A stretch of 64,000 bases of DNA from IMG/VR virus record IMGVR_UViG_3300041964_000148; one strand, 5' to 3'. The position numbers and the translations under genes were made by a program. The DNA is from a virus. Taxonomy: Duplodnaviria; Caudoviricetes. Positions within the stretch are counted from its first letter, which is position 1, and every line of letters begins with the position of its first letter. Below the pieces are notes generated by a model that was not told the origin of the DNA, did no database searches, and saw only the letters and a list, made by a program, of their open reading frames with translations. Below, piece after piece: positions 1 through 64,000 of this stretch.

Positions 1-3000
1 GACTATTGGGCTGGATTTAGCCAAACGTTTGAGACTCACGTTGTCCCTGCCCTGAACGCACTAAAACCTCACCTAGACGAGTTGAGAGAGGGCTTCCAAG
101 GATTTACAGAGCGACTACAGGCCGCGCTTTCTCCCTTAATAGAGAGATTTGGTCAAATCACATCTCAAGTTCAAGATTTTATTCAAAGGATTCGAGCGGC
201 AAGGGAACCTATAGACGCAACAGCAAATTCCGCTGTCAATTTAGGTGATTTGCTAGCACGGGGATTAGCCGGTGCCATATCGACAATCGAGCGAATGTCC
301 CCCGCTATTTCAGTTGTTCTTAAGATATTAGGAAACTTAACGATTGGCTTTTTGGAATTAAGCGATCGCATACTTGCTGGGCTTAGTCCGGCTCTATCCA
401 CCATTAAAGAGCTTGCCGATAAGGTATGGCGATTTGGCAACGCCTTTACAGAGGTATTTGGAGCTGCCGTTGCTCCGGCAGCCAAGGAACTACTTCCGGT
501 TCTTAAGAAGCTACTAGCTATTTATGGGCGAGTGCTTGCGTTATCTGCTGCCCTTCCCTTTGGAATGATCGCTGGTGGCTTGGCTGGAGTCGTGGTTTCC
601 ATGAAGGCGCTACTGAATTTATTTGAGCCAATGAATCAACGCACGAAGGAACTCTTAACTTCCTTCAGTAGCGCACAAGATATGGGGAAGGCATTTGGGG
701 AGATTGTCGGCAATTCCATTTCGGGAGTAATTAATACCTTAAAAATTCTCCTGGAAGTGGCGGCTACGGTGGGTGATACCTTGACGGCACCACTAAAGTT
801 CATTGATGCCGCATGGGAGAAAACGGGAAATGCGATCGGGGGAGTTTTAGGGCGATTAAAGCGACAAGCAAAGGGCGCTGGGAAAGGATTTCAGGGGGAT
901 CTCTCTGAGGCGTCTCCTGGTCCCACCTACTGGATACGCCAAAACTGGGCGAAGACAGGGGACTTTGTGAGCAATCAGATAAAAGAGATGGCATCGACAG
1001 CCAAGACCCAGGGGAATGGCATGAGGCAATCGCTAGAAAATGTCATGGGAGGGGGCGACGCATCTACAAATATATTTCGATTTGCCCAGCAAAATGGAAA
1101 CAAGGCACAGCTCGTATCTATTTATGAACAAATGGAGGCAATGAGGCGAGCCGGCGCACTTGAGCAGCAAATCCGAGAAAAGCACCAAGCTGGCTTATTG
1201 TCTGACGCTAGGGCTGAAAAGCAAATAATGAAACAGAGGCAGCTAGGGCAAAAAGCACACCTAGCAATGATTAACACTGTTAGGGAGATCCAGACTTCGG
1301 CTAGGGAGAGAGAAGCTTCGGCTGCCGGAGCAACTCAGGAGCGAAATCAAAAGTTAGCCAACAGCTCAAGGGGGCTTTTCCTCAGTATGGGTTCTGCCCT
1401 ATCTAACTTCGCTCCACAACTTGCAACACCTCTATTCATGCTCAACGACTTTGTAGATCTTTTCATAGATCTCAAAGATGTACTTCCCCAAATCCGAGCA
1501 TTGTTTGGAGCGACAGAAGCGGCAACAGCCGCTAATGCAGCGACAACGAGTGCTGCTAATGGAGTAATTGCAGCGTCAGAAGGAACCGTGACGGCGGCAG
1601 CCGCGAGTTCAGCAGCAGCCCAAGTCCAGGGCTCTGCGGCATCTAGTGGAGCAGCAATAGGGGAAGCTGCCGTTGTTGGGGGAGCTAATAGCTTTATGGC
1701 AACGACTTACGGACTCCTAGGGAGGGCAGCTCAATCGGCTTACGCCAACATGATTAAACCCCTGATTCCTCTACTTCCCTGGATATTAGGTGTGTCTGCT
1801 GCACTATTCATTCTCTATCAAGGTTTCAAAAATAATTTCTTAGGCATAGGGGAGGCGATCAAAGGAGTTGGCGGCTTTATTAAAGAGTTTTTCGATTTAC
1901 TGCTTGGTGGAGTATGGCAAACAATTGCCTCGATCTTTCTCAATATTGAGGTTCAAATCAGTGCTATCGGTCGCACACTTGGTCGGGTCGGTCATATTTT
2001 AATGGAACCGTTCCGCCCACTCTTGGCGGCATTTGGTGTTTCTGGACAACGCTCTCTGTTGGGGAATGCAATGGTCGTGACGGTCAATTTGATCCTCCTT
2101 CCTTTAAAACTAGTTGCAGGAGCAATTAATCTCATCATTAGCCTCCTCAGTGGCTTTATTCAAGGCGTAATTCTAGTTGGGGGAATCATCCTCAATTTCA
2201 TCCTGCTCCCTATTCGGTTGATCAACGCCGCGATTTACGGCGTCATGATGGGCTTCAATTCTGTGATGCTCGGTGTCAACCAAGCGGTCAACTTATTACT
2301 TCTTGCCCCTCTAAATATCGCCACGGCTGTTGCCTACAAGATTGCCAACGTAATCGCAAAAATAGGGCGAGTAATTACTGCCTTCATTCTTTCTCCCTTC
2401 TTTGCCGTCCAAAATGCCATCATGAGGGCGATCAGCCCTGTGGTGGATTTTGTCTTTAAAGCAATTGGATTGATCGCAGGGGCAGCAGCTCTAATTTTCA
2501 CCATCTTAAATCCAGGGATGGTAATTGGGACGTTCTTTGCCTTCGTCACTGGGGCAACATTAGCGGCAAAAGCAATTCGATTCACATTAGGGATTCCACT
2601 TAAAGCTATCGGTTTCCTGTGGCGAAACACGTTAGGAAAGATGGCTGCTGCGGCAGTGACAGATTCGACAGTGGTAGGTGGAGCCAATACGTTCATGGCG
2701 ACAACGTATGGGTTATTGGCAAACGCTGCACGATGGGCATATAAACAAATCTTGATGCCATTAATGCCTTTGCTCCCACTAATCCTAGCCGTCGTGGCAG
2801 TTCTCGGTCTTCTTTACTTGGGATTTAAGACCAATTTCTTGGGCATTGGTGATGTGATAAAGGGGTTTATAGGAGGGTTCTTACTGGTATTTGATGTTGT
2901 TTGGGGCGTAATTAAAGGAATAGGGGATGCGATCTCCCAGGTATTTGGTAGCCTGATAACTTCGGTTGGAGAAATCTTTGGGGCATTAAAAGAACTAGCC

Positions 3001-4362
3001 GGGGCTATTCTTGCTCCCTTCGACGCTTTATTCGGACTGTTTGGAGGAAATGGTGCCGGGGGTGGGGGATCACTTGGAGAGGCAATCAGTGCTACTGTCG
3101 GTTTTATTCTAATTCCCACTAAGTTTGTTGCCGATGCCCTTTCGTTAGTGATTCGGGGGATAACATCCCTGATTGTGGGAGTTATTAGGCTAGGAACAGC
3201 AATCATCAATAGCATTTTCCGACCCATCACCAGTACGTTAGGATTCCTTTCTCCTGTAATGGGAGTAATTCGGACAATTATTGGGGCGATCGGAGGGGTG
3301 GCATTAGGGATTGCGGCTCTAATCGGCTTGATTGGTTTTCTCGCTACTACCCTGATTCCGTTAATAATGACCGGAACCGCTATGCTATTTGGGATGATCG
3401 TATCGGGCATGACGTTCCTGATCTCTGCTGCCCTGCCTGCGTTAATCAGCGGCTTATTAACAGTTGCAACGGTTGTCATTCCCTTGCTGGTCAGCGCATT
3501 CTTGTTTGTCTCAACTGTAGCTATCCCAGGCATTATTAGTGGATTAACTGCGATCGCTACAACAGCTATCCCACTGGTAATGACTGGCTTGTCTGCTGCC
3601 ATTCCCTTTATCATCGCTGGGTTTGGCTTCATTGCGGCGACAGTTATTCCCGCCATAGTTGCTGGAGTAATGTTCATTGCAACCGTCGCCATTCCCGCTA
3701 TGATTGCAGGAATTGCCGGACTTGTAACTGCCGCCATTCCACTACTCATAACCTTTTCTCCAATAATCCTGATGGTTCTCGCAGTTGTCGCTGCGGTTGT
3801 CCTCGTTAAATTAGCTTTCGATGCTGTCGTTGGGGCAATACAGAAAGTCATTCAGGGAATAGCGAGTGCAATCAGCTCAGTTGGGCAATTTTTCCAAGCT
3901 CTGCCCTTGATCGGAGGATTATTTGGAGGACAAAAAAATAATGCGGGCGATGGTTCCAACATTCAGGAATTCGCCGGTGGAGGTTTAGTCCTAGGGCAAT
4001 CCGCTCAAGCTGTCCCGGTGATTGCTCACGCGGGGGAATTTGTCATGACCGAATCGGCAACCCAGGCTAACCTAGGAATACTGCAATATCTTAACGCCGG
4101 AGGGAAATTAGCATTACCTGCCCCTAACGTTGGGGTAATGCCACCCATGCCCTTAAGGTTGCCGACTCCAGCCGCAGCCCCAGCGCAGGGGGCAGGAAGT
4201 GGGGCTGTGGTGATCGAAAATGTCAACATCAACTTCGAGGTACAAATTAATGCCAACAATGGAGTCGAGGCAGGGGATGAATTCTTGAGATATATCGAAG
4301 ATCCAAGGTTTAAAAAAGCAGTAAGACAAGTGTTAAGAGAATCAGTTGAAAGGATGAAGTAA
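1..4362 (+). CDS. Phage tail tape-measure protein, 5'-truncated by the window edge
   Basis: The frame is open from base 1 (DYWAGFSQTF...) into the 1426-aa ORF. Long Ala/Gly/Ile-rich amphipathic sequence with internal repeats and a C-terminal FAGGGLV...VPVIAHAGEFVM motif typical of tape measures. Confidence 0.85.
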   Translation, partial: DYWAGFSQTFETHVVPALNALKPHLDELREGFQGFTERLQAALSPLIERFGQITSQVQDFIQRIRAAREPIDATANSAVNLGDLLARGLAGAISTIERMSPAISVVLKILGNLTIGFLELSDRILAGLSPALSTIKELADKVWRFGNAFTEVFGAAVAPAAKELLPVLKKLLAIYGRVLALSAALPFGMIAGGLAGVVVSMKALLNLFEPMNQRTKELLTSFSSAQDMGKAFGEIVGNSISGVINTLKILLEVAATVGDTLTAPLKFIDAAWEKTGNAIGGVLGRLKRQAKGAGKGFQGDLSEASPGPTYWIRQNWAKTGDFVSNQIKEMASTAKTQGNGMRQSLENVMGGGDASTNIFRFAQQNGNKAQLVSIYEQMEAMRRAGALEQQIREKHQAGLLSDARAEKQIMKQRQLGQKAHLAMINTVREIQTSAREREASAAGATQERNQKLANSSRGLFLSMGSALSNFAPQLATPLFMLNDFVDLFIDLKDVLPQIRALFGATEAATAANAATTSAANGVIAASEGTVTAAAASSAAAQVQGSAASSGAAIGEAAVVGGANSFMATTYGLLGRAAQSAYANMIKPLIPLLPWILGVSAALFILYQGFKNNFLGIGEAIKGVGGFIKEFFDLLLGGVWQTIASIFLNIEVQISAIGRTLGRVGHILMEPFRPLLAAFGVSGQRSLLGNAMVVTVNLILLPLKLVAGAINLIISLLSGFIQGVILVGGIILNFILLPIRLINAAIYGVMMGFNSVMLGVNQAVNLLLLAPLNIATAVAYKIANVIAKIGRVITAFILSPFFAVQNAIMRAISPVVDFVFKAIGLIAGAAALIFTILNPGMVIGTFFAFVTGATLAAKAIRFTLGIPLKAIGFLWRNTLGKMAAAAVTDSTVVGGANTFMATTYGLLANAARWAYKQILMPLMPLLPLILAVVAVLGLLYLGFKTNFLGIGDVIKGFIGGFLLVFDVVWGVIKGIGDAISQVFGSLITSVGEIFGALKELAGAILAPFDALFGLFGGNGAGGGGSLGEAISATVGFILIPTKFVADALSLVIRGITSLIVGVIRLGTAIINSIFRPITSTLGFLSPVMGVIRTIIGAIGGVALGIAALIGLIGFLATTLIPLIMTGTAMLFGMIVSGMTFLISAALPALISGLLTVATVVIPLLVSAFLFVSTVAIPGIISGLTAIATTAIPLVMTGLSAAIPFIIAGFGFIAATVIPAIVAGVMFIATVAIPAMIAGIAGLVTAAIPLLITFSPIILMVLAVVAAVVLVKLAFDAVVGAIQKVIQGIASAISSVGQFFQALPLIGGLFGGQKNNAGDGSNIQEFAGGGLVLGQSAQAVPVIAHAGEFVMTESATQANLGILQYLNAGGKLALPAPNVGVMPPMPLRLPTPAAAPAQGAGSGAVVIENVNINFEVQINANNGVEAGDEFLRYIEDPRFKKAVRQVLRESVERMK
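1672..2865 (+). repeat. Internal 65-codon duplication in the tape measure (1672-1866 and 2671-2865)
   Basis: VVGGANSFMATTYGLL...GFKNNFLGIGEAIKG versus VVGGANTFMATTYGLL...GFKTNFLGIGDVIKG. Confidence 0.9.
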
Positions 4363-4364
4363 TA

Positions 4365-5507
4365 ATGGACAACTATCGGTTAACTCAGGCTCGGATACAA
4401 TGCAATGCCATCCAAGTTCTATTGCTTGCAGAAACCAAGGAATATGATGCTGGTTGGCTACCCCAGGCTAAATCAGTACTAAGAGACGAAAGTGGAAGAT
4501 TCGCTAGTAAAGAGGGTAGCTTCAAAGAAAAAGCAGAAGCTCTCTACAAAGAAGATGTTAAGCGCCATAATCGCGAATTTTCCAAGAAAGAATTTGCTAA
4601 ATATCTAAACTCTGTTCCTGCACATTTAGAAGCAGCCAAAGATTATGTTTTTGGGACTAGTTACAAGCAGAAAGTTGACGATTTAAGCAAGAAGTTAGGA
4701 GAGCTTGGGGTCGAACTGAAGAAAATCGCAACAAAGAAGTACAAAGAATTTGAACCCAAGTTAAAGGAGATGAAAGGGGAAGAGTTTGAACAGGCTGTTC
4801 AGGATGAATTAATTAAACTCAAACTTATAAACGAACGAACGTTCAAGGAAGACTTAAGGGAAGCTAAAACTGCCGAAGACATCAAAAAAATAATAAACCA
4901 ACATCAGGCAGAAATCATGAATGCTGCCATTATTGTTGGACGGGCAGTCGCGCTATCCGCTGGCGGATTAGCCGGATGGACTTTAGGAATTGTAGCTGGA
5001 GAAGTCCTGGTATCTGCAATATTTGGAGGGACAATACCAGCCTTTGCTACCATGTTCAATCAGGCGTTAATTGTTTGGGGAATTGAGGAAACAGCCCAGC
5101 CTGTTGCTGCTTATTTAATTGACAAGAAAGTTACTGACAAAAAATTAAACAAAGAGTACAAAAAATGGGCAGAGTTTGGGGTTGATGTGCTTGCTATTGT
5201 GATGGGTCAAAACCTCGCACAGATCATAAAAGTAGCAGAAGAAAAAGCTACGTTCAAAAAGGGTATGCAAATAGCTCAAAAGGTTATGGAAGATAACGCC
5301 AAATTGATGGCAGAACACGAAAAAAGTATCCTAACGAAGGTAGGATTAGACAAACTGCCAAAAGACTTTGATACCTTAGAAAGTGCTTATAAATCAGCAA
5401 TGAAAAAGGCGGCGGAACAGGGCAATTCCTTAGAGAAAGAGCTGTCAGAAATTAATAAGATCAAGCAAGCATACAACGACATTCGTAGAAGGCTGTTGGA
5501 ACAGTAA
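4365..5507 (+). CDS. Leader-family paralog 1 (putative virion-packaged protein with hydrophobic hairpin)
   Basis: N-terminal KEYDAGWL...RDESGRFA, a charged helical region, a hydrophobic segment at about aa 185-240, and a coiled-coil tail. Starts 2 nt after the tape-measure stop. Confidence 0.65.
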   Translation: MDNYRLTQARIQCNAIQVLLLAETKEYDAGWLPQAKSVLRDESGRFASKEGSFKEKAEALYKEDVKRHNREFSKKEFAKYLNSVPAHLEAAKDYVFGTSYKQKVDDLSKKLGELGVELKKIATKKYKEFEPKLKEMKGEEFEQAVQDELIKLKLINERTFKEDLREAKTAEDIKKIINQHQAEIMNAAIIVGRAVALSAGGLAGWTLGIVAGEVLVSAIFGGTIPAFATMFNQALIVWGIEETAQPVAAYLIDKKVTDKKLNKEYKKWAEFGVDVLAIVMGQNLAQIIKVAEEKATFKKGMQIAQKVMEDNAKLMAEHEKSILTKVGLDKLPKDFDTLESAYKSAMKKAAEQGNSLEKELSEINKIKQAYNDIRRRLLEQ

Positions 5508-5508
5508 T

Positions 5509-6409
5509 ATGTCAAATCAATATGAATTAGCTCAAGCTCGAATTCAAACACTTCAGATTCTTGTGGTTGCCGAAGCCAAGGAATACGATGCTGGTTGGCT
5601 AGACGGAGCAAAAACAATCTACCGAGAGGGAGGGCGTTTTGCTTCCAAGGGTTCTGGGGAAACCCAGGACAACCCTATTATTAGCAAAATCTCTGAGTCA
5701 ATAAGGCAAAATGCCGAGAAACAATTTGCCTCTCTCACGCCAGAGAAGCAGAAAAAGGCAAAAGAGGAGCTTAAGACTATTAATGATGGTTTTAATGAAC
5801 TTGCCGATGGCATTGACAAGATGTCGCCAGAGGAGCAGGAGGAGTTACGGAAGTTCCTCGCTTCTCCGGATGTTAAACAGGTGCGAGAAGAAGTGGCGAA
5901 GTTGTTCGACTCAGTTGACAAAAAGGCGGGAAAAGCATTCCGGCAGGTAGACGCGAAGATTGATAAGGAACTCAAGGGACCTGGAACTCTTGGTAAGGCG
6001 ATGAAGCGTATTCAGGCGATCGCCAATGATGTTATGGAAGGGGTGAAGGAGAATCCAGAGATTGTCGTAGGCGCCGCTATCAGTGCAGCGTGTCTTGTCG
6101 CTGGGGGAGCGGGAGCTGTTGCCCTTTTTAGCTTGCCGAATCTATTTTCCGTGGGGGGCGTATGGGGTGGACTAATAGCAATAACTGAGGGAGCAACGGG
6201 AAGCGCGAATCGCACAAGCGTTTGCGGCTGGTGGCTTGTCTCAGCTTGGATTTTCTGCCTCCGCTTATCTTGTTTCTTCTGGGCTTAGTAATCTTGTTCT
6301 GGATGCGACGATGCTCCTTAATAAGGATATTCGCGAGGAAATAAATCAGATAAAGGTTGAAAATGAACGCATAGCGAAAGAAAGTTTAGCAAAGCAATTT
6401 TCATTTTAA
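5509..6409 (+). pseudogene. Leader-family paralog 2, frameshifted at about 6208 (or a sequencing error)
   Basis: N-terminal KEYDAGWL...REGGRFA. Removing one A from GCGAATCGC (6205-6213) restores the frame through IAQAFAAGGLSQLGF...AKQFSF to TAA at 6407-6409. Confidence 0.7.
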
Positions 6410-6433
6410 ATCACGGAGAACCGTGACATAGAA

Positions 6434-7855
6434 ATGCTCAATCCATATGCGATCGCCGAAGCCCAATCTACATCCATTCTCTTAGAGTCTGCACTTAAGG
6501 AGTATGCAGCCGATTGGCTCAAGAACACTGAGAGCGTGATGCGGGATGAAACCGGGAAGTTTGCCAAGAAGGCGGCTTCCGTGGGTCAAAGTGCGTCCCA
6601 GGCTAAAGAATCTATTGAAGAGGCAGTTAAGAACCCCCAGGAAGCGAAGCGGAAGGTAAACAGTGAGTTACTTAAACTCACGGCAAGGGGTTTGGATAAA
6701 CTTGTTCAGAAGTACCCAGAATTTACTGACCAACTCCTAGACAAGATGCTTGGGCTTGACGCTCAAGAGGCACGGGACAGGTTGGCAGATGAGTACGGAC
6801 GCATTAACCCAGGATTGCCCAACGCCATCAGACCAGACCCATTGCCCGTACCCCTGAAGGAGACCCTAGCAGACATCCTCAAGAAGATAGCAGCAGACAA
6901 GGGAAACCCCAAGGAGTTGGCTAAAGACCTCCAAAAAGCATTTGAGCTATTGGGGGAAAACTACAACGATTTAATTGACGACCTCAACAATGTGGAGAGT
7001 GAGTCAGAGGCGGTTAAGCTCCTAGGGAAGATTGCGGCTACTTCTATTCCTATTACTGCCTATCTTGCTATCGCCCTTACTCCTGAAGTTGCAATCGGAC
7101 TTCTACTTGGGGATAGTTTATCAACCATCCTTGTATCGACAGTAGCTAGCGAGGCTGTTAGTTTTGCTGCCAACAAGGGAATGGACAAGATGGATGTGAA
7201 CAACCCTTGGGTGAGAATAGGGGTTGAATTGGCAATCGGGATTGGGGTTGGAGGGGCTGTTAGTACTGGGGCAAAACAGCTAGAAAATGCCAAAACAGCA
7301 GAAAAAATTGGCGCATTTGCGGACAAGAAGGTTAAGTTACTTCGTCGCAAAGCCGAAGCGACATTTAAAAAGGTCAAATCCGGCGGCAAATCTTCTATGG
7401 AGATTCCAGATTTCCCTCCTATTCTTAAGCAGAAACCAAAAGGAATTCCTGATGACATCGAGTTTGACCAAACACCTTATGGCACAGGCTTGAGATTTGA
7501 GATAGAGGGCAATAAAGTATTACTAGGTCTTGGTGATGATGGGGTAGTAGGCTTCAAGATCAATGACAAGTTTGACATGGATGAATCTCTCGCCGACAAC
7601 GTAAAAAGACGGGCGGCTGTTAAGTTAACTAAGTTATTTAAGTCATCTGTTGCAGAGATGGAAGAAGGGAAGATTCTGTGGTGCAATATCCATGACAAAG
7701 ATGGAGTAAAAGCAGCAGATCGTAGATTTAAAGCTTATAAGCTTATGGGTTTTGGAGACAAAGTTGAAAACTCTGTATACGGTATAATTAAGGAAGGTAA
7801 ACTTGTACCTTACAAACCTTCTGCGGAGGATTTAAACAAACTACATGGTGACTAA
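6434..7855 (+). CDS. Leader-family paralog 3 with a unique C-terminal alpha/beta domain (candidate effector)
   Basis: KEYAADWL...RDETGKFA. The first ~185 aa are highly similar to 8073..10061; the C-terminal ~150 aa are unrelated. Confidence 0.65.
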   Translation: MLNPYAIAEAQSTSILLESALKEYAADWLKNTESVMRDETGKFAKKAASVGQSASQAKESIEEAVKNPQEAKRKVNSELLKLTARGLDKLVQKYPEFTDQLLDKMLGLDAQEARDRLADEYGRINPGLPNAIRPDPLPVPLKETLADILKKIAADKGNPKELAKDLQKAFELLGENYNDLIDDLNNVESESEAVKLLGKIAATSIPITAYLAIALTPEVAIGLLLGDSLSTILVSTVASEAVSFAANKGMDKMDVNNPWVRIGVELAIGIGVGGAVSTGAKQLENAKTAEKIGAFADKKVKLLRRKAEATFKKVKSGGKSSMEIPDFPPILKQKPKGIPDDIEFDQTPYGTGLRFEIEGNKVLLGLGDDGVVGFKINDKFDMDESLADNVKRRAAVKLTKLFKSSVAEMEEGKILWCNIHDKDGVKAADRRFKAYKLMGFGDKVENSVYGIIKEGKLVPYKPSAEDLNKLHGD

Positions 7856-8024
7856 AACAGATGCCTATTCTTTATCAGGAGAAGAGGAGGACTACTGGCT
7901 TGAAGCTGTAGTCAACAAGTCAGAAGAGGAAGTAGAATCATTAATCAACGCTCTCCCTCCTGACAAGCAGAAAGCGGTTAACGCACTAATAGCCGAAACA
8001 TTTTTTCCTAAAACAAAAGATTAA
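7845..8024 (+). CDS. 59-aa acidic protein overlapping the paralog 3 stop (candidate immunity protein; absent from the ORF track)
   Basis: ATG at 7845 to TAA at 8022-8024, MVTKTDAYSLSGEEEDYWLEAVVNKSEEEVESLINALPPDKQKAVNALIAETFFPKTKD. It fills the gap up to the terminator exactly. Confidence 0.65.
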   Translation: MVTKTDAYSLSGEEEDYWLEAVVNKSEEEVESLINALPPDKQKAVNALIAETFFPKTKD

Positions 8025-8087
8025 AATCTCCGCTTCAACAGCGATAATGCTAGTTGAAGCGGAGATTTTTTTATGCTTAATTTTTAT
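8023..8087 (+). repeat. Hairpin plus gene-start element, copy 1 (copy 2 at 11310-11372)
   Basis: AAAATCTCCGCTTCAAC...GTTGAAGCGGAGATTTT followed by ATGCTTAATTTTTAT. Confidence 0.85.
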
Positions 8088-10061
8088 ACATTTGCTCAAG
8101 CTCAATGTGTCTCAATACTTTTAGAGGCAGCACTTAAGGAATACACGGCGGATTGGCTCAAGAATGCCGAAAGTGTTGTGCGGGACGAAACGGGTCGATT
8201 TGCTAAGAAAGCAGCTTCCGTCGGTCAGAACGTCTCTCAGGTCAAGGAATCTATTGAAGAGGCGATCAAGAACCCCCAGGAAGCCAAACGGAAGATTAGT
8301 AGCAAATTGCTTAAACTTATGGCAAAGGGGTTGGATAAATTAGTCCAAAAATACCCAGAATTTACTGAAAAGCTCCTAGACAAAATGTTTGGCTTGGATG
8401 CTCAAAAAGCACGAGACAGGCTAGCAGATGAGTACGGACGGATTAACCCAGGACTTCCCAATGCCATCAGACCTGACCCCCTGCCCGAACCTCTAAAGGA
8501 GACTCTGGCAGACATTCTCAAGCAAATGAAGGCACACAAGGGAGATCCCAAAGCACTAGCCAAAGACCTTCAAAGGGCATTTGAGCTTGCTGGGGAAAAC
8601 TACAACGAATTAATAGATCAACTCAATAACAACCTGAGCAACAACGATCGCGTACAAGACTTCATTAAAACACTGGGAAAAATAGCCTCTGCATCTATTC
8701 CCCTTTCCACCTTCCTCGCATTCACACTAGGACCAGAAATCGCGCTCGGACTACTGATGGAAGAAGGATTGGCTACGATCATAACGAACACTGGTGTTGG
8801 CGTAACGTGGAATTTTGTTGCGGATAAAGCATTGGAAGCGGCAGATATCGAAGATCCGTGGGTGCAAGGGGGAGTTCATTTAGCTGTTTCTGTAGGTGCG
8901 ACCACAGGGATGATGGACTGGCGAGGATTCTATCGTGCAGGGGTTCCAAAGTCAGCCAAGTTAGCCAAGGAGGCGGCAAAACAGGTTGATGTTCCGTCCG
9001 ATCTGCTGGGGGCAGAAGCCGTTACCTTTGTTACTGGAGGTATTGGGGACGTAACAGGAGATACGGCAACTACGATTGCGTCCGGACTGGAACAACTAAA
9101 AAAAGATCCCAAGATACTTGGGTTTAAGTCCCAATACTTCGTTCCAAATACTAAGAGGGAGTTTGTAACTCAGAACCCTGGAGCAATCCCAAATCTAGCC
9201 ACATTTACTAAAACCCTTGTTCAGAAAGGACGTAATCCTGATGCTGTCTCACTTGCAGCTCAAATAGCGGCTTGGCGTCAGAAACATCCCCTCATTCCAA
9301 TCACTTCAACTGGATATTCGGGTGGAGGGCTAATTAATCGAGAATGTGACGCAATCTTAAAAGAGATGGGCATAAATGACGTTAAGTTCGTTAATGTAGG
9401 AACCCCGGATCTGGGAATGTTCCCAACTAACAAAGCAATTCATATTAGTAGTCCTAACGATGAACTCAATGTCTTTAGTCCTAAAAATGCTCAACTTGTT
9501 CCTTCTGTTAAGAGCCATAAAAGCTATTACGAAGACCCTGAATTCTTTTTGACCCTTGATCGAGCTTTACTAGATAAATCAAGCCATGACTTGCTTAAAC
9601 GAACAGAGGTATTATCTGGGTCAGAAGAGTACCACGCATTTAGGAAAGCAATAAAATCCGATCAAGTTAATTTTGATCGGATTCTTGCCAAAGGAGAAGA
9701 ATTGTCAGAGGATGTCTCTAATAAATTCATATCTACGATGGGGGAATTTATAGATAAATTCAACCTTCCACTTGCTCAATTAGAAAAAGATATTACAACC
9801 AGTACAACTTCTAAAATTAACAAGGATTACCTAAGCCGAGGAGTAGGCGATCGCTTCAATGATCTAGAAAATGCTGCATCTAGACTTGTGGATATCCTAG
9901 AAGCCAACCTTAGTCTTCAGCCTCAAGAAGCTGGGGTTGTTTCCTCTAAAGTGCAAGCAATTGTCAGCCAACTCAATGAAATCGCCCAAAATATCAAAAA
10001 GATTGATGGAAATCCCCAGATTATCGAACAAATTGAAGGAATATTAGAAGATATTGTTTAA
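8073..10061 (+). CDS. Leader-family paralog 4 with a C-terminal alpha/beta-hydrolase (lipase-like) domain
   Basis: KEYTADWL...RDETGRFA leader. Nucleophile elbow GYSGG at 9312, then VNVGTP, SPND (Asp) and HKSYY (His), in Ser-Asp-His order. Confidence 0.7.
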   Translation: MLNFYTFAQAQCVSILLEAALKEYTADWLKNAESVVRDETGRFAKKAASVGQNVSQVKESIEEAIKNPQEAKRKISSKLLKLMAKGLDKLVQKYPEFTEKLLDKMFGLDAQKARDRLADEYGRINPGLPNAIRPDPLPEPLKETLADILKQMKAHKGDPKALAKDLQRAFELAGENYNELIDQLNNNLSNNDRVQDFIKTLGKIASASIPLSTFLAFTLGPEIALGLLMEEGLATIITNTGVGVTWNFVADKALEAADIEDPWVQGGVHLAVSVGATTGMMDWRGFYRAGVPKSAKLAKEAAKQVDVPSDLLGAEAVTFVTGGIGDVTGDTATTIASGLEQLKKDPKILGFKSQYFVPNTKREFVTQNPGAIPNLATFTKTLVQKGRNPDAVSLAAQIAAWRQKHPLIPITSTGYSGGGLINRECDAILKEMGINDVKFVNVGTPDLGMFPTNKAIHISSPNDELNVFSPKNAQLVPSVKSHKSYYEDPEFFLTLDRALLDKSSHDLLKRTEVLSGSEEYHAFRKAIKSDQVNFDRILAKGEELSEDVSNKFISTMGEFIDKFNLPLAQLEKDITTSTTSKINKDYLSRGVGDRFNDLENAASRLVDILEANLSLQPQEAGVVSSKVQAIVSQLNEIAQNIKKIDGNPQIIEQIEGILEDIV

Positions 10062-10066
10062 ATACA

Positions 10067-10096
10067 TTGACATTGTGATAACAAGTAACTTATAAT
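10067..10096 (+). promoter_or_regulatory. Sigma70-type promoter
   Basis: TTGACA-18 nt-TATAAT, both hexamers perfect, upstream of 10139. Confidence 0.8.
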
Positions 10097-10138
10097 AGTA
10101 GAGTAAAGGTAAATAAAGCAAAACCAAACCAAACCACC

Positions 10139-10714
10139 ATGTTTAACTACATCAAAAATCTCCTCAACACTACTTCCGAAAACGTTGTTGTCGTTCGCGA
10201 CTTAAGTGTTGCAGCGGTAAAAGAGGTAGCTCCCGCTACATCCACATTCCTGGAAATCCAGAGTGGCAACAGCGCGAACTTCAACTCTGACACGCTGCTA
10301 CAAATGACATTGCAAGAGGTCGGTAGCAGCATCAAGAAAACGTCCGAGGAGGCGTGGTACGCCATTGTGGCGGACACACGAAAGGTTGACCGCCAGATTA
10401 CCAAGTTACTCGAAATGAATAACCTTGGCGGTCAGGAAATGAAAATGTTCCTCTACTTTGGCGGTGGCGCGATCGCGACCTACCACTTGTCCTTATGGGC
10501 AGCGTGGGTAATCGCGATCTTGTCCCTGCTAGGTTTCCTGGCAGGGCTGATCTTGTCATCCCTAGTGCAACTAGGCGGACAAGTAGCCGCATACCTCCTA
10601 ATTGGAGGCTTGTTTGCGGTTAGTCTCAACGCAATAATTGACGATATCATCCAGTTTGTTTCTTGGATCAGTGATTCCAATGAAACTAAAGATCATGAGT
10701 TGATCGTCGCATAA
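10139..10714 (+). CDS. Membrane protein (about 3 C-terminal TM segments) in its own transcription unit
   Basis: Hydrophobic aa 103-175, with its own promoter and terminator. Confidence 0.6.
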   Translation: MFNYIKNLLNTTSENVVVVRDLSVAAVKEVAPATSTFLEIQSGNSANFNSDTLLQMTLQEVGSSIKKTSEEAWYAIVADTRKVDRQITKLLEMNNLGGQEMKMFLYFGGGAIATYHLSLWAAWVIAILSLLGFLAGLILSSLVQLGGQVAAYLLIGGLFAVSLNAIIDDIIQFVSWISDSNETKDHELIVA

Positions 10715-10718
10715 ATCG

Positions 10719-10750
10719 AATCCCGCTCCGGGTATCTGGAGCGGGATTTT
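10719..10750 (+). terminator. Intrinsic terminator
   Basis: AATCCCGCTCC-loop-GGAGCGGGATT followed by Ts. Confidence 0.7.
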
Positions 10751-10930
10751 GCGTTTCAGGATCACAGATCTCTGATCTGAAGGAAGTAATAGAGGGCAAT
10801 CACACTAAATCCACAAATAAACCCAGAAATTAGCCCAAAATCCCAAAATATATCCATTTTGCGTCGAATTTACTTGACTTTAGTGTTATAACATGACATT
10901 ATAGATATAGAACAAATATTTACAAAAAAT

Positions 10931-11311
10931 ATGAATATCAAGCAGTCGCTGGTTCGTGCCAGCTTTTTTCTTGGCGTAATGAGCGCAATTGCACTCCGTA
11001 TCGGAGTGTGGCTTTTACGACGAAGGACAGATGCAACGATTGCAATCATCCAAACAAAGACCATCTGTGCCCTCTTGCTGGGCGGGATAGCCCTCTACTG
11101 GCATCTCGACACCCTTGGGGTGCGGGTGCAGTCGTGGTTCGATGTTACTTGGCTCCGCCTTCAGTGGTGGAACCAAATAGAGAACCTCCAATACGAAATT
11201 GGATGGAAGTCATTCCTAAGTTACTGGGACGGCTTCTCTACCGGAGCCGGATGGGGACTACTTCTCGGCGCAGGACTAATGTTTGTCCTGATGCGCCGCC
11301 AAAACACCTAA
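10931..11311 (+). CDS. Small Trp-rich membrane protein
   Basis: Three hydrophobic segments; TTGACT-17-CATTAT upstream (10874-10902). Confidence 0.55.
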   Translation: MNIKQSLVRASFFLGVMSAIALRIGVWLLRRRTDATIAIIQTKTICALLLGGIALYWHLDTLGVRVQSWFDVTWLRLQWWNQIENLQYEIGWKSFLSYWDGFSTGAGWGLLLGAGLMFVLMRRQNT

Positions 11312-11372
11312 AAACTCCGTTTCAACAGCGATAATACTGTTGAAACGGAGTTTTTTTATGCTTAATTTTTAT
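11310..11372 (+). repeat. Hairpin plus gene-start element, copy 2
   Basis: AAAAACTCCGTTTCAACAG...CTGTTGAAACGGAGTTTTT followed by ATGCTTAATTTTTAT, which here reaches a stop within a few codons. Confidence 0.85.
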
Positions 11373-11406
11373 CCGTTCCCTTAATCGCAATTAGTTAGAT
11401 ATATAA

Positions 11407-13179
11407 ATGCCCAATACAACCAACCCGATCGCACCCACCAACCCGACGCCCACCAATCCGACATCGACCAGTAGTACACCCGCGACAAACTCTAGTACAA
11501 CTGCGATCACACCCGTAAAACCGAAGGCACCCCCACCCCAAAAGCAACCTATTGAAACCCTTCCAACTAAGAAAGCGACTTTAACCAAGCAGGTTTTTGA
11601 CCCTAGATTTGGGGCAAGTTATGCTCCACTAGAGATCAGATTTCTAACCGGAGCCTGTGCAGATCAACTATTAGATTTAGGGTTTAATATCCAAGACTTT
11701 TCCATGTCCCAAGCCCAAAACTGGGAAAAAGGGAAAGGGCAAACAATTCAGGTAGGGCATAATTTTGATAACGTCTCACCGTGGACGTTTAACCTTAATT
11801 GGCAATATTGGGGCTTGTGGGAGGACGTTCATCAATTGGCAGCCCTCTGCCAACATATGGGAACGATTGACCCTAAATTATCTACACCACCCAAACTACA
11901 GTTTACCTTCGGCGAAGCCATAATTGACCCTGTTGTTTGCACCAACATAGATATTAAATTTGATGCCCCGCATCCAGGAAGTAAAGGGATGCGCCATGCA
12001 ACTGTGACGGCAACCTTTGAACTTGAAGCTGGGAAAGGGACAAAGCATCAGCTTTCTCCACCTTTAGCCCCGAATGCCCTAAGCGATCGCATCCGAACCC
12101 TGACTGAAACAGAGCGAGAGCGTCAAGGGCTAATCGGAGTTACCCGCACCTCACTAGCCCCTTGCCTGGGTAAGAAGGGAAGCGAGAATGTCGCAAAGCT
12201 GCTGAAGGACAACAAGCTTGGGGATGAGGCGACCTTGCAGGCATTAGATGCCAACACATTCGTCCAATTGGCAGTAGCGGGAACGATTCCTAAAGAAACC
12301 TTGGCTAAACCACAGTTCCAGGAGAAGCTTAAGCGTGATCTAGCGTTCCGTATGGCGAAAACTGAAAACGGAACAACTCCAGCCACCTCAGAGCAGCTTG
12401 CTCGCGCACTAGAAAGTGGCGATCCATTTGGTCTTCCCGAACAGTTCACGTCTACGCAACAGGACAGGCGCGTGGACGAGAAGGGAGTAGAAACGACTAA
12501 AGAAAACACCTTGTTTGGAAGGATATCAGGAGATTACCAAGCCGCTCTCACCGCCATCAAAGACCAAAAACTAGCTGCCAACGATGACGTATTTAATCCC
12601 GTAAAAAATCCCACAGCCCAAGGGCGACTTACCGCCGCAGCAGGATGTGGGTTGGACTTAAGGAATAACGGAGCGCCTAAGATCGCTAAAACTGAAGGGA
12701 AAGATGCCGTATTAATTTCAGGAATTAACCAGGCGATCGCAGGCACAAAGTCTGATGAAGAGTTGAAAAAGTTGTTCAACCTGCCCGAAAACACCCCAGA
12801 TACCGTACTTCGGAAGATTAAAAATGGGGTACCTTATCAATCTAAGGATGAGTTCCTCGCCAGGTCATCGTATAACCAAATGGGCATTACGGGTCATTCG
12901 CTTTGGAGCAGTTTTGACGCGCATGAGTCGGCACAGCTCACTGAGGTCAACAAGTTTTTAACTCAAGAGAATCTTAGTGATGACGACCTAAAAAAAAGAT
13001 TTGGGGTAGGGGATGATATTGCCAAAAAACTCCGCAATAATGGCAAACCGTTTGCTTCTAAAGAGGAGTTTTTGAAGGCGTCATCCCCTAATTCAACTGG
13101 AATAGATGGGAAGGGGAACCAGGTATGGCTCGACTTTGAACGGAATGTTGATAAAGTCAAGACGGCAGAACAGCCCTAG
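11407..13179 (+). CDS. Putative tail tube-initiator/baseplate protein with two C-terminal helix-hairpin-helix-like repeats
   Basis: Pro/Thr-rich leader. Beta-rich domain ending PPKLQFTFGE...VVCTNIDIKFD...ATVTATFE, resembling contractile-tail tube-initiator folds. Repeats ending NGVPYQSKDEFL and NGKPFASKEEFL. Confidence 0.5.
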   Translation: MPNTTNPIAPTNPTPTNPTSTSSTPATNSSTTAITPVKPKAPPPQKQPIETLPTKKATLTKQVFDPRFGASYAPLEIRFLTGACADQLLDLGFNIQDFSMSQAQNWEKGKGQTIQVGHNFDNVSPWTFNLNWQYWGLWEDVHQLAALCQHMGTIDPKLSTPPKLQFTFGEAIIDPVVCTNIDIKFDAPHPGSKGMRHATVTATFELEAGKGTKHQLSPPLAPNALSDRIRTLTETERERQGLIGVTRTSLAPCLGKKGSENVAKLLKDNKLGDEATLQALDANTFVQLAVAGTIPKETLAKPQFQEKLKRDLAFRMAKTENGTTPATSEQLARALESGDPFGLPEQFTSTQQDRRVDEKGVETTKENTLFGRISGDYQAALTAIKDQKLAANDDVFNPVKNPTAQGRLTAAAGCGLDLRNNGAPKIAKTEGKDAVLISGINQAIAGTKSDEELKKLFNLPENTPDTVLRKIKNGVPYQSKDEFLARSSYNQMGITGHSLWSSFDAHESAQLTEVNKFLTQENLSDDDLKKRFGVGDDIAKKLRNNGKPFASKEEFLKASSPNSTGIDGKGNQVWLDFERNVDKVKTAEQP

Positions 13180-13646
13180 GCACACAAGCTACCAAACATT
13201 TGGTTCCACATTTCGCCCATATCCAATTTAGACACAGAACTAACCTGAGGAAGAGGCACAGGAGTTGGTTGTTTTAGACTGGCAACAATTGCAAAGGGAG
13301 CTTCTTCCCGCAAAATATCTTCCACGGCTTCCCGAAGGAAGTCGGACATAGTTGTCCCCTGGAGGAAGCATACGAGCTTAAACCTTTCCTTTGTTTCCTT
13401 ATCAATCAAAAACCGAATATATCCATCGGCTTTTTGCAGATTATTCTGGTAGTATTTCGTGCGAACACCTGCCCCAGCCGTCAACTTTGCCGGAGGCTTC
13501 TTTGCTATTTTACTAAGGCTCACTCCTTCGAGAGAAGCAATAACAATTCCCTTGAGCAAGTCGGTCATCTTCCCGTTGGGGACTAGATCTTTGAACCTTT
13601 GCTTGAGATCTTCGGGAATCCGGATTCGGATATCATCGTCTAGCAT
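13176..13646 (-). CDS. Tandem ribbon-helix-helix DNA-binding protein
   Basis: IRIRIPEDLKQRFK...MTDLL and IRFLIDKETKERFK...TMSDFLREAV. Confidence 0.7.
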   Translation of the reverse strand: MLDDDIRIRIPEDLKQRFKDLVPNGKMTDLLKGIVIASLEGVSLSKIAKKPPAKLTAGAGVRTKYYQNNLQKADGYIRFLIDKETKERFKLVCFLQGTTMSDFLREAVEDILREEAPFAIVASLKQPTPVPLPQVSSVSKLDMGEMWNQMFGSLCA

Positions 13647-13905
13647 TGTCGTGAGCTTGGTGTGTTACATATGTTGTTATATTGTAACCTTTCAAAGTGT
13701 GTGTGAACACAATTGCTCATCATCATCTTCATGTTGTCGTATATCGTAGGCGATCGCATAGCTGAAGCCGATTAATGACAAAATCCAAAAGAAACAAACC
13801 CCTTTGGGTATATGCCGGGGTTTTTTGCTTGATCACGGTTCTCCGTGACGAAGGTCTACACGTCATCCTTTGTTACAATGAGGTTATATAGCACAAAGCA
13901 AAGCC

Positions 13906-15132
13906 ATGTCACAACCGAAAGAAGGTGATGCTGTACTAGGAGGAACACCCCCTTTGCAGCCCAACTCAACAAGCCTTGTCCTGGGCGGATTCTATGCCGT
14001 GCAGCGAAAAATCAAGGCGCAGGAAGAAGACTTAACCGAAGGCGATATCAAGACAGTGATCGCACATAAGTGCCGCAACTATGATGAGCTTCTGGTAAAA
14101 ATCAAATTTTGGCAGGAGTATTACGAGTTTGAGGGATTAGACCTGGACGAGTCATGCTTAACCGAAAAGGAAGTAGCGATCGCAATTGCCAATGGGGCAA
14201 GGAAATCGTTCTACCTTAATGTTGAATTCCTGACCCATGATCGGGAGTTGGTCAAAAAACAAGAACAGCGACGGGTTAAGAAGTTAAAGGACTTCACATT
14301 CTCCCGTTACTGTCGCCGAGACTTGATCCAAAAAGCAGTCCTTGAACTTGCTGACAAAAACATAAGCAGAGGAGAGGTGCGCCAAAAGGTGACGGAAAGT
14401 CATTGCTCTTGGCAATCCCATTATTGGATGATAAATGATACGCGCTCAGTTGTATTTGATTGGAAAGGCACTGATGATTTACAGAAGGTTATCTCGACAA
14501 GCCTAGGAAAAATTTCCCGAAAGTACGGATTGCCAATTAGCTTAGTTTTTGGCTACAGCCAACTACTAAGGGACTTGGCAACAATTGATACCTCTCGGAC
14601 ACTTTTGAGGAGATTTACTTTGCTAGATTCTCTGTTGTGTTTAACAACAACTATCCTCTACCCCTCCGACTTAGAGCCATTTGACCCAAGGGTATTAAAT
14701 ATACCAAGGTCATTGCTTTGGAAAAGTTGGATTTTGAATGAAAAGGGACACGAGGTGCAAGTGTCTTTGGATGTAAGAATTCCTCTGAATAGTGTGTATT
14801 TTGGTGGGGCTATACCTAGCGTAATCATTTTTGAGGTGTTCAAAAAAGCGATGGCATATGCGATCGCACTCCACGCTGCCCACCGAGACACGGCTACCTA
14901 CAGTCTTAAAAATCTGGAGCAGAAACTAGGTATCTGGAACCTGCACAAGGCGAAGGAACCCCTAGCTGCACAGGTAGCAGCCGTCCTGCCAGCATTGCGA
15001 GACATTATTGATCTGATAATCGCTGATTTCAAGAAGCAGGTTGAGGATGGCGACGACTCGCCAGCAATCCCTGTTGATCAAATTGAGAGAGTCGAACAAG
15101 ACTTGGGGTTTGTTAAACTAACATTAATCTAA
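13906..15132 (+). CDS. Hypothetical protein with an N-terminal DAVLGG motif
   Basis: 408-aa ORF with an AAAGCAAAGCC leader; starts MSQPKEGDAVLGG...LVLGG. Confidence 0.7.
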   Translation: MSQPKEGDAVLGGTPPLQPNSTSLVLGGFYAVQRKIKAQEEDLTEGDIKTVIAHKCRNYDELLVKIKFWQEYYEFEGLDLDESCLTEKEVAIAIANGARKSFYLNVEFLTHDRELVKKQEQRRVKKLKDFTFSRYCRRDLIQKAVLELADKNISRGEVRQKVTESHCSWQSHYWMINDTRSVVFDWKGTDDLQKVISTSLGKISRKYGLPISLVFGYSQLLRDLATIDTSRTLLRRFTLLDSLLCLTTTILYPSDLEPFDPRVLNIPRSLLWKSWILNEKGHEVQVSLDVRIPLNSVYFGGAIPSVIIFEVFKKAMAYAIALHAAHRDTATYSLKNLEQKLGIWNLHKAKEPLAAQVAAVLPALRDIIDLIIADFKKQVEDGDDSPAIPVDQIERVEQDLGFVKLTLI

Positions 15133-15141
15133 CCAAGCGTG

Positions 15142-15239
15142 AAAAAGCCCCTCCGGGTATTAAACCGGAGGGGCTTTTTTGTGAACATAAAGGCGTATGA
15201 GCAACAAAAAACCCTCGACAGAAATGTCGAGGGTTTTTT
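15142..15239. terminator. Two bidirectional terminators between convergent genes
   Basis: AAAAAGCCCCTCCGG/CCGGAGGGGCTTTTT and AAAAAACCCTCGACA/TGTCGAGGGTTTTTT. Confidence 0.8.
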
Positions 15240-15270
15240 GTTGCCTAATCAACGATCAGGCGGGGGAGAT

Positions 15271-16275
15271 TTATCGGAACGCGCTAACGATTTGCTTCAG
15301 CGCTTGTTCAGACTTGTTTCGCTTAGAGCCAAGCCACAGGGAATTTATATGCCCTGCGTTGCCACCTCGTTGGGTACTGTGGTGACTTTGATACTCTGTG
15401 ACGGCTTGGGCTAGCCCCCAAGCCGTGTGGTACGCGCTTAACATCTCAGATCCCTTCCCCTTACCTTGGTAAAGTTCTAAGACTTGTTGTACAGCGCGTG
15501 GTTGCTCATCCAAGGACTTATCCTTGTCCCCCAAGATCTTAATGATCAGGGCGTGGGCTTCCTCGTCCTTAACGGGTGTTGAGGCAAGGAATTCAGCATC
15601 CTCTTTGAATTTCTCGAAGCCAGTTTTGGCTTCCTCCAGTACCAGCATTACGCGGGCACTAGAGTAGGCAGAGGTGTGGGAAATTACCTGTCCCGCCAAC
15701 CTTACGGGTAGCACCATTTGGTTTGTGCATACCATCCTTGGCGCCATCAGGTCAACTTTTGCTCCACGTCCGCTTTCGTGGGAGTTCGTGAAAAGGAGCT
15801 TCCCTTCTACTACGTCACCTCCCGCAAGCGTGAAGCTTTCGTTAGTTTTGGCAACACAGAAAACTGTGCGCCCTTGGTTTAAGAATCCCAATCGTTCCAT
15901 GACCAACTGCGATTTCTCGCAGAAGGTCACGAAACTTTTTACGATATCTCGGTTCTGGAACGGTTTCCAGCGAAGGGAAACCGTATCCAGGTGAATCACT
16001 TCACCTGGCTTGTTGGGGTTGTCACGGTAGACAACGCGATCCCGGCTTGACTGGAATTGGTAATTTTCGCCAAATTTAATTCCATCGGTGGTGTGGACTT
16101 CCCAGTCTAGCTTCGCCTTTTGGAGAAGCCCATCTATATCGTCTTCGCTGACAACAGCATCGACTGCTGCGCCAATCCCACGATATAGCTTTTTATTGGT
16201 TTCACTGGTTTCACTCAGGTTTTGGGTCCACTGAGTTTCTTGACCGTTTCTTCTGATGGTATTTGCTAAAGACAT
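15271..16275 (-). CDS. DUF932 family phage/plasmid protein
   Basis: LDWEV, PFQN, NSHESG, RMVCTNQ and TAWGLAQAVTEY motifs. Confidence 0.85.
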   Translation of the reverse strand: MSLANTIRRNGQETQWTQNLSETSETNKKLYRGIGAAVDAVVSEDDIDGLLQKAKLDWEVHTTDGIKFGENYQFQSSRDRVVYRDNPNKPGEVIHLDTVSLRWKPFQNRDIVKSFVTFCEKSQLVMERLGFLNQGRTVFCVAKTNESFTLAGGDVVEGKLLFTNSHESGRGAKVDLMAPRMVCTNQMVLPVRLAGQVISHTSAYSSARVMLVLEEAKTGFEKFKEDAEFLASTPVKDEEAHALIIKILGDKDKSLDEQPRAVQQVLELYQGKGKGSEMLSAYHTAWGLAQAVTEYQSHHSTQRGGNAGHINSLWLGSKRNKSEQALKQIVSAFR

Positions 16276-16581
16276 GGTTTTTGCTTATGTAGTGAATACT
16301 GGTGTGATTTGTTATCACATCTGTATTGTAGCACAATGTAAAAAGTATTACGGAAGCAATAAAAAAACCTTTATCACGGAGAACCGTGACAAGGTTGTTT
16401 CCCATCATCACCATCATCAAGACGGCAGTCCTTGTGGCTATAACCGACTATGCGATCGTCCACAAGTATCTGCAAGCACTCAGAAATCGGCGAAACCACT
16501 ATCCGTCTCCGGCAAAGCAAGCAACGGTTCCCTGGTGGGCGAGTTAGAAATTCATCCGAGAATGGCTGATTATTAAATCGA

Positions 16582-16911
16582 CTAGGCATCAATATCCGGC
16601 ATTTCGACTGTTTCTCCTGCCAGTGAGTGAGTGCAGTCATCGAGGAAGCGAATCATGCCGTTCTCAACAAAACTGTGGCAGCGCAAAGTAACCTGCCCCT
16701 TATCGTTCGTAACTGTGGCATTGAGCGAGGGATGGAAGGTTGGCTTTTCAGGATTGCCCGTGAAAGACCAGCTAGCTCCAGACGAATTCTTGTGAGGTCG
16801 GATGTAGACCTCATGGCTCATCTTACAGCCGGGGCAATCAAACATATATCCAACCGTTTGAAGACGCCCCTTCTCTTCGTCTGGTTCTTTAATCGACAAC
16901 AGCTTAACCAC
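16582..16911 (-). CDS. Cys/His-rich protein, DUF6527-like
   Basis: CPGC...H, WSFTG...PTFHPS, CHSFV..G.IRFLDDCTHSLAG. Confidence 0.7.
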   Translation of the reverse strand: MVKLLSIKEPDEEKGRLQTVGYMFDCPGCKMSHEVYIRPHKNSSGASWSFTGNPEKPTFHPSLNATVTNDKGQVTLRCHSFVENGMIRFLDDCTHSLAGETVEMPDIDA

Positions 16912-17134
16912 GATCGCCTAGTCTCCGTATAAGATCCTGTACCATTGCGTCGCGCCGATTGCGGCTCAACCTCTCCTCCCGTTCCCGCTCTTGATAATTA
17001 CGAAGGAATTGCCGCATCTGGCGATCAATTGCCTCCTTCAGTTCCTTTTCTTTGCCTTGATCTGAGGAGTAGATGGTAATGTTAATTGTCAGATTGAGCG
17101 GGTGGTTCTGCCTGCGGCGCAAGAATTTGAACAT
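16904..17134 (-). CDS. Hypothetical protein
   Basis: Coupled to the downstream ORF by an 8-nt overlap. Confidence 0.5.
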   Translation of the reverse strand: MFKFLRRRQNHPLNLTINITIYSSDQGKEKELKEAIDRQMRQFLRNYQEREREERLSRNRRDAMVQDLIRRLGDRG

Positions 17135-17184
17135 ACTAAAATCCCGTCATTGCGGTACTTAGCTAAGTTTAGTCTGAGTACAGA

Positions 17185-17478
17185 CTAATCAGAATGCGAT
17201 CTCCTTTCTTCCTTCAGCGCTGTCAAAGCCTCGGCAGCATACCCTCTCTCGCTAAAGGCGTGACGGCAAATACCATAAAAACTTAAAGTTTCTTGAGCCT
17301 TGTACAACTCCACCAACTTGGCTCTTGTGGTCATGTAGTCCAGATCATATTTAAAGGCGATCGCTGATACTGCTCGATACAGTTCATGGCAAGCGATCAC
17401 ATCCATTACCGGACTAAAGGCGGGTTCTTGATCGGGTAAGTCTAAAAGTTTTGGAGGGGTAACAAAGAATTCAAACAT
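17185..17478 (-). CDS. Hypothetical protein
   Basis: ATG-started ORF in a co-oriented run. Confidence 0.55.
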   Translation of the reverse strand: MFEFFVTPPKLLDLPDQEPAFSPVMDVIACHELYRAVSAIAFKYDLDYMTTRAKLVELYKAQETLSFYGICRHAFSERGYAAEALTALKEERRSHSD

Positions 17479-17492
17479 TTTCCAACAGTTCG

Positions 17493-17558
17493 GTTTAGCT
17501 CAGGTTTAGATCATGTTTAGGCTGTATCTAGCCTAAGTTTAGGCTAGATACAGCCTAA
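17493..17558. repeat. 11-bp-period iteron-like array (GTTTAG core)
   Basis: Cores at 17493, 17504, 17515, 17526, 17537 and 17548. Related arrays at 17167-17183, 18514-18563 and 19154-19192. Confidence 0.75.
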
Positions 17559-17998
17559 GCCACAGCAGTGGCAAACGCGATCGCCATTCGTTTGCAATCT
17601 TCGAGTGTCGCTGCCTTAAAACCAATAGGGAGGTCGAGTTCCGTTTGCTGTCGAAAAGACTGATTTTCGTCTGCTTCGGTCAAAGCCATGCAATCACCTT
17701 CAGCAACAACAGCGCCAATACCGAATCCACAGTATGCCCTGTGACTCCAACCATACCACTTCTGCTCTTTCTCACAGAAGCCTATCGAGCAGACTGTTTT
17801 ACCAGGAAGACATTCAGGTTTAATTCCCAAGGTATAGAGAAAGATAGCCGTATTGATGTCGCCAATATATTCCCCTGACTGGGCATATACTGAATTCAAA
17901 ATCACTGGTTCATTACCTTCGACGGTAGTCAACTCTTTCCTAAGTTCAAACCCTCTTCGGTCTTTAAAAACATGAAGCGTTTCTTTTTGTATTAGCAT
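17555..17998 (-). CDS. Conserved phage hypothetical protein
   Basis: CSIGF...QKWYGWSHRA..GFGIG motif, recognised from phage proteins of unknown function. Confidence 0.65.
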   Translation of the reverse strand: MLIQKETLHVFKDRRGFELRKELTTVEGNEPVILNSVYAQSGEYIGDINTAIFLYTLGIKPECLPGKTVCSIGFCEKEQKWYGWSHRAYCGFGIGAVVAEGDCMALTEADENQSFRQQTELDLPIGFKAATLEDCKRMAIAFATAVA

Positions 17999-18058
17999 TA
18001 GTCTTTTTTATTACCCTCTTGTGATAGCTCCTCGACAGAATCGCGGGAATCTTTTTCC

Positions 18059-18430
18059 TCAATCGGGGAGATTTCCTTCATCCCGTAACTGCTTGAATTC
18101 TTCCTGCAATTCCTCAGCTACGTTGTCGGCTTTCTCCTCCAGCGCAATTACGGTGTTCCGAGCCTTGGCGCTAGATCGTATGATTTCATTTAACTTTAGC
18201 TGCATAGCGAGGGAGTCACGGTTTTGGGTATTTTGGTTTAAAACTAGCATCACAGTGTTTAGCAGGGTTGTGATCGTATTTGCGGATAATTGCCAAAAAT
18301 CACTAAAATTAACAAAAAATCCCCAAACTCCCCATATCAGTATTAACAGTATTGTTACGACAAAACTGATGGGGCTGCCGATAACTTTAGCTGACTTACG
18401 AGCAAACTTGGGAAAGGTATCTTTTCTCAT
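18059..18430 (-). CDS. Low-affinity iron permease (Fet4-like) family small membrane protein
   Basis: GSP.SF, FSDFWQL..NT.TT, QNTQNRD..AMQLKLNEIIR...ARN..I.LE. Confidence 0.85.
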   Translation of the reverse strand: MRKDTFPKFARKSAKVIGSPISFVVTILLILIWGVWGFFVNFSDFWQLSANTITTLLNTVMLVLNQNTQNRDSLAMQLKLNEIIRSSAKARNTVIALEEKADNVAEELQEEFKQLRDEGNLPD

Positions 18431-18586
18431 GGGAAGCTTTACTTTATTTTGGTTGACTCAAGGCATCACGCGATCGCCTTAAAGTATGGCGGAGGTTGTG
18501 GCAAGAAGGCGCTGTGTAGTCCGTGTTTAGATCAAGTCTATATATAAACTAGACACAGGTTAGACTTACAGCAAACAGAGGCACAA

Positions 18587-18841
18587 ATGATTAAAGTTCT
18601 CCAGGTAGAGATTGACGAAAAGCTTGACAACGCTCAAGTCGAGGAACGTATCTTCTTTGACAATAAGTTGCTGGTTGTTGCCTACCTTTTGACCAATGGT
18701 TTTGTTGTCCTCGGTAAAGCGGGGGTGATTCACCGCAATAACTTTGATTTAGAGAGGGGACGGGAGATCGCACGGAAAGATGCCTCAGATCAGTTGTGGT
18801 TGCTAGAAGGGTACAAAAGGCATGGTGATGCTTTACAGTAA
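18587..18841 (+). CDS. Phage gp49/66-family protein
   Basis: LTNGFVVLG.A.....NFDLERGREIARKDA..QLWLLEGY. Confidence 0.8.
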   Translation: MIKVLQVEIDEKLDNAQVEERIFFDNKLLVVAYLLTNGFVVLGKAGVIHRNNFDLERGREIARKDASDQLWLLEGYKRHGDALQ

Positions 18842-19129
18842 GCCTGCCTTGTACAATTCCTCTTGCCGCATAAAACCCATGTAACTATGTAATTTCTGAA
18901 TCGCAGCAAGCCTACATCGCCTCAACCCCTCGTCCAGGTTGAATCCTTTAGGGTCAATCATTGCCGATCTCCCTGGTATTGTGTACCCGTTTCTAAGTTC
19001 GTACTCAACGACAACAACTTTCCGCTTACACAAAACTGCGTACTCAAAACTTCCCTGCTTAATCGCTTCATCAATGATCGCTTCCACCTCTTCGAGGGTA
19101 ACCCTGTAATGTTCTACTGGTTCATTCAT
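18833..19129 (-). CDS. Phage gp49/66-family protein (second, convergent paralog)
   Basis: RVTLEEVE, LRNGYTIPGRSAMIDPKGFN...G...A..KL...MGF. Start reassigned to ATG 19129, which follows GAGGAG. Confidence 0.75.
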   Translation of the reverse strand: MNEPVEHYRVTLEEVEAIIDEAIKQGSFEYAVLCKRKVVVVEYELRNGYTIPGRSAMIDPKGFNLDEGLRRCRLAAIQKLHSYMGFMRQEELYKAGLL

Positions 19130-19311
19130 GTGATCGCTCCTCATATAGGTCTTGTTTACCCTAAACACAGCCTGTGTTTACCCTAAGTTTAGTCTGCACT
19201 GCGCTCGAAACTACGCTCGAAACCGTATCTCGCTTTTGCTAGAATGAGATAGTAGACTTCAGTAGACTATGGTAGACTAAAGTCTCAGTAAAGCAAAACC
19301 AGAGAATTACA

Positions 19312-20252
19312 ATGACTGAATTTTCCAAATATGAAACGGCCGCAAGGTTCGTTCGCAATCTGCTAGGCGTAAAGAAATTAACGCCTGCCCAGAAACTAGA
19401 GGTTGAGCAAGCTGTAGAACGACACCGACAACGCAAGAGCAATCGGGATCAGCTAGTTCCGATCAAGGAACATCCAAAAAGTCGGCTGCGTTCGGAGGTT
19501 ACAAAAGTGATCAGACCGAAAGTCAAAGAACTCTACAACACAGCCAAAGGTACATGGGCTGGTGGAGAAACCTTCCTATGGGTCCACATTAGTAAGGAGC
19601 CATTCGCTAGTGGAAAGTCCATTGAGGTTCATTACGGCAGGTATTCGGGTCGTAACGCCCACCTAGAAATCAATGTGCAACCAGCATGGCGAAAATACAT
19701 CGGCAGTGTGCCGGAATTGGCGACTGCTGGGGGATGCTTACAACTCACGCCGTGCAGGTCAAGCCAGATTGCTGGCAGGCCTCTTGGGTATGCCAAGGAC
19801 GAGGGTTTAAACTTTATGTCCAATCTGGCTACATAGTTCAGATTGGCAATCAGTTCTTTCATGGAAAAACTGAAGCAATAACCCGTGCAGTTGCAAGAAA
19901 AAAGGCGGCATTTGAAAAAATGTCTCAACGACTGAAAGGCATCACAACTGTAGATCAATTAATTCTAGAGTTTGGCGCACTTCAAGTACGGCGATCTGAC
20001 TCGCTTCGCTCCGGCAATTGCCAAGAAGGAACGGATAACTGGATAGAACGGTATTTTCCCGACCAGGAGTACGCCACTATTAAGCAGTTGTTAACGGCAG
20101 ACAGTAGTGTTCCCGTCGTGGCTGCTTGTAAGGCTGCAATCTTACGGCAAAACCGTCAAAGCAATCTTCCCGGTGAAAACGATGCGGTACTCGGCGGTAG
20201 TCGCAAGTCCCCTCGAACAACGGATGCAGTACTTGGCGGTGTTTCAAGATAA
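19312..20252 (+). pseudogene. Single gene split by a 1-nt deletion in a G run (or a sequencing error); ends with DAVLGG repeats
   Basis: Adding one base at G5 (19729-19733) joins ...PELATAGG to MLTTHAVQVKPDCWQASW... Confidence 0.65.
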
Positions 20253-20311
20253 ACCGATGGTAGCCAGCCCTGAGTTTTCAGGGCTGGCTACCACATTCAA
20301 AGGAATTAATA

Positions 20312-20758
20312 GTGGATACAAACAGCACCAGAATACAACTCAAAAACGCTCAACTCGCGCAAAAGCTCAAAGAGCGACATGACTCGGTATCGGAAGCCGC
20401 CAAGGTTGCACTGTACCGATACTTTCATCTACTTGAGGATGCAGTGCGACGATTGGGTCTGACCAAACAAGAAGCCTCCCTCATTGCTGATGCGCTTAAC
20501 GGTTGGTGGGTAAATGCCGAACCCCCAAGCCTGATCCGTGCAGGACTTTATATGACTGTCTCGGACGCGATCGAGCTTAATCAATTGGATAAAAAATGGG
20601 GCGTCAATGGCTCAGAAATACTTGAAAAACTCAAGGCATTATCTGAGCTAGAGGCGATCGCCTTAGTAGATGCAATTCAAAGATTTTGGTACGAACCAGA
20701 CTCTAGTGAGATATCAGATGTTTCTGAAAAGCTCAAGAAAGTGGGATTGATTAGTTAG
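20312..20758 (+). CDS. Hypothetical protein, possibly an RHH-like regulator
   Basis: Intact ORF after a hairpin, with an N-terminal strand-helix-helix pattern. Confidence 0.55.
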   Translation: MDTNSTRIQLKNAQLAQKLKERHDSVSEAAKVALYRYFHLLEDAVRRLGLTKQEASLIADALNGWWVNAEPPSLIRAGLYMTVSDAIELNQLDKKWGVNGSEILEKLKALSELEAIALVDAIQRFWYEPDSSEISDVSEKLKKVGLIS

Positions 20759-20778
20759 TAGTGGACGAGGGATAACTC

Positions 20779-22305
20779 ATGAAATACGCTTCATCCATGC
20801 GGTATGCCGGAATGCTGGTAGACGCCCAAGAGGCGGACTATACCAGCTACAAAAAATTAGGGCTACTCTGCCCTATCTGTCATGCCCCTGTTTTCTTAGT
20901 ATCGTCATCTGAACGTGAAAGTCATACCCGTTTAGTGACAAACAAAACTACGGGGATAAAAAAGGAAGTCCAAGTAGCGGCATCTTTTGCTGAGAAGCAC
21001 TTCAGCCACTTCCAGGATGTTAGTGAGGAGCAAGTCAATCAGTGCGAACTACGGATCAGGAACCTCACTCCTGCAGAGGTTCACCGATACTCTCGTGGCG
21101 CTCACAACCAAAGAGAGCGATTCTTCAGATCGCATTTCTGGAGGCTACTGGAAATGAGCTACAAAATGGAGACATGGGAGGAAGACGCCGCTTTTGCTAA
21201 ATCTGGATTCCTCTCCAACTGCCCAGCCAAAGACCCTGACAATTATCGACAACTGAAGTGGGTAAAGTTCAGCGATCGCTTTGTTAGTGCCTTCAAATCC
21301 AAACGAGAATTCATGGTATCAGTCGCCAAGGCTGCGATCGCCGACATATCTTCAATGGACATTGAAGGACTTGAAGAAGTTGGATTCAGACCAGAGGTAA
21401 TTGCCTACCTTAAACAATGGCAACAAGCCATCGATGGCAGGATGCAGCTAGAAATCACCCAGGAAGCAATTGACTTCCTCGGTCACAAGCGCAATCGAGA
21501 CATGGTTGAACACCTGTTTGCAAAGGCGCTAGCCGACTACGCACTTAATGGTCAAGATGAAGTCCTGCCACTCGATTTGATGGCTCCTTGTGCGATCGAC
21601 CAAGAATTCTTGGCGGCGCACATAAGCCACTACACAAAAAACTTCGAGGCAATTCATTCTTGGAACCCCAAGAAACTTGACTCTGCACTTCACTGGATAT
21701 TCGCGTGTGTCGCGACAATTCTTGCCACAACCCCTTGGGCGGATGGTTTTGAGAAACTGGAGGAAAAAGCCGACAGTTTATCCCTCAGAACACACCTGAT
21801 AACCAGCTCCAAAGGAGTGTGGCACTACACCGTCAATACGGGAAATACACATTTCCAGCCATTCAGCAAAGTTACGGGTAGACCTTTTGCTGATGCCCCA
21901 GACTGGATTAGTGGGATCAAAAACGGAGGTTCTGTCACAAGAGCCTTGCCCCAAAAAGACTACAGCTTAAAAATAACCATCGATCCAACCGTCCCTGGTG
22001 CCGCGTTGTTCGACATCGGCAAAGGTAAGGAACCTTCTGCTCCTGGCAACCTGATGATAACTGCCGCTGTAGCCTGGAAACAAGAAGGCGAAGAGGCACT
22101 AATGGAAATGCTGCCAACAATGTACGAATCAATATCTGAAGCTTGTGCATCTGCTGGATTGCCAGCAGCCGAACTAGTCAAACCCAAAAAACTACCTTGG
22201 CTGGCTATTTTCCTAATGCCTAATCCCGCGATAGGCTTGTGTCCTTGGTTAGCAAATGCCGAGTATGCAATAGCACACTTCTTGATCCAACTGGATGCCC
22301 AGTAA
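20779..22305 (+). CDS. Hypothetical protein with an N-terminal CoiA-like Zn finger
   Basis: LLCPICHAPVFL...HFSHF...C. Confidence 0.6.
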   Translation: MKYASSMRYAGMLVDAQEADYTSYKKLGLLCPICHAPVFLVSSSERESHTRLVTNKTTGIKKEVQVAASFAEKHFSHFQDVSEEQVNQCELRIRNLTPAEVHRYSRGAHNQRERFFRSHFWRLLEMSYKMETWEEDAAFAKSGFLSNCPAKDPDNYRQLKWVKFSDRFVSAFKSKREFMVSVAKAAIADISSMDIEGLEEVGFRPEVIAYLKQWQQAIDGRMQLEITQEAIDFLGHKRNRDMVEHLFAKALADYALNGQDEVLPLDLMAPCAIDQEFLAAHISHYTKNFEAIHSWNPKKLDSALHWIFACVATILATTPWADGFEKLEEKADSLSLRTHLITSSKGVWHYTVNTGNTHFQPFSKVTGRPFADAPDWISGIKNGGSVTRALPQKDYSLKITIDPTVPGAALFDIGKGKEPSAPGNLMITAAVAWKQEGEEALMEMLPTMYESISEACASAGLPAAELVKPKKLPWLAIFLMPNPAIGLCPWLANAEYAIAHFLIQLDAQ

Positions 22306-22844
22306 TCTAGTATTTATCTTCTTAGTCATGTAGTAATGGCTAAGAAGATAAATGACTAGCCAAAACACAATGCCAACAACAACTAACAGAGCAAAAAACA
22401 GTGCTAGCAAAACTAAGAATTTCCAGTCGCGTAAGAATTTTCATTCGTGGCATTACTTTTCTACGCTCACTTCGCAGACCTTCCTATGCACATTTAGCAG
22501 AAGGCTTGCAATGGATGGCAATACGGCAAATGCTTTGTTTGACACAACCATCAGATATACCGAGATGGAAGGCATACAATGTCCTCTTGTCTTGCAAGAC
22601 ACCAGATATTGAATCGATATCTTCAGAAGAATTAAAAACACTTTTCCTATTCTCAAAGCACGGGAAAACTGTTTTAGAGAAACAGATTGGAGCTAAAGCC
22701 CAATCAGTATTAATTGCCAGATTGAGTCCCAAAGAAGAAAGTGACCCAACACACAATTAATAATCATCGTCAATGGTGATTTCTACAGCTAACCCCTCCA
22801 ATCTATTAGTTTGGAGGGGTTTTTGTATGGCAAGAGAGCGGAGA

Positions 22845-23237
22845 TTAAAAGTAAACGATGTTGGCAGGATCTCGAAGTGCGATCGCAACATCATCAGGTA
22901 CACCAAAGGCTCCGGCACTCGCATCAATCCTATTCCAGATGCTTTTGGTTGTAGGATCTACCCTCCCATTAGAGTCTTTAGGGGTGTATAGCGGGAGAAA
23001 TCCTCCCCCATAGGCGATCGGTGTTTTGTCCCGCCACAAGTTTTCTCCGGTAGCGTACTCGTCAATATCTTTGGGTCCCATTGCCCAGCCCACAAGATAG
23101 TAAATTCCCACGTTGGAATACTGCCGTATCCAAAACTTGGTATCCGGCGAAAGTGGGCGATCGTCAATGACTGCTCTGATGCCACCGATACCATCCGGCT
23201 CGTTGCGAAGGCGAGAAAAATATAGGTGGTTAAGCAT
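22845..23237 (-). CDS. Hypothetical protein, probably structural
   Basis: Lies 6 nt downstream of the tail hydrolase and is followed by a terminator at 22791-22824. Confidence 0.55.
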   Translation of the reverse strand: MLNHLYFSRLRNEPDGIGGIRAVIDDRPLSPDTKFWIRQYSNVGIYYLVGWAMGPKDIDEYATGENLWRDKTPIAYGGGFLPLYTPKDSNGRVDPTTKSIWNRIDASAGAFGVPDDVAIALRDPANIVYF

Positions 23238-23243
23238 TTTATT

Positions 23244-24758
23244 TCAATTAAGGACACGATATAAAAACTCAGTTCCGCCCCCATAGTAGCGGTTCATCGA
23301 ATCCAGGCTACCCCTCCACTTGAATTTAGCTTTACTTGAAGAGTTTGAAAGGACTTCCGAGCAGCCAGATGTCAAACAAACGCCTACATGAGCCTCATTT
23401 GGTGCGAACCAAATGTCCCCCGGCTGTGCCTCAGCTCGACTTACCTTTTTGCCGCGACCTTTTTGGAAAGCCTCAATCATTGAAGGGCAGTATACCCAGT
23501 TACTCCCCACCTTTTTAAGTCCTGCCGGCTCTATTGCGAACAAATTAACTGCCCACGCACACGCCTGATTGCCGCCCTCTGGACCCGCCGAAGTATCTTT
23601 GAATTCTGCGGCAAGGGCGGCTTTTAAAATTCGTTGATTAATATCTCCGGCTGCGGGAGCTGATCCTGCGGCTGGTGTTGTCCCGGCAGCTTGGGCTTGC
23701 TGTCCGGCAGCGATTTGACCTGCATCACCAACTCCAAAGATCTGGGGCTTAGGTGCGTTTGGATCTGGTTTGTACGCAACCAAGTCGGCTTCTAGGGTAC
23801 GACCAAAGTAGAAGGTGACTTCATCTACTGTGTAGCTACCATCCAAATCCTCCCCAAATCCTTTGCCCTCAAATGTCATTTGGGCATCTAATTTAAGGAT
23901 GTCCGGTTGGGAAGATACATCAAGCTCACACCTTAATATGTGCGATCGCTGGTTATCCAAGGCGTGGATACCCAGAGCATAAGATAGGGCATCAAGTGGT
24001 GCGGTGGCACCGGTTCCGTTGAGGGTACGAGTAGCAGCACCGCCTGTATCGACACAACCTAGTCCGTAATTGGAGGGCATGGCGGCGGCTCCAACGGCAT
24101 TGGGGTCTAGTCCAGACTTAAAATAGGCGTCAGCTTTCTCGCAAAACTCAAGTATTTCTCTCGTTCCAGGCTGAGTCGTGCTACCGATGCGTCCAGGATG
24201 ACCGGCATTAATAATACTTCGACAGTTTGCCCAGTCCCCTCTTTCGGCATAGGGGCGGATATCTGCATTGCCCATGCCGCCACACCAATACCAACAAGCA
24301 ATATCAGCAGATAATTCAGTATTTTGAAGAATGAGATCTGGATTGGCAACTAGATCTAGCTTGAAGTGTTTACCGGCTGCCCTGTAGCCATCATCGTTAG
24401 TAAGTTGGATAAAACCCCTACCCCTAAAGGGGTCGTAACGAAAAGGACCTCCTTGCTCTTTTATATTCCTCATATTGCACTCTGCCATCACATTTGACAG
24501 GAACCCAACAACCTGTCTCTTGCTGGTCATTCCAGCCTTCACCATCGATTTAGCAACAATAGGCCAGTTCTTTTCTGCATCTTTACGGTTGACTTTGCTT
24601 CTGTAAATATGCATGATGTCATCCACACTGGGGTACAGCGCGGGAGCGGCTTTAGTTGGCGTCGTTCCACTGGCTGCATCAGGGGTAGCAGGGGTTGTTC
24701 CGGTTGCGGGGGTTGCGGGGGTGGTAGCAGTGGGAGTTAGGGGTTTAGTTTCAGGCAT
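23244..24758 (-). CDS. Tail-associated peptidoglycan hydrolase: GH19 domain, baseplate-hub-like segment, NlpC/P60-CHAP-like domain
   Basis: GH19 motifs AEC, FRGRGFIQLT and IINAG. Middle segment GFGEDLDGSYTVDEVTFYFG. C-terminal QACAWAV (Cys) and AHVGV (His). Confidence 0.75.
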   Translation of the reverse strand: MPETKPLTPTATTPATPATGTTPATPDAASGTTPTKAAPALYPSVDDIMHIYRSKVNRKDAEKNWPIVAKSMVKAGMTSKRQVVGFLSNVMAECNMRNIKEQGGPFRYDPFRGRGFIQLTNDDGYRAAGKHFKLDLVANPDLILQNTELSADIACWYWCGGMGNADIRPYAERGDWANCRSIINAGHPGRIGSTTQPGTREILEFCEKADAYFKSGLDPNAVGAAAMPSNYGLGCVDTGGAATRTLNGTGATAPLDALSYALGIHALDNQRSHILRCELDVSSQPDILKLDAQMTFEGKGFGEDLDGSYTVDEVTFYFGRTLEADLVAYKPDPNAPKPQIFGVGDAGQIAAGQQAQAAGTTPAAGSAPAAGDINQRILKAALAAEFKDTSAGPEGGNQACAWAVNLFAIEPAGLKKVGSNWVYCPSMIEAFQKGRGKKVSRAEAQPGDIWFAPNEAHVGVCLTSGCSEVLSNSSSKAKFKWRGSLDSMNRYYGGGTEFLYRVLN

Positions 24759-24794
24759 ATGAACAAAAAAAATGGCGCATTGTTAGTGCGCCCC

Positions 24795-24963
24795 GGTGTA
24801 GGTTGTTTGTTTTTAGCTGTCAATGAAATTGTGCCATAGTGCTGGAAAAAAATCTAACACCCCCACAAACAGAAACTCCCCAGACTTGTTAAAGTCCAGG
24901 GAGTTTCTGTGTCCACCTTGCAAATTTAAAATTACGCTTTTGCTGTCAATAAAAGTGCGCCAT
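24795..24963 (-). promoter_or_regulatory. Two tandem duplicated promoters upstream of the tail hydrolase
   Basis: Minus strand ATGGC(A/G)CA.TTT.ATTGACAGC occurs twice, giving TTGACA-17-TACACC and TTGACA-16-TAAATT. Confidence 0.5.
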
Positions 24964-25691
24964 TTCTCTACGGTGTGCTTCTCTTAGTTTTTCAAAGTCC
25001 ATTGCTCGAACCCAGGTGGTTTGGGATAAAGGCGTCTCTTTTCGGCATCTAATTTTGATATTTGCCAGCATTCCGCAAACATTAAATACCTATTTCTTTC
25101 CTTTTATTGCTTAATCCCATTGTAACTTAATAGTAATGTATATGCAAGTATATTGAGGTAATCTGACACAAAATACAATCTCGCTACACATCCAAAACAA
25201 AAGCCACTGACATAAAGTCAATGGCTTTTCATTTAAGCTAGCTACCTATTACCTATTATCCCCCACTTCGTACTCATCACGGTTCTCCGTGATGAAGTCC
25301 AAAACAAGTTTCGTACTAGCAAAAACACTCATTACAGAACCCATTGTTGCGAAATACACTCAGAAAGGTGGAGTTTCCTCTGCCCAGTGATAGGCAAAAT
25401 AAGAGAAATCTATCTTTGTTGAAACATGGATCATTGCCCAGAATTCAAAAAAGTAATTTCGTTAGTTGGGAAGATGGCACAGACTCTCAGGTTATATGCC
25501 GATGGGCATGAGGAGCCAGGAGTAGCTCAACGAATGCTAAGAGAATACGATCGCACAATTGAGCAGTTAAGACATCCGCAAGAACATGATCGTGCTAGTC
25601 CAGTAGGACGCGATCGCTGTTAGGGCTTCCGTATTTTCTCAGTGATAGGCGAGAATAGGGAAAACTATTCGCCTCAAAATGCTCGACCGCT

Positions 25692-26256
25692 AGTACTAAC
25701 GGAAAGAATGGGCATCTAAGTATTACCAATTTAGGTAAAATTCAGATGCGTGGTCAAGCAAGAACTTGGGGGACACCAACAACTTGTACGATTCTTTTTC
25801 GTAACGGGAAGTGGTTTACTTCTATTACGGTTCAGTGTGTTCCAGTACGAAGTACAAGCACGGATTCAGTTGGCATTGATTTAGGTTGCAAAGAGGCAAT
25901 TACCTTATCAACTGGAGAGAAGATAGCCAAACCTGACTTTATCAAAGAAGGTCGGGTCAAGGTAAAGGTTGCGTCCAAAAATCTACGCCGTAAGCGCTCA
26001 CCTAACTGGAAAAAGAAGGTCAAGGCTTCACGCAGATGGAAGAAAGAACGCAACAAAGTTTCTCAATTACAGAGGAAGGTAACTCGCCAGAGAGAGGATT
26101 GGTTGCATAAAACCACTAGCAATATAGTGAGCAGTAATAGCCTAGTTGCTGGGGAAGAGTTGAACGTTAAGGGCATGACCGCCAAAGCCAAGAAGGGTAA
26201 ACGCAAAAAGCAGAAAGCTGGTTTAAATCGTTCTATCCTAGATGTTGGCTTCGGAG
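25692..26256 (+). pseudogene. tnpB: Internal fragment of IS200/IS605 TnpB
   Basis: GKNGHL...MRGQARTWG, RuvC-I GIDLG, RuvC-II EELNVKGM and LNRSILDVGFG, after which homology stops. No N-terminus, Zn finger or RuvC-III. Confidence 0.85.
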
Positions 26257-26478
26257 CAAGCCTACTACCAACAGGAAATAAACGATCTAAAAACTTACAA
26301 TCGACAGTATTCTGAACTAATAGAGAAATTTCAAGAGAAGGCAGCTCAAGCGGAAGATTGTTTTCAAAGGTTGGCGCAAGAAAACACACACCTTCGCGCC
26401 CATTTAGAACAATCTCAGGCAATGTATGCTCAACTTCTGAAGGTCGTCGAAGGTGCGATCACGGCAAAAGAAACTTAA
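26242..26478 (+). CDS. Small coiled-coil protein or gene remnant abutting the TnpB fragment
   Basis: Helical Q/E-rich ORF beginning exactly where TnpB homology ends. Confidence 0.45.
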   Translation: MLASEQAYYQQEINDLKTYNRQYSELIEKFQEKAAQAEDCFQRLAQENTHLRAHLEQSQAMYAQLLKVVEGAITAKET

Positions 26479-26501
26479 CAAAGTCGTCCCAGCTAAACAA
26501 T

Positions 26502-26544
26502 AAGAAAAGCCGCAAGACAATTGAATTGTCTTGCGGCTTTTCTT
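26502..26544. terminator. Long inverted repeat / bidirectional terminator
   Basis: 21-bp arms AAGAAAAGCCGCAAGACAATT with a 1-nt centre, between convergent genes. Confidence 0.75.
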
Positions 26545-26563
26545 GTTACTGTTAATATTTAAC

Positions 26564-28180
26564 TTATCCTACGCTTAAGAAAAGTGGAGTTTCAATCGCT
26601 CTTTTTTGTAGCTCCTTCAACTTCTCAACCCCCTTAACCGTTATCCGAATCCGATGAGTTTTCCTCTTCTTTATATCGTCGCCCTCACCCTCAGCAGGAG
26701 AATACTCTAAAAGCCCTTCTCGAATTGACTCATTAACATTATGGCTAAATGCTGCTTTCCATTTAGGATTAGAGTTGTTGCCTGTATTCTCAATCAATTC
26801 TTTGTCTTGTTCAGTGAACGATAAACTCTTCTCTGCCTCCTCATACAATTCCCGTCGAGTCATAGCTTTAGTACTGAACAGAGCTAAAACTTGAGATAGC
26901 AATCTCTCAACATACCCTTTAGACAGGGAAATGGGATGTGACTGAGTTTTTGATTTCTTCAGACCAGGGAATGAGAGAGACTTGGCGGTTTTAGGTACTT
27001 CCTTGAAAGGAAGTGTTTCCAGCTTGCTGGTTGCTTCTCTGGCTTTTTCTCGACCCAGTACAGTAAGTTGATAAACCACTTCGCAACTACCTAAATTAGA
27101 GGGTTCCTCATAAGCCTCTACCAATCCATCTTCGGTCAATAACTCCAAGCAAAGATTGTATCCAACTATCCAACTCCACACACATATAGAAGTGTCAGGA
27201 GCCTGGAAAATCACTGAAGAACCCGCTACAGACCAGCCCCGCTCATCGAAATGGAAGGTTTCACTACCTTTCCGAGCAATAAAGGTTTCTGATTTTGGCT
27301 CATCAAATTGGAACAGTATGTAGAGTATTTGATCGCGAAATTGCTTGTAATACTCCCCAGCATCGAAGATGTTGATCCTAGCTTGTCGAGCTTTTTTCTT
27401 TCTTAGTTCATTCCATGTTGTCGAGATTTTAAATGCCTCCTCAGCATTCCCTTCCGTAACAGCTTGTTGTAAATTTGCCTGAAGCAATTCGTCTACCTTT
27501 TCTATGGTCAGGCAATCAATAATCGCATCATTCAAGAAAATATTATTACCCATCGGTCTTTCCTCTTTTAAACTAACTTGATCTGCTACTATATATCCTT
27601 CTAATCGCACCTGTGGATGCTCAATAACCTCCCACGTCCCTTTCCCCCCATAAAACTCTACGCACCAGTTGCGAATGGTTGCCGTAAGAGATCGCGCACC
27701 AAACCACCACGAAACAGGAATGCCTGCTTTGAGATAATCATTAGTTCGCGACTGCAATCCATTCTTGCCGCGCACGATGATTGGGGAAAGTTGGCATTCG
27801 TAGGCGGCAAGGATTGTTTCCCCCCTAATCGCCGCCACATCGGCAATGCGCTGCCTCTTCTCCAATCCCTTCTCAAGTTGAATTCGAGCATCCGGGAAAA
27901 GGGACAGGAGTCGCTCACCCAACAATTTCTTTCCCAGTTCATGTTCGGGGGAAACTTGGCTAATAGAAGCTAATTTTGTGTAGCACTGGGAGTTGGGTTT
28001 GTGACAGAAATGATCTACCCACCCAGCCCGCTGCCGAAGGTAAACTTGGCAATGGCAATCCGGGCATTCCCATTGGTCATCATCGCCCGGATTAGAGGCA
28101 GCGATCGGCTCCTTAAATCCTGTAACAATAGCTCGTTGCATTGCGCTTGTTTTTTTGCGTCCAATTAGATATTCGCACAA
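26564..28180 (-). CDS. CoiA-like Zn-finger/PD-(D/E)xK nuclease with C-terminal winged-helix-like domains
   Basis: CPDC...HFCH...C, RIADV...YECQLS, RT.DY...G..V.W. The C-terminus resembles the Mrr N-terminal wHTH. Confidence 0.7.
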   Translation of the reverse strand: MCEYLIGRKKTSAMQRAIVTGFKEPIAASNPGDDDQWECPDCHCQVYLRQRAGWVDHFCHKPNSQCYTKLASISQVSPEHELGKKLLGERLLSLFPDARIQLEKGLEKRQRIADVAAIRGETILAAYECQLSPIIVRGKNGLQSRTNDYLKAGIPVSWWFGARSLTATIRNWCVEFYGGKGTWEVIEHPQVRLEGYIVADQVSLKEERPMGNNIFLNDAIIDCLTIEKVDELLQANLQQAVTEGNAEEAFKISTTWNELRKKKARQARINIFDAGEYYKQFRDQILYILFQFDEPKSETFIARKGSETFHFDERGWSVAGSSVIFQAPDTSICVWSWIVGYNLCLELLTEDGLVEAYEEPSNLGSCEVVYQLTVLGREKAREATSKLETLPFKEVPKTAKSLSFPGLKKSKTQSHPISLSKGYVERLLSQVLALFSTKAMTRRELYEEAEKSLSFTEQDKELIENTGNNSNPKWKAAFSHNVNESIREGLLEYSPAEGEGDDIKKRKTHRIRITVKGVEKLKELQKRAIETPLFLSVG

Positions 28181-28264
28181 ATATTAAAAGTGTGATCGTA
28201 TTTTTGTGATTAATTGCCGAACACGGGGAAGCAATTAAACTAGGAATAAATTATATGAGTTAAT

Positions 28265-29116
28265 TTGATGCCTCGTTCCTACCGAGATATCGTAGCCTAC
28301 GGCGATTTTAGTTTGCCGATGCTCACAGAAGGTCTATTTCTCCGAATAGGGAAAGACCATAAAGTAGAAGGAATTTTATTGGGTAGTGCTTCATTGAGGG
28401 CTGCTACAGACTTTGAGGCAGCAGGAACCGTAAAGGCTCACGAGACTTCAACCAATCATCCCTTGGCTACACCCTCAACGCCAGGATTAATGGCTGCCAC
28501 CGACAAAGCTAAACTCAACGGCTTACCCTTATCAGCCGACGTACTCACTAAAACGGGAAACTTGTCCGATGTTTCCGATAAACCTACTGCGAGGTCTAAC
28601 TTGGGACTAGGTAGTGCGGCGATCGCCAACGCAACCGAATTTGAACCGCGTGGTATTACGGCAGCTCACGCAGCAGGTTCTGGTCCCGGTTCACACTTGC
28701 CAAGCGGAGGAATTTCTAACAGCGAAATAGCAGGAAATGCGGCGATCGCAGACTCTAAAATCAACTTTGCGATACCGGCTCGAATTTCCGCAACTTACGC
28801 AACCGGATGGAACACCCCAGCAGGCAATGACGGGGTATCTTTTCGGAAATTTGCCAACAAAATGGTTCAGCTTTCCGGCGTAGCGGCAAAGAGTACTTCT
28901 CCCAACAACAATGATTTGATCTGCACCCTTCCCGCTATCTGTCATCCCGACAGCATAGTTCGCTTCGTAATTTACGGCTCTAGTTCCCTTGGTATGTTGG
29001 TTCCGGCATTTTTAACAGTAGGGACAAATGGCGAAGTAAGACTTCTGCTAGGAGGAACGACACCCGCTCAATTCATAGCAATTCCAAACAACTCCATATT
29101 CTTCGCGGCGCCTTGA
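28265..29116 (+). CDS. Tail fibre-like protein
   Basis: GLMAATDKAKLNG, NLSDV.DK.TAR.NLGLGSAA, and a tip segment with V.LSG...ICTLP....P. Confidence 0.75.
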   Translation: MMPRSYRDIVAYGDFSLPMLTEGLFLRIGKDHKVEGILLGSASLRAATDFEAAGTVKAHETSTNHPLATPSTPGLMAATDKAKLNGLPLSADVLTKTGNLSDVSDKPTARSNLGLGSAAIANATEFEPRGITAAHAAGSGPGSHLPSGGISNSEIAGNAAIADSKINFAIPARISATYATGWNTPAGNDGVSFRKFANKMVQLSGVAAKSTSPNNNDLICTLPAICHPDSIVRFVIYGSSSLGMLVPAFLTVGTNGEVRLLLGGTTPAQFIAIPNNSIFFAAP

Positions 29117-29184
29117 TTCTTCGTCACGGAGAACCGTGATAGACAGTTCGTGCATCGTAACACCTCAAGGTAAAATGCTATGTG

Positions 29185-31467
29185 TTATCTCACGGGAACT
29201 CCCGTAAAAGAAATACCACCCATGCCTGGTTCTCTCTGATAGATTGCCGCGCTTACTAGCGAAAAACAAAGTGAATGGAACAGGTGATCAGGAGCACCTG
29301 GGGGTTCCAACCAAGTACCATCCGGCAATCTATCTGAACTCAATAAGTGTACAAATAAATTTGCATTATCCTTTGGGTTGTATGTAGTCCCAGCCGGAAG
29401 ATGCATTAGTCTTCGATAAATTTTGTCTCGCACCGCATCCAGCCCATAGGTTCTATCTAATACATAAACCGGAGCCAGATTTTCGCTGCCTTTAACTCGG
29501 CTACTATTTTTGGTACTTTTAATTTTCCTTAGGGTTCTGCGCCATTGATCACCCTTTAGCTTCATCTGATCAAATAAGTAAACCTGGAAGCGGTGTCCAT
29601 GCTTAACCTGCCCTGGTTGCCAATACTCATCCTCTGTCTCAAAAACAATAGATCCAGGTAGTTTTGACTGGAAGAAACGATCCACCTCCTTGATATCTAA
29701 GCTTCTTCCTGAAGCGGGGAAAAGCTTATATTCTGCACAATAAGTGCTTCCTGGTAAAATCCTATCTCCCTTCTCACTAAAAGCAGCCACCTTCCATCCA
29801 TATCTTTGTAGGTAAGGTTCAAAGATGGGGATAGCTTTGGGATTAGTAACCTTAGCTGTACAAAACTGTGAATACAAAGGGCGCTGCCCTGGCAAATGCT
29901 TCAAGGCAAAGTCAACAGCATTGTTCCACTCCGGCTCAGAATCCATACCAATGACATCAATATTAAATTTCTGAGCAAGGTATTCCAATTCATCAAAATC
30001 ACCAATCTGCCGCCAATCTACAACCTCCATTCGCCCATCCAGCCATTTAAAGTCTGGGTCTTGTGCATCAGAGAACCAGTACTTCGCTATAGTGAGCCAG
30101 TGAGAATATTTTCCAACATCTAACCCAGCGACAACAATGTCAGCTTCCCGTTCAAGAGGCACAGGTAAGCCCACACACGCCTGGAGTTGGGAGAGGGCAA
30201 TCTTTCCTCCACCAAGGCTGATTGCCTTGCCCAGCATCTCTTGGATTCCAAGGGCGGGGCGCTTTGTAGTCCACATAAACCTGATGCGTTCTACTGGATC
30301 AAACGTCCAACTAGCCAGCTTTGGTAGGTGCATGGCGACAGCTTCTCGCACCGCCTCTTGGTTCTCCAAAGTATGGCGATTAAGATCCTTCAGTGTCATT
30401 CCTGTGTTGGTACAGACGAACTCCCCTGCATCTAACGCTTCCTTTTCCAGTTCAATCTCACAATCTTGGCATCCAATGTATGCCGTTGCGATCGCCTCAT
30501 CTTTAGCGTGATCTTGTAACTGCCAATCCTCTACTTCTGGTGGATTATCCGAGTAATGGAACCACCTGAGAGGTCGTCCCATACGGTCTACATACCGTAT
30601 CTCAGTGATTCCATCCTCGGTCACTTCCACAGCCTTAAGAAAATTGCCGAAAGCATCTAGGAATTGGGTGCAGTTGCAGGTAGGACAGGTAACCTGCCAC
30701 TGGAAGATGTATTTAGCCTTCCGCACCTCGGTATCAACTAGCCCCCCTTCCATCGCGGGCGTACTACCTGCTCGTATCACTTTGGTTGCCCACCGAGATT
30801 GCCCGAATCGGGGAGCCAAGGCGTCTAGAATTCCGTTCCCGCATAAACCAAATTCATCCACGCAGGCAATACGAGTGGTAAACGAACGCAGTCCAGAGGC
30901 AGCCTGCTCGTCATCTTTGGAGGCTTCAACTTTGGAGTAGAAGAGTTCCAGCGGGACACCTGCCACAGTAATAGACTGCTTGGCGTCAATATCTTGGCGC
31001 TTGTAGATTCGTTGACTCTCTCTAGATAAGGCTTTGAGGGGTTCGCACTTATCAAATGCCACCTGGATGCGCTCACCTGCCATCTTGGTCATCTTGCGTT
31101 GTGCTTCAAATCCGAGGGCAATAGGCGATCGGAGGTAGGACAGAGAGAAGGCGCAGAGGGCGATCAAGATCTCACTGTAGCCGCATTGTGCTTGCTTCGA
31201 TATTATTAAGCGCTCTAGCCAAGGATTCGCGAAAACGAGCGCAAACTGATAATAAAAAGCCTCATCCCAACTTAATTTTTCCCCTGAATGGGTTCGGTAA
31301 TTCTTGCTAACCCAAGCAATAAACAGCTCTCCCCCCTTCTCGTACCACTCTTGAACGGCTAAGTCGCGCTTGGATGAGGTTTCTTCAATAAACTTGTCAC
31401 TCTCACTTTTATTACTCGTCTTGGCATTTTGAGCAACTTTGGTAACTGAACTAACTTTGTAAGCCAA
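29185..31467 (-). CDS. Terminase large subunit, lambda GpA family
   Basis: Walker A-like KQAQCGYSE, Walker B CVDE, GSTP, CPTC/CQDC Zn motifs, nuclease GLDVG and DHLFH. Confidence 0.85.
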   Translation of the reverse strand: MAYKVSSVTKVAQNAKTSNKSESDKFIEETSSKRDLAVQEWYEKGGELFIAWVSKNYRTHSGEKLSWDEAFYYQFALVFANPWLERLIISKQAQCGYSEILIALCAFSLSYLRSPIALGFEAQRKMTKMAGERIQVAFDKCEPLKALSRESQRIYKRQDIDAKQSITVAGVPLELFYSKVEASKDDEQAASGLRSFTTRIACVDEFGLCGNGILDALAPRFGQSRWATKVIRAGSTPAMEGGLVDTEVRKAKYIFQWQVTCPTCNCTQFLDAFGNFLKAVEVTEDGITEIRYVDRMGRPLRWFHYSDNPPEVEDWQLQDHAKDEAIATAYIGCQDCEIELEKEALDAGEFVCTNTGMTLKDLNRHTLENQEAVREAVAMHLPKLASWTFDPVERIRFMWTTKRPALGIQEMLGKAISLGGGKIALSQLQACVGLPVPLEREADIVVAGLDVGKYSHWLTIAKYWFSDAQDPDFKWLDGRMEVVDWRQIGDFDELEYLAQKFNIDVIGMDSEPEWNNAVDFALKHLPGQRPLYSQFCTAKVTNPKAIPIFEPYLQRYGWKVAAFSEKGDRILPGSTYCAEYKLFPASGRSLDIKEVDRFFQSKLPGSIVFETEDEYWQPGQVKHGHRFQVYLFDQMKLKGDQWRRTLRKIKSTKNSSRVKGSENLAPVYVLDRTYGLDAVRDKIYRRLMHLPAGTTYNPKDNANLFVHLLSSDRLPDGTWLEPPGAPDHLFHSLCFSLVSAAIYQREPGMGGISFTGVPVR

Positions 31468-31575
31468 CGTCTACAGCCTTTATAGCACAAGGATTCTACG
31501 GTACAATACTAAGATACCCCCAGTTCTACTTTCGACGGGAAAACTGAGGGCAACCACCAAAAAGAAAGGCAGTAT

Positions 31576-32316
31576 ATGGCTATTTTAGATTGGGAACGCT
31601 TTCATGCGCTACCTCCCCGCTCTGGGTTAACCGTGGTGTGCCAGTGCGATCAGTGTGGTCAGGAAATAAACGTACAAAAGTATAAGCTTTACAGTTTCTA
31701 CAAAGATGGCAGGATGAATTTCTACAAATCTGGGGAAGAGCCGCCAGAATTCTGTCCTAACTACAAAAGCTGCAAAGAATGCGCTAAGGGGCTCAATAAA
31801 GGTAGCAAAAGGAAACCTTTATCATCTGAAGCCAAGGAAGTACTAAGGAAGTACTGGACAGGGAGAAGAGTGGGTTCTAATCACCCGTCATGGAACCCTG
31901 ATCGTGAGGCAGTTGAGCGCAAGGCTAGAACCAAGAAGACAGCCAAGAATCTTATCTGGAACGCAATTATTCGTTGCAAACAGAAGAAAACTGATCGCAC
32001 ACACAAACTCTTAGGATACTCAGCAGAAGAATTGGTCAACCACCTCGAATCGCAGTTTACCGAGGGCATGGCTTGGGAAAACATCGCGGTTGACCACCGC
32101 ATCCCGGTAAAGGCATTCATTGACCACGACATTGTAGATATGTCGATCATCAATCACCTGAGCAACCTGCAACCACTGTTTCGAGTGGACAATCTGAGGA
32201 AGGGCGATCGCTACCTCGAAGAAGATTTCCAAACCTACATGGCCCGGTTCTCCGACTTAATCACTGAAGCCTCAGCCTGTAAATACGAGCAACTTTCGTT
32301 TCTCGACTTGCTGTAA
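31576..32316 (+). CDS. Free-standing HNH endonuclease
   Basis: LGYS.EEL..HLESQFTEGM.WEN, VDHRIP...NHLSNLQPL...DNLRK, and N-terminal CxxC motifs. Confidence 0.85.
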   Translation: MAILDWERFHALPPRSGLTVVCQCDQCGQEINVQKYKLYSFYKDGRMNFYKSGEEPPEFCPNYKSCKECAKGLNKGSKRKPLSSEAKEVLRKYWTGRRVGSNHPSWNPDREAVERKARTKKTAKNLIWNAIIRCKQKKTDRTHKLLGYSAEELVNHLESQFTEGMAWENIAVDHRIPVKAFIDHDIVDMSIINHLSNLQPLFRVDNLRKGDRYLEEDFQTYMARFSDLITEASACKYEQLSFLDLL

Positions 32317-32328
32317 GCTACCAAAGAG

Positions 32329-32364
32329 AAGCCCCCTAGATCTTGTTAGATCTAGGGGGCTTTT
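32329..32364. terminator. Bidirectional terminator
   Basis: AAGCCCCCTAGATCT/AGATCTAGGGGGCTT; a near-identical hairpin lies at 34407-34443. Confidence 0.75.
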
Positions 32365-32366
32365 CA

Positions 32367-33161
32367 TCACGAAGATACGTAATTTGCCCCAGACTGTTGA
32401 ATTTTATCGGCTAGCCAATCATCGCCCTCGAACGTATTCCAGATAGGCTCCAAGTTCTCTCCTATCCCAGGAAGGAAAATACCGTCCTCCTTCTCTGGTC
32501 GAACGTATTTAGTTAAAAAGTCAACAACCCAGTGGCGATCTTTACCTTTCTTCTTGTCTATTTTGTTGAAGCGTTCAACGCGCCAAATAGCGCCTTCAAC
32601 AGGATCTATTGCGCCATGTCCTGAGGTAGAGATTGCCTCAATAGCCGACTCGACACTAAGAGGATCACCCATCTGGATTAGTCTTGGCATCACGAACAAT
32701 CCGCCCACTCGCTTATCAAATTCTTCAAAATTGAGGCGAGTACAATTGCCTGACATAATGTCAAAAGCGACAAAAGGTTCGTGAGGCAATGCGTATCTCG
32801 TGCTGTGGGCTTGGATCAGCCATTCCCCACACAGACGCTCACCTTCACCCAATACTTCAAGAAATCGCTCCTGATGAAAAAATACCCATTCAGCGAACAG
32901 AGAGTGCTGTAGGTAGGGAGAGGTGGAGGCTAGGAAGCCTAATCGCTGAACGGGATGGATTTTGCCATCTAGCTTTAAAACACCTGTGTTACTACCATCG
33001 AGCTTCTCCTGGATCAGTATTCGGTCATACTCATCTCTCGCTTTCTCGGTAGCTATCCTTTGCATTCCATCATTGATCTTGCGATCGCCTGTTCCCATCC
33101 GGGAACCTTGGATGTGACCGATGGAACCGTAGTTCTTCCCTTCAAGTATTTTCGATTGCAT
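32367..33161 (-). CDS. ATP-dependent RNA ligase family protein
   Basis: Nucleotidyltransferase motifs EKLDGSN, GEWL, FVAFDI, EGAIWR and KYV. Confidence 0.85.
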   Translation of the reverse strand: MQSKILEGKNYGSIGHIQGSRMGTGDRKINDGMQRIATEKARDEYDRILIQEKLDGSNTGVLKLDGKIHPVQRLGFLASTSPYLQHSLFAEWVFFHQERFLEVLGEGERLCGEWLIQAHSTRYALPHEPFVAFDIMSGNCTRLNFEEFDKRVGGLFVMPRLIQMGDPLSVESAIEAISTSGHGAIDPVEGAIWRVERFNKIDKKKGKDRHWVVDFLTKYVRPEKEDGIFLPGIGENLEPIWNTFEGDDWLADKIQQSGANYVSS

Positions 33162-33221
33162 AATTTCTCCTTAATGTGCCTATAAGTTATTGAGACTGGT
33201 GGGCGAAAGAGAGCGATCGCA

Positions 33222-33443
33222 CTACCTGAGCGTTACCTCCTTAATATCCTTATTCTCAAGGCGTACGCCAGCAGTTAATTTTCTAGCTCTTGCACTCATT
33301 TCTTGAGTATAAGGAACTAGTTTGGATTTATTGCCCAGGGCATCATTAACAAGAAAATCGAGAAACCGTCTCATTATTTGTGGCTCATACCAATCATCTC
33401 CTTGATGTTGGTCAACTAGAGGTCTTTGTTGTTTATCTTTCAT
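33222..33443 (-). CDS. Small protein resembling the C-terminal half of PrlF-type antitoxins
   Basis: IMRRFLDFLVNDAL.N..KLVPYTQEM......LTAGV. Confidence 0.55.
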   Translation of the reverse strand: MKDKQQRPLVDQHQGDDWYEPQIMRRFLDFLVNDALGNKSKLVPYTQEMSARARKLTAGVRLENKDIKEVTLR

Positions 33444-33468
33444 GCTAATTACAACAGTTTTATTGCAC

Positions 33469-33882
33469 TTACCTGAACGTTACCTCCTTAACATCCTTGA
33501 CACCATTGTTATCCTTCAGGAGTAAAACCTTGGTTCCAGCCTTGCGTTCATTCCAAAAAAAATATTCTGTAGCGATCGATCTTCTCAGGGTTTCATTTAG
33601 GTTAAGATGTCGTTCTGCTATGAGAATATTCAAGACTTTAATTAAATCCTGAGAGAAAGTAACCTCAAAATCCTGGGTTGCTGGCTGGGCATCTCCTTGG
33701 TACGCCCGTTCTAGCTGAAGGAAGGTAGTCGCAACATCTTCTGTGGATGCTAGCGGATACATATCCAAAGTCTGGGCAAACTTGAGTATTGCTTCCTTAA
33801 ACACTTCCGGTACCCGGATAGCTGTCGTGGGGAGGTTGTTCCACTTTGGGTTTTCTTGTCTTAGGTTGTCAATGTTGGGCAT
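33469..33882 (-). CDS. RHH/CopG-like DNA-binding protein
   Basis: PKWNNLPTTAIRVPE and VTFSQDL...LNETLRRSI. Confidence 0.6.
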   Translation of the reverse strand: MPNIDNLRQENPKWNNLPTTAIRVPEVFKEAILKFAQTLDMYPLASTEDVATTFLQLERAYQGDAQPATQDFEVTFSQDLIKVLNILIAERHLNLNETLRRSIATEYFFWNERKAGTKVLLLKDNNGVKDVKEVTFR

Positions 33883-33931
33883 GGTTCTTACCTATAGGGA
33901 CTCAATCCCCAGTGTACACTCGATCCCACTC

Positions 33932-34336
33932 TTATTGGTTTGACTGAAGTAGCGACTTGCCTGCACCAGCAGGTTTCTCGACTTGCATTGTTATCCCAGG
34001 TTCGGGGAGATCTTCTTTATCCAAGTCCTCGCAGAGGATGCTAACTGCATTTGCTGGTAGGTTTGAGAATGGAACCATAACTTTAAATATAGAACCACTT
34101 TCCGTGTGTTCAAAAGCACTTCTTACATCAATTCTTCCATCCAAAAACGACTGGAGTCTTTCTGGTGACACTGGGGCATACAAGAATGTATCCCCTTCCT
34201 CCAGTCTGTCCACCCAGACAGCGATGAACATCTGACCTTCTTGATTTTCGCAGGAAAACAAAGAAGGTTGATCGTAGTAAATGTAAGTTGATAGGAGTCT
34301 AAGATGCCCTAGTGTTGAATGCAGTGGTAGGCTCAT
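33932..34336 (-). CDS. DUF6575-like hypothetical protein
   Basis: YYDQP.LFSC, FIAVW, LYAPVS.ERL. Start reassigned to ATG 34336, after the AGCAAAATC leader. Confidence 0.55.
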   Translation of the reverse strand: MSLPLHSTLGHLRLLSTYIYYDQPSLFSCENQEGQMFIAVWVDRLEEGDTFLYAPVSPERLQSFLDGRIDVRSAFEHTESGSIFKVMVPFSNLPANAVSILCEDLDKEDLPEPGITMQVEKPAGAGKSLLQSNQ

Positions 34337-34473
34337 GATTTTGCTCAATGACTATGCTGTCATGTTACTACATATGGCAGAGAGGACAGGAAGCGATCGC
34401 CTCCAACAAAAACCCCTAGATCCTATGGATCTAGGGGTTTTTCTGTATATCGCGGGATCTGTCAATCAGTCAT

Positions 34474-34887
34474 CTAGATAAGTCCATTAGCCTTACAATA
34501 CGCCCAATAGGGATGACTCTTCTCGGCTATTTTCTTTTCGATAATCGCTGCCCACTCGTGTTCATTCATCAATTTACACGCCTCATTGGTATTGCTCTTA
34601 TAAAGATCTGAGAATGGTATTTCTACATACCGATCTCGTTCATCGGGGTCTATCTCGCCTCCTTTGTACTTAAAGAGGTGCTTGTTTGGCTCAACAGAGA
34701 TTCCATAAAAGCTATAGCCCTTAACCAAGTCTTGCCATCGGTCAGGATAGCGAAGGAATAGGTAAGACACAAGATATTCCCATGTGTGGATACCTTCAAG
34801 TGACTCAAACGGGGGACATCGGTAGTCTTCTTGTGGAAATATGACCGCATCTTTTTCTTCGTTGACCTCAAACTCCACAAGAAGCAA
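34474..34887 (-). CDS. Hypothetical protein (start uncertain)
   Basis: Coding-like composition, with a terminator downstream. Confidence 0.5.
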   Translation of the reverse strand: MLLVEFEVNEEKDAVIFPQEDYRCPPFESLEGIHTWEYLVSYLFLRYPDRWQDLVKGYSFYGISVEPNKHLFKYKGGEIDPDERDRYVEIPFSDLYKSNTNEACKLMNEHEWAAIIEKKIAEKSHPYWAYCKANGLI

Positions 34888-35209
34888 GGCGGAGGGCTAG
34901 CGAAAAGCCCTGGTGACCCCAGAAATGCACGAGAGGGGATACCCCTCTCAGGACTCTCCCCGCGCCAGTTTTTCCGAACGGCTCTCCAGGTATTTAGGCA
35001 AGATTGGGAGGAATCATCGTCGAGCCGTTCCGATCGTTTCACTAAAACTGGCTTAACTACCGTGTAATACACGAGCAATCAACATAGTTCTGTTGTAGGC
35101 TACATTAAGTGCGACCGCGTTAAGCTGCAATAGCTAAAAACTCTTTAATACCTATTTTAAGAACACACTAGGGCTATTTATCAAGTTATGATAGAAGCAC
35201 AGAAAAACG

Positions 35210-35278
35210 TGGACGGTAGGAGAATTGAACTCCCCAGGGATAGCTGTCAAGACCTCCGCTGGTAACCATACACCGCCC
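35210..35278 (-). ncRNA. 69-nt tRNA-like RNA with G3-U70 and A73 (atypical tRNA or tmRNA tRNA-like domain)
   Basis: Acceptor stem GGGCGGT/ACCGTCC plus A, T-arm GGGAG-TTCAATT-CTCCT, reduced D region, imperfect central arm with loop CTTGACA. Confidence 0.6.
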
Positions 35279-35283
35279 ATGTT

Positions 35284-35321
35284 TAACTAAGCGACAGCAA
35301 TCGATTGCTGTCGCTTAGTTA
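35284..35321. repeat. Perfect 38-bp palindrome
   Basis: TAACTAAGCGACAGCAATC|GATTGCTGTCGCTTAGTTA. Confidence 0.95.
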
Positions 35322-35494
35322 TTAGATTTTTGGAATATTGAACAAACTGTGTAAACGACAAACTGAACCAGGGTCCAAGTTTATTTTCTCGCTTGTCTGA
35401 CAAATGTCTATTGCAATTTCCTTATCCCCAAATTAGCGCAACTTTTCCTAGATTGCAAGTAAAAATCCTTTTGTTACAATGCCAAAATTAATAA

Positions 35495-35830
35495 TTATCT
35501 AGGTATTTTTAAGTAATTCAATAAAGCTTCTAGCGCCCGCTTGACTGCACCTTTGTCTTTGCCTTTTCTAGTTATTTCTGAGTTATTTACAATCGATTCA
35601 GCGGCTGCAATTAACTGATTAAAATTAAGAGAATCAGTAGTCAATGCCTCTTGATCAAAAGCTCCATTTTGAGCCATTTGCTCAATTAAGTCTGCTTTTG
35701 TAATCTGCTGTATCTCTGCTGCATAGCCTATCTTTTCCCAAGTTTCATCTGTTAGACGAATACTTCTAACATGGCGATAATCCTGTGACTTAGGAGCAAA
35801 TTGTCCACTTTCTGTTCTATCTTGATTCAT
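35495..35830 (-). CDS. CopG/RHH-like plasmid regulator
   Basis: VRSIRLTDETWEKI...ITKADLIE; overlaps the rep stop by 1 nt. Confidence 0.7.
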   Translation of the reverse strand: MNQDRTESGQFAPKSQDYRHVRSIRLTDETWEKIGYAAEIQQITKADLIEQMAQNGAFDQEALTTDSLNFNQLIAAAESIVNNSEITRKGKDKGAVKRALEALLNYLKIPR

Positions 35831-36876
35831 TAGTTTAGTGCCGTGTAATACACGGTTTGTAGTATTTCAAAGTAACTTTTTTTGTGGCGCTGCCATTCAA
35901 AGTAGAGATGCCCTTCATCAATAGAGTCTTCATCGCTGTTTTTTCCTACCAAGTCTTCTGGCTCTTGTTCTAAGGCTTTTAGGTAAGACCGTAAAACGCC
36001 GCCAACTGCTACAGTCTTGGTATTATGTAACTGCCGACTTAATTCTAAAAAGAACTCGCGGTTATATATCATGTCAGACTCTTTCACCTGATATTTTAAT
36101 ATCTCAGGGACAATCTTAATTGGATTGTGTTTCTTATGAATTGCTTTAACATGACACCTTGGATAATAATCCAACCGAGCGCATTGTTTCCAAAGCTCAA
36201 CCCACTTCTCTTGAGAAAGGTAGCTAGCCCCAAAGTAACTAGGAGGAACCATGAGTAGGCAATGGAAATGAGGATGTGCATTACCATCTTTGCCATGCGT
36301 CACTTCTACAGATTTAATCCAACCATCAGCAGGATAAATCTTAAGCTGGGTCAGACGCTGGAATGCTTGGTTCATTGACTTGAGAGTTTCCCTTAGTTCG
36401 GTAACAGGGCAATTCTTAATTGTTAGAGTTAAGAACAGCCAGCGGTGCTTAGGAAAGTCTTTTACTACCCTCGGAATGATTTTATAAGCTTTAGCCTTCC
36501 ACATCATTGAGCGCCGCCATTGGCAAACACAACAATGTCTGACTCTACAAAATCTAGCTGATGACAGTTTTAGTTTGAGAACTCCTTCTTCAAGATCTGG
36601 TGTTAATTTAAAATCTAACAACTCAGAGCAAAAGTGAATCCTCTTTGCATAATCGTCAAATTCAGTTCCTCTATAATGGGTTGCAATTTTATCGCTGTTA
36701 GCTCGATGTTCGTCCCATACTTTATCTCTTTCTGATAGATCAGATAAACGTGCTGCTTCTGTGGGCTGGACAGATTCGCCTGTTAGAGGTAAATTGAGGA
36801 TGTAGCTCTGGTCTGTTTCATGCCCAGACACAAAAAAGCCCCCCTGGTATCTAATTGGTTGTGTGGTAACTCCCAA
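35830..36876 (-). CDS. rep: Rolling-circle replication initiator, Rep_1 (pC194 type); start uncertain
   Basis: FCRVRHCCVCQWRRS, FLTLT (motif 1), HPHFHCLL (HUH), EILKYQVK (catalytic Tyr). Confidence 0.92.
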   Translation of the reverse strand: MGVTTQPIRYQGGFFVSGHETDQSYILNLPLTGESVQPTEAARLSDLSERDKVWDEHRANSDKIATHYRGTEFDDYAKRIHFCSELLDFKLTPDLEEGVLKLKLSSARFCRVRHCCVCQWRRSMMWKAKAYKIIPRVVKDFPKHRWLFLTLTIKNCPVTELRETLKSMNQAFQRLTQLKIYPADGWIKSVEVTHGKDGNAHPHFHCLLMVPPSYFGASYLSQEKWVELWKQCARLDYYPRCHVKAIHKKHNPIKIVPEILKYQVKESDMIYNREFFLELSRQLHNTKTVAVGGVLRSYLKALEQEPEDLVGKNSDEDSIDEGHLYFEWQRHKKSYFEILQTVYYTALN

Positions 36877-36892
36877 TCTACCAGGGGGTTTT
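36835..36892 (-). promoter_or_regulatory. Hairpin over the 5' region of rep (terminator or attenuator)
   Basis: CCCCCTGGTA...TACCAGGGGG arms flanked by A and T runs. Confidence 0.5.
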
Positions 36893-36940
36893 AATTTTTG
36901 TCAATTGACAAAGACGTTAAAACTATTAAATTTGAGCATT

Positions 36941-37273
36941 TCAGTCATTGTAATGAAATCTACATTGCAAAAGCTCAATTTTGCCCTTGTCAACTTTATA
37001 CACAAATCGATTAGCTTCATCAATTTTTCTTGACCATAAACCAGAACCTTCATGTCTTAAAGCTTCTGGCTTACCTATTCCTTCAAAAGGGTTTTTCAAT
37101 GTGCTTTCAATCAAGTCCAAAATTTTTTTTAAAGTTTTAGAGTCTTGACGTGACCAGTATTGGCACTGTTCTAAAAACTTTGGAGTTAAAACAAGCTCAA
37201 AAGTTGTTTTTTCTTTAGCTAGTTGAGTAGAGGTAGAAGCTTCTTTTTGAGATTCATTCTTCTTCTTCTTCAA
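36941..37273 (-). CDS. yoeB: Txe/YoeB family toxin
   Basis: YW...D.KTLKKI..LI......PFEGIGKPEAL.....GLWSRKID..NR.VY.V......LLQCRFHY. Confidence 0.92.
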   Translation of the reverse strand: MKKKKNESQKEASTSTQLAKEKTTFELVLTPKFLEQCQYWSRQDSKTLKKILDLIESTLKNPFEGIGKPEALRHEGSGLWSRKIDEANRFVYKVDKGKIELLQCRFHYND

Positions 37274-38597
37274 AGCCTAGCTCCTCACGCAATTCATCTA
37301 ATGTCATTGCCCGTCCTTTTCCTTCTTCTATTTCTTGCAATGCAGACTTTAAGATAATTGCATTCTTTTCTGAAAGATTAAAAAGATAATCTGTTTCATC
37401 AATGCCACCTATATCTTCTCTGTCTTTATCTCTTGCAGCAGCGCCGAACACAGAATAAGCAAACCGATGAGCCAATCTTACATAGTCGTTGTGTGATTTG
37501 ATTGTGTTTAATAGTAAGGTATTAAACGCATCCTCTTCAAAAGGCTCATTTAGTAAAAGTTCACTGTTCTTAATTTCTCCAGAAGCTAGCTCTGCCTCAA
37601 CTTTAAAAAGAACTCCATTTTTTTTCTCTTCTGGACTTAATTCAAGTTCGGCTTTTTGAAGCTTTTTTTCGATGATAGCTTGAGCCTTAAGAACAAACTC
37701 TTGACGCATTTTTATTGGGCAATAAGCCCAGTATTGTTCAACAACCTCCAAAAGCAATTCATAACCTCGTACAGTTAATGAATAAGCTTTTGCAATCTCA
37801 TCTATAAAGCGTATAGCGTCAGAAGCAGTGGGATTTGTAAATTGTAAAACTTTATTACTGCTTTGATTAATTTGATTACCTAATTGCTTGAACAAATAAG
37901 AAGCAATTTTTACTTTGCTATCCAAAATTAAGAGGATGGCATCTACCTCTAGCTTGCTTCTGCCTTTTGCTGCTGCTAGTTCAGCTTTAAAATCATGCTG
38001 TGCTCCTTCTGAACATTCAAAAATGAGGCAGCTTTCCAAATCAACAAATACAACGTCTTCAATGCCTTTCACACGTTGTTCCTCTATAAACAGACAGTAA
38101 ATTGGTAGCTTAGTATGCGCTCTTGCCCGATATGCACTTCTATATCCTTGCACAGCCTTCTCTAATGCGATCGAAAGCCACCCGATCGCCACACCACCAA
38201 CTGCCCCAACAACCAGCAACTGCAACCAGTCTGGAGCCAAAAGCAGCAGCTCCAGTCCTGCCAGCGAGAACATCTTTGTTTCGCTAGGTTTTGCAGTTCT
38301 TTTATATTCATTTTCGTCTGTATCCCATACAGTGAGCGAGTTGCACTGATGCTGACGCATCAGAGAACTCCCTAAGTATTCGAGGTCATCATCACTTACT
38401 AACTGTTCTGCAATGGTCTTCAGAAACAACCAAAACCATTTTGGTTCCTCATCCTCGGCGTAATGGTAAGGGGACAGGGAACGGAAGAAGTCAAGTGCAA
38501 CCTGCAATCCTTCTTCGTCGCCTGACCAGAATGATTTGATATGGTTTTCATCAATCTGAACAGACTTGATCAACTTAACGGCGATGGATTTTGTCAT
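37254..38597 (-). CDS. Large protein ending in a YefM/Axe-like toxin-binding tail
   Basis: C-terminal DETDYLF.LS..NA..L..A..EIEEGK....TLDEL, overlapping the yoeB start. Internal TM segment. Start reassigned to ATG 38597. Confidence 0.6.
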   Translation of the reverse strand: MTKSIAVKLIKSVQIDENHIKSFWSGDEEGLQVALDFFRSLSPYHYAEDEEPKWFWLFLKTIAEQLVSDDDLEYLGSSLMRQHQCNSLTVWDTDENEYKRTAKPSETKMFSLAGLELLLLAPDWLQLLVVGAVGGVAIGWLSIALEKAVQGYRSAYRARAHTKLPIYCLFIEEQRVKGIEDVVFVDLESCLIFECSEGAQHDFKAELAAAKGRSKLEVDAILLILDSKVKIASYLFKQLGNQINQSSNKVLQFTNPTASDAIRFIDEIAKAYSLTVRGYELLLEVVEQYWAYCPIKMRQEFVLKAQAIIEKKLQKAELELSPEEKKNGVLFKVEAELASGEIKNSELLLNEPFEEDAFNTLLLNTIKSHNDYVRLAHRFAYSVFGAAARDKDREDIGGIDETDYLFNLSEKNAIILKSALQEIEEGKGRAMTLDELREELGFEEEEE

Positions 38598-38653
38598 GAT
38601 TTTGCTTTGCGTGTACATATTACTATGTTATCACATTCAATCCACCGAGATTA

Positions 38654-39247
38654 ATGGTGAAAGATAGCGATCGCGTTCTTTATAACAAAGGTAAAATAAC
38701 ATCAGTAAATACAATCTTAATTTTCATGGCTAAAGGCAAAGGTTTCTGGGGAAGAAAGGATAAAGATCAAAATAAAATAAGCGTAGAATCAATAGTTCGG
38801 GGGGACAGCCTTGAGCCTATTGTCGTGATCAAATGGGGCAAGGAAGGAGGCTACCTCGCGCCTGAAGAGGCAAGATCCCTTGCTTTGACTATCCTGGGTG
38901 CGTCCTGTGCTGCTAAATCTGATAGCGCAGTGGTCAAATTTTTCTCGTCTATTGATGGATTCGGGGTGGGGGGAGCTGCCCTTTTCCGCAAGATGCTCCG
39001 AGAATTTAGGGTACAGAATCGGGATCAAAATCTTTCAGGAATTCGGATGGTTATCGACCCTGATGAAGAGCCAATTCCGATACAAGAAGTCACGGGGCAG
39101 GCGCTCTATATGCTGGAAATGGCAGTGATGTCCGAAGTGGAGGCTTTTCTGGTTGAGTACCTCAAGCAAGAAGTGAACATGGATGAATACATGATTAATC
39201 GGGTCATTGGCGAGTTGCGTGACATCATGTATCCCAAAGAAGGATAG
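38654..39247 (+). CDS. Hypothetical protein (probable start at MAKGKGFW)
   Basis: First gene of a tightly packed plus-strand run. Confidence 0.55.
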   Translation: MVKDSDRVLYNKGKITSVNTILIFMAKGKGFWGRKDKDQNKISVESIVRGDSLEPIVVIKWGKEGGYLAPEEARSLALTILGASCAAKSDSAVVKFFSSIDGFGVGGAALFRKMLREFRVQNRDQNLSGIRMVIDPDEEPIPIQEVTGQALYMLEMAVMSEVEAFLVEYLKQEVNMDEYMINRVIGELRDIMYPKEG

Positions 39248-39249
39248 GT

Positions 39250-39651
39250 ATGCAGTTTAGCAAAGCAGAGCCAAACGAAGATTTTCTATTGGGACGTTGG
39301 GTATCTGAAAACAATATCTGGGAGATTGGCTTCTGCCCCGTCGCCTATGGTGTTCGGGTTAGGCTCGGAAGAGTTGGCAATTATTGGGTGAATCTCGACT
39401 ATTGCGCCGGCGCCGATACAGGGTTTGCGTATGTCCTCTTGGCAACTGTAGTTTTGATCTTGTCTTATGTTCCGGAGAACATAACCGAGATAGAAGTGGA
39501 GCGGATGTTCCCTTGGTTTGAGATCAAGCCAATTAACCGAGACCCAACTTGCTGGAAGAGACTTCAAGAAATGGCAGACGAACTTATTAAAAAAGGAAAT
39601 TCAGATGACGAGCAAGCCAGGGCGCTACAACCTCAAAATCTACATGATTGA
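39250..39651 (+). CDS. Hypothetical protein
   Basis: 2-nt spacing from the upstream gene. Confidence 0.55.
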   Translation: MQFSKAEPNEDFLLGRWVSENNIWEIGFCPVAYGVRVRLGRVGNYWVNLDYCAGADTGFAYVLLATVVLILSYVPENITEIEVERMFPWFEIKPINRDPTCWKRLQEMADELIKKGNSDDEQARALQPQNLHD

Positions 39652-39880
39652 GGGACGAGGGTGGCATCGACCAGTGAAGATGATTTGGTGGATTGCGATC
39701 GCTCTCGTGACGTTGCCGTTAAGATTTATCCCGCTGTTCAAACCGCATAAGATGGTGCGGCAGAGATACAAGGTCTTGACGTTTCGTAGCTTAAAAGAAT
39801 GTAGGCTTTTGAATGGTAAAGAGATCTCGTTGGTATCGAAGATTCGGAACAGACGAAAACCCTAGATTGAGAGCGATCGC

Positions 39881-40357
39881 ATGAACACGAGCAGAGAAGA
39901 AGGTTTTTACTGGGTCAAGAATTCCGCAGGAATTTACCAGATAGCATTTTGGGTCAACTCTAATTGGTTATCTGTTGGGAAGGAGAATGGACGACCAGAA
40001 GGTGATTTTGAGGTAGTGAGCGATCTCCTAGAACCATCCCCATCTAAAGTCGAGAACGACAAACCACCCTCCATCAAAAAAACAAACCTGGAAAGATATC
40101 CAGGATCTATCAAATACAAGACCAATCTCGACTACCCAAAAGAATTCTTCTTGGCTGACTTGCCGCCAAGACGCAACAATCCGAACCCGCTTCCATTGCA
40201 ACCTTTGGAGGTAGACGATTACATCCTATTACCATTCCATCCTTCAGCCGAAATATTCGCGGGGAAACACCTAACTTACAAAGTTATCCATGTGGAAGGG
40301 GATCAGGTTTCTTTAGAAGCGATAGGTTTCCGGGTAACGTTTCTGGAGAATGAATAG
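39881..40357 (+). CDS. Hypothetical protein
   Basis: REEGFYWVK N-terminus; a HIP1 site abuts the ATG. Confidence 0.55.
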   Translation: MNTSREEGFYWVKNSAGIYQIAFWVNSNWLSVGKENGRPEGDFEVVSDLLEPSPSKVENDKPPSIKKTNLERYPGSIKYKTNLDYPKEFFLADLPPRRNNPNPLPLQPLEVDDYILLPFHPSAEIFAGKHLTYKVIHVEGDQVSLEAIGFRVTFLENE

Positions 40358-40603
40358 ATGGATTTTCTAATTTGGGAATGGCGGAACAGCGAACAACCAA
40401 TTGACTACTGTAGGGTCTCTTTTTTGGTTCCACTGATTGGAATCCGAAGAGGTAGAGAGAGGATTAGTGATCAAAAATGGGTTTGGGTTGGATTCATGGG
40501 AAAAACGGAATTCTCTTATGAAGCAGAAAGTGAAGTTGACTGGAGATTTAGTATTCGTGTCTTAGGGTTTGGTTTTTCTATTCACCGCCAGTGGGGCTTC
40601 TAA
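40358..40603 (+). CDS. Small hypothetical protein
   Basis: Starts immediately after the upstream stop. Confidence 0.5.
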   Translation: MDFLIWEWRNSEQPIDYCRVSFLVPLIGIRRGRERISDQKWVWVGFMGKTEFSYEAESEVDWRFSIRVLGFGFSIHRQWGF

Positions 40604-40650
40604 GGCGATCGCTTTATCTAAATATGTCAAGGATTTCAAGAGTTTAATCA

Positions 40651-41124
40651 ATGTCAAAACTTGCCGCTGCAACCGTTCATGAGTTTTCATATTTCTACTT
40701 TGAAGGCGACACGCTAAAAGCTGTAGACAAATGCTCTCAACTGTCAGACGACGAAAATTTGAAATTTTGCAAGCTAAGTGATGCAGTTGGATATGTTCAA
40801 AAACTAGGATGCTGTGGAATGAAACAGCATTCAATACGGAGCGAGTATCATCGCTTGTGTATTGAAGTGCTGCGTTGGGCGGTAAAAAATACGGGTCAAG
40901 TTTTCCCCGTAATTTTTAGGGGCGTTCGCTCTAATCGACCTGAATCAGAACACATGATTCTGTTTGGAACGCGAGACAAGGCGGTTGCTGCTTTCTATGG
41001 TTCAACCATTAAAGAGTATTGCAACGTTAGAGGAATTCTGGTTAAAACATCCCATGTAAAATCAGTCAAGTCTGACGATTGGAGCGAGGCAGACGATGAA
41101 GTTATATTTTTCCCAGATCTATGA
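40651..41124 (+). CDS. Hypothetical protein, candidate ADP-ribosyltransferase fold
   Basis: IFRG...FGTRDKAVAAFYG...DDEVIF. Confidence 0.4.
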   Translation: MSKLAAATVHEFSYFYFEGDTLKAVDKCSQLSDDENLKFCKLSDAVGYVQKLGCCGMKQHSIRSEYHRLCIEVLRWAVKNTGQVFPVIFRGVRSNRPESEHMILFGTRDKAVAAFYGSTIKEYCNVRGILVKTSHVKSVKSDDWSEADDEVIFFPDL

Positions 41125-41150
41125 AGCGTACAGCCTCTATCCCCGTTAAT

Positions 41151-41378
41151 TTACCACCCCATGAGAGGTTGCTCCCCCTCATGGGTGGGGCGGTTGACCT
41201 CCTTAAAGTCACCTGGGACAGCATCAGTGATATGAAGACCCGATTCAAGGGTGTGTAAGGCATCTTCCAGGGGTTTTCGACTATCGGCATCGGGGCATTG
41301 TTGAATCGCGGCTGTGAGAGCAAGAATAATCGCCCCTAAGTCCTTATCTGACAGTAACCACCATTTTTGTAATGACAT
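41151..41378 (-). CDS. Small hypothetical protein
   Basis: ALHTLESGLH.TDAVP.DF motif; HIP1 site directly upstream of the ATG. Confidence 0.5.
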   Translation of the reverse strand: MSLQKWWLLSDKDLGAIILALTAAIQQCPDADSRKPLEDALHTLESGLHITDAVPGDFKEVNRPTHEGEQPLMGW

Positions 41379-41436
41379 AGCGATCGCCTACCTTCTAACG
41401 TAAAATCCCCTGGGTTTAGATCCAGGGGATTCCGTA

Positions 41437-41988
41437 TTATAGGGCTTTTGGACGGGGGAACTTTGAACCCAAGAAACTCCTCATCATTGCTTGATTGCGT
41501 TTATCCCTGCTTTTGACCGATTCAGGTTCAGAAGGTGTGTCCGCCTCAAGCGCTTCCTCCATCACGGAGAACCGTGATGGAGGAATACTTAAGACAAAAG
41601 GGAAAGGGAGAGGTGACCTAGGAGGACTTAGCCTAAAAGAATGATTAGTATCGGCAATTTTGTTAATTGATCCCCCCTGCTCGGCTAAGGCAGTCAGCGC
41701 CCGCATTATGTTTCCCTGCGCGGCTATGCCAGCCATAGCCCGCCTTAGGGTTCCCTGTTCGACTATTTCAACCAACATTGCCCTTACAAACGATTGTGAT
41801 TCCCCAAGCGCCAAGGAGATTGAGGAAACTGTTTTGTTGAAATCGTAGCTGATTGAAACGGGTTCTGGAACAAACCTGCTAGGTGCGATCGCCCACCAAA
41901 CTCCATTGATCTTCTGCGGTGTATCCCAACCGTTGTTCACACACCAATCAAGGACTAACCTATCTAGTGCGTTTAGTTCTGATTCCAT
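41437..41988 (-). CDS. Hypothetical protein
   Basis: Intact ORF with a downstream terminator; contains one copy of the 16-bp element. Confidence 0.5.
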   Translation of the reverse strand: MESELNALDRLVLDWCVNNGWDTPQKINGVWWAIAPSRFVPEPVSISYDFNKTVSSISLALGESQSFVRAMLVEIVEQGTLRRAMAGIAAQGNIMRALTALAEQGGSINKIADTNHSFRLSPPRSPLPFPFVLSIPPSRFSVMEEALEADTPSEPESVKSRDKRNQAMMRSFLGSKFPRPKAL

Positions 41989-42321
41989 GTCTGTTTATAA
42001 GCTATCTTCGTTTTCCCTAGAATACTTCAAATTAAGCAAAAGAATAGCCGCTTACACGGAAGCGGCTTTTTACTAGGAATCCGCCAGAAAGCCCCGTACC
42101 CTTGTGGTCGGGGATGAATGGCGGGAAAAAGAGATCGCACTTTTGCTCCGGAATATTCCGGAGCAAAAAAAATAACCGCCCACCAGAGGACGGTAAATGT
42201 ACTATGAGATGATCCCTATGTCGTGCTTGTAAACACTGTTGAAGTGTAGTGCATAACAAAAGGCGACAACCGTATTATACCTATTGATTGGAGTTTGACT
42301 TCTCTAGGTTGAACGCCAACA

Positions 42322-42591
42322 CTACTTCTTCTTGGGTCTACCACGGAGAACCGTGACGGACGAATCCAGCTTCTTTTTCTCAGGGAGCTGCTGAATATCA
42401 AAAATAAGCGATCGCTCTTTTAATTTCTCATTGCCCTTAAATATTTGGTTTAACAGCACTTTATTAACCTCCCAGCCAACCCCATAGTGCATCCCATCAC
42501 GAATAACGTGTTTAAGATCCTCCCATCCCAATGAGTGCATTCGATCTATTTCGGCTTTGCCTGAAACAGGGATAATGACAATATATTTCAT
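42322..42591 (-). CDS. Small hypothetical protein
   Basis: ATG-started ORF ending in an AT-hook-like RGRPKK; contains a variant 16-bp element. Confidence 0.45.
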   Translation of the reverse strand: MKYIVIIPVSGKAEIDRMHSLGWEDLKHVIRDGMHYGVGWEVNKVLLNQIFKGNEKLKERSLIFDIQQLPEKKKLDSSVTVLRGRPKKK

Positions 42592-42627
42592 TGAACTAAC
42601 GGCTGAGGGGCAACTGGATAACGAACG

Positions 42628-43257
42628 ATGGCAAAGAAAAGGAAACGAACTAGCGGAGCGTCTGTTCCACCTCAGCCAGTTGGTAGACCGACGACACTAA
42701 CCAAGGAGCTGCAAGACAAGATAGTCGCTGCTGTAGCAGAAGGCGACTATCTTAGTGTCGCCTGTGAGCTAGTCGGAGTGCCAGGAGCAACAGGAAGAAG
42801 CTGGAAACACCAAGGATCTGGGAAGAGGCACGATCGCCCTGCCAATGAAGAGTTTGCAGCTTTCGCAACGGCTGTAGAGAAAGCTAAGGCTGAAGCTGCA
42901 CACGCAAGGGTTCAGCGAATAACAGAAGCGGCGCAAGGTCGGCGCATTATCCGCCAGAAGACTGTGACAAAAATTTCTCGTGACGCTGAAGGAAACGAGG
43001 AAACGGAGACTATAACAGAAATTGTTGAAACGACCAATTACGACTGGAGAGCTGATGCGTGGATGCTGGAACACCAATACCCTGATCTATGGGGTTCACA
43101 GCGAATGTCAGAGCTTGAGGCATGGAAAGTGCTTATTGAAGCTGGACAAGTGCCAGATGAGGTTATCGACGCCATCTTAGTTGGAGAGGAGGAACGGCGA
43201 TCGCGCATCCAAGCAGCTCTAAAGGAACCACAAGAATCGGGTTCTGAAGGTATGTGA
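42628..43257 (+). CDS. Putative terminase small subunit
   Basis: GRPTTLT HTH start, ACELVGV...W, F..AVEKAKA, DWRADAWMLE..YP..WG. Confidence 0.7.
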   Translation: MAKKRKRTSGASVPPQPVGRPTTLTKELQDKIVAAVAEGDYLSVACELVGVPGATGRSWKHQGSGKRHDRPANEEFAAFATAVEKAKAEAAHARVQRITEAAQGRRIIRQKTVTKISRDAEGNEETETITEIVETTNYDWRADAWMLEHQYPDLWGSQRMSELEAWKVLIEAGQVPDEVIDAILVGEEERRSRIQAALKEPQESGSEGM

Positions 43258-43460
43258 TAAAATTGTGCAACTTTCTAATATACCAATAGTTGTAGAGCGC
43301 GAATGTATTGGAAAATATAAGCTATGTCTAAAGAGTGAGGAATGCGTAACAATTGGTGTGGATTCACTTACACTTTACGTAGAAATACGGATGGCTCAAG
43401 GTGTCTACAGGAGTAGCGTTTATATAAGTACGTGATCTACTGAAGTCTAAAAGCTAATCA

Positions 43461-43886
43461 ATGTTTATCTATCCGAGTAGTTTGAATACCAGCCATTCAG
43501 AACACTGGCGGGTTCTGCGCCAGTTTATTCTAGGCGGCGAAGAAGTCTATCTCACAGAGATAGAAGGAGATAACACATCCGGATATAGGTTCCAATATAT
43601 TTCTAATAGTGCGAGTTATCTATCGCAGTATTACCCTACAAGAGAAGCGGCAGTTGAAGGGTTGAACATAGCTCTGCTGCGATCGCTCGTCCATCGATCG
43701 CCTCACTCCCTTTTTGTGATTGATGGCACGGGGATTATCCTGTATCAATCCGAGAAAAATATTGGGCGATTTGGCTTAAAGCAGGGGAAAGATACTTGGG
43801 AGATTATTAAAACTAAAAAAACCTCTTGGATTGTCCAAGAGGTCTCTTTCAACCATTTATCTGTTTATCGAGAGGTAGATGGCTGA
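43461..43886 (+). CDS. Hypothetical protein
   Basis: 141-aa ATG-started ORF. Confidence 0.45.
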   Translation: MFIYPSSLNTSHSEHWRVLRQFILGGEEVYLTEIEGDNTSGYRFQYISNSASYLSQYYPTREAAVEGLNIALLRSLVHRSPHSLFVIDGTGIILYQSEKNIGRFGLKQGKDTWEIIKTKKTSWIVQEVSFNHLSVYREVDG

Positions 43887-44812
43887 CTATTACGGCGCAA
43901 GTCGAGGAGAACACTCGTCCAGTCGCCCTTGTAAATAACGGGGTCTTTATTATCAAGGAATATTGGCTGGGAGTAATCTTCCCAGCCTTTTATTTTGATC
44001 AGGACGAATGATGAGGCAACATAGTCGTCTTTGGTTAAAGAGACGCCCCGGTCGCCTTCTAGAACAAGGTTTAAGTTTTCTCCAATCCGTCCTTGATATC
44101 CATTCTCCTGTGCTGCTGTCCGAGGCTGCGCTGGCCTGCCCAGTCGATTCAAGGACTGTTCTAACCAATTCTTAAATCGATAGAACTCATCAAAATTAAA
44201 ATCCCCTACTTCCACTTCTTCTTGCTCTTTTGTCCTGCTTAATACGACAGATGGCGATGACACCGCCAGTCTATCACCGATTTCTGCTACTGAAGATAAC
44301 AGTGCCGTTCGCCCCCCTGGAGAGAGATGGCTCAACCTTTCTTTGAGAAGCTCAATTTCTGCTAACTCAAGAAGGTTGCGTTGAGGTTGGTTGTAGTTTG
44401 TAAGGACTGGAGGGGCTGGGGGGAAGAGAGCTTCTTCAAGTTCCGAAGCCTTATAAGGGCGGTTTTTGGACTTGTTCCACCAAAATCCAATGCGTACCAA
44501 GGCTTTCATCATTTCCGGATCGAAGGTCCGGCGGGCGTAGGACTTGCCTGTTCCTATGTGGAAGAATCGGTTGAGTTGGTGGCGGCTGTATTGAATCTCT
44601 TCCTCTTCGAGGGCGGAATTGATCCAATCTGTTGCCTCAGAAATGTTGCAGCATAAATTTTCTAGAGAATCTTGTACGATCTCTTGGAATAATTCAGTGT
44701 TTAATGTCATCATTCTCCTTCCCTGCTCACGAGGGATATTCAATTTGTCGTTTACTTTCATTATACGCTCCAACGCAAGCGCCCAATTGTAGCATTTAAC
44801 CGTTATTGGCAT
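43865..44812 (-). CDS. Hypothetical protein, possible HTH regulator divergent from nrdJ (start uncertain)
   Basis: Helical N-terminus with YSRHQLNRFF. Confidence 0.45.
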   Translation of the reverse strand: MPITVKCYNWALALERIMKVNDKLNIPREQGRRMMTLNTELFQEIVQDSLENLCCNISEATDWINSALEEEEIQYSRHQLNRFFHIGTGKSYARRTFDPEMMKALVRIGFWWNKSKNRPYKASELEEALFPPAPPVLTNYNQPQRNLLELAEIELLKERLSHLSPGGRTALLSSVAEIGDRLAVSSPSVVLSRTKEQEEVEVGDFNFDEFYRFKNWLEQSLNRLGRPAQPRTAAQENGYQGRIGENLNLVLEGDRGVSLTKDDYVASSFVLIKIKGWEDYSQPIFLDNKDPVIYKGDWTSVLLDLRRNSQPSTSR

Positions 44813-44882
44813 TTGCAGCTTAATGCGACCGAATTCCGTAAATTATGTCCTACAATTCGGTTGAGTACTCTTCCGGAAAATT

Positions 44883-46124
44883 ATGACCACTACACGAAAG
44901 AAAGACGCTTTCCCCACAGGGACAGCTTTGCCTGTGTTTTATCGGACATATAGCCGTGGGGGAAAGGAGTCTTGGTGGGACGTTTGTATTCGTTGCGTGG
45001 AGGGACTTGTTACGCTATCGGCAGGACACCTAAAAAAAGAAGAGCGATCGCTTCTTCTTAATTACGCACGAGAAATCAAAGCCCTGCCTTCCGGTCGCTG
45101 GCTTTGGGTTGGCGGCAAGCCTTGGGTAGAAAACCCTAAGAATTTCTCTGGGGCATATAACTGCACGAGCATCAATGTTAAGGCTTATGAGGATCAGTCT
45201 CCTTGGGCAGCCTTTGGCTGGCTTATGGAATTAGGGATGATGGGATGCGGCACCGGTGCCGTACTAGAACCAAAATACATTGACACTCTCCCACCTATTT
45301 GTAATATCCTCCAGACTAATATCCTGGGAGAGCCGGGGGAAGTTCACCCAAATGAGCGGCTAGAGGATACGGAATTTACTGTAAACCGAAACACGCTTTA
45401 TATCCTGGTGGGGGATTCGCGGGAAGCGTGGGTGGCAGCATACCAAATTATGTTAGAAGCGGCTTCTAACCCTAACCTGGGGCGGGAGCTGTTTGTCAAC
45501 ATCTATTTGGGCAACGTGCGCCCCTATGGTGAACAGCTCCAAGGTTTTGGAGGGGTCGCTAATCCAGCCAAGTTGGGTTGGATGTTTGGCGCGATCGCCG
45601 ACGTTACTAATCAAGCGGTTGGGCGACAAATGAATTCTTTAGAATGCTGTATGGCGATCGATATTGCAGCAGAGAATACTGTTGCCGGAAATGTTCGACG
45701 TTCTGCTGGGATGCGGCAAGGGAAGTACGACGATCCTAATTTTGTTGATGCCAAACTGGGGTTATATCTCCAAGATGAGGCTGGGGATTGGTATTTACCT
45801 GATGCTAGAAAGTCGGTTTTGAGAATTGCTAATCACACCCGCGTCTTCCACCACAAACCTACCTTAGAAGAGATCCAGGAAGCTGTTGCCAAGCAGTATT
45901 TCTCTGGGGAAGGGGCAATTATGTGGGCGGGAGAGGCAGTATATCGGTGCAATCGCGACTTAATTAGTGAAGGCGATCGCTCGACATTCCTGTATCTCTA
46001 TAATTTGGGCATAGAACGCGCCGAGGAGTTTTTAGCTGTTGCTTATCTTCGCTACCACGGTGTACCGTGTTCCGACGAGGAGCTGGAGCATCGAATGGAA
46101 AGATATGGGACAAATCCGTGTGGT
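44883..46124 (+). CDS. nrdJ: Class II (B12-dependent) ribonucleotide reductase, exon 1
   Basis: VFYRTYSR, PSGRWLWVGG, AYNC, GCGTG, VAGNVRRSA; ends at GTNPCG. Confidence 0.95.
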
Positions 46125-47189
46125 AAATGATTTTGCCTCACGTTAAAAACCTGGCAAAATCGGTGAAGACTGAGATGTTAACGCCGAGGTAATCAGAGGA
46201 ATTAAAGAGCTTCTGACACCGTAGAGAGTAGAGATTGAACCTAATCCCATCAAGGATAAGACTAGAAAATCTCCACGAGTGCCGGGGCATAGAGCATGGG
46301 TCTATGCAAAACGTACTCCGAACTACATTTTTTGTGGTAGCCCTGATATGATTTTAATGCAAAATCTTGAGGAGCTAATCAATGAAAAATGCGCCATACA
46401 TGGATAAAGAACACCTCAGTTCATTGATAGCTTTAGGTATGACTGCTTCCGAGATAGGTAAACAATATGGTGTTCATAGAGGGACAATCGACTACTGGTG
46501 TAGTAAATTCTCTTTGACTATTTATAAGCAACATGGTCAAAAAAGGATTTATACGTTCGATGAAACTTTTTTCACTTGTATTGACTCAGAAGAAAAAGCA
46601 TACATCTTGGGCTTCATTATGGCTGATGGATTTATTGAAAGCAGTGGCAGAGCGCTCACTATTACCCTAAACAAACGAGACGCTGATTTACTTGAGAAGA
46701 TTAAACAGTGTCTTAAGGCAAATATACCGTTAGCTATCAAAGGAAAGGAAAAGCAGTTCAGGGCTTTAACATTCTGCTCCAAAAGAATTGTGGCAGATCT
46801 TGCACACTTTTCAATTGCAAGAAATAAAACAAAAACCTTGAAGTTCCCTGACTTAGCTAGCCGTCTATATTCCCATTTCTTGCGTGGCTATTTTGATGGA
46901 GATGGACATATAGGCTACCGACAATGTGCCTTAACTGTAGGAAGCGCGAGTTTTCTAGAGGGTTTGTTGAACTTTCTTTGGGAATCGCACGGTTTTAGAC
47001 CGTGGATAGGGAATAGAACAACGTACTATCATTTACAATTCAATAAAAAACAGTCTCCATTTATCAACTGGCTGTACGCCGACGCTAGGATTTACTTGGC
47101 TCGAAAGTATGAGAGGTTTGATACATATTGGCGCAGCGAACATGAAGCTGTAGAACTAGAGGATAAAGAGCCTTTAGGGTAACAAAATG
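46125..47189 (+). mobile_element. Group I intron in nrdJ (1065 nt)
   Basis: P1 pairs exon CGUGUGGU with GCCUCACG, with U-G at the splice site. P10 pairs AAUGAUUUU with exon 2 GAAAUCAUU. P3 CCUGGCA/UGCCGGG, P7 GAGUA/UACUC, terminal G at 47189. Removal restores NPCG-EIIG. Confidence 0.93.
46382..47182 (+). CDS. Intron-encoded LAGLIDADG homing endonuclease with an N-terminal HTH
   Basis: AYILGFIMADG and FLRGYFDGDG motifs. Confidence 0.92.
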   Translation: MKNAPYMDKEHLSSLIALGMTASEIGKQYGVHRGTIDYWCSKFSLTIYKQHGQKRIYTFDETFFTCIDSEEKAYILGFIMADGFIESSGRALTITLNKRDADLLEKIKQCLKANIPLAIKGKEKQFRALTFCSKRIVADLAHFSIARNKTKTLKFPDLASRLYSHFLRGYFDGDGHIGYRQCALTVGSASFLEGLLNFLWESHGFRPWIGNRTTYYHLQFNKKQSPFINWLYADARIYLARKYERFDTYWRSEHEAVELEDKEPLG

Positions 47190-48323
47190 GAAATCATTGG
47201 CTCCAATTTTCACTGCAACTTATCGGAGGTTCATCTCAATCAAATTGACCCGCACAACTTAAAAGAGCAGGAGGAGGCGTTTACGGTAGGGGCATTAAGC
47301 GTGGCGATACTTCTGCAACACAAGTTCCCAAGTCCTGTCTACCAGCGATCGCGTGAATTAGATCCTATCGTTGGCGTTTCCTGTACCGGGATGTTCGACT
47401 TTTTCGTTAAGCGTTTTGGGTATCGCTGGCTGGAGTGGTGGGAAGCTGGGCGACCAAGACAGTGGGGCAATGAAGTTATGTCACCGTCTCCTGGAGAAAA
47501 TTTCAGTCAATCAACAGTCAATGAATTTGAACATGAATCTGAGTACTTTATTGCTTATGAATCTTGGTATCTAAATTGGTGGCGAGGGATTGTTGAAACT
47601 AAGGTGTGGGAGTATTGCGATCGCAGTAATCTTAAGCGCCCAAATCGCTGCACAACTCTCCAACCTAGTGGGACAAAATCTCTTCTAACCGGGGCATCTC
47701 CCGGCTGGCATCCACCTAAGGGGCAGAGGTTCATTCGTCGGATAACGTGCGATCGGAATGACCCTGTTGCTCTAGCTTGTTTGGACTATGGCTATAAGGT
47801 GGTGCCGGCTCAAGGGGATAAGGATGAAAACGGCTATCTTCTTAACGACCCATTTGACCCCCGCTGTACAGAGTGGTTGGTAGAGATCCCCTGCGAGGTT
47901 TCTTGGGCAAATATGCCTGGGGTTGAAGATATTGATGTTAGTCGATTTAGCGCCCTAGCCCAAATTGATTTCTATATGCAGGTGCAAACGCATTATGTTC
48001 GACATAACACCAGCGCGACTATTGAGCTACGTGAGGAGGAAATTGAGTCTGTAGCCCAGCGAATTTATCAAGCAATCCAAAATGACGAGGGGTATATTTC
48101 CGCCTGCCTCTCAGCCCGATTTGACGCTCACGAGGCATTCCCCAGGTTGCCGTTTGAGCCTATCGACAAGGCGACGTATGAGCAGATGGTGAGGGACGTG
48201 GAAGAGCGACGCATTGTAGAGGATTTCCATGAGGCGTTGGCGAAGCGCCAGGAGGAATCGGCTTATATTCGTAGTTCATCGGGTCCGGCTGGGTGTGATA
48301 GCGACAAGTGCTTGATGTCGTAG
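47190..48323 (+). CDS. nrdJ: Class II ribonucleotide reductase, exon 2
   Basis: EIIGSNFHCNLSEVH, TTLQPSGTKSLL, HNTSAT, C-terminal CDSDKC. Spliced product is 791 aa. Confidence 0.95.
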   Translation, partial: EIIGSNFHCNLSEVHLNQIDPHNLKEQEEAFTVGALSVAILLQHKFPSPVYQRSRELDPIVGVSCTGMFDFFVKRFGYRWLEWWEAGRPRQWGNEVMSPSPGENFSQSTVNEFEHESEYFIAYESWYLNWWRGIVETKVWEYCDRSNLKRPNRCTTLQPSGTKSLLTGASPGWHPPKGQRFIRRITCDRNDPVALACLDYGYKVVPAQGDKDENGYLLNDPFDPRCTEWLVEIPCEVSWANMPGVEDIDVSRFSALAQIDFYMQVQTHYVRHNTSATIELREEEIESVAQRIYQAIQNDEGYISACLSARFDAHEAFPRLPFEPIDKATYEQMVRDVEERRIVEDFHEALAKRQEESAYIRSSSGPAGCDSDKCLMS

Positions 48324-48396
48324 CACAGAGGTTGGTGTTACCATTTATTCATGAGTTTAAGTTTGTGTAGCGTCGTAGCTATAACTTCTGCGAATA

Positions 48397-48533
48397 AGCG
48401 CCTATCGGACAGTAGGCGCTTTTTGTTGCCCTGTGCTACTATTTACGCAATGTCATAATGTTTAAGACTTAAGTTGCCACTATTCAAGCGTGAACAAGAG
48501 TCAAAGCGCCTAATGCCCGTTAGGCGCTTTTTC
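48397..48533 (+). terminator. Two related terminators after nrdJ
   Basis: AAGCGCCTA...TAGGCGCTTTTT occurs twice. Confidence 0.75.
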
Positions 48534-48618
48534 ATGCCTCTATTTGACTTAATCTAATACGTTAGAATGTATATAGGTATACAAAATATACCTGTTAAAT
48601 ACAAAGCAAAACCAGATT

Positions 48619-48951
48619 ATGATCCTAACCAATACAGACTACATAAGCTTGGGTTCAGCCCCAAGTTCGGAAACTTGTGCCGCCCTTTGTGCTCCCAATT
48701 ACGAAGAACAGGTAGCCAAAGAATGTAAAGTTTACATTAGCTATCTTAAGCGTCTTTTCCCAATCCCAGAAAGTTTGAATGGGGAAGTAGGATTTAAAAA
48801 GAAGTCGTTTAGTCACGACTTCGGCACTTACTACGAAGTATGCGTAGTCTATTCCGTAGACAACCCAAAAGCGCAAAAATATGCCAACAAGGTTGAAGGG
48901 AATATGCCAGAAGACTGGGACGAACAAGCAAAGGAGGAACTAGCAGCATAA
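48619..48951 (+). CDS. Conserved phage hypothetical protein
   Basis: LGSAP..E.CA...HDFGTYYEV motif, with its own leader and terminator. Confidence 0.65.
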   Translation: MILTNTDYISLGSAPSSETCAALCAPNYEEQVAKECKVYISYLKRLFPIPESLNGEVGFKKKSFSHDFGTYYEVCVVYSVDNPKAQKYANKVEGNMPEDWDEQAKEELAA

Positions 48952-49059
48952 TAGCTGCTCTGCCTATTAATATTTAGCAAAACACCCCACTGATCACGAT
49001 GATCGGTGGGGTGTTTTTTGTTTGTAACGGGCTTGGTCTGAGGTAGGATTGATTTAACT

Positions 49060-49761
49060 TTGAGGGAACGATTGCACACCAAACCCAAACTCAAAATATC
49101 TATGAAAGGTTTTGGACAACCATTGCACACAAAAGACTACAAAAACGTTTATCAGCAAATAGACTTTTTAGTTCGCAGCGTAAAAAGCGGAAGTACTCGT
49201 GAACATATACCAATGTTTATGACCTCGTTGAAGCGAAAAACCGTCCTTTCTCAGGTCATAAACGAAATCGCTCAACGCTACCCCGAATACTATCTACAAG
49301 CAATGATGATTGAGCAAACGCCGTGTGCGATTGTCACTCCTCTTGTAAAAAATGACAAGTTCTCTTCATACACATGGACTGAGTTGTCATCACGAACAGG
49401 CAAGTGGCTAGTAATGGCTTCTCCACCAGGGGCATGGGATTGTCGTTGCTTAACAGTGTGGAAAGAGGAAGATAAGGCTAATGAAATTTGCGAGTCAATA
49501 TTTGACCGTATATCTAGGATGCCGTTATTCGACTGGCAAAAAGGACGCGGGGAATACATGAGGTTACTTAGGTCGCTACCGATGGATGACGATTCCATTA
49601 TTGGATTAATTGACACGAAAACGGGTAAAACCATCAATTTTGATAGCCAAATACAAGAGCGACTTCTTCCCATTTGGAACCAATCACTAATTGGAGATAG
49701 CGACGCTGGGAACCAACTAAAGGCGGCGCTCAATCAGTTAAGGCACGAAACCTTGGATTGA
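49060..49761 (+). CDS. Hypothetical protein (probable start at MKGFG)
   Basis: Long ORF in a plus-strand run. Confidence 0.55.
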   Translation: MRERLHTKPKLKISMKGFGQPLHTKDYKNVYQQIDFLVRSVKSGSTREHIPMFMTSLKRKTVLSQVINEIAQRYPEYYLQAMMIEQTPCAIVTPLVKNDKFSSYTWTELSSRTGKWLVMASPPGAWDCRCLTVWKEEDKANEICESIFDRISRMPLFDWQKGRGEYMRLLRSLPMDDDSIIGLIDTKTGKTINFDSQIQERLLPIWNQSLIGDSDAGNQLKAALNQLRHETLD

Positions 49762-49836
49762 ACTGAGTTGATCTTGATGATTAGCACGGTGTTTTTGTGG
49801 CGCTTAAAATTAACTTAACTTTGAGGGAGCGATCGC

Positions 49837-50337
49837 GTGTTCACCCAACAAGAAAAAGAGACATTGCTAGAGGGCATCCAGCTTCTGGATGCCTTCATTT
49901 CCTCACCAGAGGAACAGAAAAGGCTAACTGAGTTAAGTACCAAGGTAACTGTGGCAGCCAGTCCCCAACCCCCTGCCCTTAGCCAAATAGAGCAATTTGA
50001 AAGGGCGTGTATCGATAACGGGTTTGGTTATCGCAATAAGGAAAATGCGATCGCCAAATTCAGGGAAGAATTCGAGGAACTCCTTGTTGCTATTGAGTCC
50101 GAATCCAAAGAAAGACAGGAAGAAGAACTAGGCGATCTGCTGTACGTAATTGCCAGTGTCTGCCGTCTGTATGAGTTGAGTACAGGCGCAGCGGGGCAGA
50201 AGATCATTACCAAGTTACAGAAAAGAATCAGGTTGATGGGAATGCTTTCCCCTGTCCCTTTGGGCGAACTCTCGGATAAGGCTCAAACAAATTTGTTGAG
50301 GATCGTCAAGTCGTCACAGGAGGTACAAAATGACTGA
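49837..50337 (+). CDS. mazG: MazG-like nucleotide pyrophosphohydrolase
   Basis: KFREEFEEL..AI......QEEELGDLLY...KL.KR. Confidence 0.8.
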   Translation: MFTQQEKETLLEGIQLLDAFISSPEEQKRLTELSTKVTVAASPQPPALSQIEQFERACIDNGFGYRNKENAIAKFREEFEELLVAIESESKERQEEELGDLLYVIASVCRLYELSTGAAGQKIITKLQKRIRLMGMLSPVPLGELSDKAQTNLLRIVKSSQEVQND

Positions 50338-50842
50338 AGAATATACTCAATTGTCGTTAATTCCAGGGACTGCGCCTCAGAATTTTATTGCCCCACTTGC
50401 CCCTGAGCAGAATGAACCAAAACCTGTAAAATCTAAGTCCAAAAAGAGACAGCTTCGACAAGGGGATTGTGTGGAGACACCATCTGGGGCAAGAGGGATT
50501 GTAATGCTAGTAAGTCCACTAGGAGATTGCTATGTAGAGGTGGGAGGGAATCCCTTTATCTACCTGCAATCCGACCTAACCCGATTGCCTATATCAGTTA
50601 TTTCCCTGGAGCTGACCCTGCACCAAATAGGTATCGAACTGTATGCCTATCGCAAGGCACTTTCCTCGACAGTTGACGAGGAAATTAGGGCATCTCTAGA
50701 AAAGGCATTGGCAGTGAGAGAAAAGTTCTTTCAGGTTGCCAAAAGGGAGTATCAACTACAGTGCGATCGCATCAGCATTTATGACGGTAGACGCTCTAGA
50801 GGCTTTGTTATCCCTTGGATTAGCTCAAGTCATGCCTACTAG
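50330..50842 (+). CDS. Hypothetical protein with an SH3/KOW-like segment
   Basis: LRQGDCVETPSG.RG.V; overlaps the mazG stop. Confidence 0.5.
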   Translation: MTEEYTQLSLIPGTAPQNFIAPLAPEQNEPKPVKSKSKKRQLRQGDCVETPSGARGIVMLVSPLGDCYVEVGGNPFIYLQSDLTRLPISVISLELTLHQIGIELYAYRKALSSTVDEEIRASLEKALAVREKFFQVAKREYQLQCDRISIYDGRRSRGFVIPWISSSHAY

Positions 50843-51254
50843 GTAGGGTGTCTCTTGATCTAGCTAGGCTTCGGTTCACCTAGCGGAAACAGGAAGCCAC
50901 TAGCACTTGCCGTATCTGACATGACAATCGTTTTCAGGGCATTCTGCCCACGATCACATCTAAAAGTCAGCCTATCACGAAAAAGCCGAGTCCGTTCTTC
51001 TTTGTCCAGAACCCGTTTGCCATAATCTAAACTCAGTTTAATACCTTTTACTGGAACAGCTTCTGCTGCTCGGTTTGCAGCTCTGAAACTTTCTTGTTGG
51101 CGAGAACCCAGGTTATTTGACTTCCCGCATTGACTGCGGGAAGTTTCATCTTTGTTATACCTTGTTTCAATGTTGCCCTGCGCTAATTCCAGACAAAAAA
51201 AGCCCAGACTCTTAAGAGCCTGGGCTTATGTTTGTTCAACCACCAAGAAGGTTG

Positions 51255-51644
51255 TTAGACGCTTAATACGCGACTAATCGTTTCGGCGGTAAATTTATAC
51301 TCCTGACCTGTCTCCAGGTTTTTGGCGAGTATGGGGTACTTGCTGGAACGAATTTTTGCTCCCACAATTTTATATAGTTTGCCTTCTAGGCTGAACTCTT
51401 GTCCCAAGTGTTCGGGCTTCAACCCCCAGATTTCGGCATAGTCCTGGAAATCTTTAGCCTCTTTCCGGAGGACTTCTCCAGTCTTATCAACCACAGCACC
51501 TTCTATTTTTGCGGTGAAGTGTTGACCTGAGAAAGAACAGTTTCCTAGTTTTAGTCCTATTTTGTGCCTGTGAGCGATCTCAGCAAGAGCTTTGTTTATC
51601 TCGACTGATAAGGTTTGGAGATTTGATTTTGTAAATTGGTCCAT
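51255..51644 (-). CDS. Conserved phage hypothetical protein
   Basis: LG..F...G..YKIVG...RS.KYPI......G..YKF. Confidence 0.65.
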   Translation of the reverse strand: MDQFTKSNLQTLSVEINKALAEIAHRHKIGLKLGNCSFSGQHFTAKIEGAVVDKTGEVLRKEAKDFQDYAEIWGLKPEHLGQEFSLEGKLYKIVGAKIRSSKYPILAKNLETGQEYKFTAETISRVLSV

Positions 51645-51767
51645 GTTACGTATCTATGTGTGGATACTACAATTGTAACATTTCAGTAATACACAAAAAC
51701 GTATCACGGTTCTCCGTGACGAGCGATATTTCAACATCCCCCCCTCAAGGGGGGATGTTAAGTGGAG

Positions 51768-52587
51768 TTAGTTATCAGTTTTTTTGATCATATCTGCGAC
51801 CTCACTCCAAACAACACCAATAGCTTCTGCTGTGCAGCCCCTCTCCTGTAGTCCCTTCCATGTTCCGGAAGAGTACCTGCGATTAGTAATCTTTGGCAAA
51901 AACTCATCCATCACCTTCACAGGTAATTTGAACTTATTACACAGTTCTCCTAAGTGCCTTGGAGCAAACTTTCCATCGCGTTCAACAATCTCGTTGAATG
52001 CGGCAAGGATAGCCTCGCGATCGCTTTCCAGTATTTCTTTGCGCCGAGAAAAGTAGTCCTTGCCGCGCAGTCCATACAGCCTGTGTTGTGTCATTTGCGA
52101 TCGCCTATTAATTCTGAATACGGAATTTCACTGGGTCTTCTTCCTGTTCTCCATGTTCTATTAAGCCAACTTTCAAGGCTTTTGATTGATTGTTCTCTAT
52201 CCTCAGCAGTGCCTCGAATAAATTCCATCAAAAGCTCAGACTCTACCCTTTTGTTTCCATTCTGAAAAAACTGAAGTTCTCCCTCTAGTTTTAAGAAGCG
52301 CATGAGTTGGTCTTTGCTTATTGTTCCATCTGTCATTATTGTTCCATCTGTCATTCGTGATCGTCCTCCTCGGTCAATTCCTGTGACTGCCCTGCATCGA
52401 CAAAAGCCTCATTTGGCGCTGGCGTCCCCACCTTGATCAGCAACCAGCCAATCCGAATGGTGTACCCGTGCCTAGTTTCTTGCTGCCATCTCCAGTAAGA
52501 AAAGAACCCGAACACTCCAATGGCAGGGAACTTACTCCAGTCGAAAGCAAGGCTTGGCTTTAATTCTGATTTCGGCTTAATGTTCAT
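51768..52587 (-). CDS. Three coupled small hypothetical genes (51768-52094, 52091-52354, 52351-52587)
   Basis: ATGA stop/start overlaps; HIP1 sites just upstream of two of the starts. Confidence 0.55.
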
Positions 52588-52634
52588 TTGCGATCGCGTT
52601 GCGCTGTTTGTAGCAGCGCAACGCTTTATTTTTA

Positions 52635-53492
52635 CTAGTTTGGGTCTTTAAGGAACAAAGATCCGGGTAGATAATTAAACAACTCTGTGAGAGTTTCTTT
52701 CAAGATTTGTCGGCGCGATTTACGAAGTCTGGTTAAATCCAGATGAGGATCATCATGGAACCTCACCACACCCTTTTCCTGAAGGGTTTTGCCGACTGTA
52801 TTCTTAACAAAACCACCCTCTTTTGCTGCCGTCTGCTCAACAAATTCCAGTGGAAACCCTACTGCGTCAGATTTCAGGTACACAATTACTCCCGTCTTGG
52901 GGACAAAGAATAGAGCGATCGCATAGTCAACATATTCACCATCAATCAGTTCAATCCCATTTTCAATGGCAAAGTAGGCTTCGCCTCGTGGATCTATTTG
53001 CCATGCAGACAGCGCTCTATTGACAGCTCCCCGCAGTATTTCTACCTCACCTACTGGTTGCTCGTTAACTCCCGACTCGGCTCCCTTGATTCCTATAACA
53101 GCCGCATTAAGCTGGGATTCGTTTACAGCGTCCTGTAAAGCACCAACTTTGACCTTACTTTGACTACCCAAGAAGAAACTAATTGGACTATTTCTGACTT
53201 TAAGAGATGGTCGGGGTTTTTCTGCTTTTAGTCTTGCTGCTTTTAGTTTTTCGGAAACACGATCTTGAAGACTTCTCGGAGGATTTTCTAAATCTGTTTT
53301 AACGCCACATTCAGGACAATCAAAAGTGACAAAGTAATCTGTCTCGTCACGAACAGTTGAGCTTGTTTGATACAAATCTTCCTCGTCTACTAATAATTCT
53401 GCTCCACAACCTCCACCTCCGTTCCCTTGCCCAGTGCATATAGCCTTTGTACTCCAGCCTTTTTGTCCTGAACCTTGTTTTAGTACTTTCAT
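52635..53492 (-). CDS. Zn ribbon fused to a YjjX/DUF84-like inosine-xanthosine triphosphatase
   Basis: C...GCGAEL...CPECG, then LGSQSKVKV.A, SGVNEQP, GA.NRA, AIENGI. Confidence 0.8.
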   Translation of the reverse strand: MKVLKQGSGQKGWSTKAICTGQGNGGGGCGAELLVDEEDLYQTSSTVRDETDYFVTFDCPECGVKTDLENPPRSLQDRVSEKLKAARLKAEKPRPSLKVRNSPISFFLGSQSKVKVGALQDAVNESQLNAAVIGIKGAESGVNEQPVGEVEILRGAVNRALSAWQIDPRGEAYFAIENGIELIDGEYVDYAIALFFVPKTGVIVYLKSDAVGFPLEFVEQTAAKEGGFVKNTVGKTLQEKGVVRFHDDPHLDLTRLRKSRRQILKETLTELFNYLPGSLFLKDPN

Positions 53493-53544
53493 GGTTTCAC
53501 CTAATTACTACTAAGTTCTTGGTTTCTTGTTAACTATCTAGAAT

Positions 53545-55230
53545 CTATAGTCCTCCTAGTAAATGCTCACTTTGTCTGTAGTCAGAGTGTGCTTCGTCTA
53601 CATCGAACTCGATGCCAAGAGAGTTAGGATGCCCCATTGAACCAAGATAAAGCTTTACTTCTATTTGGTCGTCTTTGAGTCCAGGGAAATCAGACTTAGC
53701 AATAGCTGCCAATACCTTTACATCCTCAAATGTTTTTACGTGCGAAGCCGTTATCTGGCAACGATGCTGTTTTTGCCACTTCAATAATATGCGGTCAGAT
53801 TTTTGTGTCATTTCTTCACCTCGTAAATGTTTTCACAATCAATTGCGATCGCCTCACTAAAGACTGGCTAAATAGTCTCTAACTGCATTCTTAATCTCTA
53901 ATTCGTCCTCAGTAGCTCTCCAGTCAGTCCACATATGCAGTCTCTTTGCCTTGGGGCTTTTGTTGTTTCTGTAATAAAACACATCGAGCGTCTGAGTTCT
54001 GATTGTTTCGGTAACTTTCGCCTGGTTAATGAGGGGATAGCGAATGTGGACTATTCTTATTTCTGCCTTAGTTATTTCTGCCTTAGTCATTTCTTGCCTT
54101 CAGTAATTAGGATTCAGCCAGTTTACTTAAAAGGGAAAACGCCCTCAGACTAGCGATTTTGATCAGTTCGGACTTAGCTTCGTCGCCTAAAGACTGAAGC
54201 TTGCCGATGATTCTGCGCTTGTCTTCCTCTTCCAGTAACTCTTCTAGTACCGGAATCATGTTGGATGGCTCTAGCTTCACTCGACTGCGCGAAGACGCAA
54301 TCATCAAGGCGTCTATGTCTCTTTCGATTAAGTGAGATTCCTGAAGTTGTCTTTCAACTTCAGGATTAGTTGATGGGGCAAAAGATGCTCGGAAATCGTT
54401 AATTAATTGTTGCTCTTCTGGTGTCATAAATTTGTTGAATGGTATGTGGGCAAGAACGATAGTGGGCGATCGCAGCATTGGGCAAATCCGAGCCGTAGTC
54501 ACTATGGCTCGGATTAATACTCACAGCTTGCGAATGTTTTGGTTCATGATTTTGGTCTGTGAAAAAAGAACATTAAGTCACCCGAATAGAAAATATCATC
54601 ATCGTCTTGTTCGACTGGCTTAACAATTGGAAGAAACTGAGTTGAATGAAGTCTCCACCCATCTTTTGCATACTCGTTCATAAATTCAGTTACGAGCGTT
54701 GAGGCTGTTTCTTCGTTATGGCATAGTTTAACGGCAAGGTACTCTTCTTTGACTGGACTACGAGTTTTCTCTGCGTCAGCCTTCTCTTCTTCTTCTTTAA
54801 CGAGGCGATTGAATTTCTCTTCATGTGATTCAACTGACATTGTATTCCTCCGCTACTTTTTGATGGGATACTATATGTCAAGAAAAGTACTTTTTGGAAT
54901 AGCTAGCCACCCATCGGCAGGTAAAATTCCCCCCCTATCTTTGGGAATGGAAAGAGCCGCACCTTTTTCGTCGGTAAAATGCAACTGACAACTAGCACAC
55001 CCCTCAAATTTCCAAGTTCCGTAGTTCGCGTATCTCATTCCAGTGCCGACACTATCGGCAGCCGCAAGCTCGTAATATTCGCCTATTTTTAGTGAAACTG
55101 GGATTGCTACGGGTGTTAGTTTTTCGGGCGGCAGTTCATCCGGTAATGCATCATCGTCGATATTGTATCCTTTGTAGGTCATAGCTTCCTTAGTAACGCA
55201 GTAAAATGATTGTAACAAATACGGTATCAT
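53545..55230 (-). CDS. Run of five small hypothetical genes (53545-53811, 53857-54090, 54107-54502, 54544-54840, 54871-55230)
   Basis: Co-oriented, densely packed ORFs; no motif recognised with confidence. Confidence 0.5.
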
Positions 55231-55313
55231 CTATGAGCCAACCAAAATTACAGCCTGATTGGGCGGCGATCGCAAACTGATCAATAGTAATGGCCCCGTA
55301 GCCACATCCTCTT

Positions 55314-55347
55314 AGAATCCCTCGTCTTTTAAGCGAGGGAGATGTCA
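55314..55347 (+). mobile_element. Orphan IS200/IS605 right-end-like hairpin
   Basis: AGAATCCCTCG-loop-CGAGGGAGATGTCA resembles cyanobacterial IS605 right ends. Confidence 0.5.
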
Positions 55348-55380
55348 TACTAAGGCTTAATTCGCCAAGTTTTAAAGCAG

Positions 55381-55650
55381 ATGTTGGATCTTGAAGAGTT
55401 CGGTGTCACATGGAGAGAATTGTCCGAGATCTCTTATAGCGCGACAAGTATATTAGAAGAAAACGCCCCCAGGTGGGACGAACTAACTTATCAGCAACAA
55501 TTACTTATTGAAATAGGCTTGCGCCAAGTACAAGCTGCCGCTAATAGACAAATCAAGTCAGCAGAGTATTGGCGCGATTTTGTCAAAAATCGATTGGAAA
55601 CGAGGTTAATGGTTTCAGGGGCAAGCAATCAGAGGGATAGATTGAGATAA
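55381..55650 (+). CDS. Hypothetical protein
   Basis: Coupled to the endolysin by a 1-nt overlap. Confidence 0.5.
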   Translation: MLDLEEFGVTWRELSEISYSATSILEENAPRWDELTYQQQLLIEIGLRQVQAAANRQIKSAEYWRDFVKNRLETRLMVSGASNQRDRLR

Positions 55651-57146
55651 TGTCGCCAATTTCGCTCTCTGCCCTAAAACCCGAATACCAGAAACTCTGG
55701 GACACCTGCACTATCAACCCAGAATCTAAGAAAGAAGCGGAAGGAATAGTAGCCCGAATACTCGCTCAGAAATCTCGCTATCAATCTATCGCATCCTCAA
55801 TCGGCTGCCCCTGGGAATTTGTTGCCGTAATTCACAACATGGAGGCAAGCTTAAACTTTAACTGCCACCTGCACAACGGTGATCCGCTTAGTGGGTATAC
55901 CTACAACGAACCCCCCAATCGTCCAGCTCATGGTAAGCCACCTTTCACTTGGGAAGAAAGTGCCGAGGATGCGCTGAAGTTAATGCAAATAGATCAAGTC
56001 AAGGATTGGTCAGTTACCGGGAGACTGTTTCAAGGAGAGCAATATAACGGTTGGGGATACCGCCTATACCATCCAGAAGTTCTAACCCCTTATTTGTGGA
56101 GTGGAACTAGCCATTACGTCCGAGGCAAATATGCCTCGGATGGCTACTTTGATCGAAATCTAAAAAGTGAACAAATAGGCATCGTGCCATTGCTCAAGCT
56201 CTTGTCAAGCAACGCGAACACCCAACAGCAACCTATTGCAAAAATGACGACAGAATTATTAAAGGGCGGCGCTTGCAAGTTGCGGATAGAGAAAGATGCA
56301 TACCTTACTCAAGCGCCTATTCCAGCACTAGAGTTAAAGACAAGCGATCGCATACTTCGTGTTCGGGCAGGGACTATATTGCCCGTACTAGCTTGGCGAC
56401 AAGTAGGGGCAGGATTCCTGGTCGTGACCTTTGGCAAAACCCTTCGAGGGTACAACACCTGGCACGTCAGAGAAGAGGATGTAAGAATGTCGCCCCTCGT
56501 GCCCAAACTCCCGGTTCAAATTGCGGCGAAGCCAGTTGTTCCAGGTGATTTATCCAGTTTGCCGGGGGACAAAATCATCCGATTCCTGCATAGCCGCGAC
56601 TTCCGGGTCCGGGCGCTCAACATCGTGTACCTCGTTGGCGCTTCGGCAGAGGACTGGTCACCGATACCCAACTTAGTAGATGGCTGGAACGACGTTCGTT
56701 GCGTGGTTCGCGACAATGGCGAGGTACTTGGGAGCTGGCAAGCAACGACAGATCCGGGGGAACATTACCTAGAGAATCCCATGAACCCACTGGGATGCGC
56801 CATTGTCGCATTAGGGCAGCACAAAGATGCTTGGGAGATTGGGGAACACAAAGCTGGACATTGGGGATTAGTTCAGTGTGGAGATCTAGTAATTTATCGC
56901 GACCAGCTCGCAACCGGAGTGCGATCGGGTCACACTGTTCGGGCAGGGGCTGAGTGTGGACTGAACCACCACGGGACTGGCGAACGAGATGGAGACCCAA
57001 ACTCAATCGGGTTTTGGAGCGCTGGTTGCTGCGTTGGGCTGTATCGAAAATCTCACGATAAATTTATGGATTTGTGCAGACATTCGGGCAACTCAACTTT
57101 TGACGCTACCCTGATTGATGGAGCAACACTATACAACTTTCGTTAA
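55650..57146 (+). CDS. Endolysin: lysozyme-like domain (COG5526 type) plus a C-terminal L,D-transpeptidase-like domain
   Basis: HNMEASLNF..HLHNGDPL, YNGWGY, PYLWSGT.HY..GKY..DG; C-terminal GLNHH...WSAGC.V. Confidence 0.8.
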   Translation: MSPISLSALKPEYQKLWDTCTINPESKKEAEGIVARILAQKSRYQSIASSIGCPWEFVAVIHNMEASLNFNCHLHNGDPLSGYTYNEPPNRPAHGKPPFTWEESAEDALKLMQIDQVKDWSVTGRLFQGEQYNGWGYRLYHPEVLTPYLWSGTSHYVRGKYASDGYFDRNLKSEQIGIVPLLKLLSSNANTQQQPIAKMTTELLKGGACKLRIEKDAYLTQAPIPALELKTSDRILRVRAGTILPVLAWRQVGAGFLVVTFGKTLRGYNTWHVREEDVRMSPLVPKLPVQIAAKPVVPGDLSSLPGDKIIRFLHSRDFRVRALNIVYLVGASAEDWSPIPNLVDGWNDVRCVVRDNGEVLGSWQATTDPGEHYLENPMNPLGCAIVALGQHKDAWEIGEHKAGHWGLVQCGDLVIYRDQLATGVRSGHTVRAGAECGLNHHGTGERDGDPNSIGFWSAGCCVGLYRKSHDKFMDLCRHSGNSTFDATLIDGATLYNFR

Positions 57147-57158
57147 AAATTAGAATTT

Positions 57159-57617
57159 ATGCCTACTCAGCAACTATCTCCTTCTCAATGGGTCGTTGAT
57201 ATTTCTGCCCTTTCCAACGCGGCAGGAAATTTCCTCTCCTTGGCTGGAGGCACCATAACTACAGTTGTTTCTGTTGCAGCAGTCGCTGCTGTAGTGGGAA
57301 TTTGCGTTATTAACAACAAAGATTTACCCCCTTGGGCGCAGGTAGCCTTGGGGACAGGTACTGTAGCTGGGGTTGTTTACGATCCCAAGAAAGATCAGAC
57401 AAGAATTCATCAAGAATTCCAGCAGCCAGTGGACAATGCCTCAATTGCCACAGCACCCAATTCCTCCACAAATACAGAGCTGCGAACTGCTCCTGATATC
57501 AGCGTAATGCGATCGCAACCTTCCCCACCTCCCGATCCTGAATGGTTACAGGATAGTAACGAGTTGGACGACAGTGGGGAATGGTTGACACCTAAGGAAC
57601 TTGCAATGATGGGTTAA
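57159..57617 (+). CDS. Membrane protein after the endolysin, possible holin
   Basis: One or two TM segments followed by an acidic disordered tail. Confidence 0.45.
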   Translation: MPTQQLSPSQWVVDISALSNAAGNFLSLAGGTITTVVSVAAVAAVVGICVINNKDLPPWAQVALGTGTVAGVVYDPKKDQTRIHQEFQQPVDNASIATAPNSSTNTELRTAPDISVMRSQPSPPPDPEWLQDSNELDDSGEWLTPKELAMMG

Positions 57618-57832
57618 GGTGTTAAATAGTAACAGTAGTAACGTATCCACGCTGTCCTGACGGGCATCGTGGTTTTTAATGCGTGTTTCGTAGTAAATTT
57701 GAAAACGATCGCATCCTTTGAGACAAAACGCCGGATGCGATCGCTATCCACACACATAAGGAATAAAAACTCATGTCATAACAATTATATCGGCGTATTA
57801 TTTTTCGGCAAACTCCTCACCACACACACACT

Positions 57833-59902
57833 ATGCAACAAACACTAGAAAAACCTTGGCTAATTGGATTTCGACTCTACCAACTAGACCTTCGGAGAGA
57901 AATTATAAAAGCCTGGAGAGAAGGCGCACAGAGGATACTGGTTCAACTTTGTACTGGTGGTGGCAAAAGCATGATTATTCGTTCATTCCAGCTAGAGCTG
58001 TGGCTGAAGGGCAAGAAAGTTCTGCTGGTTTGTCAAGATACTGGGATACTGACTCAGTTGTTAAGCCATGCGATTGAGTCTGGTATTCCTCAAGATCAGG
58101 TAGGGGTTCTAAAAGCCTGGAAAAGTGGCGAATATCCCCTTGAATTGCACAAGCCTATGCAGATTGCAATGGTTCAAAGCCTGACTAACAATTGGGAAGA
58201 ATTAACGTCGGGGACACATCCCCTTGCCCCCGATTTAATCCTAATTGATGAGTGCCATCATTGCGACAGCCAAAATAATTACTTCCAGCTTTGGGAGCAA
58301 TTTCCAGAGGCGAAAATACTAGGTTTGTCGGCTACTCCTGCCCGTCCCAACGGTCACGGCTTCTACTATCCAGAGGAAGAAGGGCAAGATAGAAAGTATT
58401 TATTTGATCGGCTCATTCTAGGAGTGCCAAAGCGATCGCTCATTGACCAAGGGTTTCTGCCAGAGTGCGGAACTTACTTTGCTCTAACCCCCAGTCTCAG
58501 AGGCGTGGCAAAGAAAAGAGGGGAATTCAGGGTAACAGGTGCTAATGGACTAGAGTCCCGATACAACAATGCCACTATTCGGGGTGATGTCATTCGTGCT
58601 TGGCGGGAGTTCGTTTACGACAGATTCGGTGCTGCTCCTACTATGTGCTATGGGGTGAGTGTTGCTCACATCAAAGACATCGCTGCTGATTTTAGAGCAA
58701 ACAATATCCCCGCTGTGGCTTTGCACGGGAAAATGGGCAGGGGTGAGCAGGCTAAAGTCCTGAAGTCATTTATCGCAAGAGAAGCGGTTATTTTGTGCCT
58801 GTGCGGCATGGGTCAAGAAGGCTTTGATCTGGCTACCCTAGCTAAGTCAATGGGGCTAGAAGCCGAAAACGTATTTTGCGTGATCAAGGCATTGGCAACA
58901 ACAAGCCTTGTTAAAAACTCACAGCTAGATGGACGAATACGAGGCATAGACTTAATGCGATGGAATTGGCGGCAATTGCCCGAAAAGGTTGAGGTTATTG
59001 AGACAGATCAACCAATAAATCAACCACAAGCAACAGACGCAGTTCTAGGAGGTTCTCGCTCACCGATTCATGGGGCAATGGTGCTAGGTGGAATGGCAGG
59101 GGTTGAATCGCTGCTCAAATCGAAGGATATAGGCGGAAGGGTAGCGGGAATTAAGAAGGTTCTGGCAATGTCCAGGCTTGACTTGTTGGAGCCTTTCTTA
59201 GTGCCAGGGAACGAAGACCCCTCCCCACAGGTTCAGGCGTTAGTTGAAACCATCCTAGATCATAAGGGGTTAGCTTCTGTGGGCAAGCTGCTTTACGGCG
59301 TGATAATCGACTGCGGCAACAATTTTGTCCGCCACGAAGTATACGACGCCGAACATGAATGGAGTTTGGAGGGGGTCACAGTTAGACCTCTTAATAGCAA
59401 GCAGTGTCCGGAGTGCAGCCTGGTTGGCTTGAAAGCCAACCTAAGCAAATGCCCAAATTGTGGTCACGTTTTCTCTAAAGAAAAAGTCGAAGAAAACAGC
59501 CAAACCCCAGCAGGCGAAGGGGCGACTATTAGCCAAGATAAAGAATGCCAAATGGCGCTATTAGACAAGGAGGCTTGGCGCTCTTGGAAAGAGTTAATGA
59601 AGGAAAAACGTAGCAACTATGTCGCGCTGACAGAATTTATTATGTCGGGCGCACCGATACCAGAAATAGCAAGAGCTGGAAGGCAATGTAAAACACAGAA
59701 AGGTATACCTTATAAGAAATATGCCATTTACAGTCTTTGGCTTGGTTGCCAGCGCAAAATTCATGGGCAACTTTGGCTCCCCACTTTAGAAGCATTAGAA
59801 GAGTGGTGCAATGCTTTCGGCTACAGAAGGGGAATAGCTAGGGACTGGATGGCTGAATGTGAAGAATATGTTACAAAAAGAAAAACCCCTTTGCTCTTCT
59901 AA
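57833..59902 (+). CDS. SF2 DExH helicase (RadD/YejH-like) with a Zn ribbon
   Basis: TGGGKS, DECHH, SATP, EGFD, Q..GR, CPEC/CPNC. Confidence 0.9.
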   Translation: MQQTLEKPWLIGFRLYQLDLRREIIKAWREGAQRILVQLCTGGGKSMIIRSFQLELWLKGKKVLLVCQDTGILTQLLSHAIESGIPQDQVGVLKAWKSGEYPLELHKPMQIAMVQSLTNNWEELTSGTHPLAPDLILIDECHHCDSQNNYFQLWEQFPEAKILGLSATPARPNGHGFYYPEEEGQDRKYLFDRLILGVPKRSLIDQGFLPECGTYFALTPSLRGVAKKRGEFRVTGANGLESRYNNATIRGDVIRAWREFVYDRFGAAPTMCYGVSVAHIKDIAADFRANNIPAVALHGKMGRGEQAKVLKSFIAREAVILCLCGMGQEGFDLATLAKSMGLEAENVFCVIKALATTSLVKNSQLDGRIRGIDLMRWNWRQLPEKVEVIETDQPINQPQATDAVLGGSRSPIHGAMVLGGMAGVESLLKSKDIGGRVAGIKKVLAMSRLDLLEPFLVPGNEDPSPQVQALVETILDHKGLASVGKLLYGVIIDCGNNFVRHEVYDAEHEWSLEGVTVRPLNSKQCPECSLVGLKANLSKCPNCGHVFSKEKVEENSQTPAGEGATISQDKECQMALLDKEAWRSWKELMKEKRSNYVALTEFIMSGAPIPEIARAGRQCKTQKGIPYKKYAIYSLWLGCQRKIHGQLWLPTLEALEEWCNAFGYRRGIARDWMAECEEYVTKRKTPLLF

Positions 59903-60001
59903 ATCGTAATATGAAGGCGATCGCAAAGCGCAGGTCGCCTTCCCTCGGATGTTCGCTTTTCAGTGAAATTAGATAGCTCAAAAAAGTAGTGGAAGACCCC
60001 A

Positions 60002-60634
60002 ATGAAAATTAACAGTTTGACGTTTCAAACAACCCCTTGTAGCGACGGGCGCATGGCTTTTATGTGTCCTGAACTTGGGATCTGTGAACTTCTGCCCGAT
60101 GATCCTGATGAGGATGAGGGTATTGTCTACAGAGTTGCAGACCTAGCGACAGTATGTGAGGAAGCCCTAGTTTTCCTCTGGGACGCTAAAGCACTAGAGG
60201 AGACCCCAGCCCTAGTTGAACTACTTAAAAGCATTGATTTAGATGACGCCAGGGAGGGCATTAACTCCTCCCGCGAGGAATGGGCAATCGAGAGCAATTA
60301 TCCAGCTCTAAAAACCCACTGGAACAGGAGAGTGGCAATCCCTTATATAAGGTGGGAGATGCCACAAGAAGATCGGTACGTTTCAAAAGCAGACTTTGCG
60401 ATCGCTATCGCAAATTGGGAACAAGAAAAGGAAGCAGAGAAAGAAGCATGGGAGATACTGCTCTGCAAAGGTAAAGATGATCAAAGGTGGATCGACTGGA
60501 TTCACTGGGTAACAAAAAAATTACTTCCAACTTATCAAAAGAAGTACCGGAAGAAGGTTTGGGAGGAGTGGGAAAAGGTTGGTTTACCAGTTTTGCCGTT
60601 TGAAGAGACTTTGAAGAGAAAAAAACCACTATAA
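60002..60634 (+). CDS. Hypothetical protein
   Basis: 210-aa ORF followed by a bidirectional terminator at 60641-60677. Confidence 0.55.
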   Translation: MKINSLTFQTTPCSDGRMAFMCPELGICELLPDDPDEDEGIVYRVADLATVCEEALVFLWDAKALEETPALVELLKSIDLDDAREGINSSREEWAIESNYPALKTHWNRRVAIPYIRWEMPQEDRYVSKADFAIAIANWEQEKEAEKEAWEILLCKGKDDQRWIDWIHWVTKKLLPTYQKKYRKKVWEEWEKVGLPVLPFEETLKRKKPL

Positions 60635-60697
60635 CCAAATAAAAACCCCCTTGATCGTGTTGATCAAGGGGGTTTTCAGAATTAAAGAGACTTGCAT

Positions 60698-62530
60698 TTA
60701 ACCAGCGATCGCTCTCATCTGCCGAGCCTCTTCCAGCTCCTGTTTTAATTGCTCAATTTCCCGTTCCTTTTGAGCTAACTGCGCCTCAATTGCCTGTGCC
60801 TGCTCAGAAAGAAACTGTTCATTCAGGATTTTATTCTCGTTCTCCTTCCTGAGTTCTTCATTTTCTGCCTGTAACTCACTCACCTGTAATCGCAGAAGAG
60901 TATTTAGATTTTGTACATTTTCTACCTCCTCCCTGGAAATTTTTTCTGGCTTCTCCCCTGTCTGCTTTCTAGGCTTTGGGTTGAAACGGAACTTGTATTT
61001 GTCCTCCCAGTTCTCCTCGGTGGAAACTGATTTGATCGTTTCAGAGATCGCCTTTTTGGTCAGCTCTGGCGCAGATTCAATAACGAGTTTCTTCGCCTCC
61101 AAAATTTCCTCTTCCTCAGCGTCTCTGAAGGTATCCATCCTTCTCAACTCCAAGGCTGCCGCATCGGACATCCCCTTGACCTTCACCTGAATATCCTGAT
61201 CTACTAGGGGTAGTAACTCACGCCGCTCTTGTTCGGCATTAGCCTTTTCCCTCGCACTGTTGGGACGATAAGGGAATCCTTCCTCGTCGTGAAGGCGCCG
61301 ACACATTTGCTCAAAAGTGCCGTATTCTTGGGACTTCCGGCGATTATCATTCTGGAAAACAACAAACTTGAGTTCCCACAGGTAGTCTGTCACCGCTTCG
61401 GAAAAAGGCTGGCTTATTTCGATCAACTTAACGGCGATCGCCCGACACTTCCTCTCATGTTCTGAGGTAAGGAAAGTCCAGTCCTCGCCCTCTTCCCCTT
61501 CTTCCTCTGTTACCTCTGCAATAGAGTCATCCAACTTCTTACAGTCACTATAAGAAGTTCCATCACTTTCCTCTTCCTCTGTTTCAGGATCTGTCTCAGG
61601 AGCGGCTTCCTCAACTGCTGCCGGTTGTGCAACTACTTCTGTTACTTGTAATTTGCTCACCACAGGGGAGCGTGGCGTAAATTGAAGTAAGTTACTTTTC
61701 GTTGGTTCTGGAGGCGTAAAGATCACTTCAATGGGGGCAAAATCATCTTCCTCTTGATCTTCTTCTCGATCCTCTTCCGGATCATCTAAGAAATCTTCTA
61801 AAAACCGTCCTTCTAGCCCTAACTCTCCCTCTATTTCCGGATATTCTAAGAAGTCTTCTTCGAGTTCTTCTAGGGGTTCTTCTGGGAGCAACTCTTCAAC
61901 AAAATCAGTAATTTCTGAGATTAGTTCCGGCATCGACACTTCGTTTGTCGCCTCAGCCTCTTCAAGAGGCTCAGCCCCAGCCCCCTGAAAAGGGGCAATT
62001 TCATCTTCTACTTCTAGCAATTTATCCAAAAGGGCTTGAGCCTCAGCCTGATCTTTTACAAACTTCGTTGATTGAATAGGATCTTGCCCTTTAATGTCAA
62101 AGCGCATTCCACTGGCAGTTACCGAGGCGATCGCCTTTACTCCCCTAGCCTCTACTGTTTGTTTTTTGGTGGGACGTAGGAACCGATCCTCAACCCACTT
62201 CTTATTCCAATTCCCACTAGGAGAAATAACGTTGCAGTAAGCTTTACCTTTATAAAAATCATCTACAGGATCATGCTGAATCACTTCAGCAAAAAAACCT
62301 GTGTGGTCGCCCCGATCATCGAAAATACTAAGGATTTCCCCAATTTTAAGTTTCTCAACTTCCTTTAAGGAAACTGAAGGTACCCAGTCTACTGTTCGCA
62401 GATCTTTACTGTAATTAGTGAGTTCACAACGAATTTGGTCTTTTTTCCCTTTTTCGATTACACGAGCATAATAGCCCTTATATTGCCCCTTAAGAACGCG
62501 ATTTATAGGACTTGCTGTAGTTGTAGACAT
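60698..62530 (-). CDS. Hypothetical protein with an acidic disordered linker and C-terminal coiled coil
   Basis: E/D-rich aa 170-350 and a heptad tail. Confidence 0.65.
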   Translation of the reverse strand: MSTTTASPINRVLKGQYKGYYARVIEKGKKDQIRCELTNYSKDLRTVDWVPSVSLKEVEKLKIGEILSIFDDRGDHTGFFAEVIQHDPVDDFYKGKAYCNVISPSGNWNKKWVEDRFLRPTKKQTVEARGVKAIASVTASGMRFDIKGQDPIQSTKFVKDQAEAQALLDKLLEVEDEIAPFQGAGAEPLEEAEATNEVSMPELISEITDFVEELLPEEPLEELEEDFLEYPEIEGELGLEGRFLEDFLDDPEEDREEDQEEDDFAPIEVIFTPPEPTKSNLLQFTPRSPVVSKLQVTEVVAQPAAVEEAAPETDPETEEEESDGTSYSDCKKLDDSIAEVTEEEGEEGEDWTFLTSEHERKCRAIAVKLIEISQPFSEAVTDYLWELKFVVFQNDNRRKSQEYGTFEQMCRRLHDEEGFPYRPNSAREKANAEQERRELLPLVDQDIQVKVKGMSDAAALELRRMDTFRDAEEEEILEAKKLVIESAPELTKKAISETIKSVSTEENWEDKYKFRFNPKPRKQTGEKPEKISREEVENVQNLNTLLRLQVSELQAENEELRKENENKILNEQFLSEQAQAIEAQLAQKEREIEQLKQELEEARQMRAIAG

Positions 62531-63213
62531 AGTTGGCTCTCTGTTGTTTGTATTTGGTTATCAACTTGCACTGGTATATCTAGACCGAGAAACTTGTTGT
62601 GCCCGCGAACGACCGCTCTGTTGTTCCGGTGATGTAATGCTGATGCTCCATCTAGGGCGATCGCTTCTTCATGTACCCCAGGTTCGCCCTTCCTGGGAGA
62701 AGTGGTGTAACCCTTGTGCTGGGCTAAACCGTACATGGAAAACTGAGGCCAGGACGCAAGGCGAGTGATTAGTTCGTCGCGCCATTCTTTGGCAATAATC
62801 GACGCAGCAGCGATCGCACAAATTTTGGTATCCCCTTTTATCACTGCCGATTGCCGACGCTTACCTATTCCTGGGATGAGGTTGCGTCCATCAACAAAGA
62901 TTTGATCAGCATTGATATTAAGCCCTTCAACCGCCCGCTTCATTGCCAAGAGGGATGCTCGGCAAATATCGCCTTCGTTAATTTCCCTGACTGAGCCTAC
63001 GCCAATCTTGTAACGCCCTATCTCCTTGAGTAAGGGGACAAGAACAGAGCGTTGTTTTGGGGAACGTTGTTTTGAGTCCCTCCCCTCGTACTTGCCCCAT
63101 TCCAGTACCTTTTCCAACTCCTGAAGATGTTCGGGAAGCGGACTATAGGCACAAGCTACGACAGGACCAAAGGCGGGCCCTAAGCCGACTTCATCTACGC
63201 CAATTAAAATCAT
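62503..63213 (-). CDS. rnhB: Ribonuclease HII
   Basis: GVDEVG.G, DSK, VDG, KGD....IAAASIIAK..RD, HKGY. Confidence 0.92.
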   Translation of the reverse strand: MILIGVDEVGLGPAFGPVVACAYSPLPEHLQELEKVLEWGKYEGRDSKQRSPKQRSVLVPLLKEIGRYKIGVGSVREINEGDICRASLLAMKRAVEGLNINADQIFVDGRNLIPGIGKRRQSAVIKGDTKICAIAAASIIAKEWRDELITRLASWPQFSMYGLAQHKGYTTSPRKGEPGVHEEAIALDGASALHHRNNRAVVRGHNKFLGLDIPVQVDNQIQTTESQLCLQLQQVL

Positions 63214-63228
63214 CAGAACACCTCCGAT

Positions 63229-63288
63229 GCGGGAAACTCAGTGTCCTTAGATCTGAGAGGAACGCACGGTAGCGGTTTTAACCGCCTA
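63229..63288 (+). mobile_element. IS200/IS605 left-end-like remnant
   Basis: GGGAAACTCAG...CTGAGAGGAAC hairpin followed by the palindrome GCGGTTTTAACCGC. Confidence 0.45.
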
Positions 63289-63381
63289 CAGTCTTTAGAA
63301 TCCATATCCATAACCATCCTTTTGGTGAATTTGCTGACAATATTTATATTTTCTCCGTCACGGTTCTCCGTGATGAATGTA

Positions 63382-63420
63382 ATGAACTGCTGCCAGTGCC
63401 TTACGGCTCAGGCAGTTTCT
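63382..63420 (-). mobile_element. IS200/IS605 right end / 3' part of the omega-RNA scaffold
   Basis: Minus strand AGAAACTGCC...GGCAGCAGTTCAT overlapping the tnpB stop. Confidence 0.6.
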
Positions 63421-64000
63421 GACGCTTCTTTTCCCACGCTTGCTGAAAGCCTCCACAATGTTTAGTTGTGGGTTTTTCAGTAGAGGCTTGAGATCCACGT
63501 TTGTCGAGCGTCGTTCCAACGCCCGTTGCCCATATTAGGCAAACTTTAGCTGAGGCTACATCTCTGTCTTCGACACAGCCGCAAGGACATTGATGTAGTC
63601 GTTCAGCCAGTGTTTTAGGTTTGACTTGCCAGCAGTCAGGACATCGTTGAGAAGGCTTGAGTGTCTTAGTTGGAGCTTTCAGAAATACCCCATCAGCTTC
63701 ACCTAATTTGTACTCCAGCATTCCCCCCAAAATTCCCCAACCTACATCCAAAATGGAGCGGTTTAGCCCAGACTTCTGTCGCTTCCGCTTTCCCTTCTTG
63801 GCTTTTTTAGTCATCCCCTTGATGTTGAGTTTCTCTGTCACGACCATGCTGTTACTGCTTACTATCTGTGTCGTGACCTGATGCGCCCAGTCTTGACGTT
63901 GATTAGTCGCTTTGCGCTGCAACTTATTGACTTTAGACTGAGCTTTTTTCCAGCGTTTTGATCCCTTAATCTTTTTCTTGAAATTGGGGCTACGTTTCCG
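63401..64000 (-). CDS. tnpB: TnpB RNA-guided nuclease, 5'-truncated by the window edge
   Basis: Frame open from 64000. RuvC-II TEKLNIKGM, SQRCPDC...CPCG Zn finger, RuvC-III DRD. Confidence 0.9.
   Translation of the reverse strand, partial: RKRSPNFKKKIKGSKRWKKAQSKVNKLQRKATNQRQDWAHQVTTQIVSSNSMVVTEKLNIKGMTKKAKKGKRKRQKSGLNRSILDVGWGILGGMLEYKLGEADGVFLKAPTKTLKPSQRCPDCWQVKPKTLAERLHQCPCGCVEDRDVASAKVCLIWATGVGTTLDKRGSQASTEKPTTKHCGGFQQAWEKKRQKLPEP

Follow-up and report, generated by a model that had tools for sequence, protein, structure and literature searches.

The window, the whole 64,000-nucleotide stretch of viral DNA analyzed here, begins within a giant tape measure gene, which is followed by four tandem genes (paralogs 1 to 4, nt 4365–10061) whose products share an N-terminal leader (Table 1). 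The tape measure ORF is homologous to tape measure families, lies in a tail module, and shares 31% identity with the 8170-aa protein that is annotated as the tape measure in Nostoc pC052_F. Gene spacing is tight, with the first leader gene beginning 3 nt past the tape measure stop and paralog 2 starting 2 nt after paralog 1. All ORFs named in a first-pass annotation of this DNA are present in the window. We note that paralog 2, as annotated, ends in an odd Cys/Trp-rich tail and that its +1 frame stays open up to position 6409; because of these two features, the gene probably contains a frameshift (indel) near 6190–6236 and runs on in the +1 frame.

Downstream of the array lie two membrane-protein genes that resemble morons, which are accessory genes with independent expression. 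Both had been described as self-promoted, which holds for the first, preceded by a perfect promoter, but not clearly for the second, whose promoter match is only 9/12. The hairpin element found before paralog 4 recurs after the second membrane-protein gene, and the relic leader start behind this second copy codes for MLNFYPFP before running into a stop.

Table 1. Features of the leader-gene array and its flanks, in window coordinates.
Feature	Position (nt)	Strand	Remarks
Tape measure gene (giant), 3' part	1–4362	+	PHROG tape measure families, E 1e-9 to 5e-6
Paralog 1 (380 aa)	4365–5507	+	leader (aa 1–50), helical linker, hydrophobic segment (aa 184–227), coiled-coil tail
Paralog 2	5509–6409	+	leader, linker, hydrophobic segment (aa 189–207); annotated as 5509–6288 (259 aa)
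Paralog 3 (473 aa)	6434–7855	+	leader, linker, hydrophobic segment (aa 196–237), predicted GNAT-like C-terminal domain
GNAT-like domain of paralog 3 (predicted)	7427–7852		aa ~332–473
Acidic ORF (59 aa)	7845–8024	+	start overlaps paralog 3 stop by 11 nt
Hairpin with T-run, then paralog 4 start	8022–8087	+	ATGCTTAATTTTTAT; copy 1 of repeated boundary element
Paralog 4 (662 aa)	8073–10061	+	leader, linker, hydrophobic region (aa ~205–280; aa 211–229 when the four paralogs are listed together), alpha/beta hydrolase domain, helical tail
Alpha/beta hydrolase domain of paralog 4	8970–9632		aa ~300–520
Sigma-70 promoter	10067–10096	+	perfect TTGACA-18-TATAAT; precedes first membrane-protein gene
Membrane protein (191 aa)	10139–10714	+	C-terminal transmembrane helices; moron-like; homologue search empty
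Membrane protein (126 aa)	10931–11311	+	three hydrophobic helices; moron-like; homologue search empty
Hairpin-plus-start element, copy 2	11309–11384	+	also a bidirectional terminator; relic leader start follows
Terminator hairpin	11310–11355		19–20 bp; bidirectional

Leader, linker, and C-terminal domains

The leader spans the first ~50–55 residues of all four paralogs, with the consensus KEYxAxWL...VxRDxxG[RK]FA and 17 invariant columns in a four-way alignment. From the six-frame translation of the window, a leader HMM picked out the four ORFs alone, at E values of 3e-25 to 4e-20, so the likeness is not due to chance; the first-pass description of four tandem paralogs with a common leader, linker, and hydrophobic segment but unrelated C-termini is thus borne out. 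Paralogs 3 and 4, said to be highly similar before diverging, are indeed 75–85% identical over aa 1–160 and 52–60% over aa 160–237, and are unrelated beyond about aa 280. This near-identity followed by divergence, together with the relic leader start after the cassette, can be read as evidence for cassette exchange. The strongly conserved leader is predicted to form a helix plus hairpin with low model confidence, and the AlphaFold model of full-length paralog 4 was poor (pLDDT 46), so both leader and hydrophobic hairpin structures are low-confidence predictions.

The C-terminus of paralog 4 carries a lipase-like alpha/beta hydrolase domain, in agreement with the Ser-Asp-His hydrolase proposed earlier. 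The triad, Ser416 in a GYSGG nucleophile elbow, Asp463, and His482, follows the order expected for the fold and is kept in 11 homologues, some with Cys replacing Ser. An ESM Atlas model of the domain matched lipase-type hydrolases (TM 0.55–0.68). Paralog 4 itself had no Pfam match, and one homologue (P0012) had Thioesterase and Lipase_3 matches just below the cut-off. The same domain occurs three times in gp047/gp048 of Aphanizomenon phage CL131, next to that phage's tape measure gene.

Paralog 3 appears to end in a GNAT-like fold. Its AlphaFold model had a pLDDT of 78 overall and 85–95 within the domain, and the best 50 of 48,161 chains compared with VIA-align were all GNAT acetyltransferases, at middling Z scores (6.3–7.3, below 8), over ~100 residues and with an rmsd of ~3 Å. 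Foldseek matches were also GNAT, but weak. The domain contains a Y-x-x-x-G-F motif, but the acyl-CoA loop motif (Q/R-x-x-G-x-G/A) is not clearly conserved, and paralog 3 had no Pfam match. No enzymatic domain was found in paralog 1.

The leader profile was searched against 1.84 billion protein representatives and recovered 141 protein clusters, 53 of them at E ≤ 1e-10. The leader lay inside the first 80 aa in 143/143 members, and in 113 of 136 (83%) a hydrophobic span fell within aa 60–340, around residue 200. Sixty-six long C-termini sorted into at least 26 unrelated similarity groups, which supports the proposal of a constant leader with swappable payloads. By homology, these C-termini include ADP-ribosyltransferase (ADPrib_exo_Tox Pfam matches of 36 and 74 bits, cut-off 23.4), protein kinase (Pkinase), HipA-like kinase (HipA_2), lipase-like hydrolase (Lipase_3/Thioesterase), GNAT, DnaJ, and TPR types. 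Invariant C-termini in homologous loci, named beforehand as grounds for rejecting the proposal, were not seen: the leader is a constant N-terminus across the family, and the C-termini attached to it are numerous and unrelated, with several enzymes among them. It had no Pfam, PHROG, or NCBIfam match, in line with the earlier view that it belongs to no described system, and was absent from every cultured phage in GenBank; as judged by these searches, the family is undescribed and known so far only from uncultured phages.

The first-pass annotation had also paired these effectors with small immunity genes, and this part did not hold up. The 59-aa acidic ORF exists and overlaps paralog 3, but only one copy (98% identical) was found among 5.8 billion proteins in a word-based search that is weak for short proteins; it appears not to be conserved beyond this phage, although the GNAT-like C-terminus itself occurs in 8 other clusters. 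The two membrane genes had homologues in no related locus, including those with the same hydrolase domain, and in a related five-gene leader array (locus L003) no small genes are interleaved. The family search returned the diverse C-termini that had been anticipated, and the gene contexts covered, those of a minority of family members, showed no coupled small genes. A classical polymorphic toxin/immunity system, in which the C-termini are aimed at competitors or superinfecting phages and the 59-aa ORF and membrane proteins confer immunity, is therefore highly improbable in our view. It would account for the constant N-terminus with variable C-terminus, for the presence of known toxin types (ART, HipA-like, GNAT), for the small ORF at the paralog 3 stop, and for membrane genes whose own promoter could allow expression in a lysogen. 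In addition to lacking conserved partners, however, the family contains TPR, DnaJ, and payload-less members that are not toxins.

These payload-less members make up about a quarter of those with a hydrophobic segment (28/113) and have almost no C-terminus beyond it; paralogs 1 and 2 are of this type. The N-terminal module must therefore serve some function by itself, and because of these members it may be mainly structural. One version of this idea is that the proteins are ejection or pilot proteins, with the N-module and tape measure protein forming a trans-envelope conduit and the C-termini serving as envelope-degrading or adaptor accessories. Many members are the N-module alone, the Nostoc protein as well as paralogs 1 and 2 among them; composition is tape-measure-like, and there are weak matches to PHROG tape measure families and apolipoprotein-like proteins; and the lipase-like domain could act on the envelope. 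We nonetheless consider a conduit very unlikely, as ART, kinase, HipA-like, GNAT, and DnaJ domains depend on substrates in the cytoplasm and would have no part to play in a conduit, and leader proteins showed no significant homology to tape measure proteins (best E-value 0.03).

Genomic context and possible carriage in the virion

Relatives, phages with contractile tails, carry arrays of up to seven leader genes inside their tail, baseplate, and packaging modules, with seven copies on one 62-kb contig and four on one 85-kb contig. One leader-bearing relative is a Nostoc "plasmid." In Nostoc pC052_F the order is the same as in the window, a tape measure gene then two leader ORFs, and the large terminases are 55% identical. 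Elsewhere, the leader genes lie after sheath and tube genes ahead of a gpI-like baseplate gene (L005), behind a Tail_P2_I baseplate gene (L007), next to the large terminase (L010), or after a weak major-head-protein match (L003), so that position differs between lineages among tail, baseplate, terminase, and possibly head. The tight spacing after the tape measure gene and the shared order in Nostoc pC052_F suggest that leader genes are expressed together with virion genes.

Position near head and packaging genes raises the prospect of capsid cargo with a cleavable propeptide in the style of T4 internal proteins, targeted to the prohead core, cut by a protease after the Glu of KE-Y, and ejected with the DNA. 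The first-pass annotation had pointed to LLE and LKE sites before KEY; these are present in paralogs 3 and 4 only, their place being taken by LAE/TKE and VAE/AKE in paralogs 1 and 2. Across 102 family members E-Y is almost unchanged, which favors a cut at this point, but the position two residues ahead of the Glu is variable (L, T, A, V, I, G), and the (I/L)-x-E sites typical of T4 thus appear not to be conserved in the family. The most conserved motif, RDxxGRFA, would also fall after the proposed cut. In support of capsid cargo, a 3149-aa metagenomic protein repeats this motif 9 times at the borders of its modules, as in a polyprotein, and T4 internal proteins are likewise a diverse set sharing only a capsid targeting sequence (PMC3012670). 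Searches of four relatives, one of them the complete Nostoc replicon, found no S77 or S78 prohead protease and no DUF2213; controls were silent in two of these searches, among them that for PF03420, the gp21-type protease. With contexts mostly in tail or baseplate modules, we regard capsid cargo as quite unlikely.

We favor, with confidence a little short of even, a reading in which a large contractile-tailed phage that infects filamentous cyanobacteria expresses these modular leader proteins late and carries them in its virion. They would most likely be housed with the tail, in its lumen or at its tip, and enter the next host when freed at infection. The ~55-aa tag, an amphipathic helix ending in KEYxAxWL and followed by VxRDxxG(R/K)FA, would dock or load each protein onto a conserved virion component, and the ~150-aa helical linker and hydrophobic hairpin near residue 200 would enter the host membrane upon ejection. 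The exchangeable and sometimes absent C-terminus would then act on the host, through the lipase-like hydrolase in paralog 4, the GNAT-like domain in paralog 3, and ADP-ribosyltransferases, kinases, DnaJ, and TPR domains in relatives. Variety would arise by duplication and recombination at the conserved 5' end, and no dedicated immunity gene would belong to the system. The analysis establishes the architecture, the family, its C-terminal diversity, the gene position, and the two folds; packaging, the loading site, membrane insertion, and delivery are inferred from these.

Several observations argue for this virion-carried reading: the modular make-up of the family, expression together with virion genes, the position in virion modules of relatives, the high copy number, the signs of cassette exchange, the hydrolase domain beside the CL131 tape measure gene, and C-terminal Pfam domains of host-modifying enzyme types. 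Carriage to the next cell makes most sense because late-made enzymes would need cytoplasmic cofactors (NAD, ATP, acyl-CoA), an argument that also applies to T4 Alt (PMC5512222). Against it, we count the varying gene position, the payload-less members, and the fact that a two-helix hairpin alone does not explain how a C-terminal enzyme reaches the cytoplasm.

Alternatively, the proteins might be made late and never packaged, the hairpin fixing them instead in a membrane, cytoplasmic or thylakoid, of the cell that makes them. In that case the leader would be an oligomerization or regulatory domain, and the C-termini would have local roles, such as shutting down the host, timing lysis, or taking part in assembly. 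A hairpin leaves both termini cytoplasmic, which fits cofactor-dependent enzymes, payload-less members exist, and packaging is something we infer. We judge this unlikely, since several lineages show tight coupling of leader genes to those for tape measure, tube, and baseplate, high copy number and fast C-terminal turnover are typical of delivered effectors, and enzymes for taking over the host could achieve little in the time left to them if made only late.

A more specific form of the virion-carried reading, which is possible but which we hold only tentatively, is that the leader is a hitherto undescribed, portable virion-loading tag coupled to a membrane-translocation hairpin, and that contractile-tailed jumbo cyanophages inject exchangeable enzymes through the tail. 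If so, the injected set would comprise ADP-ribosyltransferases, kinases, acyltransferases, and lipases, phages would have their own equivalent of the cargo loading known from eCIS and T6SS, and the leader could tag foreign proteins for packaging into phage particles.

Comparison with known delivery systems

T6SS effectors of the prePAAR class combine a constant N-terminal loading region and transmembrane helices with a variable toxin domain, delivered by a contractile machine. Leader proteins share the constant N-terminus, membrane segment, and variable C-terminus, but they have no PAAR or prePAAR domain by Pfam, and neither an Eag-type chaperone nor an immunity gene was seen.

Polyvalent proteins, known from phages and conjugative elements, also carry several host-directed enzyme domains predicted to be packaged and delivered (PMC5512222), and the 3149-aa protein with repeated RDxxGRFA resembles them; in the leader system, however, every domain has a gene and a tag to itself, and none of the LPD, MuF, or metallopeptidase domains typical of polyvalent proteins was found. 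MuF toxins, which temperate phages encode, join a constant N-terminal virion-association part to a swappable enzymatic C-terminus (PMC5576092), whereas leader proteins have a hydrophobic hairpin and no conserved immunity gene. No Phage_Mu_F Pfam match was found in the four paralogs or in more than 120 family members, and the MuF domain (PF04233) was absent from four related replicons, with control genomes positive.

[quoted passage not shown] Unlike the leader, which is strongly conserved and predicted to be structured, these signals are disordered, weakly conserved, and dependent on the Pvc15 ATPase, and the leader carrier is a DNA-packaging phage with a terminase. T4 internal proteins and Alt are a diverse injected set with late expression, an ADP-ribosyltransferase included, and have only a short N-terminal tag in common, a capsid targeting sequence of 10–19 aa ending in (I/L)-x-E (PMC3012670; PMC5512222). 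The leader differs in its length (~55 aa), its motifs, the linker and hairpin that follow, its location in tail modules, and the failure to find a T4-type protease in relatives (control silent). By analogy, the leader system appears akin to T4 internal proteins, MuF toxins, and PVC payload signals.

The leader array and its C-terminal domains

The window opens with the 3' part of a tape measure gene, which matched PHROG tape measure families (E 1e-9) and shared 31% identity with the tape measure protein annotated on a Nostoc plasmid. The ORFs described in the first-pass annotation were all present beside it (see table), with paralog 1 beginning 3 nt from the tape measure stop and paralog 2 following paralog 1 by 2 nt. 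When aligned, the first ~50 residues of the four paralogs had 17 invariant positions (KEY.A.WL, then R.E.G.FA.K). Across the six-frame translation, a leader HMM matched these four (E 3e-25 to 4e-20) and no other sequence in the window, and each paralog had a hydrophobic segment near residues 185–240. Paralogs 3 and 4 were alike and then divergent, as originally described, with 75–85% identity over 160 residues, 52–60% up to residue ~237, and no relationship past ~280. We found no enzymatic domain in paralogs 1 and 2. Paralog 2 probably carries a frameshift caused by an indel near 6190–6236, since the Cys/Trp-rich tail of frame 0 is implausible and the +1 frame, open from ~6190 to 6409, resembles paralog 1 in its hydrophobic and coiled-coil tail. 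Megablast of window positions 4000–12000 against phages and plasmids returned no match. Derivation of the N-module (leader, helical linker, and hydrophobic segment) from the tape measure protein was considered and dropped, as the best phmmer E-value was only 0.03.

Coordinates of features in the window and in related loci
Feature	Sequence	Position	Strand	Remark
Tape measure gene end	window	1-4362		
Paralog 1	window	4365-5507	+	
Paralog 2	window	5509-6288	+	
Paralog 3	window	6434-7855	+	GNAT-like C-terminus
59-aa ORF	window	7845-8024	+	acidic; overlaps stop of paralog 3
Hairpin + start, first copy	window	8022-8087		
Paralog 4	window	8073-10061	+	hydrolase C-terminus
First membrane-protein gene	window	10139-10714	+	
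Second membrane-protein gene	window	10931-11311	+	
Hairpin + start, second copy	window	11309-11372		
CoiA-like nuclease	window	26564-28180	-	with Mrr_N domain
RNA ligase	window	32367-33161	-	
Rep_1 rolling-circle replication protein	window	35830-36876	-	E 2e-80; low-GC stretch (37%)
gp047/gp048	Aphanizomenon phage CL131 (L001)	11363-13620		hydrolase domain
ORFs of 414 and 475 aa	L007	8663-9907; 2936-3058 (-)		match RDxxGRFA half only
Reverse transcriptase with HNH domain	L007	13821-15617		phrog_1423, E 1e-95

The Ser-Asp-His hydrolase predicted at the end of paralog 4 was supported by comparison with 11 homologues alignable over residues ~300–520. The alignment keeps a G-[YH]-[SC]-[GA]-G elbow (Ser416), Asp463, and His482, in the order of alpha/beta hydrolases, and the ESM Atlas model matched lipase-type hydrolases (TM 0.55–0.68). 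One homologue, P0012, had Thioesterase and Lipase_3 matches slightly under the Pfam cut-offs. An AlphaFold model of full-length paralog 4 from 14 sequences was unusable (pLDDT 46). Three copies of the domain occur in gp047 and gp048 of CL131, annotated as hypothetical and located directly upstream of the tape measure gene, and no stand-alone homologue of 132–422 aa was found. In about half of the homologues, the elbow Ser is replaced by Cys (GYCGGG, SHCGAG) and the Asp and His are retained; these came from L003, L008, L012, and L014 and include P0027 and P0031.

The last ~140 residues of paralog 3, folded with eight homologues, gave a mean pLDDT of 78 (85–95 in the domain). All 50 of the best chains among 48,161 were GNAT acetyltransferases (Z 6.3–7.3, ~100 residues aligned, rmsd ~3 Å), as were most of the weak Foldseek rows. 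Given middling Z-scores and a CoA-binding loop that lacks clear conservation, we call the modeled domain GNAT-like, a label that stops short of a proven acyltransferase. It was present in eight other clusters and had no relative in IMG/VR; the largest contig among paralog 3 carriers was 245,281 bp. A PDB sequence search with the C-termini of paralogs 3 and 4 and the two downstream ORFs gave no match.

Extent of the leader family

Searches with paralog 4 returned matches sharing only its first ~280 residues, followed by a HipA-like kinase, thioesterase/lipase, ADP-ribosyltransferase, or TPR region. A 65-position profile, based on 16 leaders drawn from the window and from related loci, matched 141 clusters among 1.84 billion representatives (53 at E<=1e-10). 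The leader lay inside the first 80 residues in all 143 members analyzed, and a hydrophobic span was found between residues 60 and 340 in 113 out of 136. At least 120 residues followed this span in 66 members, which formed at least 26 similarity groups (17 singletons), and almost nothing followed it in 28. Pfam domains across 102 members included ADPrib_exo_Tox, Pkinase, Lipase_3, GNAT, DnaJ, and TPR, with most members having no match. The proposal of a constant leader on differing C-termini thus holds well beyond the window. The suspicion that the leader belonged to no described system also stands, since neither it nor the N-module is covered by any model in Pfam, PHROG, or NCBIfam.

The ~140 clusters represent uncultured phages and one Nostoc replicon. 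A tblastn search with the leader gave nothing significant in 50,697 GenBank phages (best E 6), and among 72,556 plasmids the leader occurred only in pC052_F of Nostoc sp. C052. High variability in the leader-only alignment precluded a pattern scan of metagenomes.

Part of the leader also recurs within single proteins. P0041, a metagenomic protein of 3149 aa on a 33,887-bp contig, has ASIDPxxIVRDxxGRFATK or ELHPRDxGKFA nine times at module borders, spaced ~250–490 residues apart, with partly homologous intervening modules and no Pfam domain. This layout is suggestive of a polyprotein, with the second leader half at the head of every module. In P0128, four similar repeats are followed by an HhH-GPD-like region. 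These ninefold and fourfold repeats suggest that RDxxGRFA serves as a short, reusable motif for docking or processing. Two L007 ORFs match only the RDxxGRFA half, so some tags may be partial or degenerate. We discarded the idea that RDxxGRF is a MuF-associated motif, as two papers on MuF and polyvalent proteins (PMC5576092, PMC5512222) make no mention of it and MuF is absent from the relatives.

Neighboring small genes and cassette boundaries

The first-pass annotation read the genes beside the paralogs as immunity partners, which our searches did not support. The 59-aa ORF had one 98%-identical copy and nothing else in 5.8 billion proteins, though the GNAT-like domain itself recurs across clusters; because the search was word-based and weak for short proteins, we take this as evidence against a conserved partner, not as proof. 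The two membrane proteins had no homologue in any related locus examined, including those with the same hydrolase domain. Related arrays had no small genes between leader genes, contrary to the expected coupling.

A perfect sigma-70 promoter precedes the first membrane gene, and a strong bidirectional terminator closes the pair. Considered alongside the window's Rep_1 gene and the fact that the Nostoc relative is a plasmid, these signals make the pair look like morons expressed from a resident element, and they may function in superinfection exclusion. A hairpin and start, ATGCTTAATTTTTAT, occurs in two copies, the second encoding MLNFYPFP and then a stop. As this boundary element recurs, copies of a leader-gene 5' end flank the hydrolase gene and both morons, an arrangement that fits exchange of cassettes by recombination at the conserved leader.

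Proposed virion association and comparison with known systems

Leader genes were found among virion genes in several relatives. On the 223-kb plasmid pC052_F (NZ_CP040278.1), two leader ORFs, of 64 and 405 aa, lie directly downstream of a gene for an 8170-aa tape measure protein. This gene order and the 55% identity of the large terminases identify pC052_F, by sequence, as a phage-like replicon in a cultured Nostoc that is related to the phage of the window; it probably represents an episomal jumbo phage or a phage-plasmid. Leader arrays on IMG/VR and MAG contigs from lake metagenomes reached seven copies (62-kb contig) and four copies (85-kb contig). L003 has five leader genes side by side, 3' of a weak major-head-protein match. 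L005 has a tail sheath gene (phrog_23, E 8e-13), then a gp19-like tube gene (below cut-off), a leader gene, and a gpI-like baseplate gene, in that order. L005 also encodes homologues of the window's tape measure and GH19-like proteins, which ties such contractile-tailed phages to that of the window. In L007, a Tail_P2_I baseplate gene (41.5 bits versus a cut-off of 20.6) precedes two leader genes, and the large terminase directly adjoins a leader gene in L010. The reverse transcriptase near the leader genes of L007, an 85-kb viral contig, looks like a group II intron protein.

On the best-supported reading, leader proteins are virion-carried modular proteins, given their architecture, effector-type domains, close linkage with tail genes in several lineages, and the argument made for T4 Alt that a late-made host-directed enzyme is useful only if carried to the next cell (PMC5512222). 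We infer packaging, loading site, and translocation as follows: the leader, as the constant part, would dock the protein onto a conserved component of the virion, the hydrophobic hairpin would insert into the host membrane upon ejection, and the C-terminus, where present, would modify the host. T4-like cleavage of these proteins is weakly indicated. The leader had been taken for an (I/L)-x-E processing signal, and its E-Y is indeed nearly invariant, but the residue two before the Glu is variable, and searches of relatives for known prohead proteases (S77, S78, DUF2213) found none, although controls were silent in two of these searches.

To our knowledge, how proteins are selected for delivery with the DNA of tailed phages is understood only in T4 internal proteins, the MuF proteins of SPP1 and Mu, and the phiKZ-like inner body. 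The leader family provides a sequence-defined tag on at least 26 kinds of C-terminus, within virion gene modules. If this tag acts as a loading signal, protein delivery by cyanophages becomes directly testable, the family becomes a list of candidate host take-over enzymes for bloom-forming cyanobacteria, and the tag could offer a handle to package foreign proteins. Such experiments are feasible because Nostoc sp. C052, which bears the related replicon, is in pure culture.

The leader system belongs to none of three known systems that work alike. T4 internal proteins carry a capsid targeting sequence (PMC3012670), whereas the leader lacks a conserved (I/L)-x-E site. MuF polymorphic toxins (PMC5576092) differ in their MuF domain, absent from leader proteins and relatives, and no PAAR was found in leader proteins. 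The signal peptides of PVC payloads (PMC11495950) are comparable at 50–70 residues but are disordered, whereas the leader here is conserved.

Follow-up and report, generated by a model that had tools for sequence, protein, structure and literature searches.

Results

The window (the whole 64,000-nucleotide stretch of phage DNA analysed here) carries, among genes that include those for a terminase, an RNR and a TnpB protein, nine dispersed copies of the 16-bp dyad TCACGG-AGAA-CCGTGA (Table 1). Eight are exact and one has a single mismatch, as an earlier note on this DNA had claimed, against a chance expectation of 0.02 from 100 dinucleotide shuffles. Allowing three mismatches added no copy in the 64 kb, so that neither copies with two or three mismatches nor degraded ones were found. 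Five copies outside the window bring the verified total to 14. The other features described in the earlier note hold as well: the 4-nt spacer is conserved, being identical in 14/14 verified copies, the extended arms of copy 6 are genuine (14 bp each in the flanking sequence), and two copies, 6 and 7, lie within coding sequences.

Table 1. Dyad copies and associated features, in window coordinates
Feature	Position	Strand	Context
Copy 1, exact	6411..6426	+	Intergenic; 2 nt past the upstream stop (as called in L194), 7 nt before the ATG at 6434
Copy 2, exact	13833..13848	-	Divergent region between RHH gene 13176-13646(-) and 13906-15132(+)
Copy 3, exact	16374..16389	+	Between two minus-strand genes
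Copy 4, exact	25277..25292	-	Intergenic; 48 nt from strong bidirectional terminator 25199-25229
Copy 5, exact	29124..29139	+	Between convergent genes; 7 nt past the stop of 28265-29116(+), 45 nt past the terminase stop
Copy 6, core 41562-41577, 14-bp arms	41554..41585	+	ORF 41437-41988(-), codons 138-143
Copy 7, one mismatch (first base C)	42341..42356	+	Last 11 codons of ORF 42322-42591(-)
Copy 8, exact	51704..51719	-	Between two minus-strand genes; after a GC hairpin, before a T-run; terminator-like score
Copy 9, exact	63358..63373	-	27 nt past the stop of full-length TnpB gene 63401-64654(-)
Verified copies beyond the window	-1318, 67861, 73209, 77228, 80734
RHH protein, RelB/ParG-like, 156 aa	13176..13646	-	PF04221 E=5e-5; PF09274 E=3e-3
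Bidirectional terminator	13785..13820		13 nt from copy 2
Rep_1/YoeB module	34368..38623		Zero dyad copies; missing from variant strains
5-4-5 dyad, spacer AACT	29192..29205		Last codons of the terminase gene
Lone dyad, CACGG/CCGTG arms, spacer TGTA	46056..46069		Within the RNR coding sequence

On the minus strand, copy 3 resembles a terminator by score when its flanks and a T-run are included. Copy 9 lies at or beside the right end of the TnpB insertion sequence and 145 nt upstream of an RNase HII gene. The RHH protein is the sole DNA-binding candidate adjoining a site in the window, and any tie between it and the dyad is speculative.

Across the 14 copies conservation extends over a symmetric 24-bp dyad, with information that falls off outward. 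Watson-Crick covariation was not found outside the 16-bp core among these copies, and the first flanking pair is Watson-Crick in only 3/14, below the prediction for independence. The scarcity of paired flanks and the symmetric 24-bp profile thus fit a half-site reading and not stem pairing. Two copies match at 26/28 bp, flanks included. Orientation is independent of the direction of transcription: in the mRNA sense the spacer would be AGAA for 5-6 of the sites and UUCU for 5. Most copies are intergenic (9/13), and a gene 3' end lies within 60 nt of 8/13 (p=7e-5); placement is in intergenic DNA or last codons, and some copies supply the stop codon of a gene. Strand switches are not enriched, with 3/9 sites at such junctions against about 30% of junctions.

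The dyads are more regular in spacing than chance would give (CV 0.585, P=0.004; P=0.013 for the largest gap; 23 positions, 14 of these verified). Two copies sit in frame within a 22-kb tape-measure gene, and no internal repeats that could have given rise to them were found in that gene. The phage is a cyanobacterial one, and its genome, rich in HIP1, is about 242 kb, with about one exact copy per 6 kb. The source samples look like communities of soil crust or of filamentous cyanobacteria.

In strains 96-98% identical to this phage, all six comparable sites are retained; none shows presence/absence polymorphism, and every strain comparison is collinear across the sites, with no rearrangement between copies. 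At two of the six (copies 6 and 7) the 4-bp spacer is inverted in the variant strains while the flanks are identical, and at one flipped site there are 0/120 flank mismatches. In copy 7 the spacer has flipped and the outer mismatch has stayed in place. Copy 1 keeps the same orientation in four variant-strain contigs, and that of copy 2 is unchanged in L230 and L232. The flips alter the encoded residues radically (FS to RT, VL to EN), so that what is conserved is the DNA and neither a peptide nor a loop in a given RNA sense. Purifying selection on the core is weakly shown by the strain comparison, with 0 changes against about 2.4 expected by our own estimate.

A sister phage, with a terminase 76% identical, carries a 6-4-6 dyad of another sequence in four exact copies within 20.9 kb, its arms differing from those here by two compensatory pairs. 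One of these sits at an aligned orthologous position with the loop sense reversed; the gene downstream is the same in both phages, at 20 versus 24 nt, and so is the terminator that follows the dyad. Three of the four abut a stop codon, and three of the four sit 4-10 nt before a terminator. The sister-phage dyads are multi-copy in no IMG/VR contig. Phages with terminases 36-44% identical (two of them whole, at 188 kb and 149 kb) have neither the TCACGG-AGAA-CCGTGA dyad nor an equivalent over-represented one. Conservation in relatives, on which the earlier note had placed weight, is therefore of two kinds: the sequence is kept in near-identical strains only, whereas the sister phage shares the design (6-4-6), the density of copies and at least one position.

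The exact 16-mer is absent from 401 cyanobacterial genomes, and the dyad is thus not a common host repeat. In IMG/VR it occurs in 32 contigs as single, chance-level matches only; in GTDB there are at least 120 matches, all single and none cyanobacterial among the matches listed; and collections of phages and plasmids gave no megablast or tblastn match. Several known elements were considered and set aside. The insertion sequence beside copy 9 has left- and right-end hairpins of its own that are unrelated to the dyad, and a 91%-identical one in another phage (L198) lacks the dyad, which excludes an IS200/IS605 end. A REP/RAYT element is excluded by the lack of Y1_Tnp among the window ORFs and by the cyanobacterial search. 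Rfam 15 gave 0 matches in the window at gathering score, and a tRNA identity was tested and rejected. The T-run of an intrinsic terminator is present at only 3-4 of 14 copies (16374, 51704, 77228 and, weakly, 73209). An extension of the stem by G-U wobble on the transcribed strand fits four sites and fails at five. The core contains GAAC, as a Dnd phosphorothioate target would, but the sister dyad has no GAAC or GTTC, so we regard this as coincidence. As a matter of logic, a target for a LAGLIDADG or other nuclease would be lethal at about 38 self-sites.

Discussion

The sites, their lineage specificity, their positional conservation and their spacer flips are direct observations. A sister phage has, at the corresponding place, a site alike in design and different in sequence, which points most readily to docking sites for a phage-specific DNA-binding protein. 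We thus favour, at a probability of roughly 0.45, the reading that the dyads serve, across the genome, as sites for a dimeric DNA-binding protein specific to the lineage, in the manner of KorB-OB, stoperators or the Cluster O repeats. Because the 16-mer is absent from the cyanobacterial genomes, such a protein would be encoded by the phage, and the dyad would not be a site of a host regulon. A dimer or dimer of dimers would bind high-specificity double-stranded sites, each made of two 10-bp half-sites (YTCR-TCACGG) with the core hexamers one helical turn apart around the fixed 4-bp spacer. Protein and sites would co-evolve, giving each phage lineage its own version. Sites would be placed wherever coding permits, in intergenic DNA, at gene 3' ends and even in the tape-measure gene, which would yield about one per 6 kb over the whole 242-kb genome. 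The role would probably be genome-wide and not promoter-specific; examples are silencing, roadblocking, partition and compaction through a protein that spreads or slides, as KorB does on the OB sites of RK2. Spacer flips may arise by hairpin-mediated template switching; they would be neutral for a double-stranded site and would thereby account for the roughly 50:50 orientation. In favour of this reading are the all-or-none distribution of copies, the retention of all six comparable sites in variant strains, the independence of orientation and transcription, the even spacing and the lack of copies in the Rep_1/YoeB module. Against it count the Pfam searches given below, which yielded no ParB, repressor or recombinase, and the weakness of the sign of purifying selection. 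It does not explain why a symmetric dimer should have an invariant asymmetric 4-bp spacer, and it is demanding in that about 38 sites would have switched sequence between sister lineages by point mutation alone. Additionally, the dyads are enriched beside stop codons and terminators, which would be compatible as well with an RNA role or a history of insertion.

That history could be one of a self-propagating or homogenised mini-palindrome, a tiny REP- or SDR-like hairpin element of 16-24 bp, spread or rewritten by copy-paste or gene conversion through a hairpin-specific enzyme of phage or host or through template switching. Each lineage would have been colonised by its own family, and copies would persist only where harmless. 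Such spread accords with copies that are identical down to the asymmetric spacer and lie in both orientations, with different families at similar density in sister lineages, with the 26/28 bp common to two copies and with the placement of copies in intergenic DNA or last codons, sometimes giving the stop codon. A possible relic of another family stands beside the current copy at the terminase 3' end, the absence of degraded copies is consistent with a young family, and spacer flips that outpace point substitution imply hairpin-type DNA transactions at the sites. Very small mobile repeats have been reported from cyanobacteria (Elhai et al. 2008, as cited in PMC3116915). However, the same aligned position holds two different families in the sister phages, presence or absence does not vary at the six strain-compared sites, and midway through the tape-measure gene two copies keep the reading frame, 16 bp being no multiple of 3. 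The spacing is even and neither clustered nor nested, no target duplications were seen, and the dyad is missing from the 401 cyanobacterial genomes. The one Y1/HUH-type candidate found is the plasmid-type Rep_1, and dyad-bearing variant strains lack the Rep_1 module. We therefore hold this origin to be unlikely, while giving it some weight. A further reading, which we regard as decidedly doubtful, is a family of cis-elements rewritten in place by an active, lineage-specific hairpin or palindrome nuclease/ligase or HUH-type protein. Positions would then be fixed, the sequence homogenised over about 38 sites and replaced wholesale between sisters, and the flips a by-product; if true, such a family would amount to a novel kind of genome mark that maintains itself or to a novel kind of ultra-small selfish element.

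Proximity to gene 3' ends also invites a reading at the RNA level, in which a 6-bp stem capped by a tetraloop, placed at transcript ends or junctions, would act as terminator tip, 3'-end stabiliser, processing signal or dock for a lineage-specific RNA-binding protein, akin to boxB/N or a coat-protein operator. The 8/13 copies within 60 nt of a gene 3' end, the terminator scores of copies 3 and 8, the copy at 77228 that forms the tip of a perfect bidirectional terminator, and the sister dyads beside stop codons (3/4) and 4-10 nt before terminators (3/4) all accord with it, as do arm changes between lineages that are compensatory. An RNA loop that is invariant should not, however, differ in sense from site to site (AGAA in 5-6, UUCU in 5), flip between strains or be reversed at the orthologous site of the sister phage. 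A U-tract is missing at most copies, covariation of flank pairs in step with the transcribed strand, whether Watson-Crick or G-U, is absent, some copies are in the middle of the tape-measure gene, 12/14 strong terminators in the window have no dyad, and Rfam has no match; an RNA role is accordingly quite improbable. The even spacing, the possibility of a hairpin on both strands and flips that point to hairpin formation in single-stranded DNA would suit hairpin signals for replication (priming or primosome assembly), and packaging or site-specific recombination sites belong to the same group of readings, which we consider very unlikely. Arms of 6 bp are short for stable extrusion, and neither strand nor polarity bias is seen. 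A cos-type terminase (GpA family) needs one packaging site only, and no rearrangement between copies appears in the strain comparisons. The directional recombination cores once proposed for these dyads are not supported, given the same collinearity, in which only the 4-bp spacer inverts.

A close counterpart is found in Cluster O mycobacteriophages (Cresawn et al. 2015, PMC4351075), whose genomes contain more than 30 invariant 17-bp dyads, TGTTCGG-NNN-CCGAACA, in which the 3-bp spacer is biased. Those repeats occur in both orientations, one third of them in coding DNA, and their authors predicted dimeric binding proteins (PMC4351075). With 14 verified copies, the dyads described here are repeats of the Cluster O type by likeness of kind, not by sequence homology. 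Both systems have dispersed dyads with invariant arms and a short asymmetric spacer, lie in both orientations with no link to transcription, mix intergenic and intragenic sites, take no part in rearrangements and have neither binding protein nor function assigned. They differ in design (7-3-7 there, 6-4-6 here), in sequence and in host phylum. In Cluster O the repeats number about one per 2 kb and crowd at one end of the genome, whereas here there is about one per 6 kb, evenly spread, and the spacer that is strongly biased in Cluster O is fully invariant here. Spacer flips between strains and lineage-specific replacement at orthologous sites are seen here and not reported for Cluster O.

Partition and silencing systems give a second point of comparison. 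KorB of the IncP plasmid RK2 is a ParB-family protein with 12 identical 13-bp palindromes (OB) over 60 kb, which lie in or far from promoters and serve global silencing and partition. The likeness lies in identical palindromes about every 5 kb over the replicon, with a central asymmetric position tolerated. RK2 has its KorB; here Pfam gave no ParB, KorB homologue, repressor or recombinase in about 78/80 window ORFs of at least 60 aa or in the Pfam tables of the flanks (87 kb in total). Among the hypotheses of the earlier note, which included parS-like loading sites, a protein-binding role at the DNA level is the best fit, either parS/KorB-like or as roadblocks free of polarity. Strict parS fails: the consensus is not matched, as that note had also stated. 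The sites are evenly dispersed and not clustered, and no ParBc domain was found in the 87 kb examined. The parS consensus is a 16-bp palindrome of the TGTTNCACGTGAAACA type, with which the dyad shares only a CACG-like centre, its arms and asymmetric 4-bp spacer being different.

Cluster A stoperators and the C1 operators of phage P1 are asymmetric sites, the former oriented with transcription. They number about 20-35 per genome, some within genes; they evolve together with the repressor, and related phages have different site sequences. Tens of lineage-specific copies are seen here too; the Pfam search of the window ORFs and flanks gave no repressor. Roadblocks free of polarity are among the best-fitting readings, while strict membership of the class fails: the sites here are dyads, and their orientation is random, unrelated to transcription and flips between strains. 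Stoperators are also treated in PMC4351075.

REP/REPIN sequences with their RAYT transposases and the small dispersed repeats of Nostoc (PMC3116915, PMC8266576) are likewise short dispersed palindromes, mostly extragenic, in both orientations and often beside terminators. The dyads here differ from REP/REPIN in having no RAYT among the window ORFs and no conserved 5' tetranucleotide foot and in being absent from genomes of the host phylum. Unlike a decaying REP family, their copies are exact and their positions conserved between strains. The flips have a parallel in the hairpin-associated minute inversions of chloroplasts (Kelchner & Wendel 1996, as cited in PMC12371153), where, as described there, a 4-nt loop between short inverted repeats flips recurrently and the flanks are unchanged. 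That parallel would account for the mechanism of the flips only; it does not extend to why the sites exist, how many there are or what makes them specific.

Exact dyad repeats dispersed over the genomes of large phages have been on record since 2015 for Cluster O, and we found no explanation of them in the literature we searched. New here are sites that hold their positions from strain to strain with an asymmetric centre that flips, the occurrence in a sister phage of its own version of the dyad at the same position, and a spacing that is even throughout, the 22-kb gene included. Judged from sequence, these three facts together would point to fast-evolving, phage-specific protein-DNA recognition across the chromosome, for silencing, segregation or compaction. 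Related phages found together in one sample could use such a system to stay orthogonal. Additionally, the sister-phage pair constitutes a natural specificity swap for finding the protein and testing its function.

Two further dyads lie in the window. Only about 0.06 dyads of the type within the RNR gene are expected by chance, and the kinship of that dyad with the TCACGG-AGAA-CCGTGA family is uncertain. The dyad in the last codons of the terminase gene is possibly, at low confidence, a relic of another family; its AACT spacer recurs in the dyad that follows the terminase stop of a relative, L041.

Distribution of the dyad across the replicon

The dyad TCACGG-AGAA-CCGTGA occurs in the window as eight exact copies and one with a single mismatch, five on the plus and four on the minus strand, where shuffled sequence predicts 0.02 copies. 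No additional window copies emerged when the search was loosened to three mismatches, and thus the family is all-or-none. Five more copies were verified outside the window, giving 14 in the 87 kb of assembled sequence that was inspected (window coordinates -5.6 to +81.6 kb). The coordinates reported in the earlier note were all correct, including the 14-bp arms of copy 6 at 41554-41585, and both copies that it placed inside coding sequence are intragenic.

Verified copies of the dyad, in window coordinates
Copy	Position	Strand	Remark
	-1318		inside tape-measure gene
1	6411	+	
2	13833	-	
3	16374	+	
4	25277	-	
5	29124	+	
6	41562	+	
7	42341	+	one mismatch, first base C
8	51704	-	
9	63358	-	
	67861		
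	73209		one mismatch, last base
	77228		
	80734		

Metagenome contigs of 220-245 kb encode identical proteins, and thus we conclude that the replicon is a ~242-kb cyanophage-like element. Window genes include the end of a giant tape-measure protein, a GpA-type large terminase, a GH19 lysin, a split RNR with a LAGLIDADG insert, Tad6, MazG and RNA ligase, together with a plasmid-type Rep_1/YoeB module and TnpB elements. HIP1 (GCGATCGC), whose abundance is a cyanobacterial signature, occurs 62 times in the 64 kb.

The dyad is a genuine feature, and one specific to this phage lineage. The common host repeat that the earlier note had considered does not apply, as the 16-mer has no match in 401 cyanobacterial genomes sampled across the phylum. 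Matches in IMG/VR were single and chance-level, and so were those listed for GTDB genomes, none of them cyanobacterial; Rfam gave no match. Among the ~78 scanned of 80 window ORFs picked at ≥60 aa, we found no Y1 transposase, ParB, integrase or other recombinase and no recognisable repressor (the same note had proposed looking for a ParB, repressor or recombinase gene); the exception is an RHH (RelB/ParG-like) protein adjoining copy 2.

Anatomy and placement of the sites

Alignment of the 14 copies reveals an invariant 16-bp core, bordered on each side by four partly conserved, mirrored positions (left Y-T-C-R, right Y-G-R-R) that make up a 24-bp dyad, beyond which the sequence is random. The first flanking pair is A..C in seven copies, G..T in four, A..T in three and G..C in none, and thus Watson-Crick pairs are rarer than independent assortment predicts. 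Such a deficit would be expected for half-site recognition, and not for a selected longer stem. Additionally, the core hexamers of the two half-sites have their centres 10 bp apart, or one helical turn.

Coding sequence makes up 89% of the genome, and nine of 13 copies fall between genes (p=1e-6). A gene 3' end lies within 60 nt of eight of the 13 (p=7e-5); 3' ends are not favoured when only intergenic positions are compared (p=0.2). All four intragenic copies outside the tape-measure gene fall within the last 45 codons, and the verified copy at -1318 sits in frame in the middle of that 22-kb gene. Copies 3 and 8 are themselves terminator-like by score, strong terminators lie near copies 2 (13 nt) and 4 (48 nt), and the copy at 77228 caps a perfect bidirectional terminator that separates convergent genes. 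A T-run is lacking at most dyads, strong terminators in the window mostly occur without a dyad (12 of 14), and strand switches host only three of nine copies.

Spacing is more even than chance. Over 23 consecutive copies, 14 of them verified, intervals average 6.4 kb and have a CV of 0.585 versus ~0.96 for random placement (P=0.004), and no gap exceeds 14.1 kb, a lower maximum than expected (P=0.013); calculated by hand for just the verified stretch, the CV is ~0.57. Between copies 5 and 6 lies the second-largest gap, 12.4 kb, which includes the Rep_1/YoeB module and would measure 8.2 kb without it. This module, which also encodes a 454-aa protein (34368-38623), contains no dyad and is missing from variant strains (contigs L234 and L236), in which 38624 is joined directly to ~34367, a pattern consistent with insertion of a rolling-circle plasmid module in the present strain.

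Relatives and variant strains

The closest relatives are short contigs, of which a sister phage (terminase 76% identical) was reconstructed over its entire 20.9 kb. Its 6-4-6 dyad is another one, TCCCAG-GATA-CTGGGA, present in four exact copies, two per orientation and about one per 5 kb; a variant with two mismatches and a single CCACGG-AGAT-CCGTGG occur as well. Two compensatory pairs separate the arms of the sister dyad from ours, and the sister spacer is invariant too. Of the four sister copies, three directly adjoin a stop codon, and a canonical terminator is 4-10 nt away from three. One is positionally orthologous, upstream of a 684/741-aa gene whose 5' end aligns at 75% identity: the dyads occupy the same alignment columns, 24 versus 20 nt before the start codon, and are followed in both phages by a homologous bidirectional terminator, yet each phage has its own 16-mer, with 8 of 16 positions different. 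This terminator (880-915 in L229, a contig of our phage beyond the right end of the window; 3230-3275 in retrieved contig L227) separates an upstream co-directional gene from the 684/741-aa gene start and is conserved between the sister phages, which suggests that this gene is under attenuation or read-through control.

In the other of these relatives, which comes from our phage's own sample (terminase 80% identical), ACCACGG-AACT-CCGTGGT lies one base past the terminase stop. Within its final terminase codons our phage has a weak 5-4-5 dyad, the spacer likewise AACT, and its own copy follows 45 nt downstream, which suggests turnover of dyad families at a favoured place, the terminase 3' end. 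Phages with terminases 36-44% identical yielded neither the dyad nor an equivalent. One distant relative (IMG/VR UViG 3300005673_000003; 148.7 kb with direct terminal repeats; terminase 36% identical) has a different and very abundant motif, AATCAATCAATT with variants, the 12-mer occurring 71 times.

The majority of metagenome contigs match the window at 100% identity. Five JGI samples contain a second population, 96-98% identical, in which all six comparable dyad sites are kept, their cores intact. In three independent contigs of this population the spacers of copies 6 and 7 are inverted. At copy 6 the flip is the sole difference between strains, with 60 nt on each side identical; at copy 7 the outer mismatched base has not moved, and thus the inversion spans no more than 14 bp and stays inside the arms. 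In the encoded proteins the flips change SRFSV to SRRTV and TVLR to TENR; the DNA motif is maintained despite radical amino-acid changes. Chloroplast DNA is well known for short inversions of a loop flanked by inverted repeats, which are attributed to hairpin formation (PMC12371153). Hairpin formation is also the simplest mechanism for the dyad flips, and it accounts for the ~50:50 orientation.

Interpretation

These data point to a DNA-level element, constrained as double-stranded sequence, orientation-indifferent, lineage-specific, position-conserved and chromosome-wide. The best fit, to which we assign a probability of about 0.45, is that the dyads are predicted binding sites of a phage-encoded dimeric protein co-evolving with them. 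Comparable known systems are KorB-OB on RK2, stoperators and P1 C1 operators; most similar in kind are the 17-bp dyads of Cluster O mycobacteriophages, themselves unexplained (PMC4351075). Genome-wide phage dyad repeats are already known but unexplained, and the present dyad is a further variant. Replication, packaging or recombination signals have little support and are improbable; no rearrangement between copies was seen. The observation in the earlier note stands, and its interpretation, which ranged from parS-like and stoperator-like sites to packaging and recombination, is partly supported.

A dimeric protein leaves unexplained both the invariance of the asymmetric spacer and the joint change of ~38 sites. 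Both points, along with the spacer flips and a possible relic dyad, leave some room for a self-propagating or self-homogenising mini-palindrome; we consider this reading doubtful overall. The links to stop codons and terminators favour an RNA hairpin, but the orientation data contradict it: in the local mRNA sense the spacer is AGAA at 5-6 sites but UUCU at five, and the orientation of the asymmetric spacer is independent of the transcribed strand, as is that of the G..T flank pair. A loop-recognised RNA element would require a fixed sense and a stem-only element would leave the loop free to drift; the dyads show neither behaviour, and an RNA role is unlikely.

Other features of the replicon

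A clear homologue of Tad6, a type I Thoeris inhibitor, is encoded at 17555-17998 (-) (E=1e-42). Between ~64.9 and 80 kb (L191 and L229, contigs of our phage), a DNA-modification cluster encodes at least three C5 DNA methylases, a DpdA homologue (7-deazaguanine DNA transglycosylase family), DUF5131 and a T5orf172/MUG113 protein; heavy modification of the phage DNA is probable. Three independent Logan contigs terminate exactly at a perfect 38-bp palindrome (35284-35321); we rejected a genome end there, the contig ends being an assembly break caused by the palindrome.

Variant strains (L230, L231, L232) have a 135-bp tandem duplication within the tape-measure gene (1555-1689) and a 1.86-kb insertion of three ORFs at 11372-11439, between 10931-11311 and 11407-13179. 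In L234 (3750-3841, versus window 33450-33973), the small genes that follow the DUF6575 gene stand in a different order and are joined by an additional 230-aa gene; at the junction, 17 nt past the DUF6575 stop, lies a degenerate dyad with two mismatches and the spacer TTCA.

An IS605-type element (63213-64700; L191 8300-9860) encodes a full-length, 417-aa TnpB that shares ~70% identity with Leptolyngbya/Nostoc TnpBs; a small RHH gene takes the place of TnpA, and the right end of the element abuts copy 9. The dyad was rejected as an IS605-type end: this IS has its own, unrelated terminal hairpins, and a 91%-identical IS in another phage has no dyad. If the omega-RNA guide corresponds to the sequence immediately past the right end, as it does in other TnpB elements, the guide at copy 9 would be the dyad itself.
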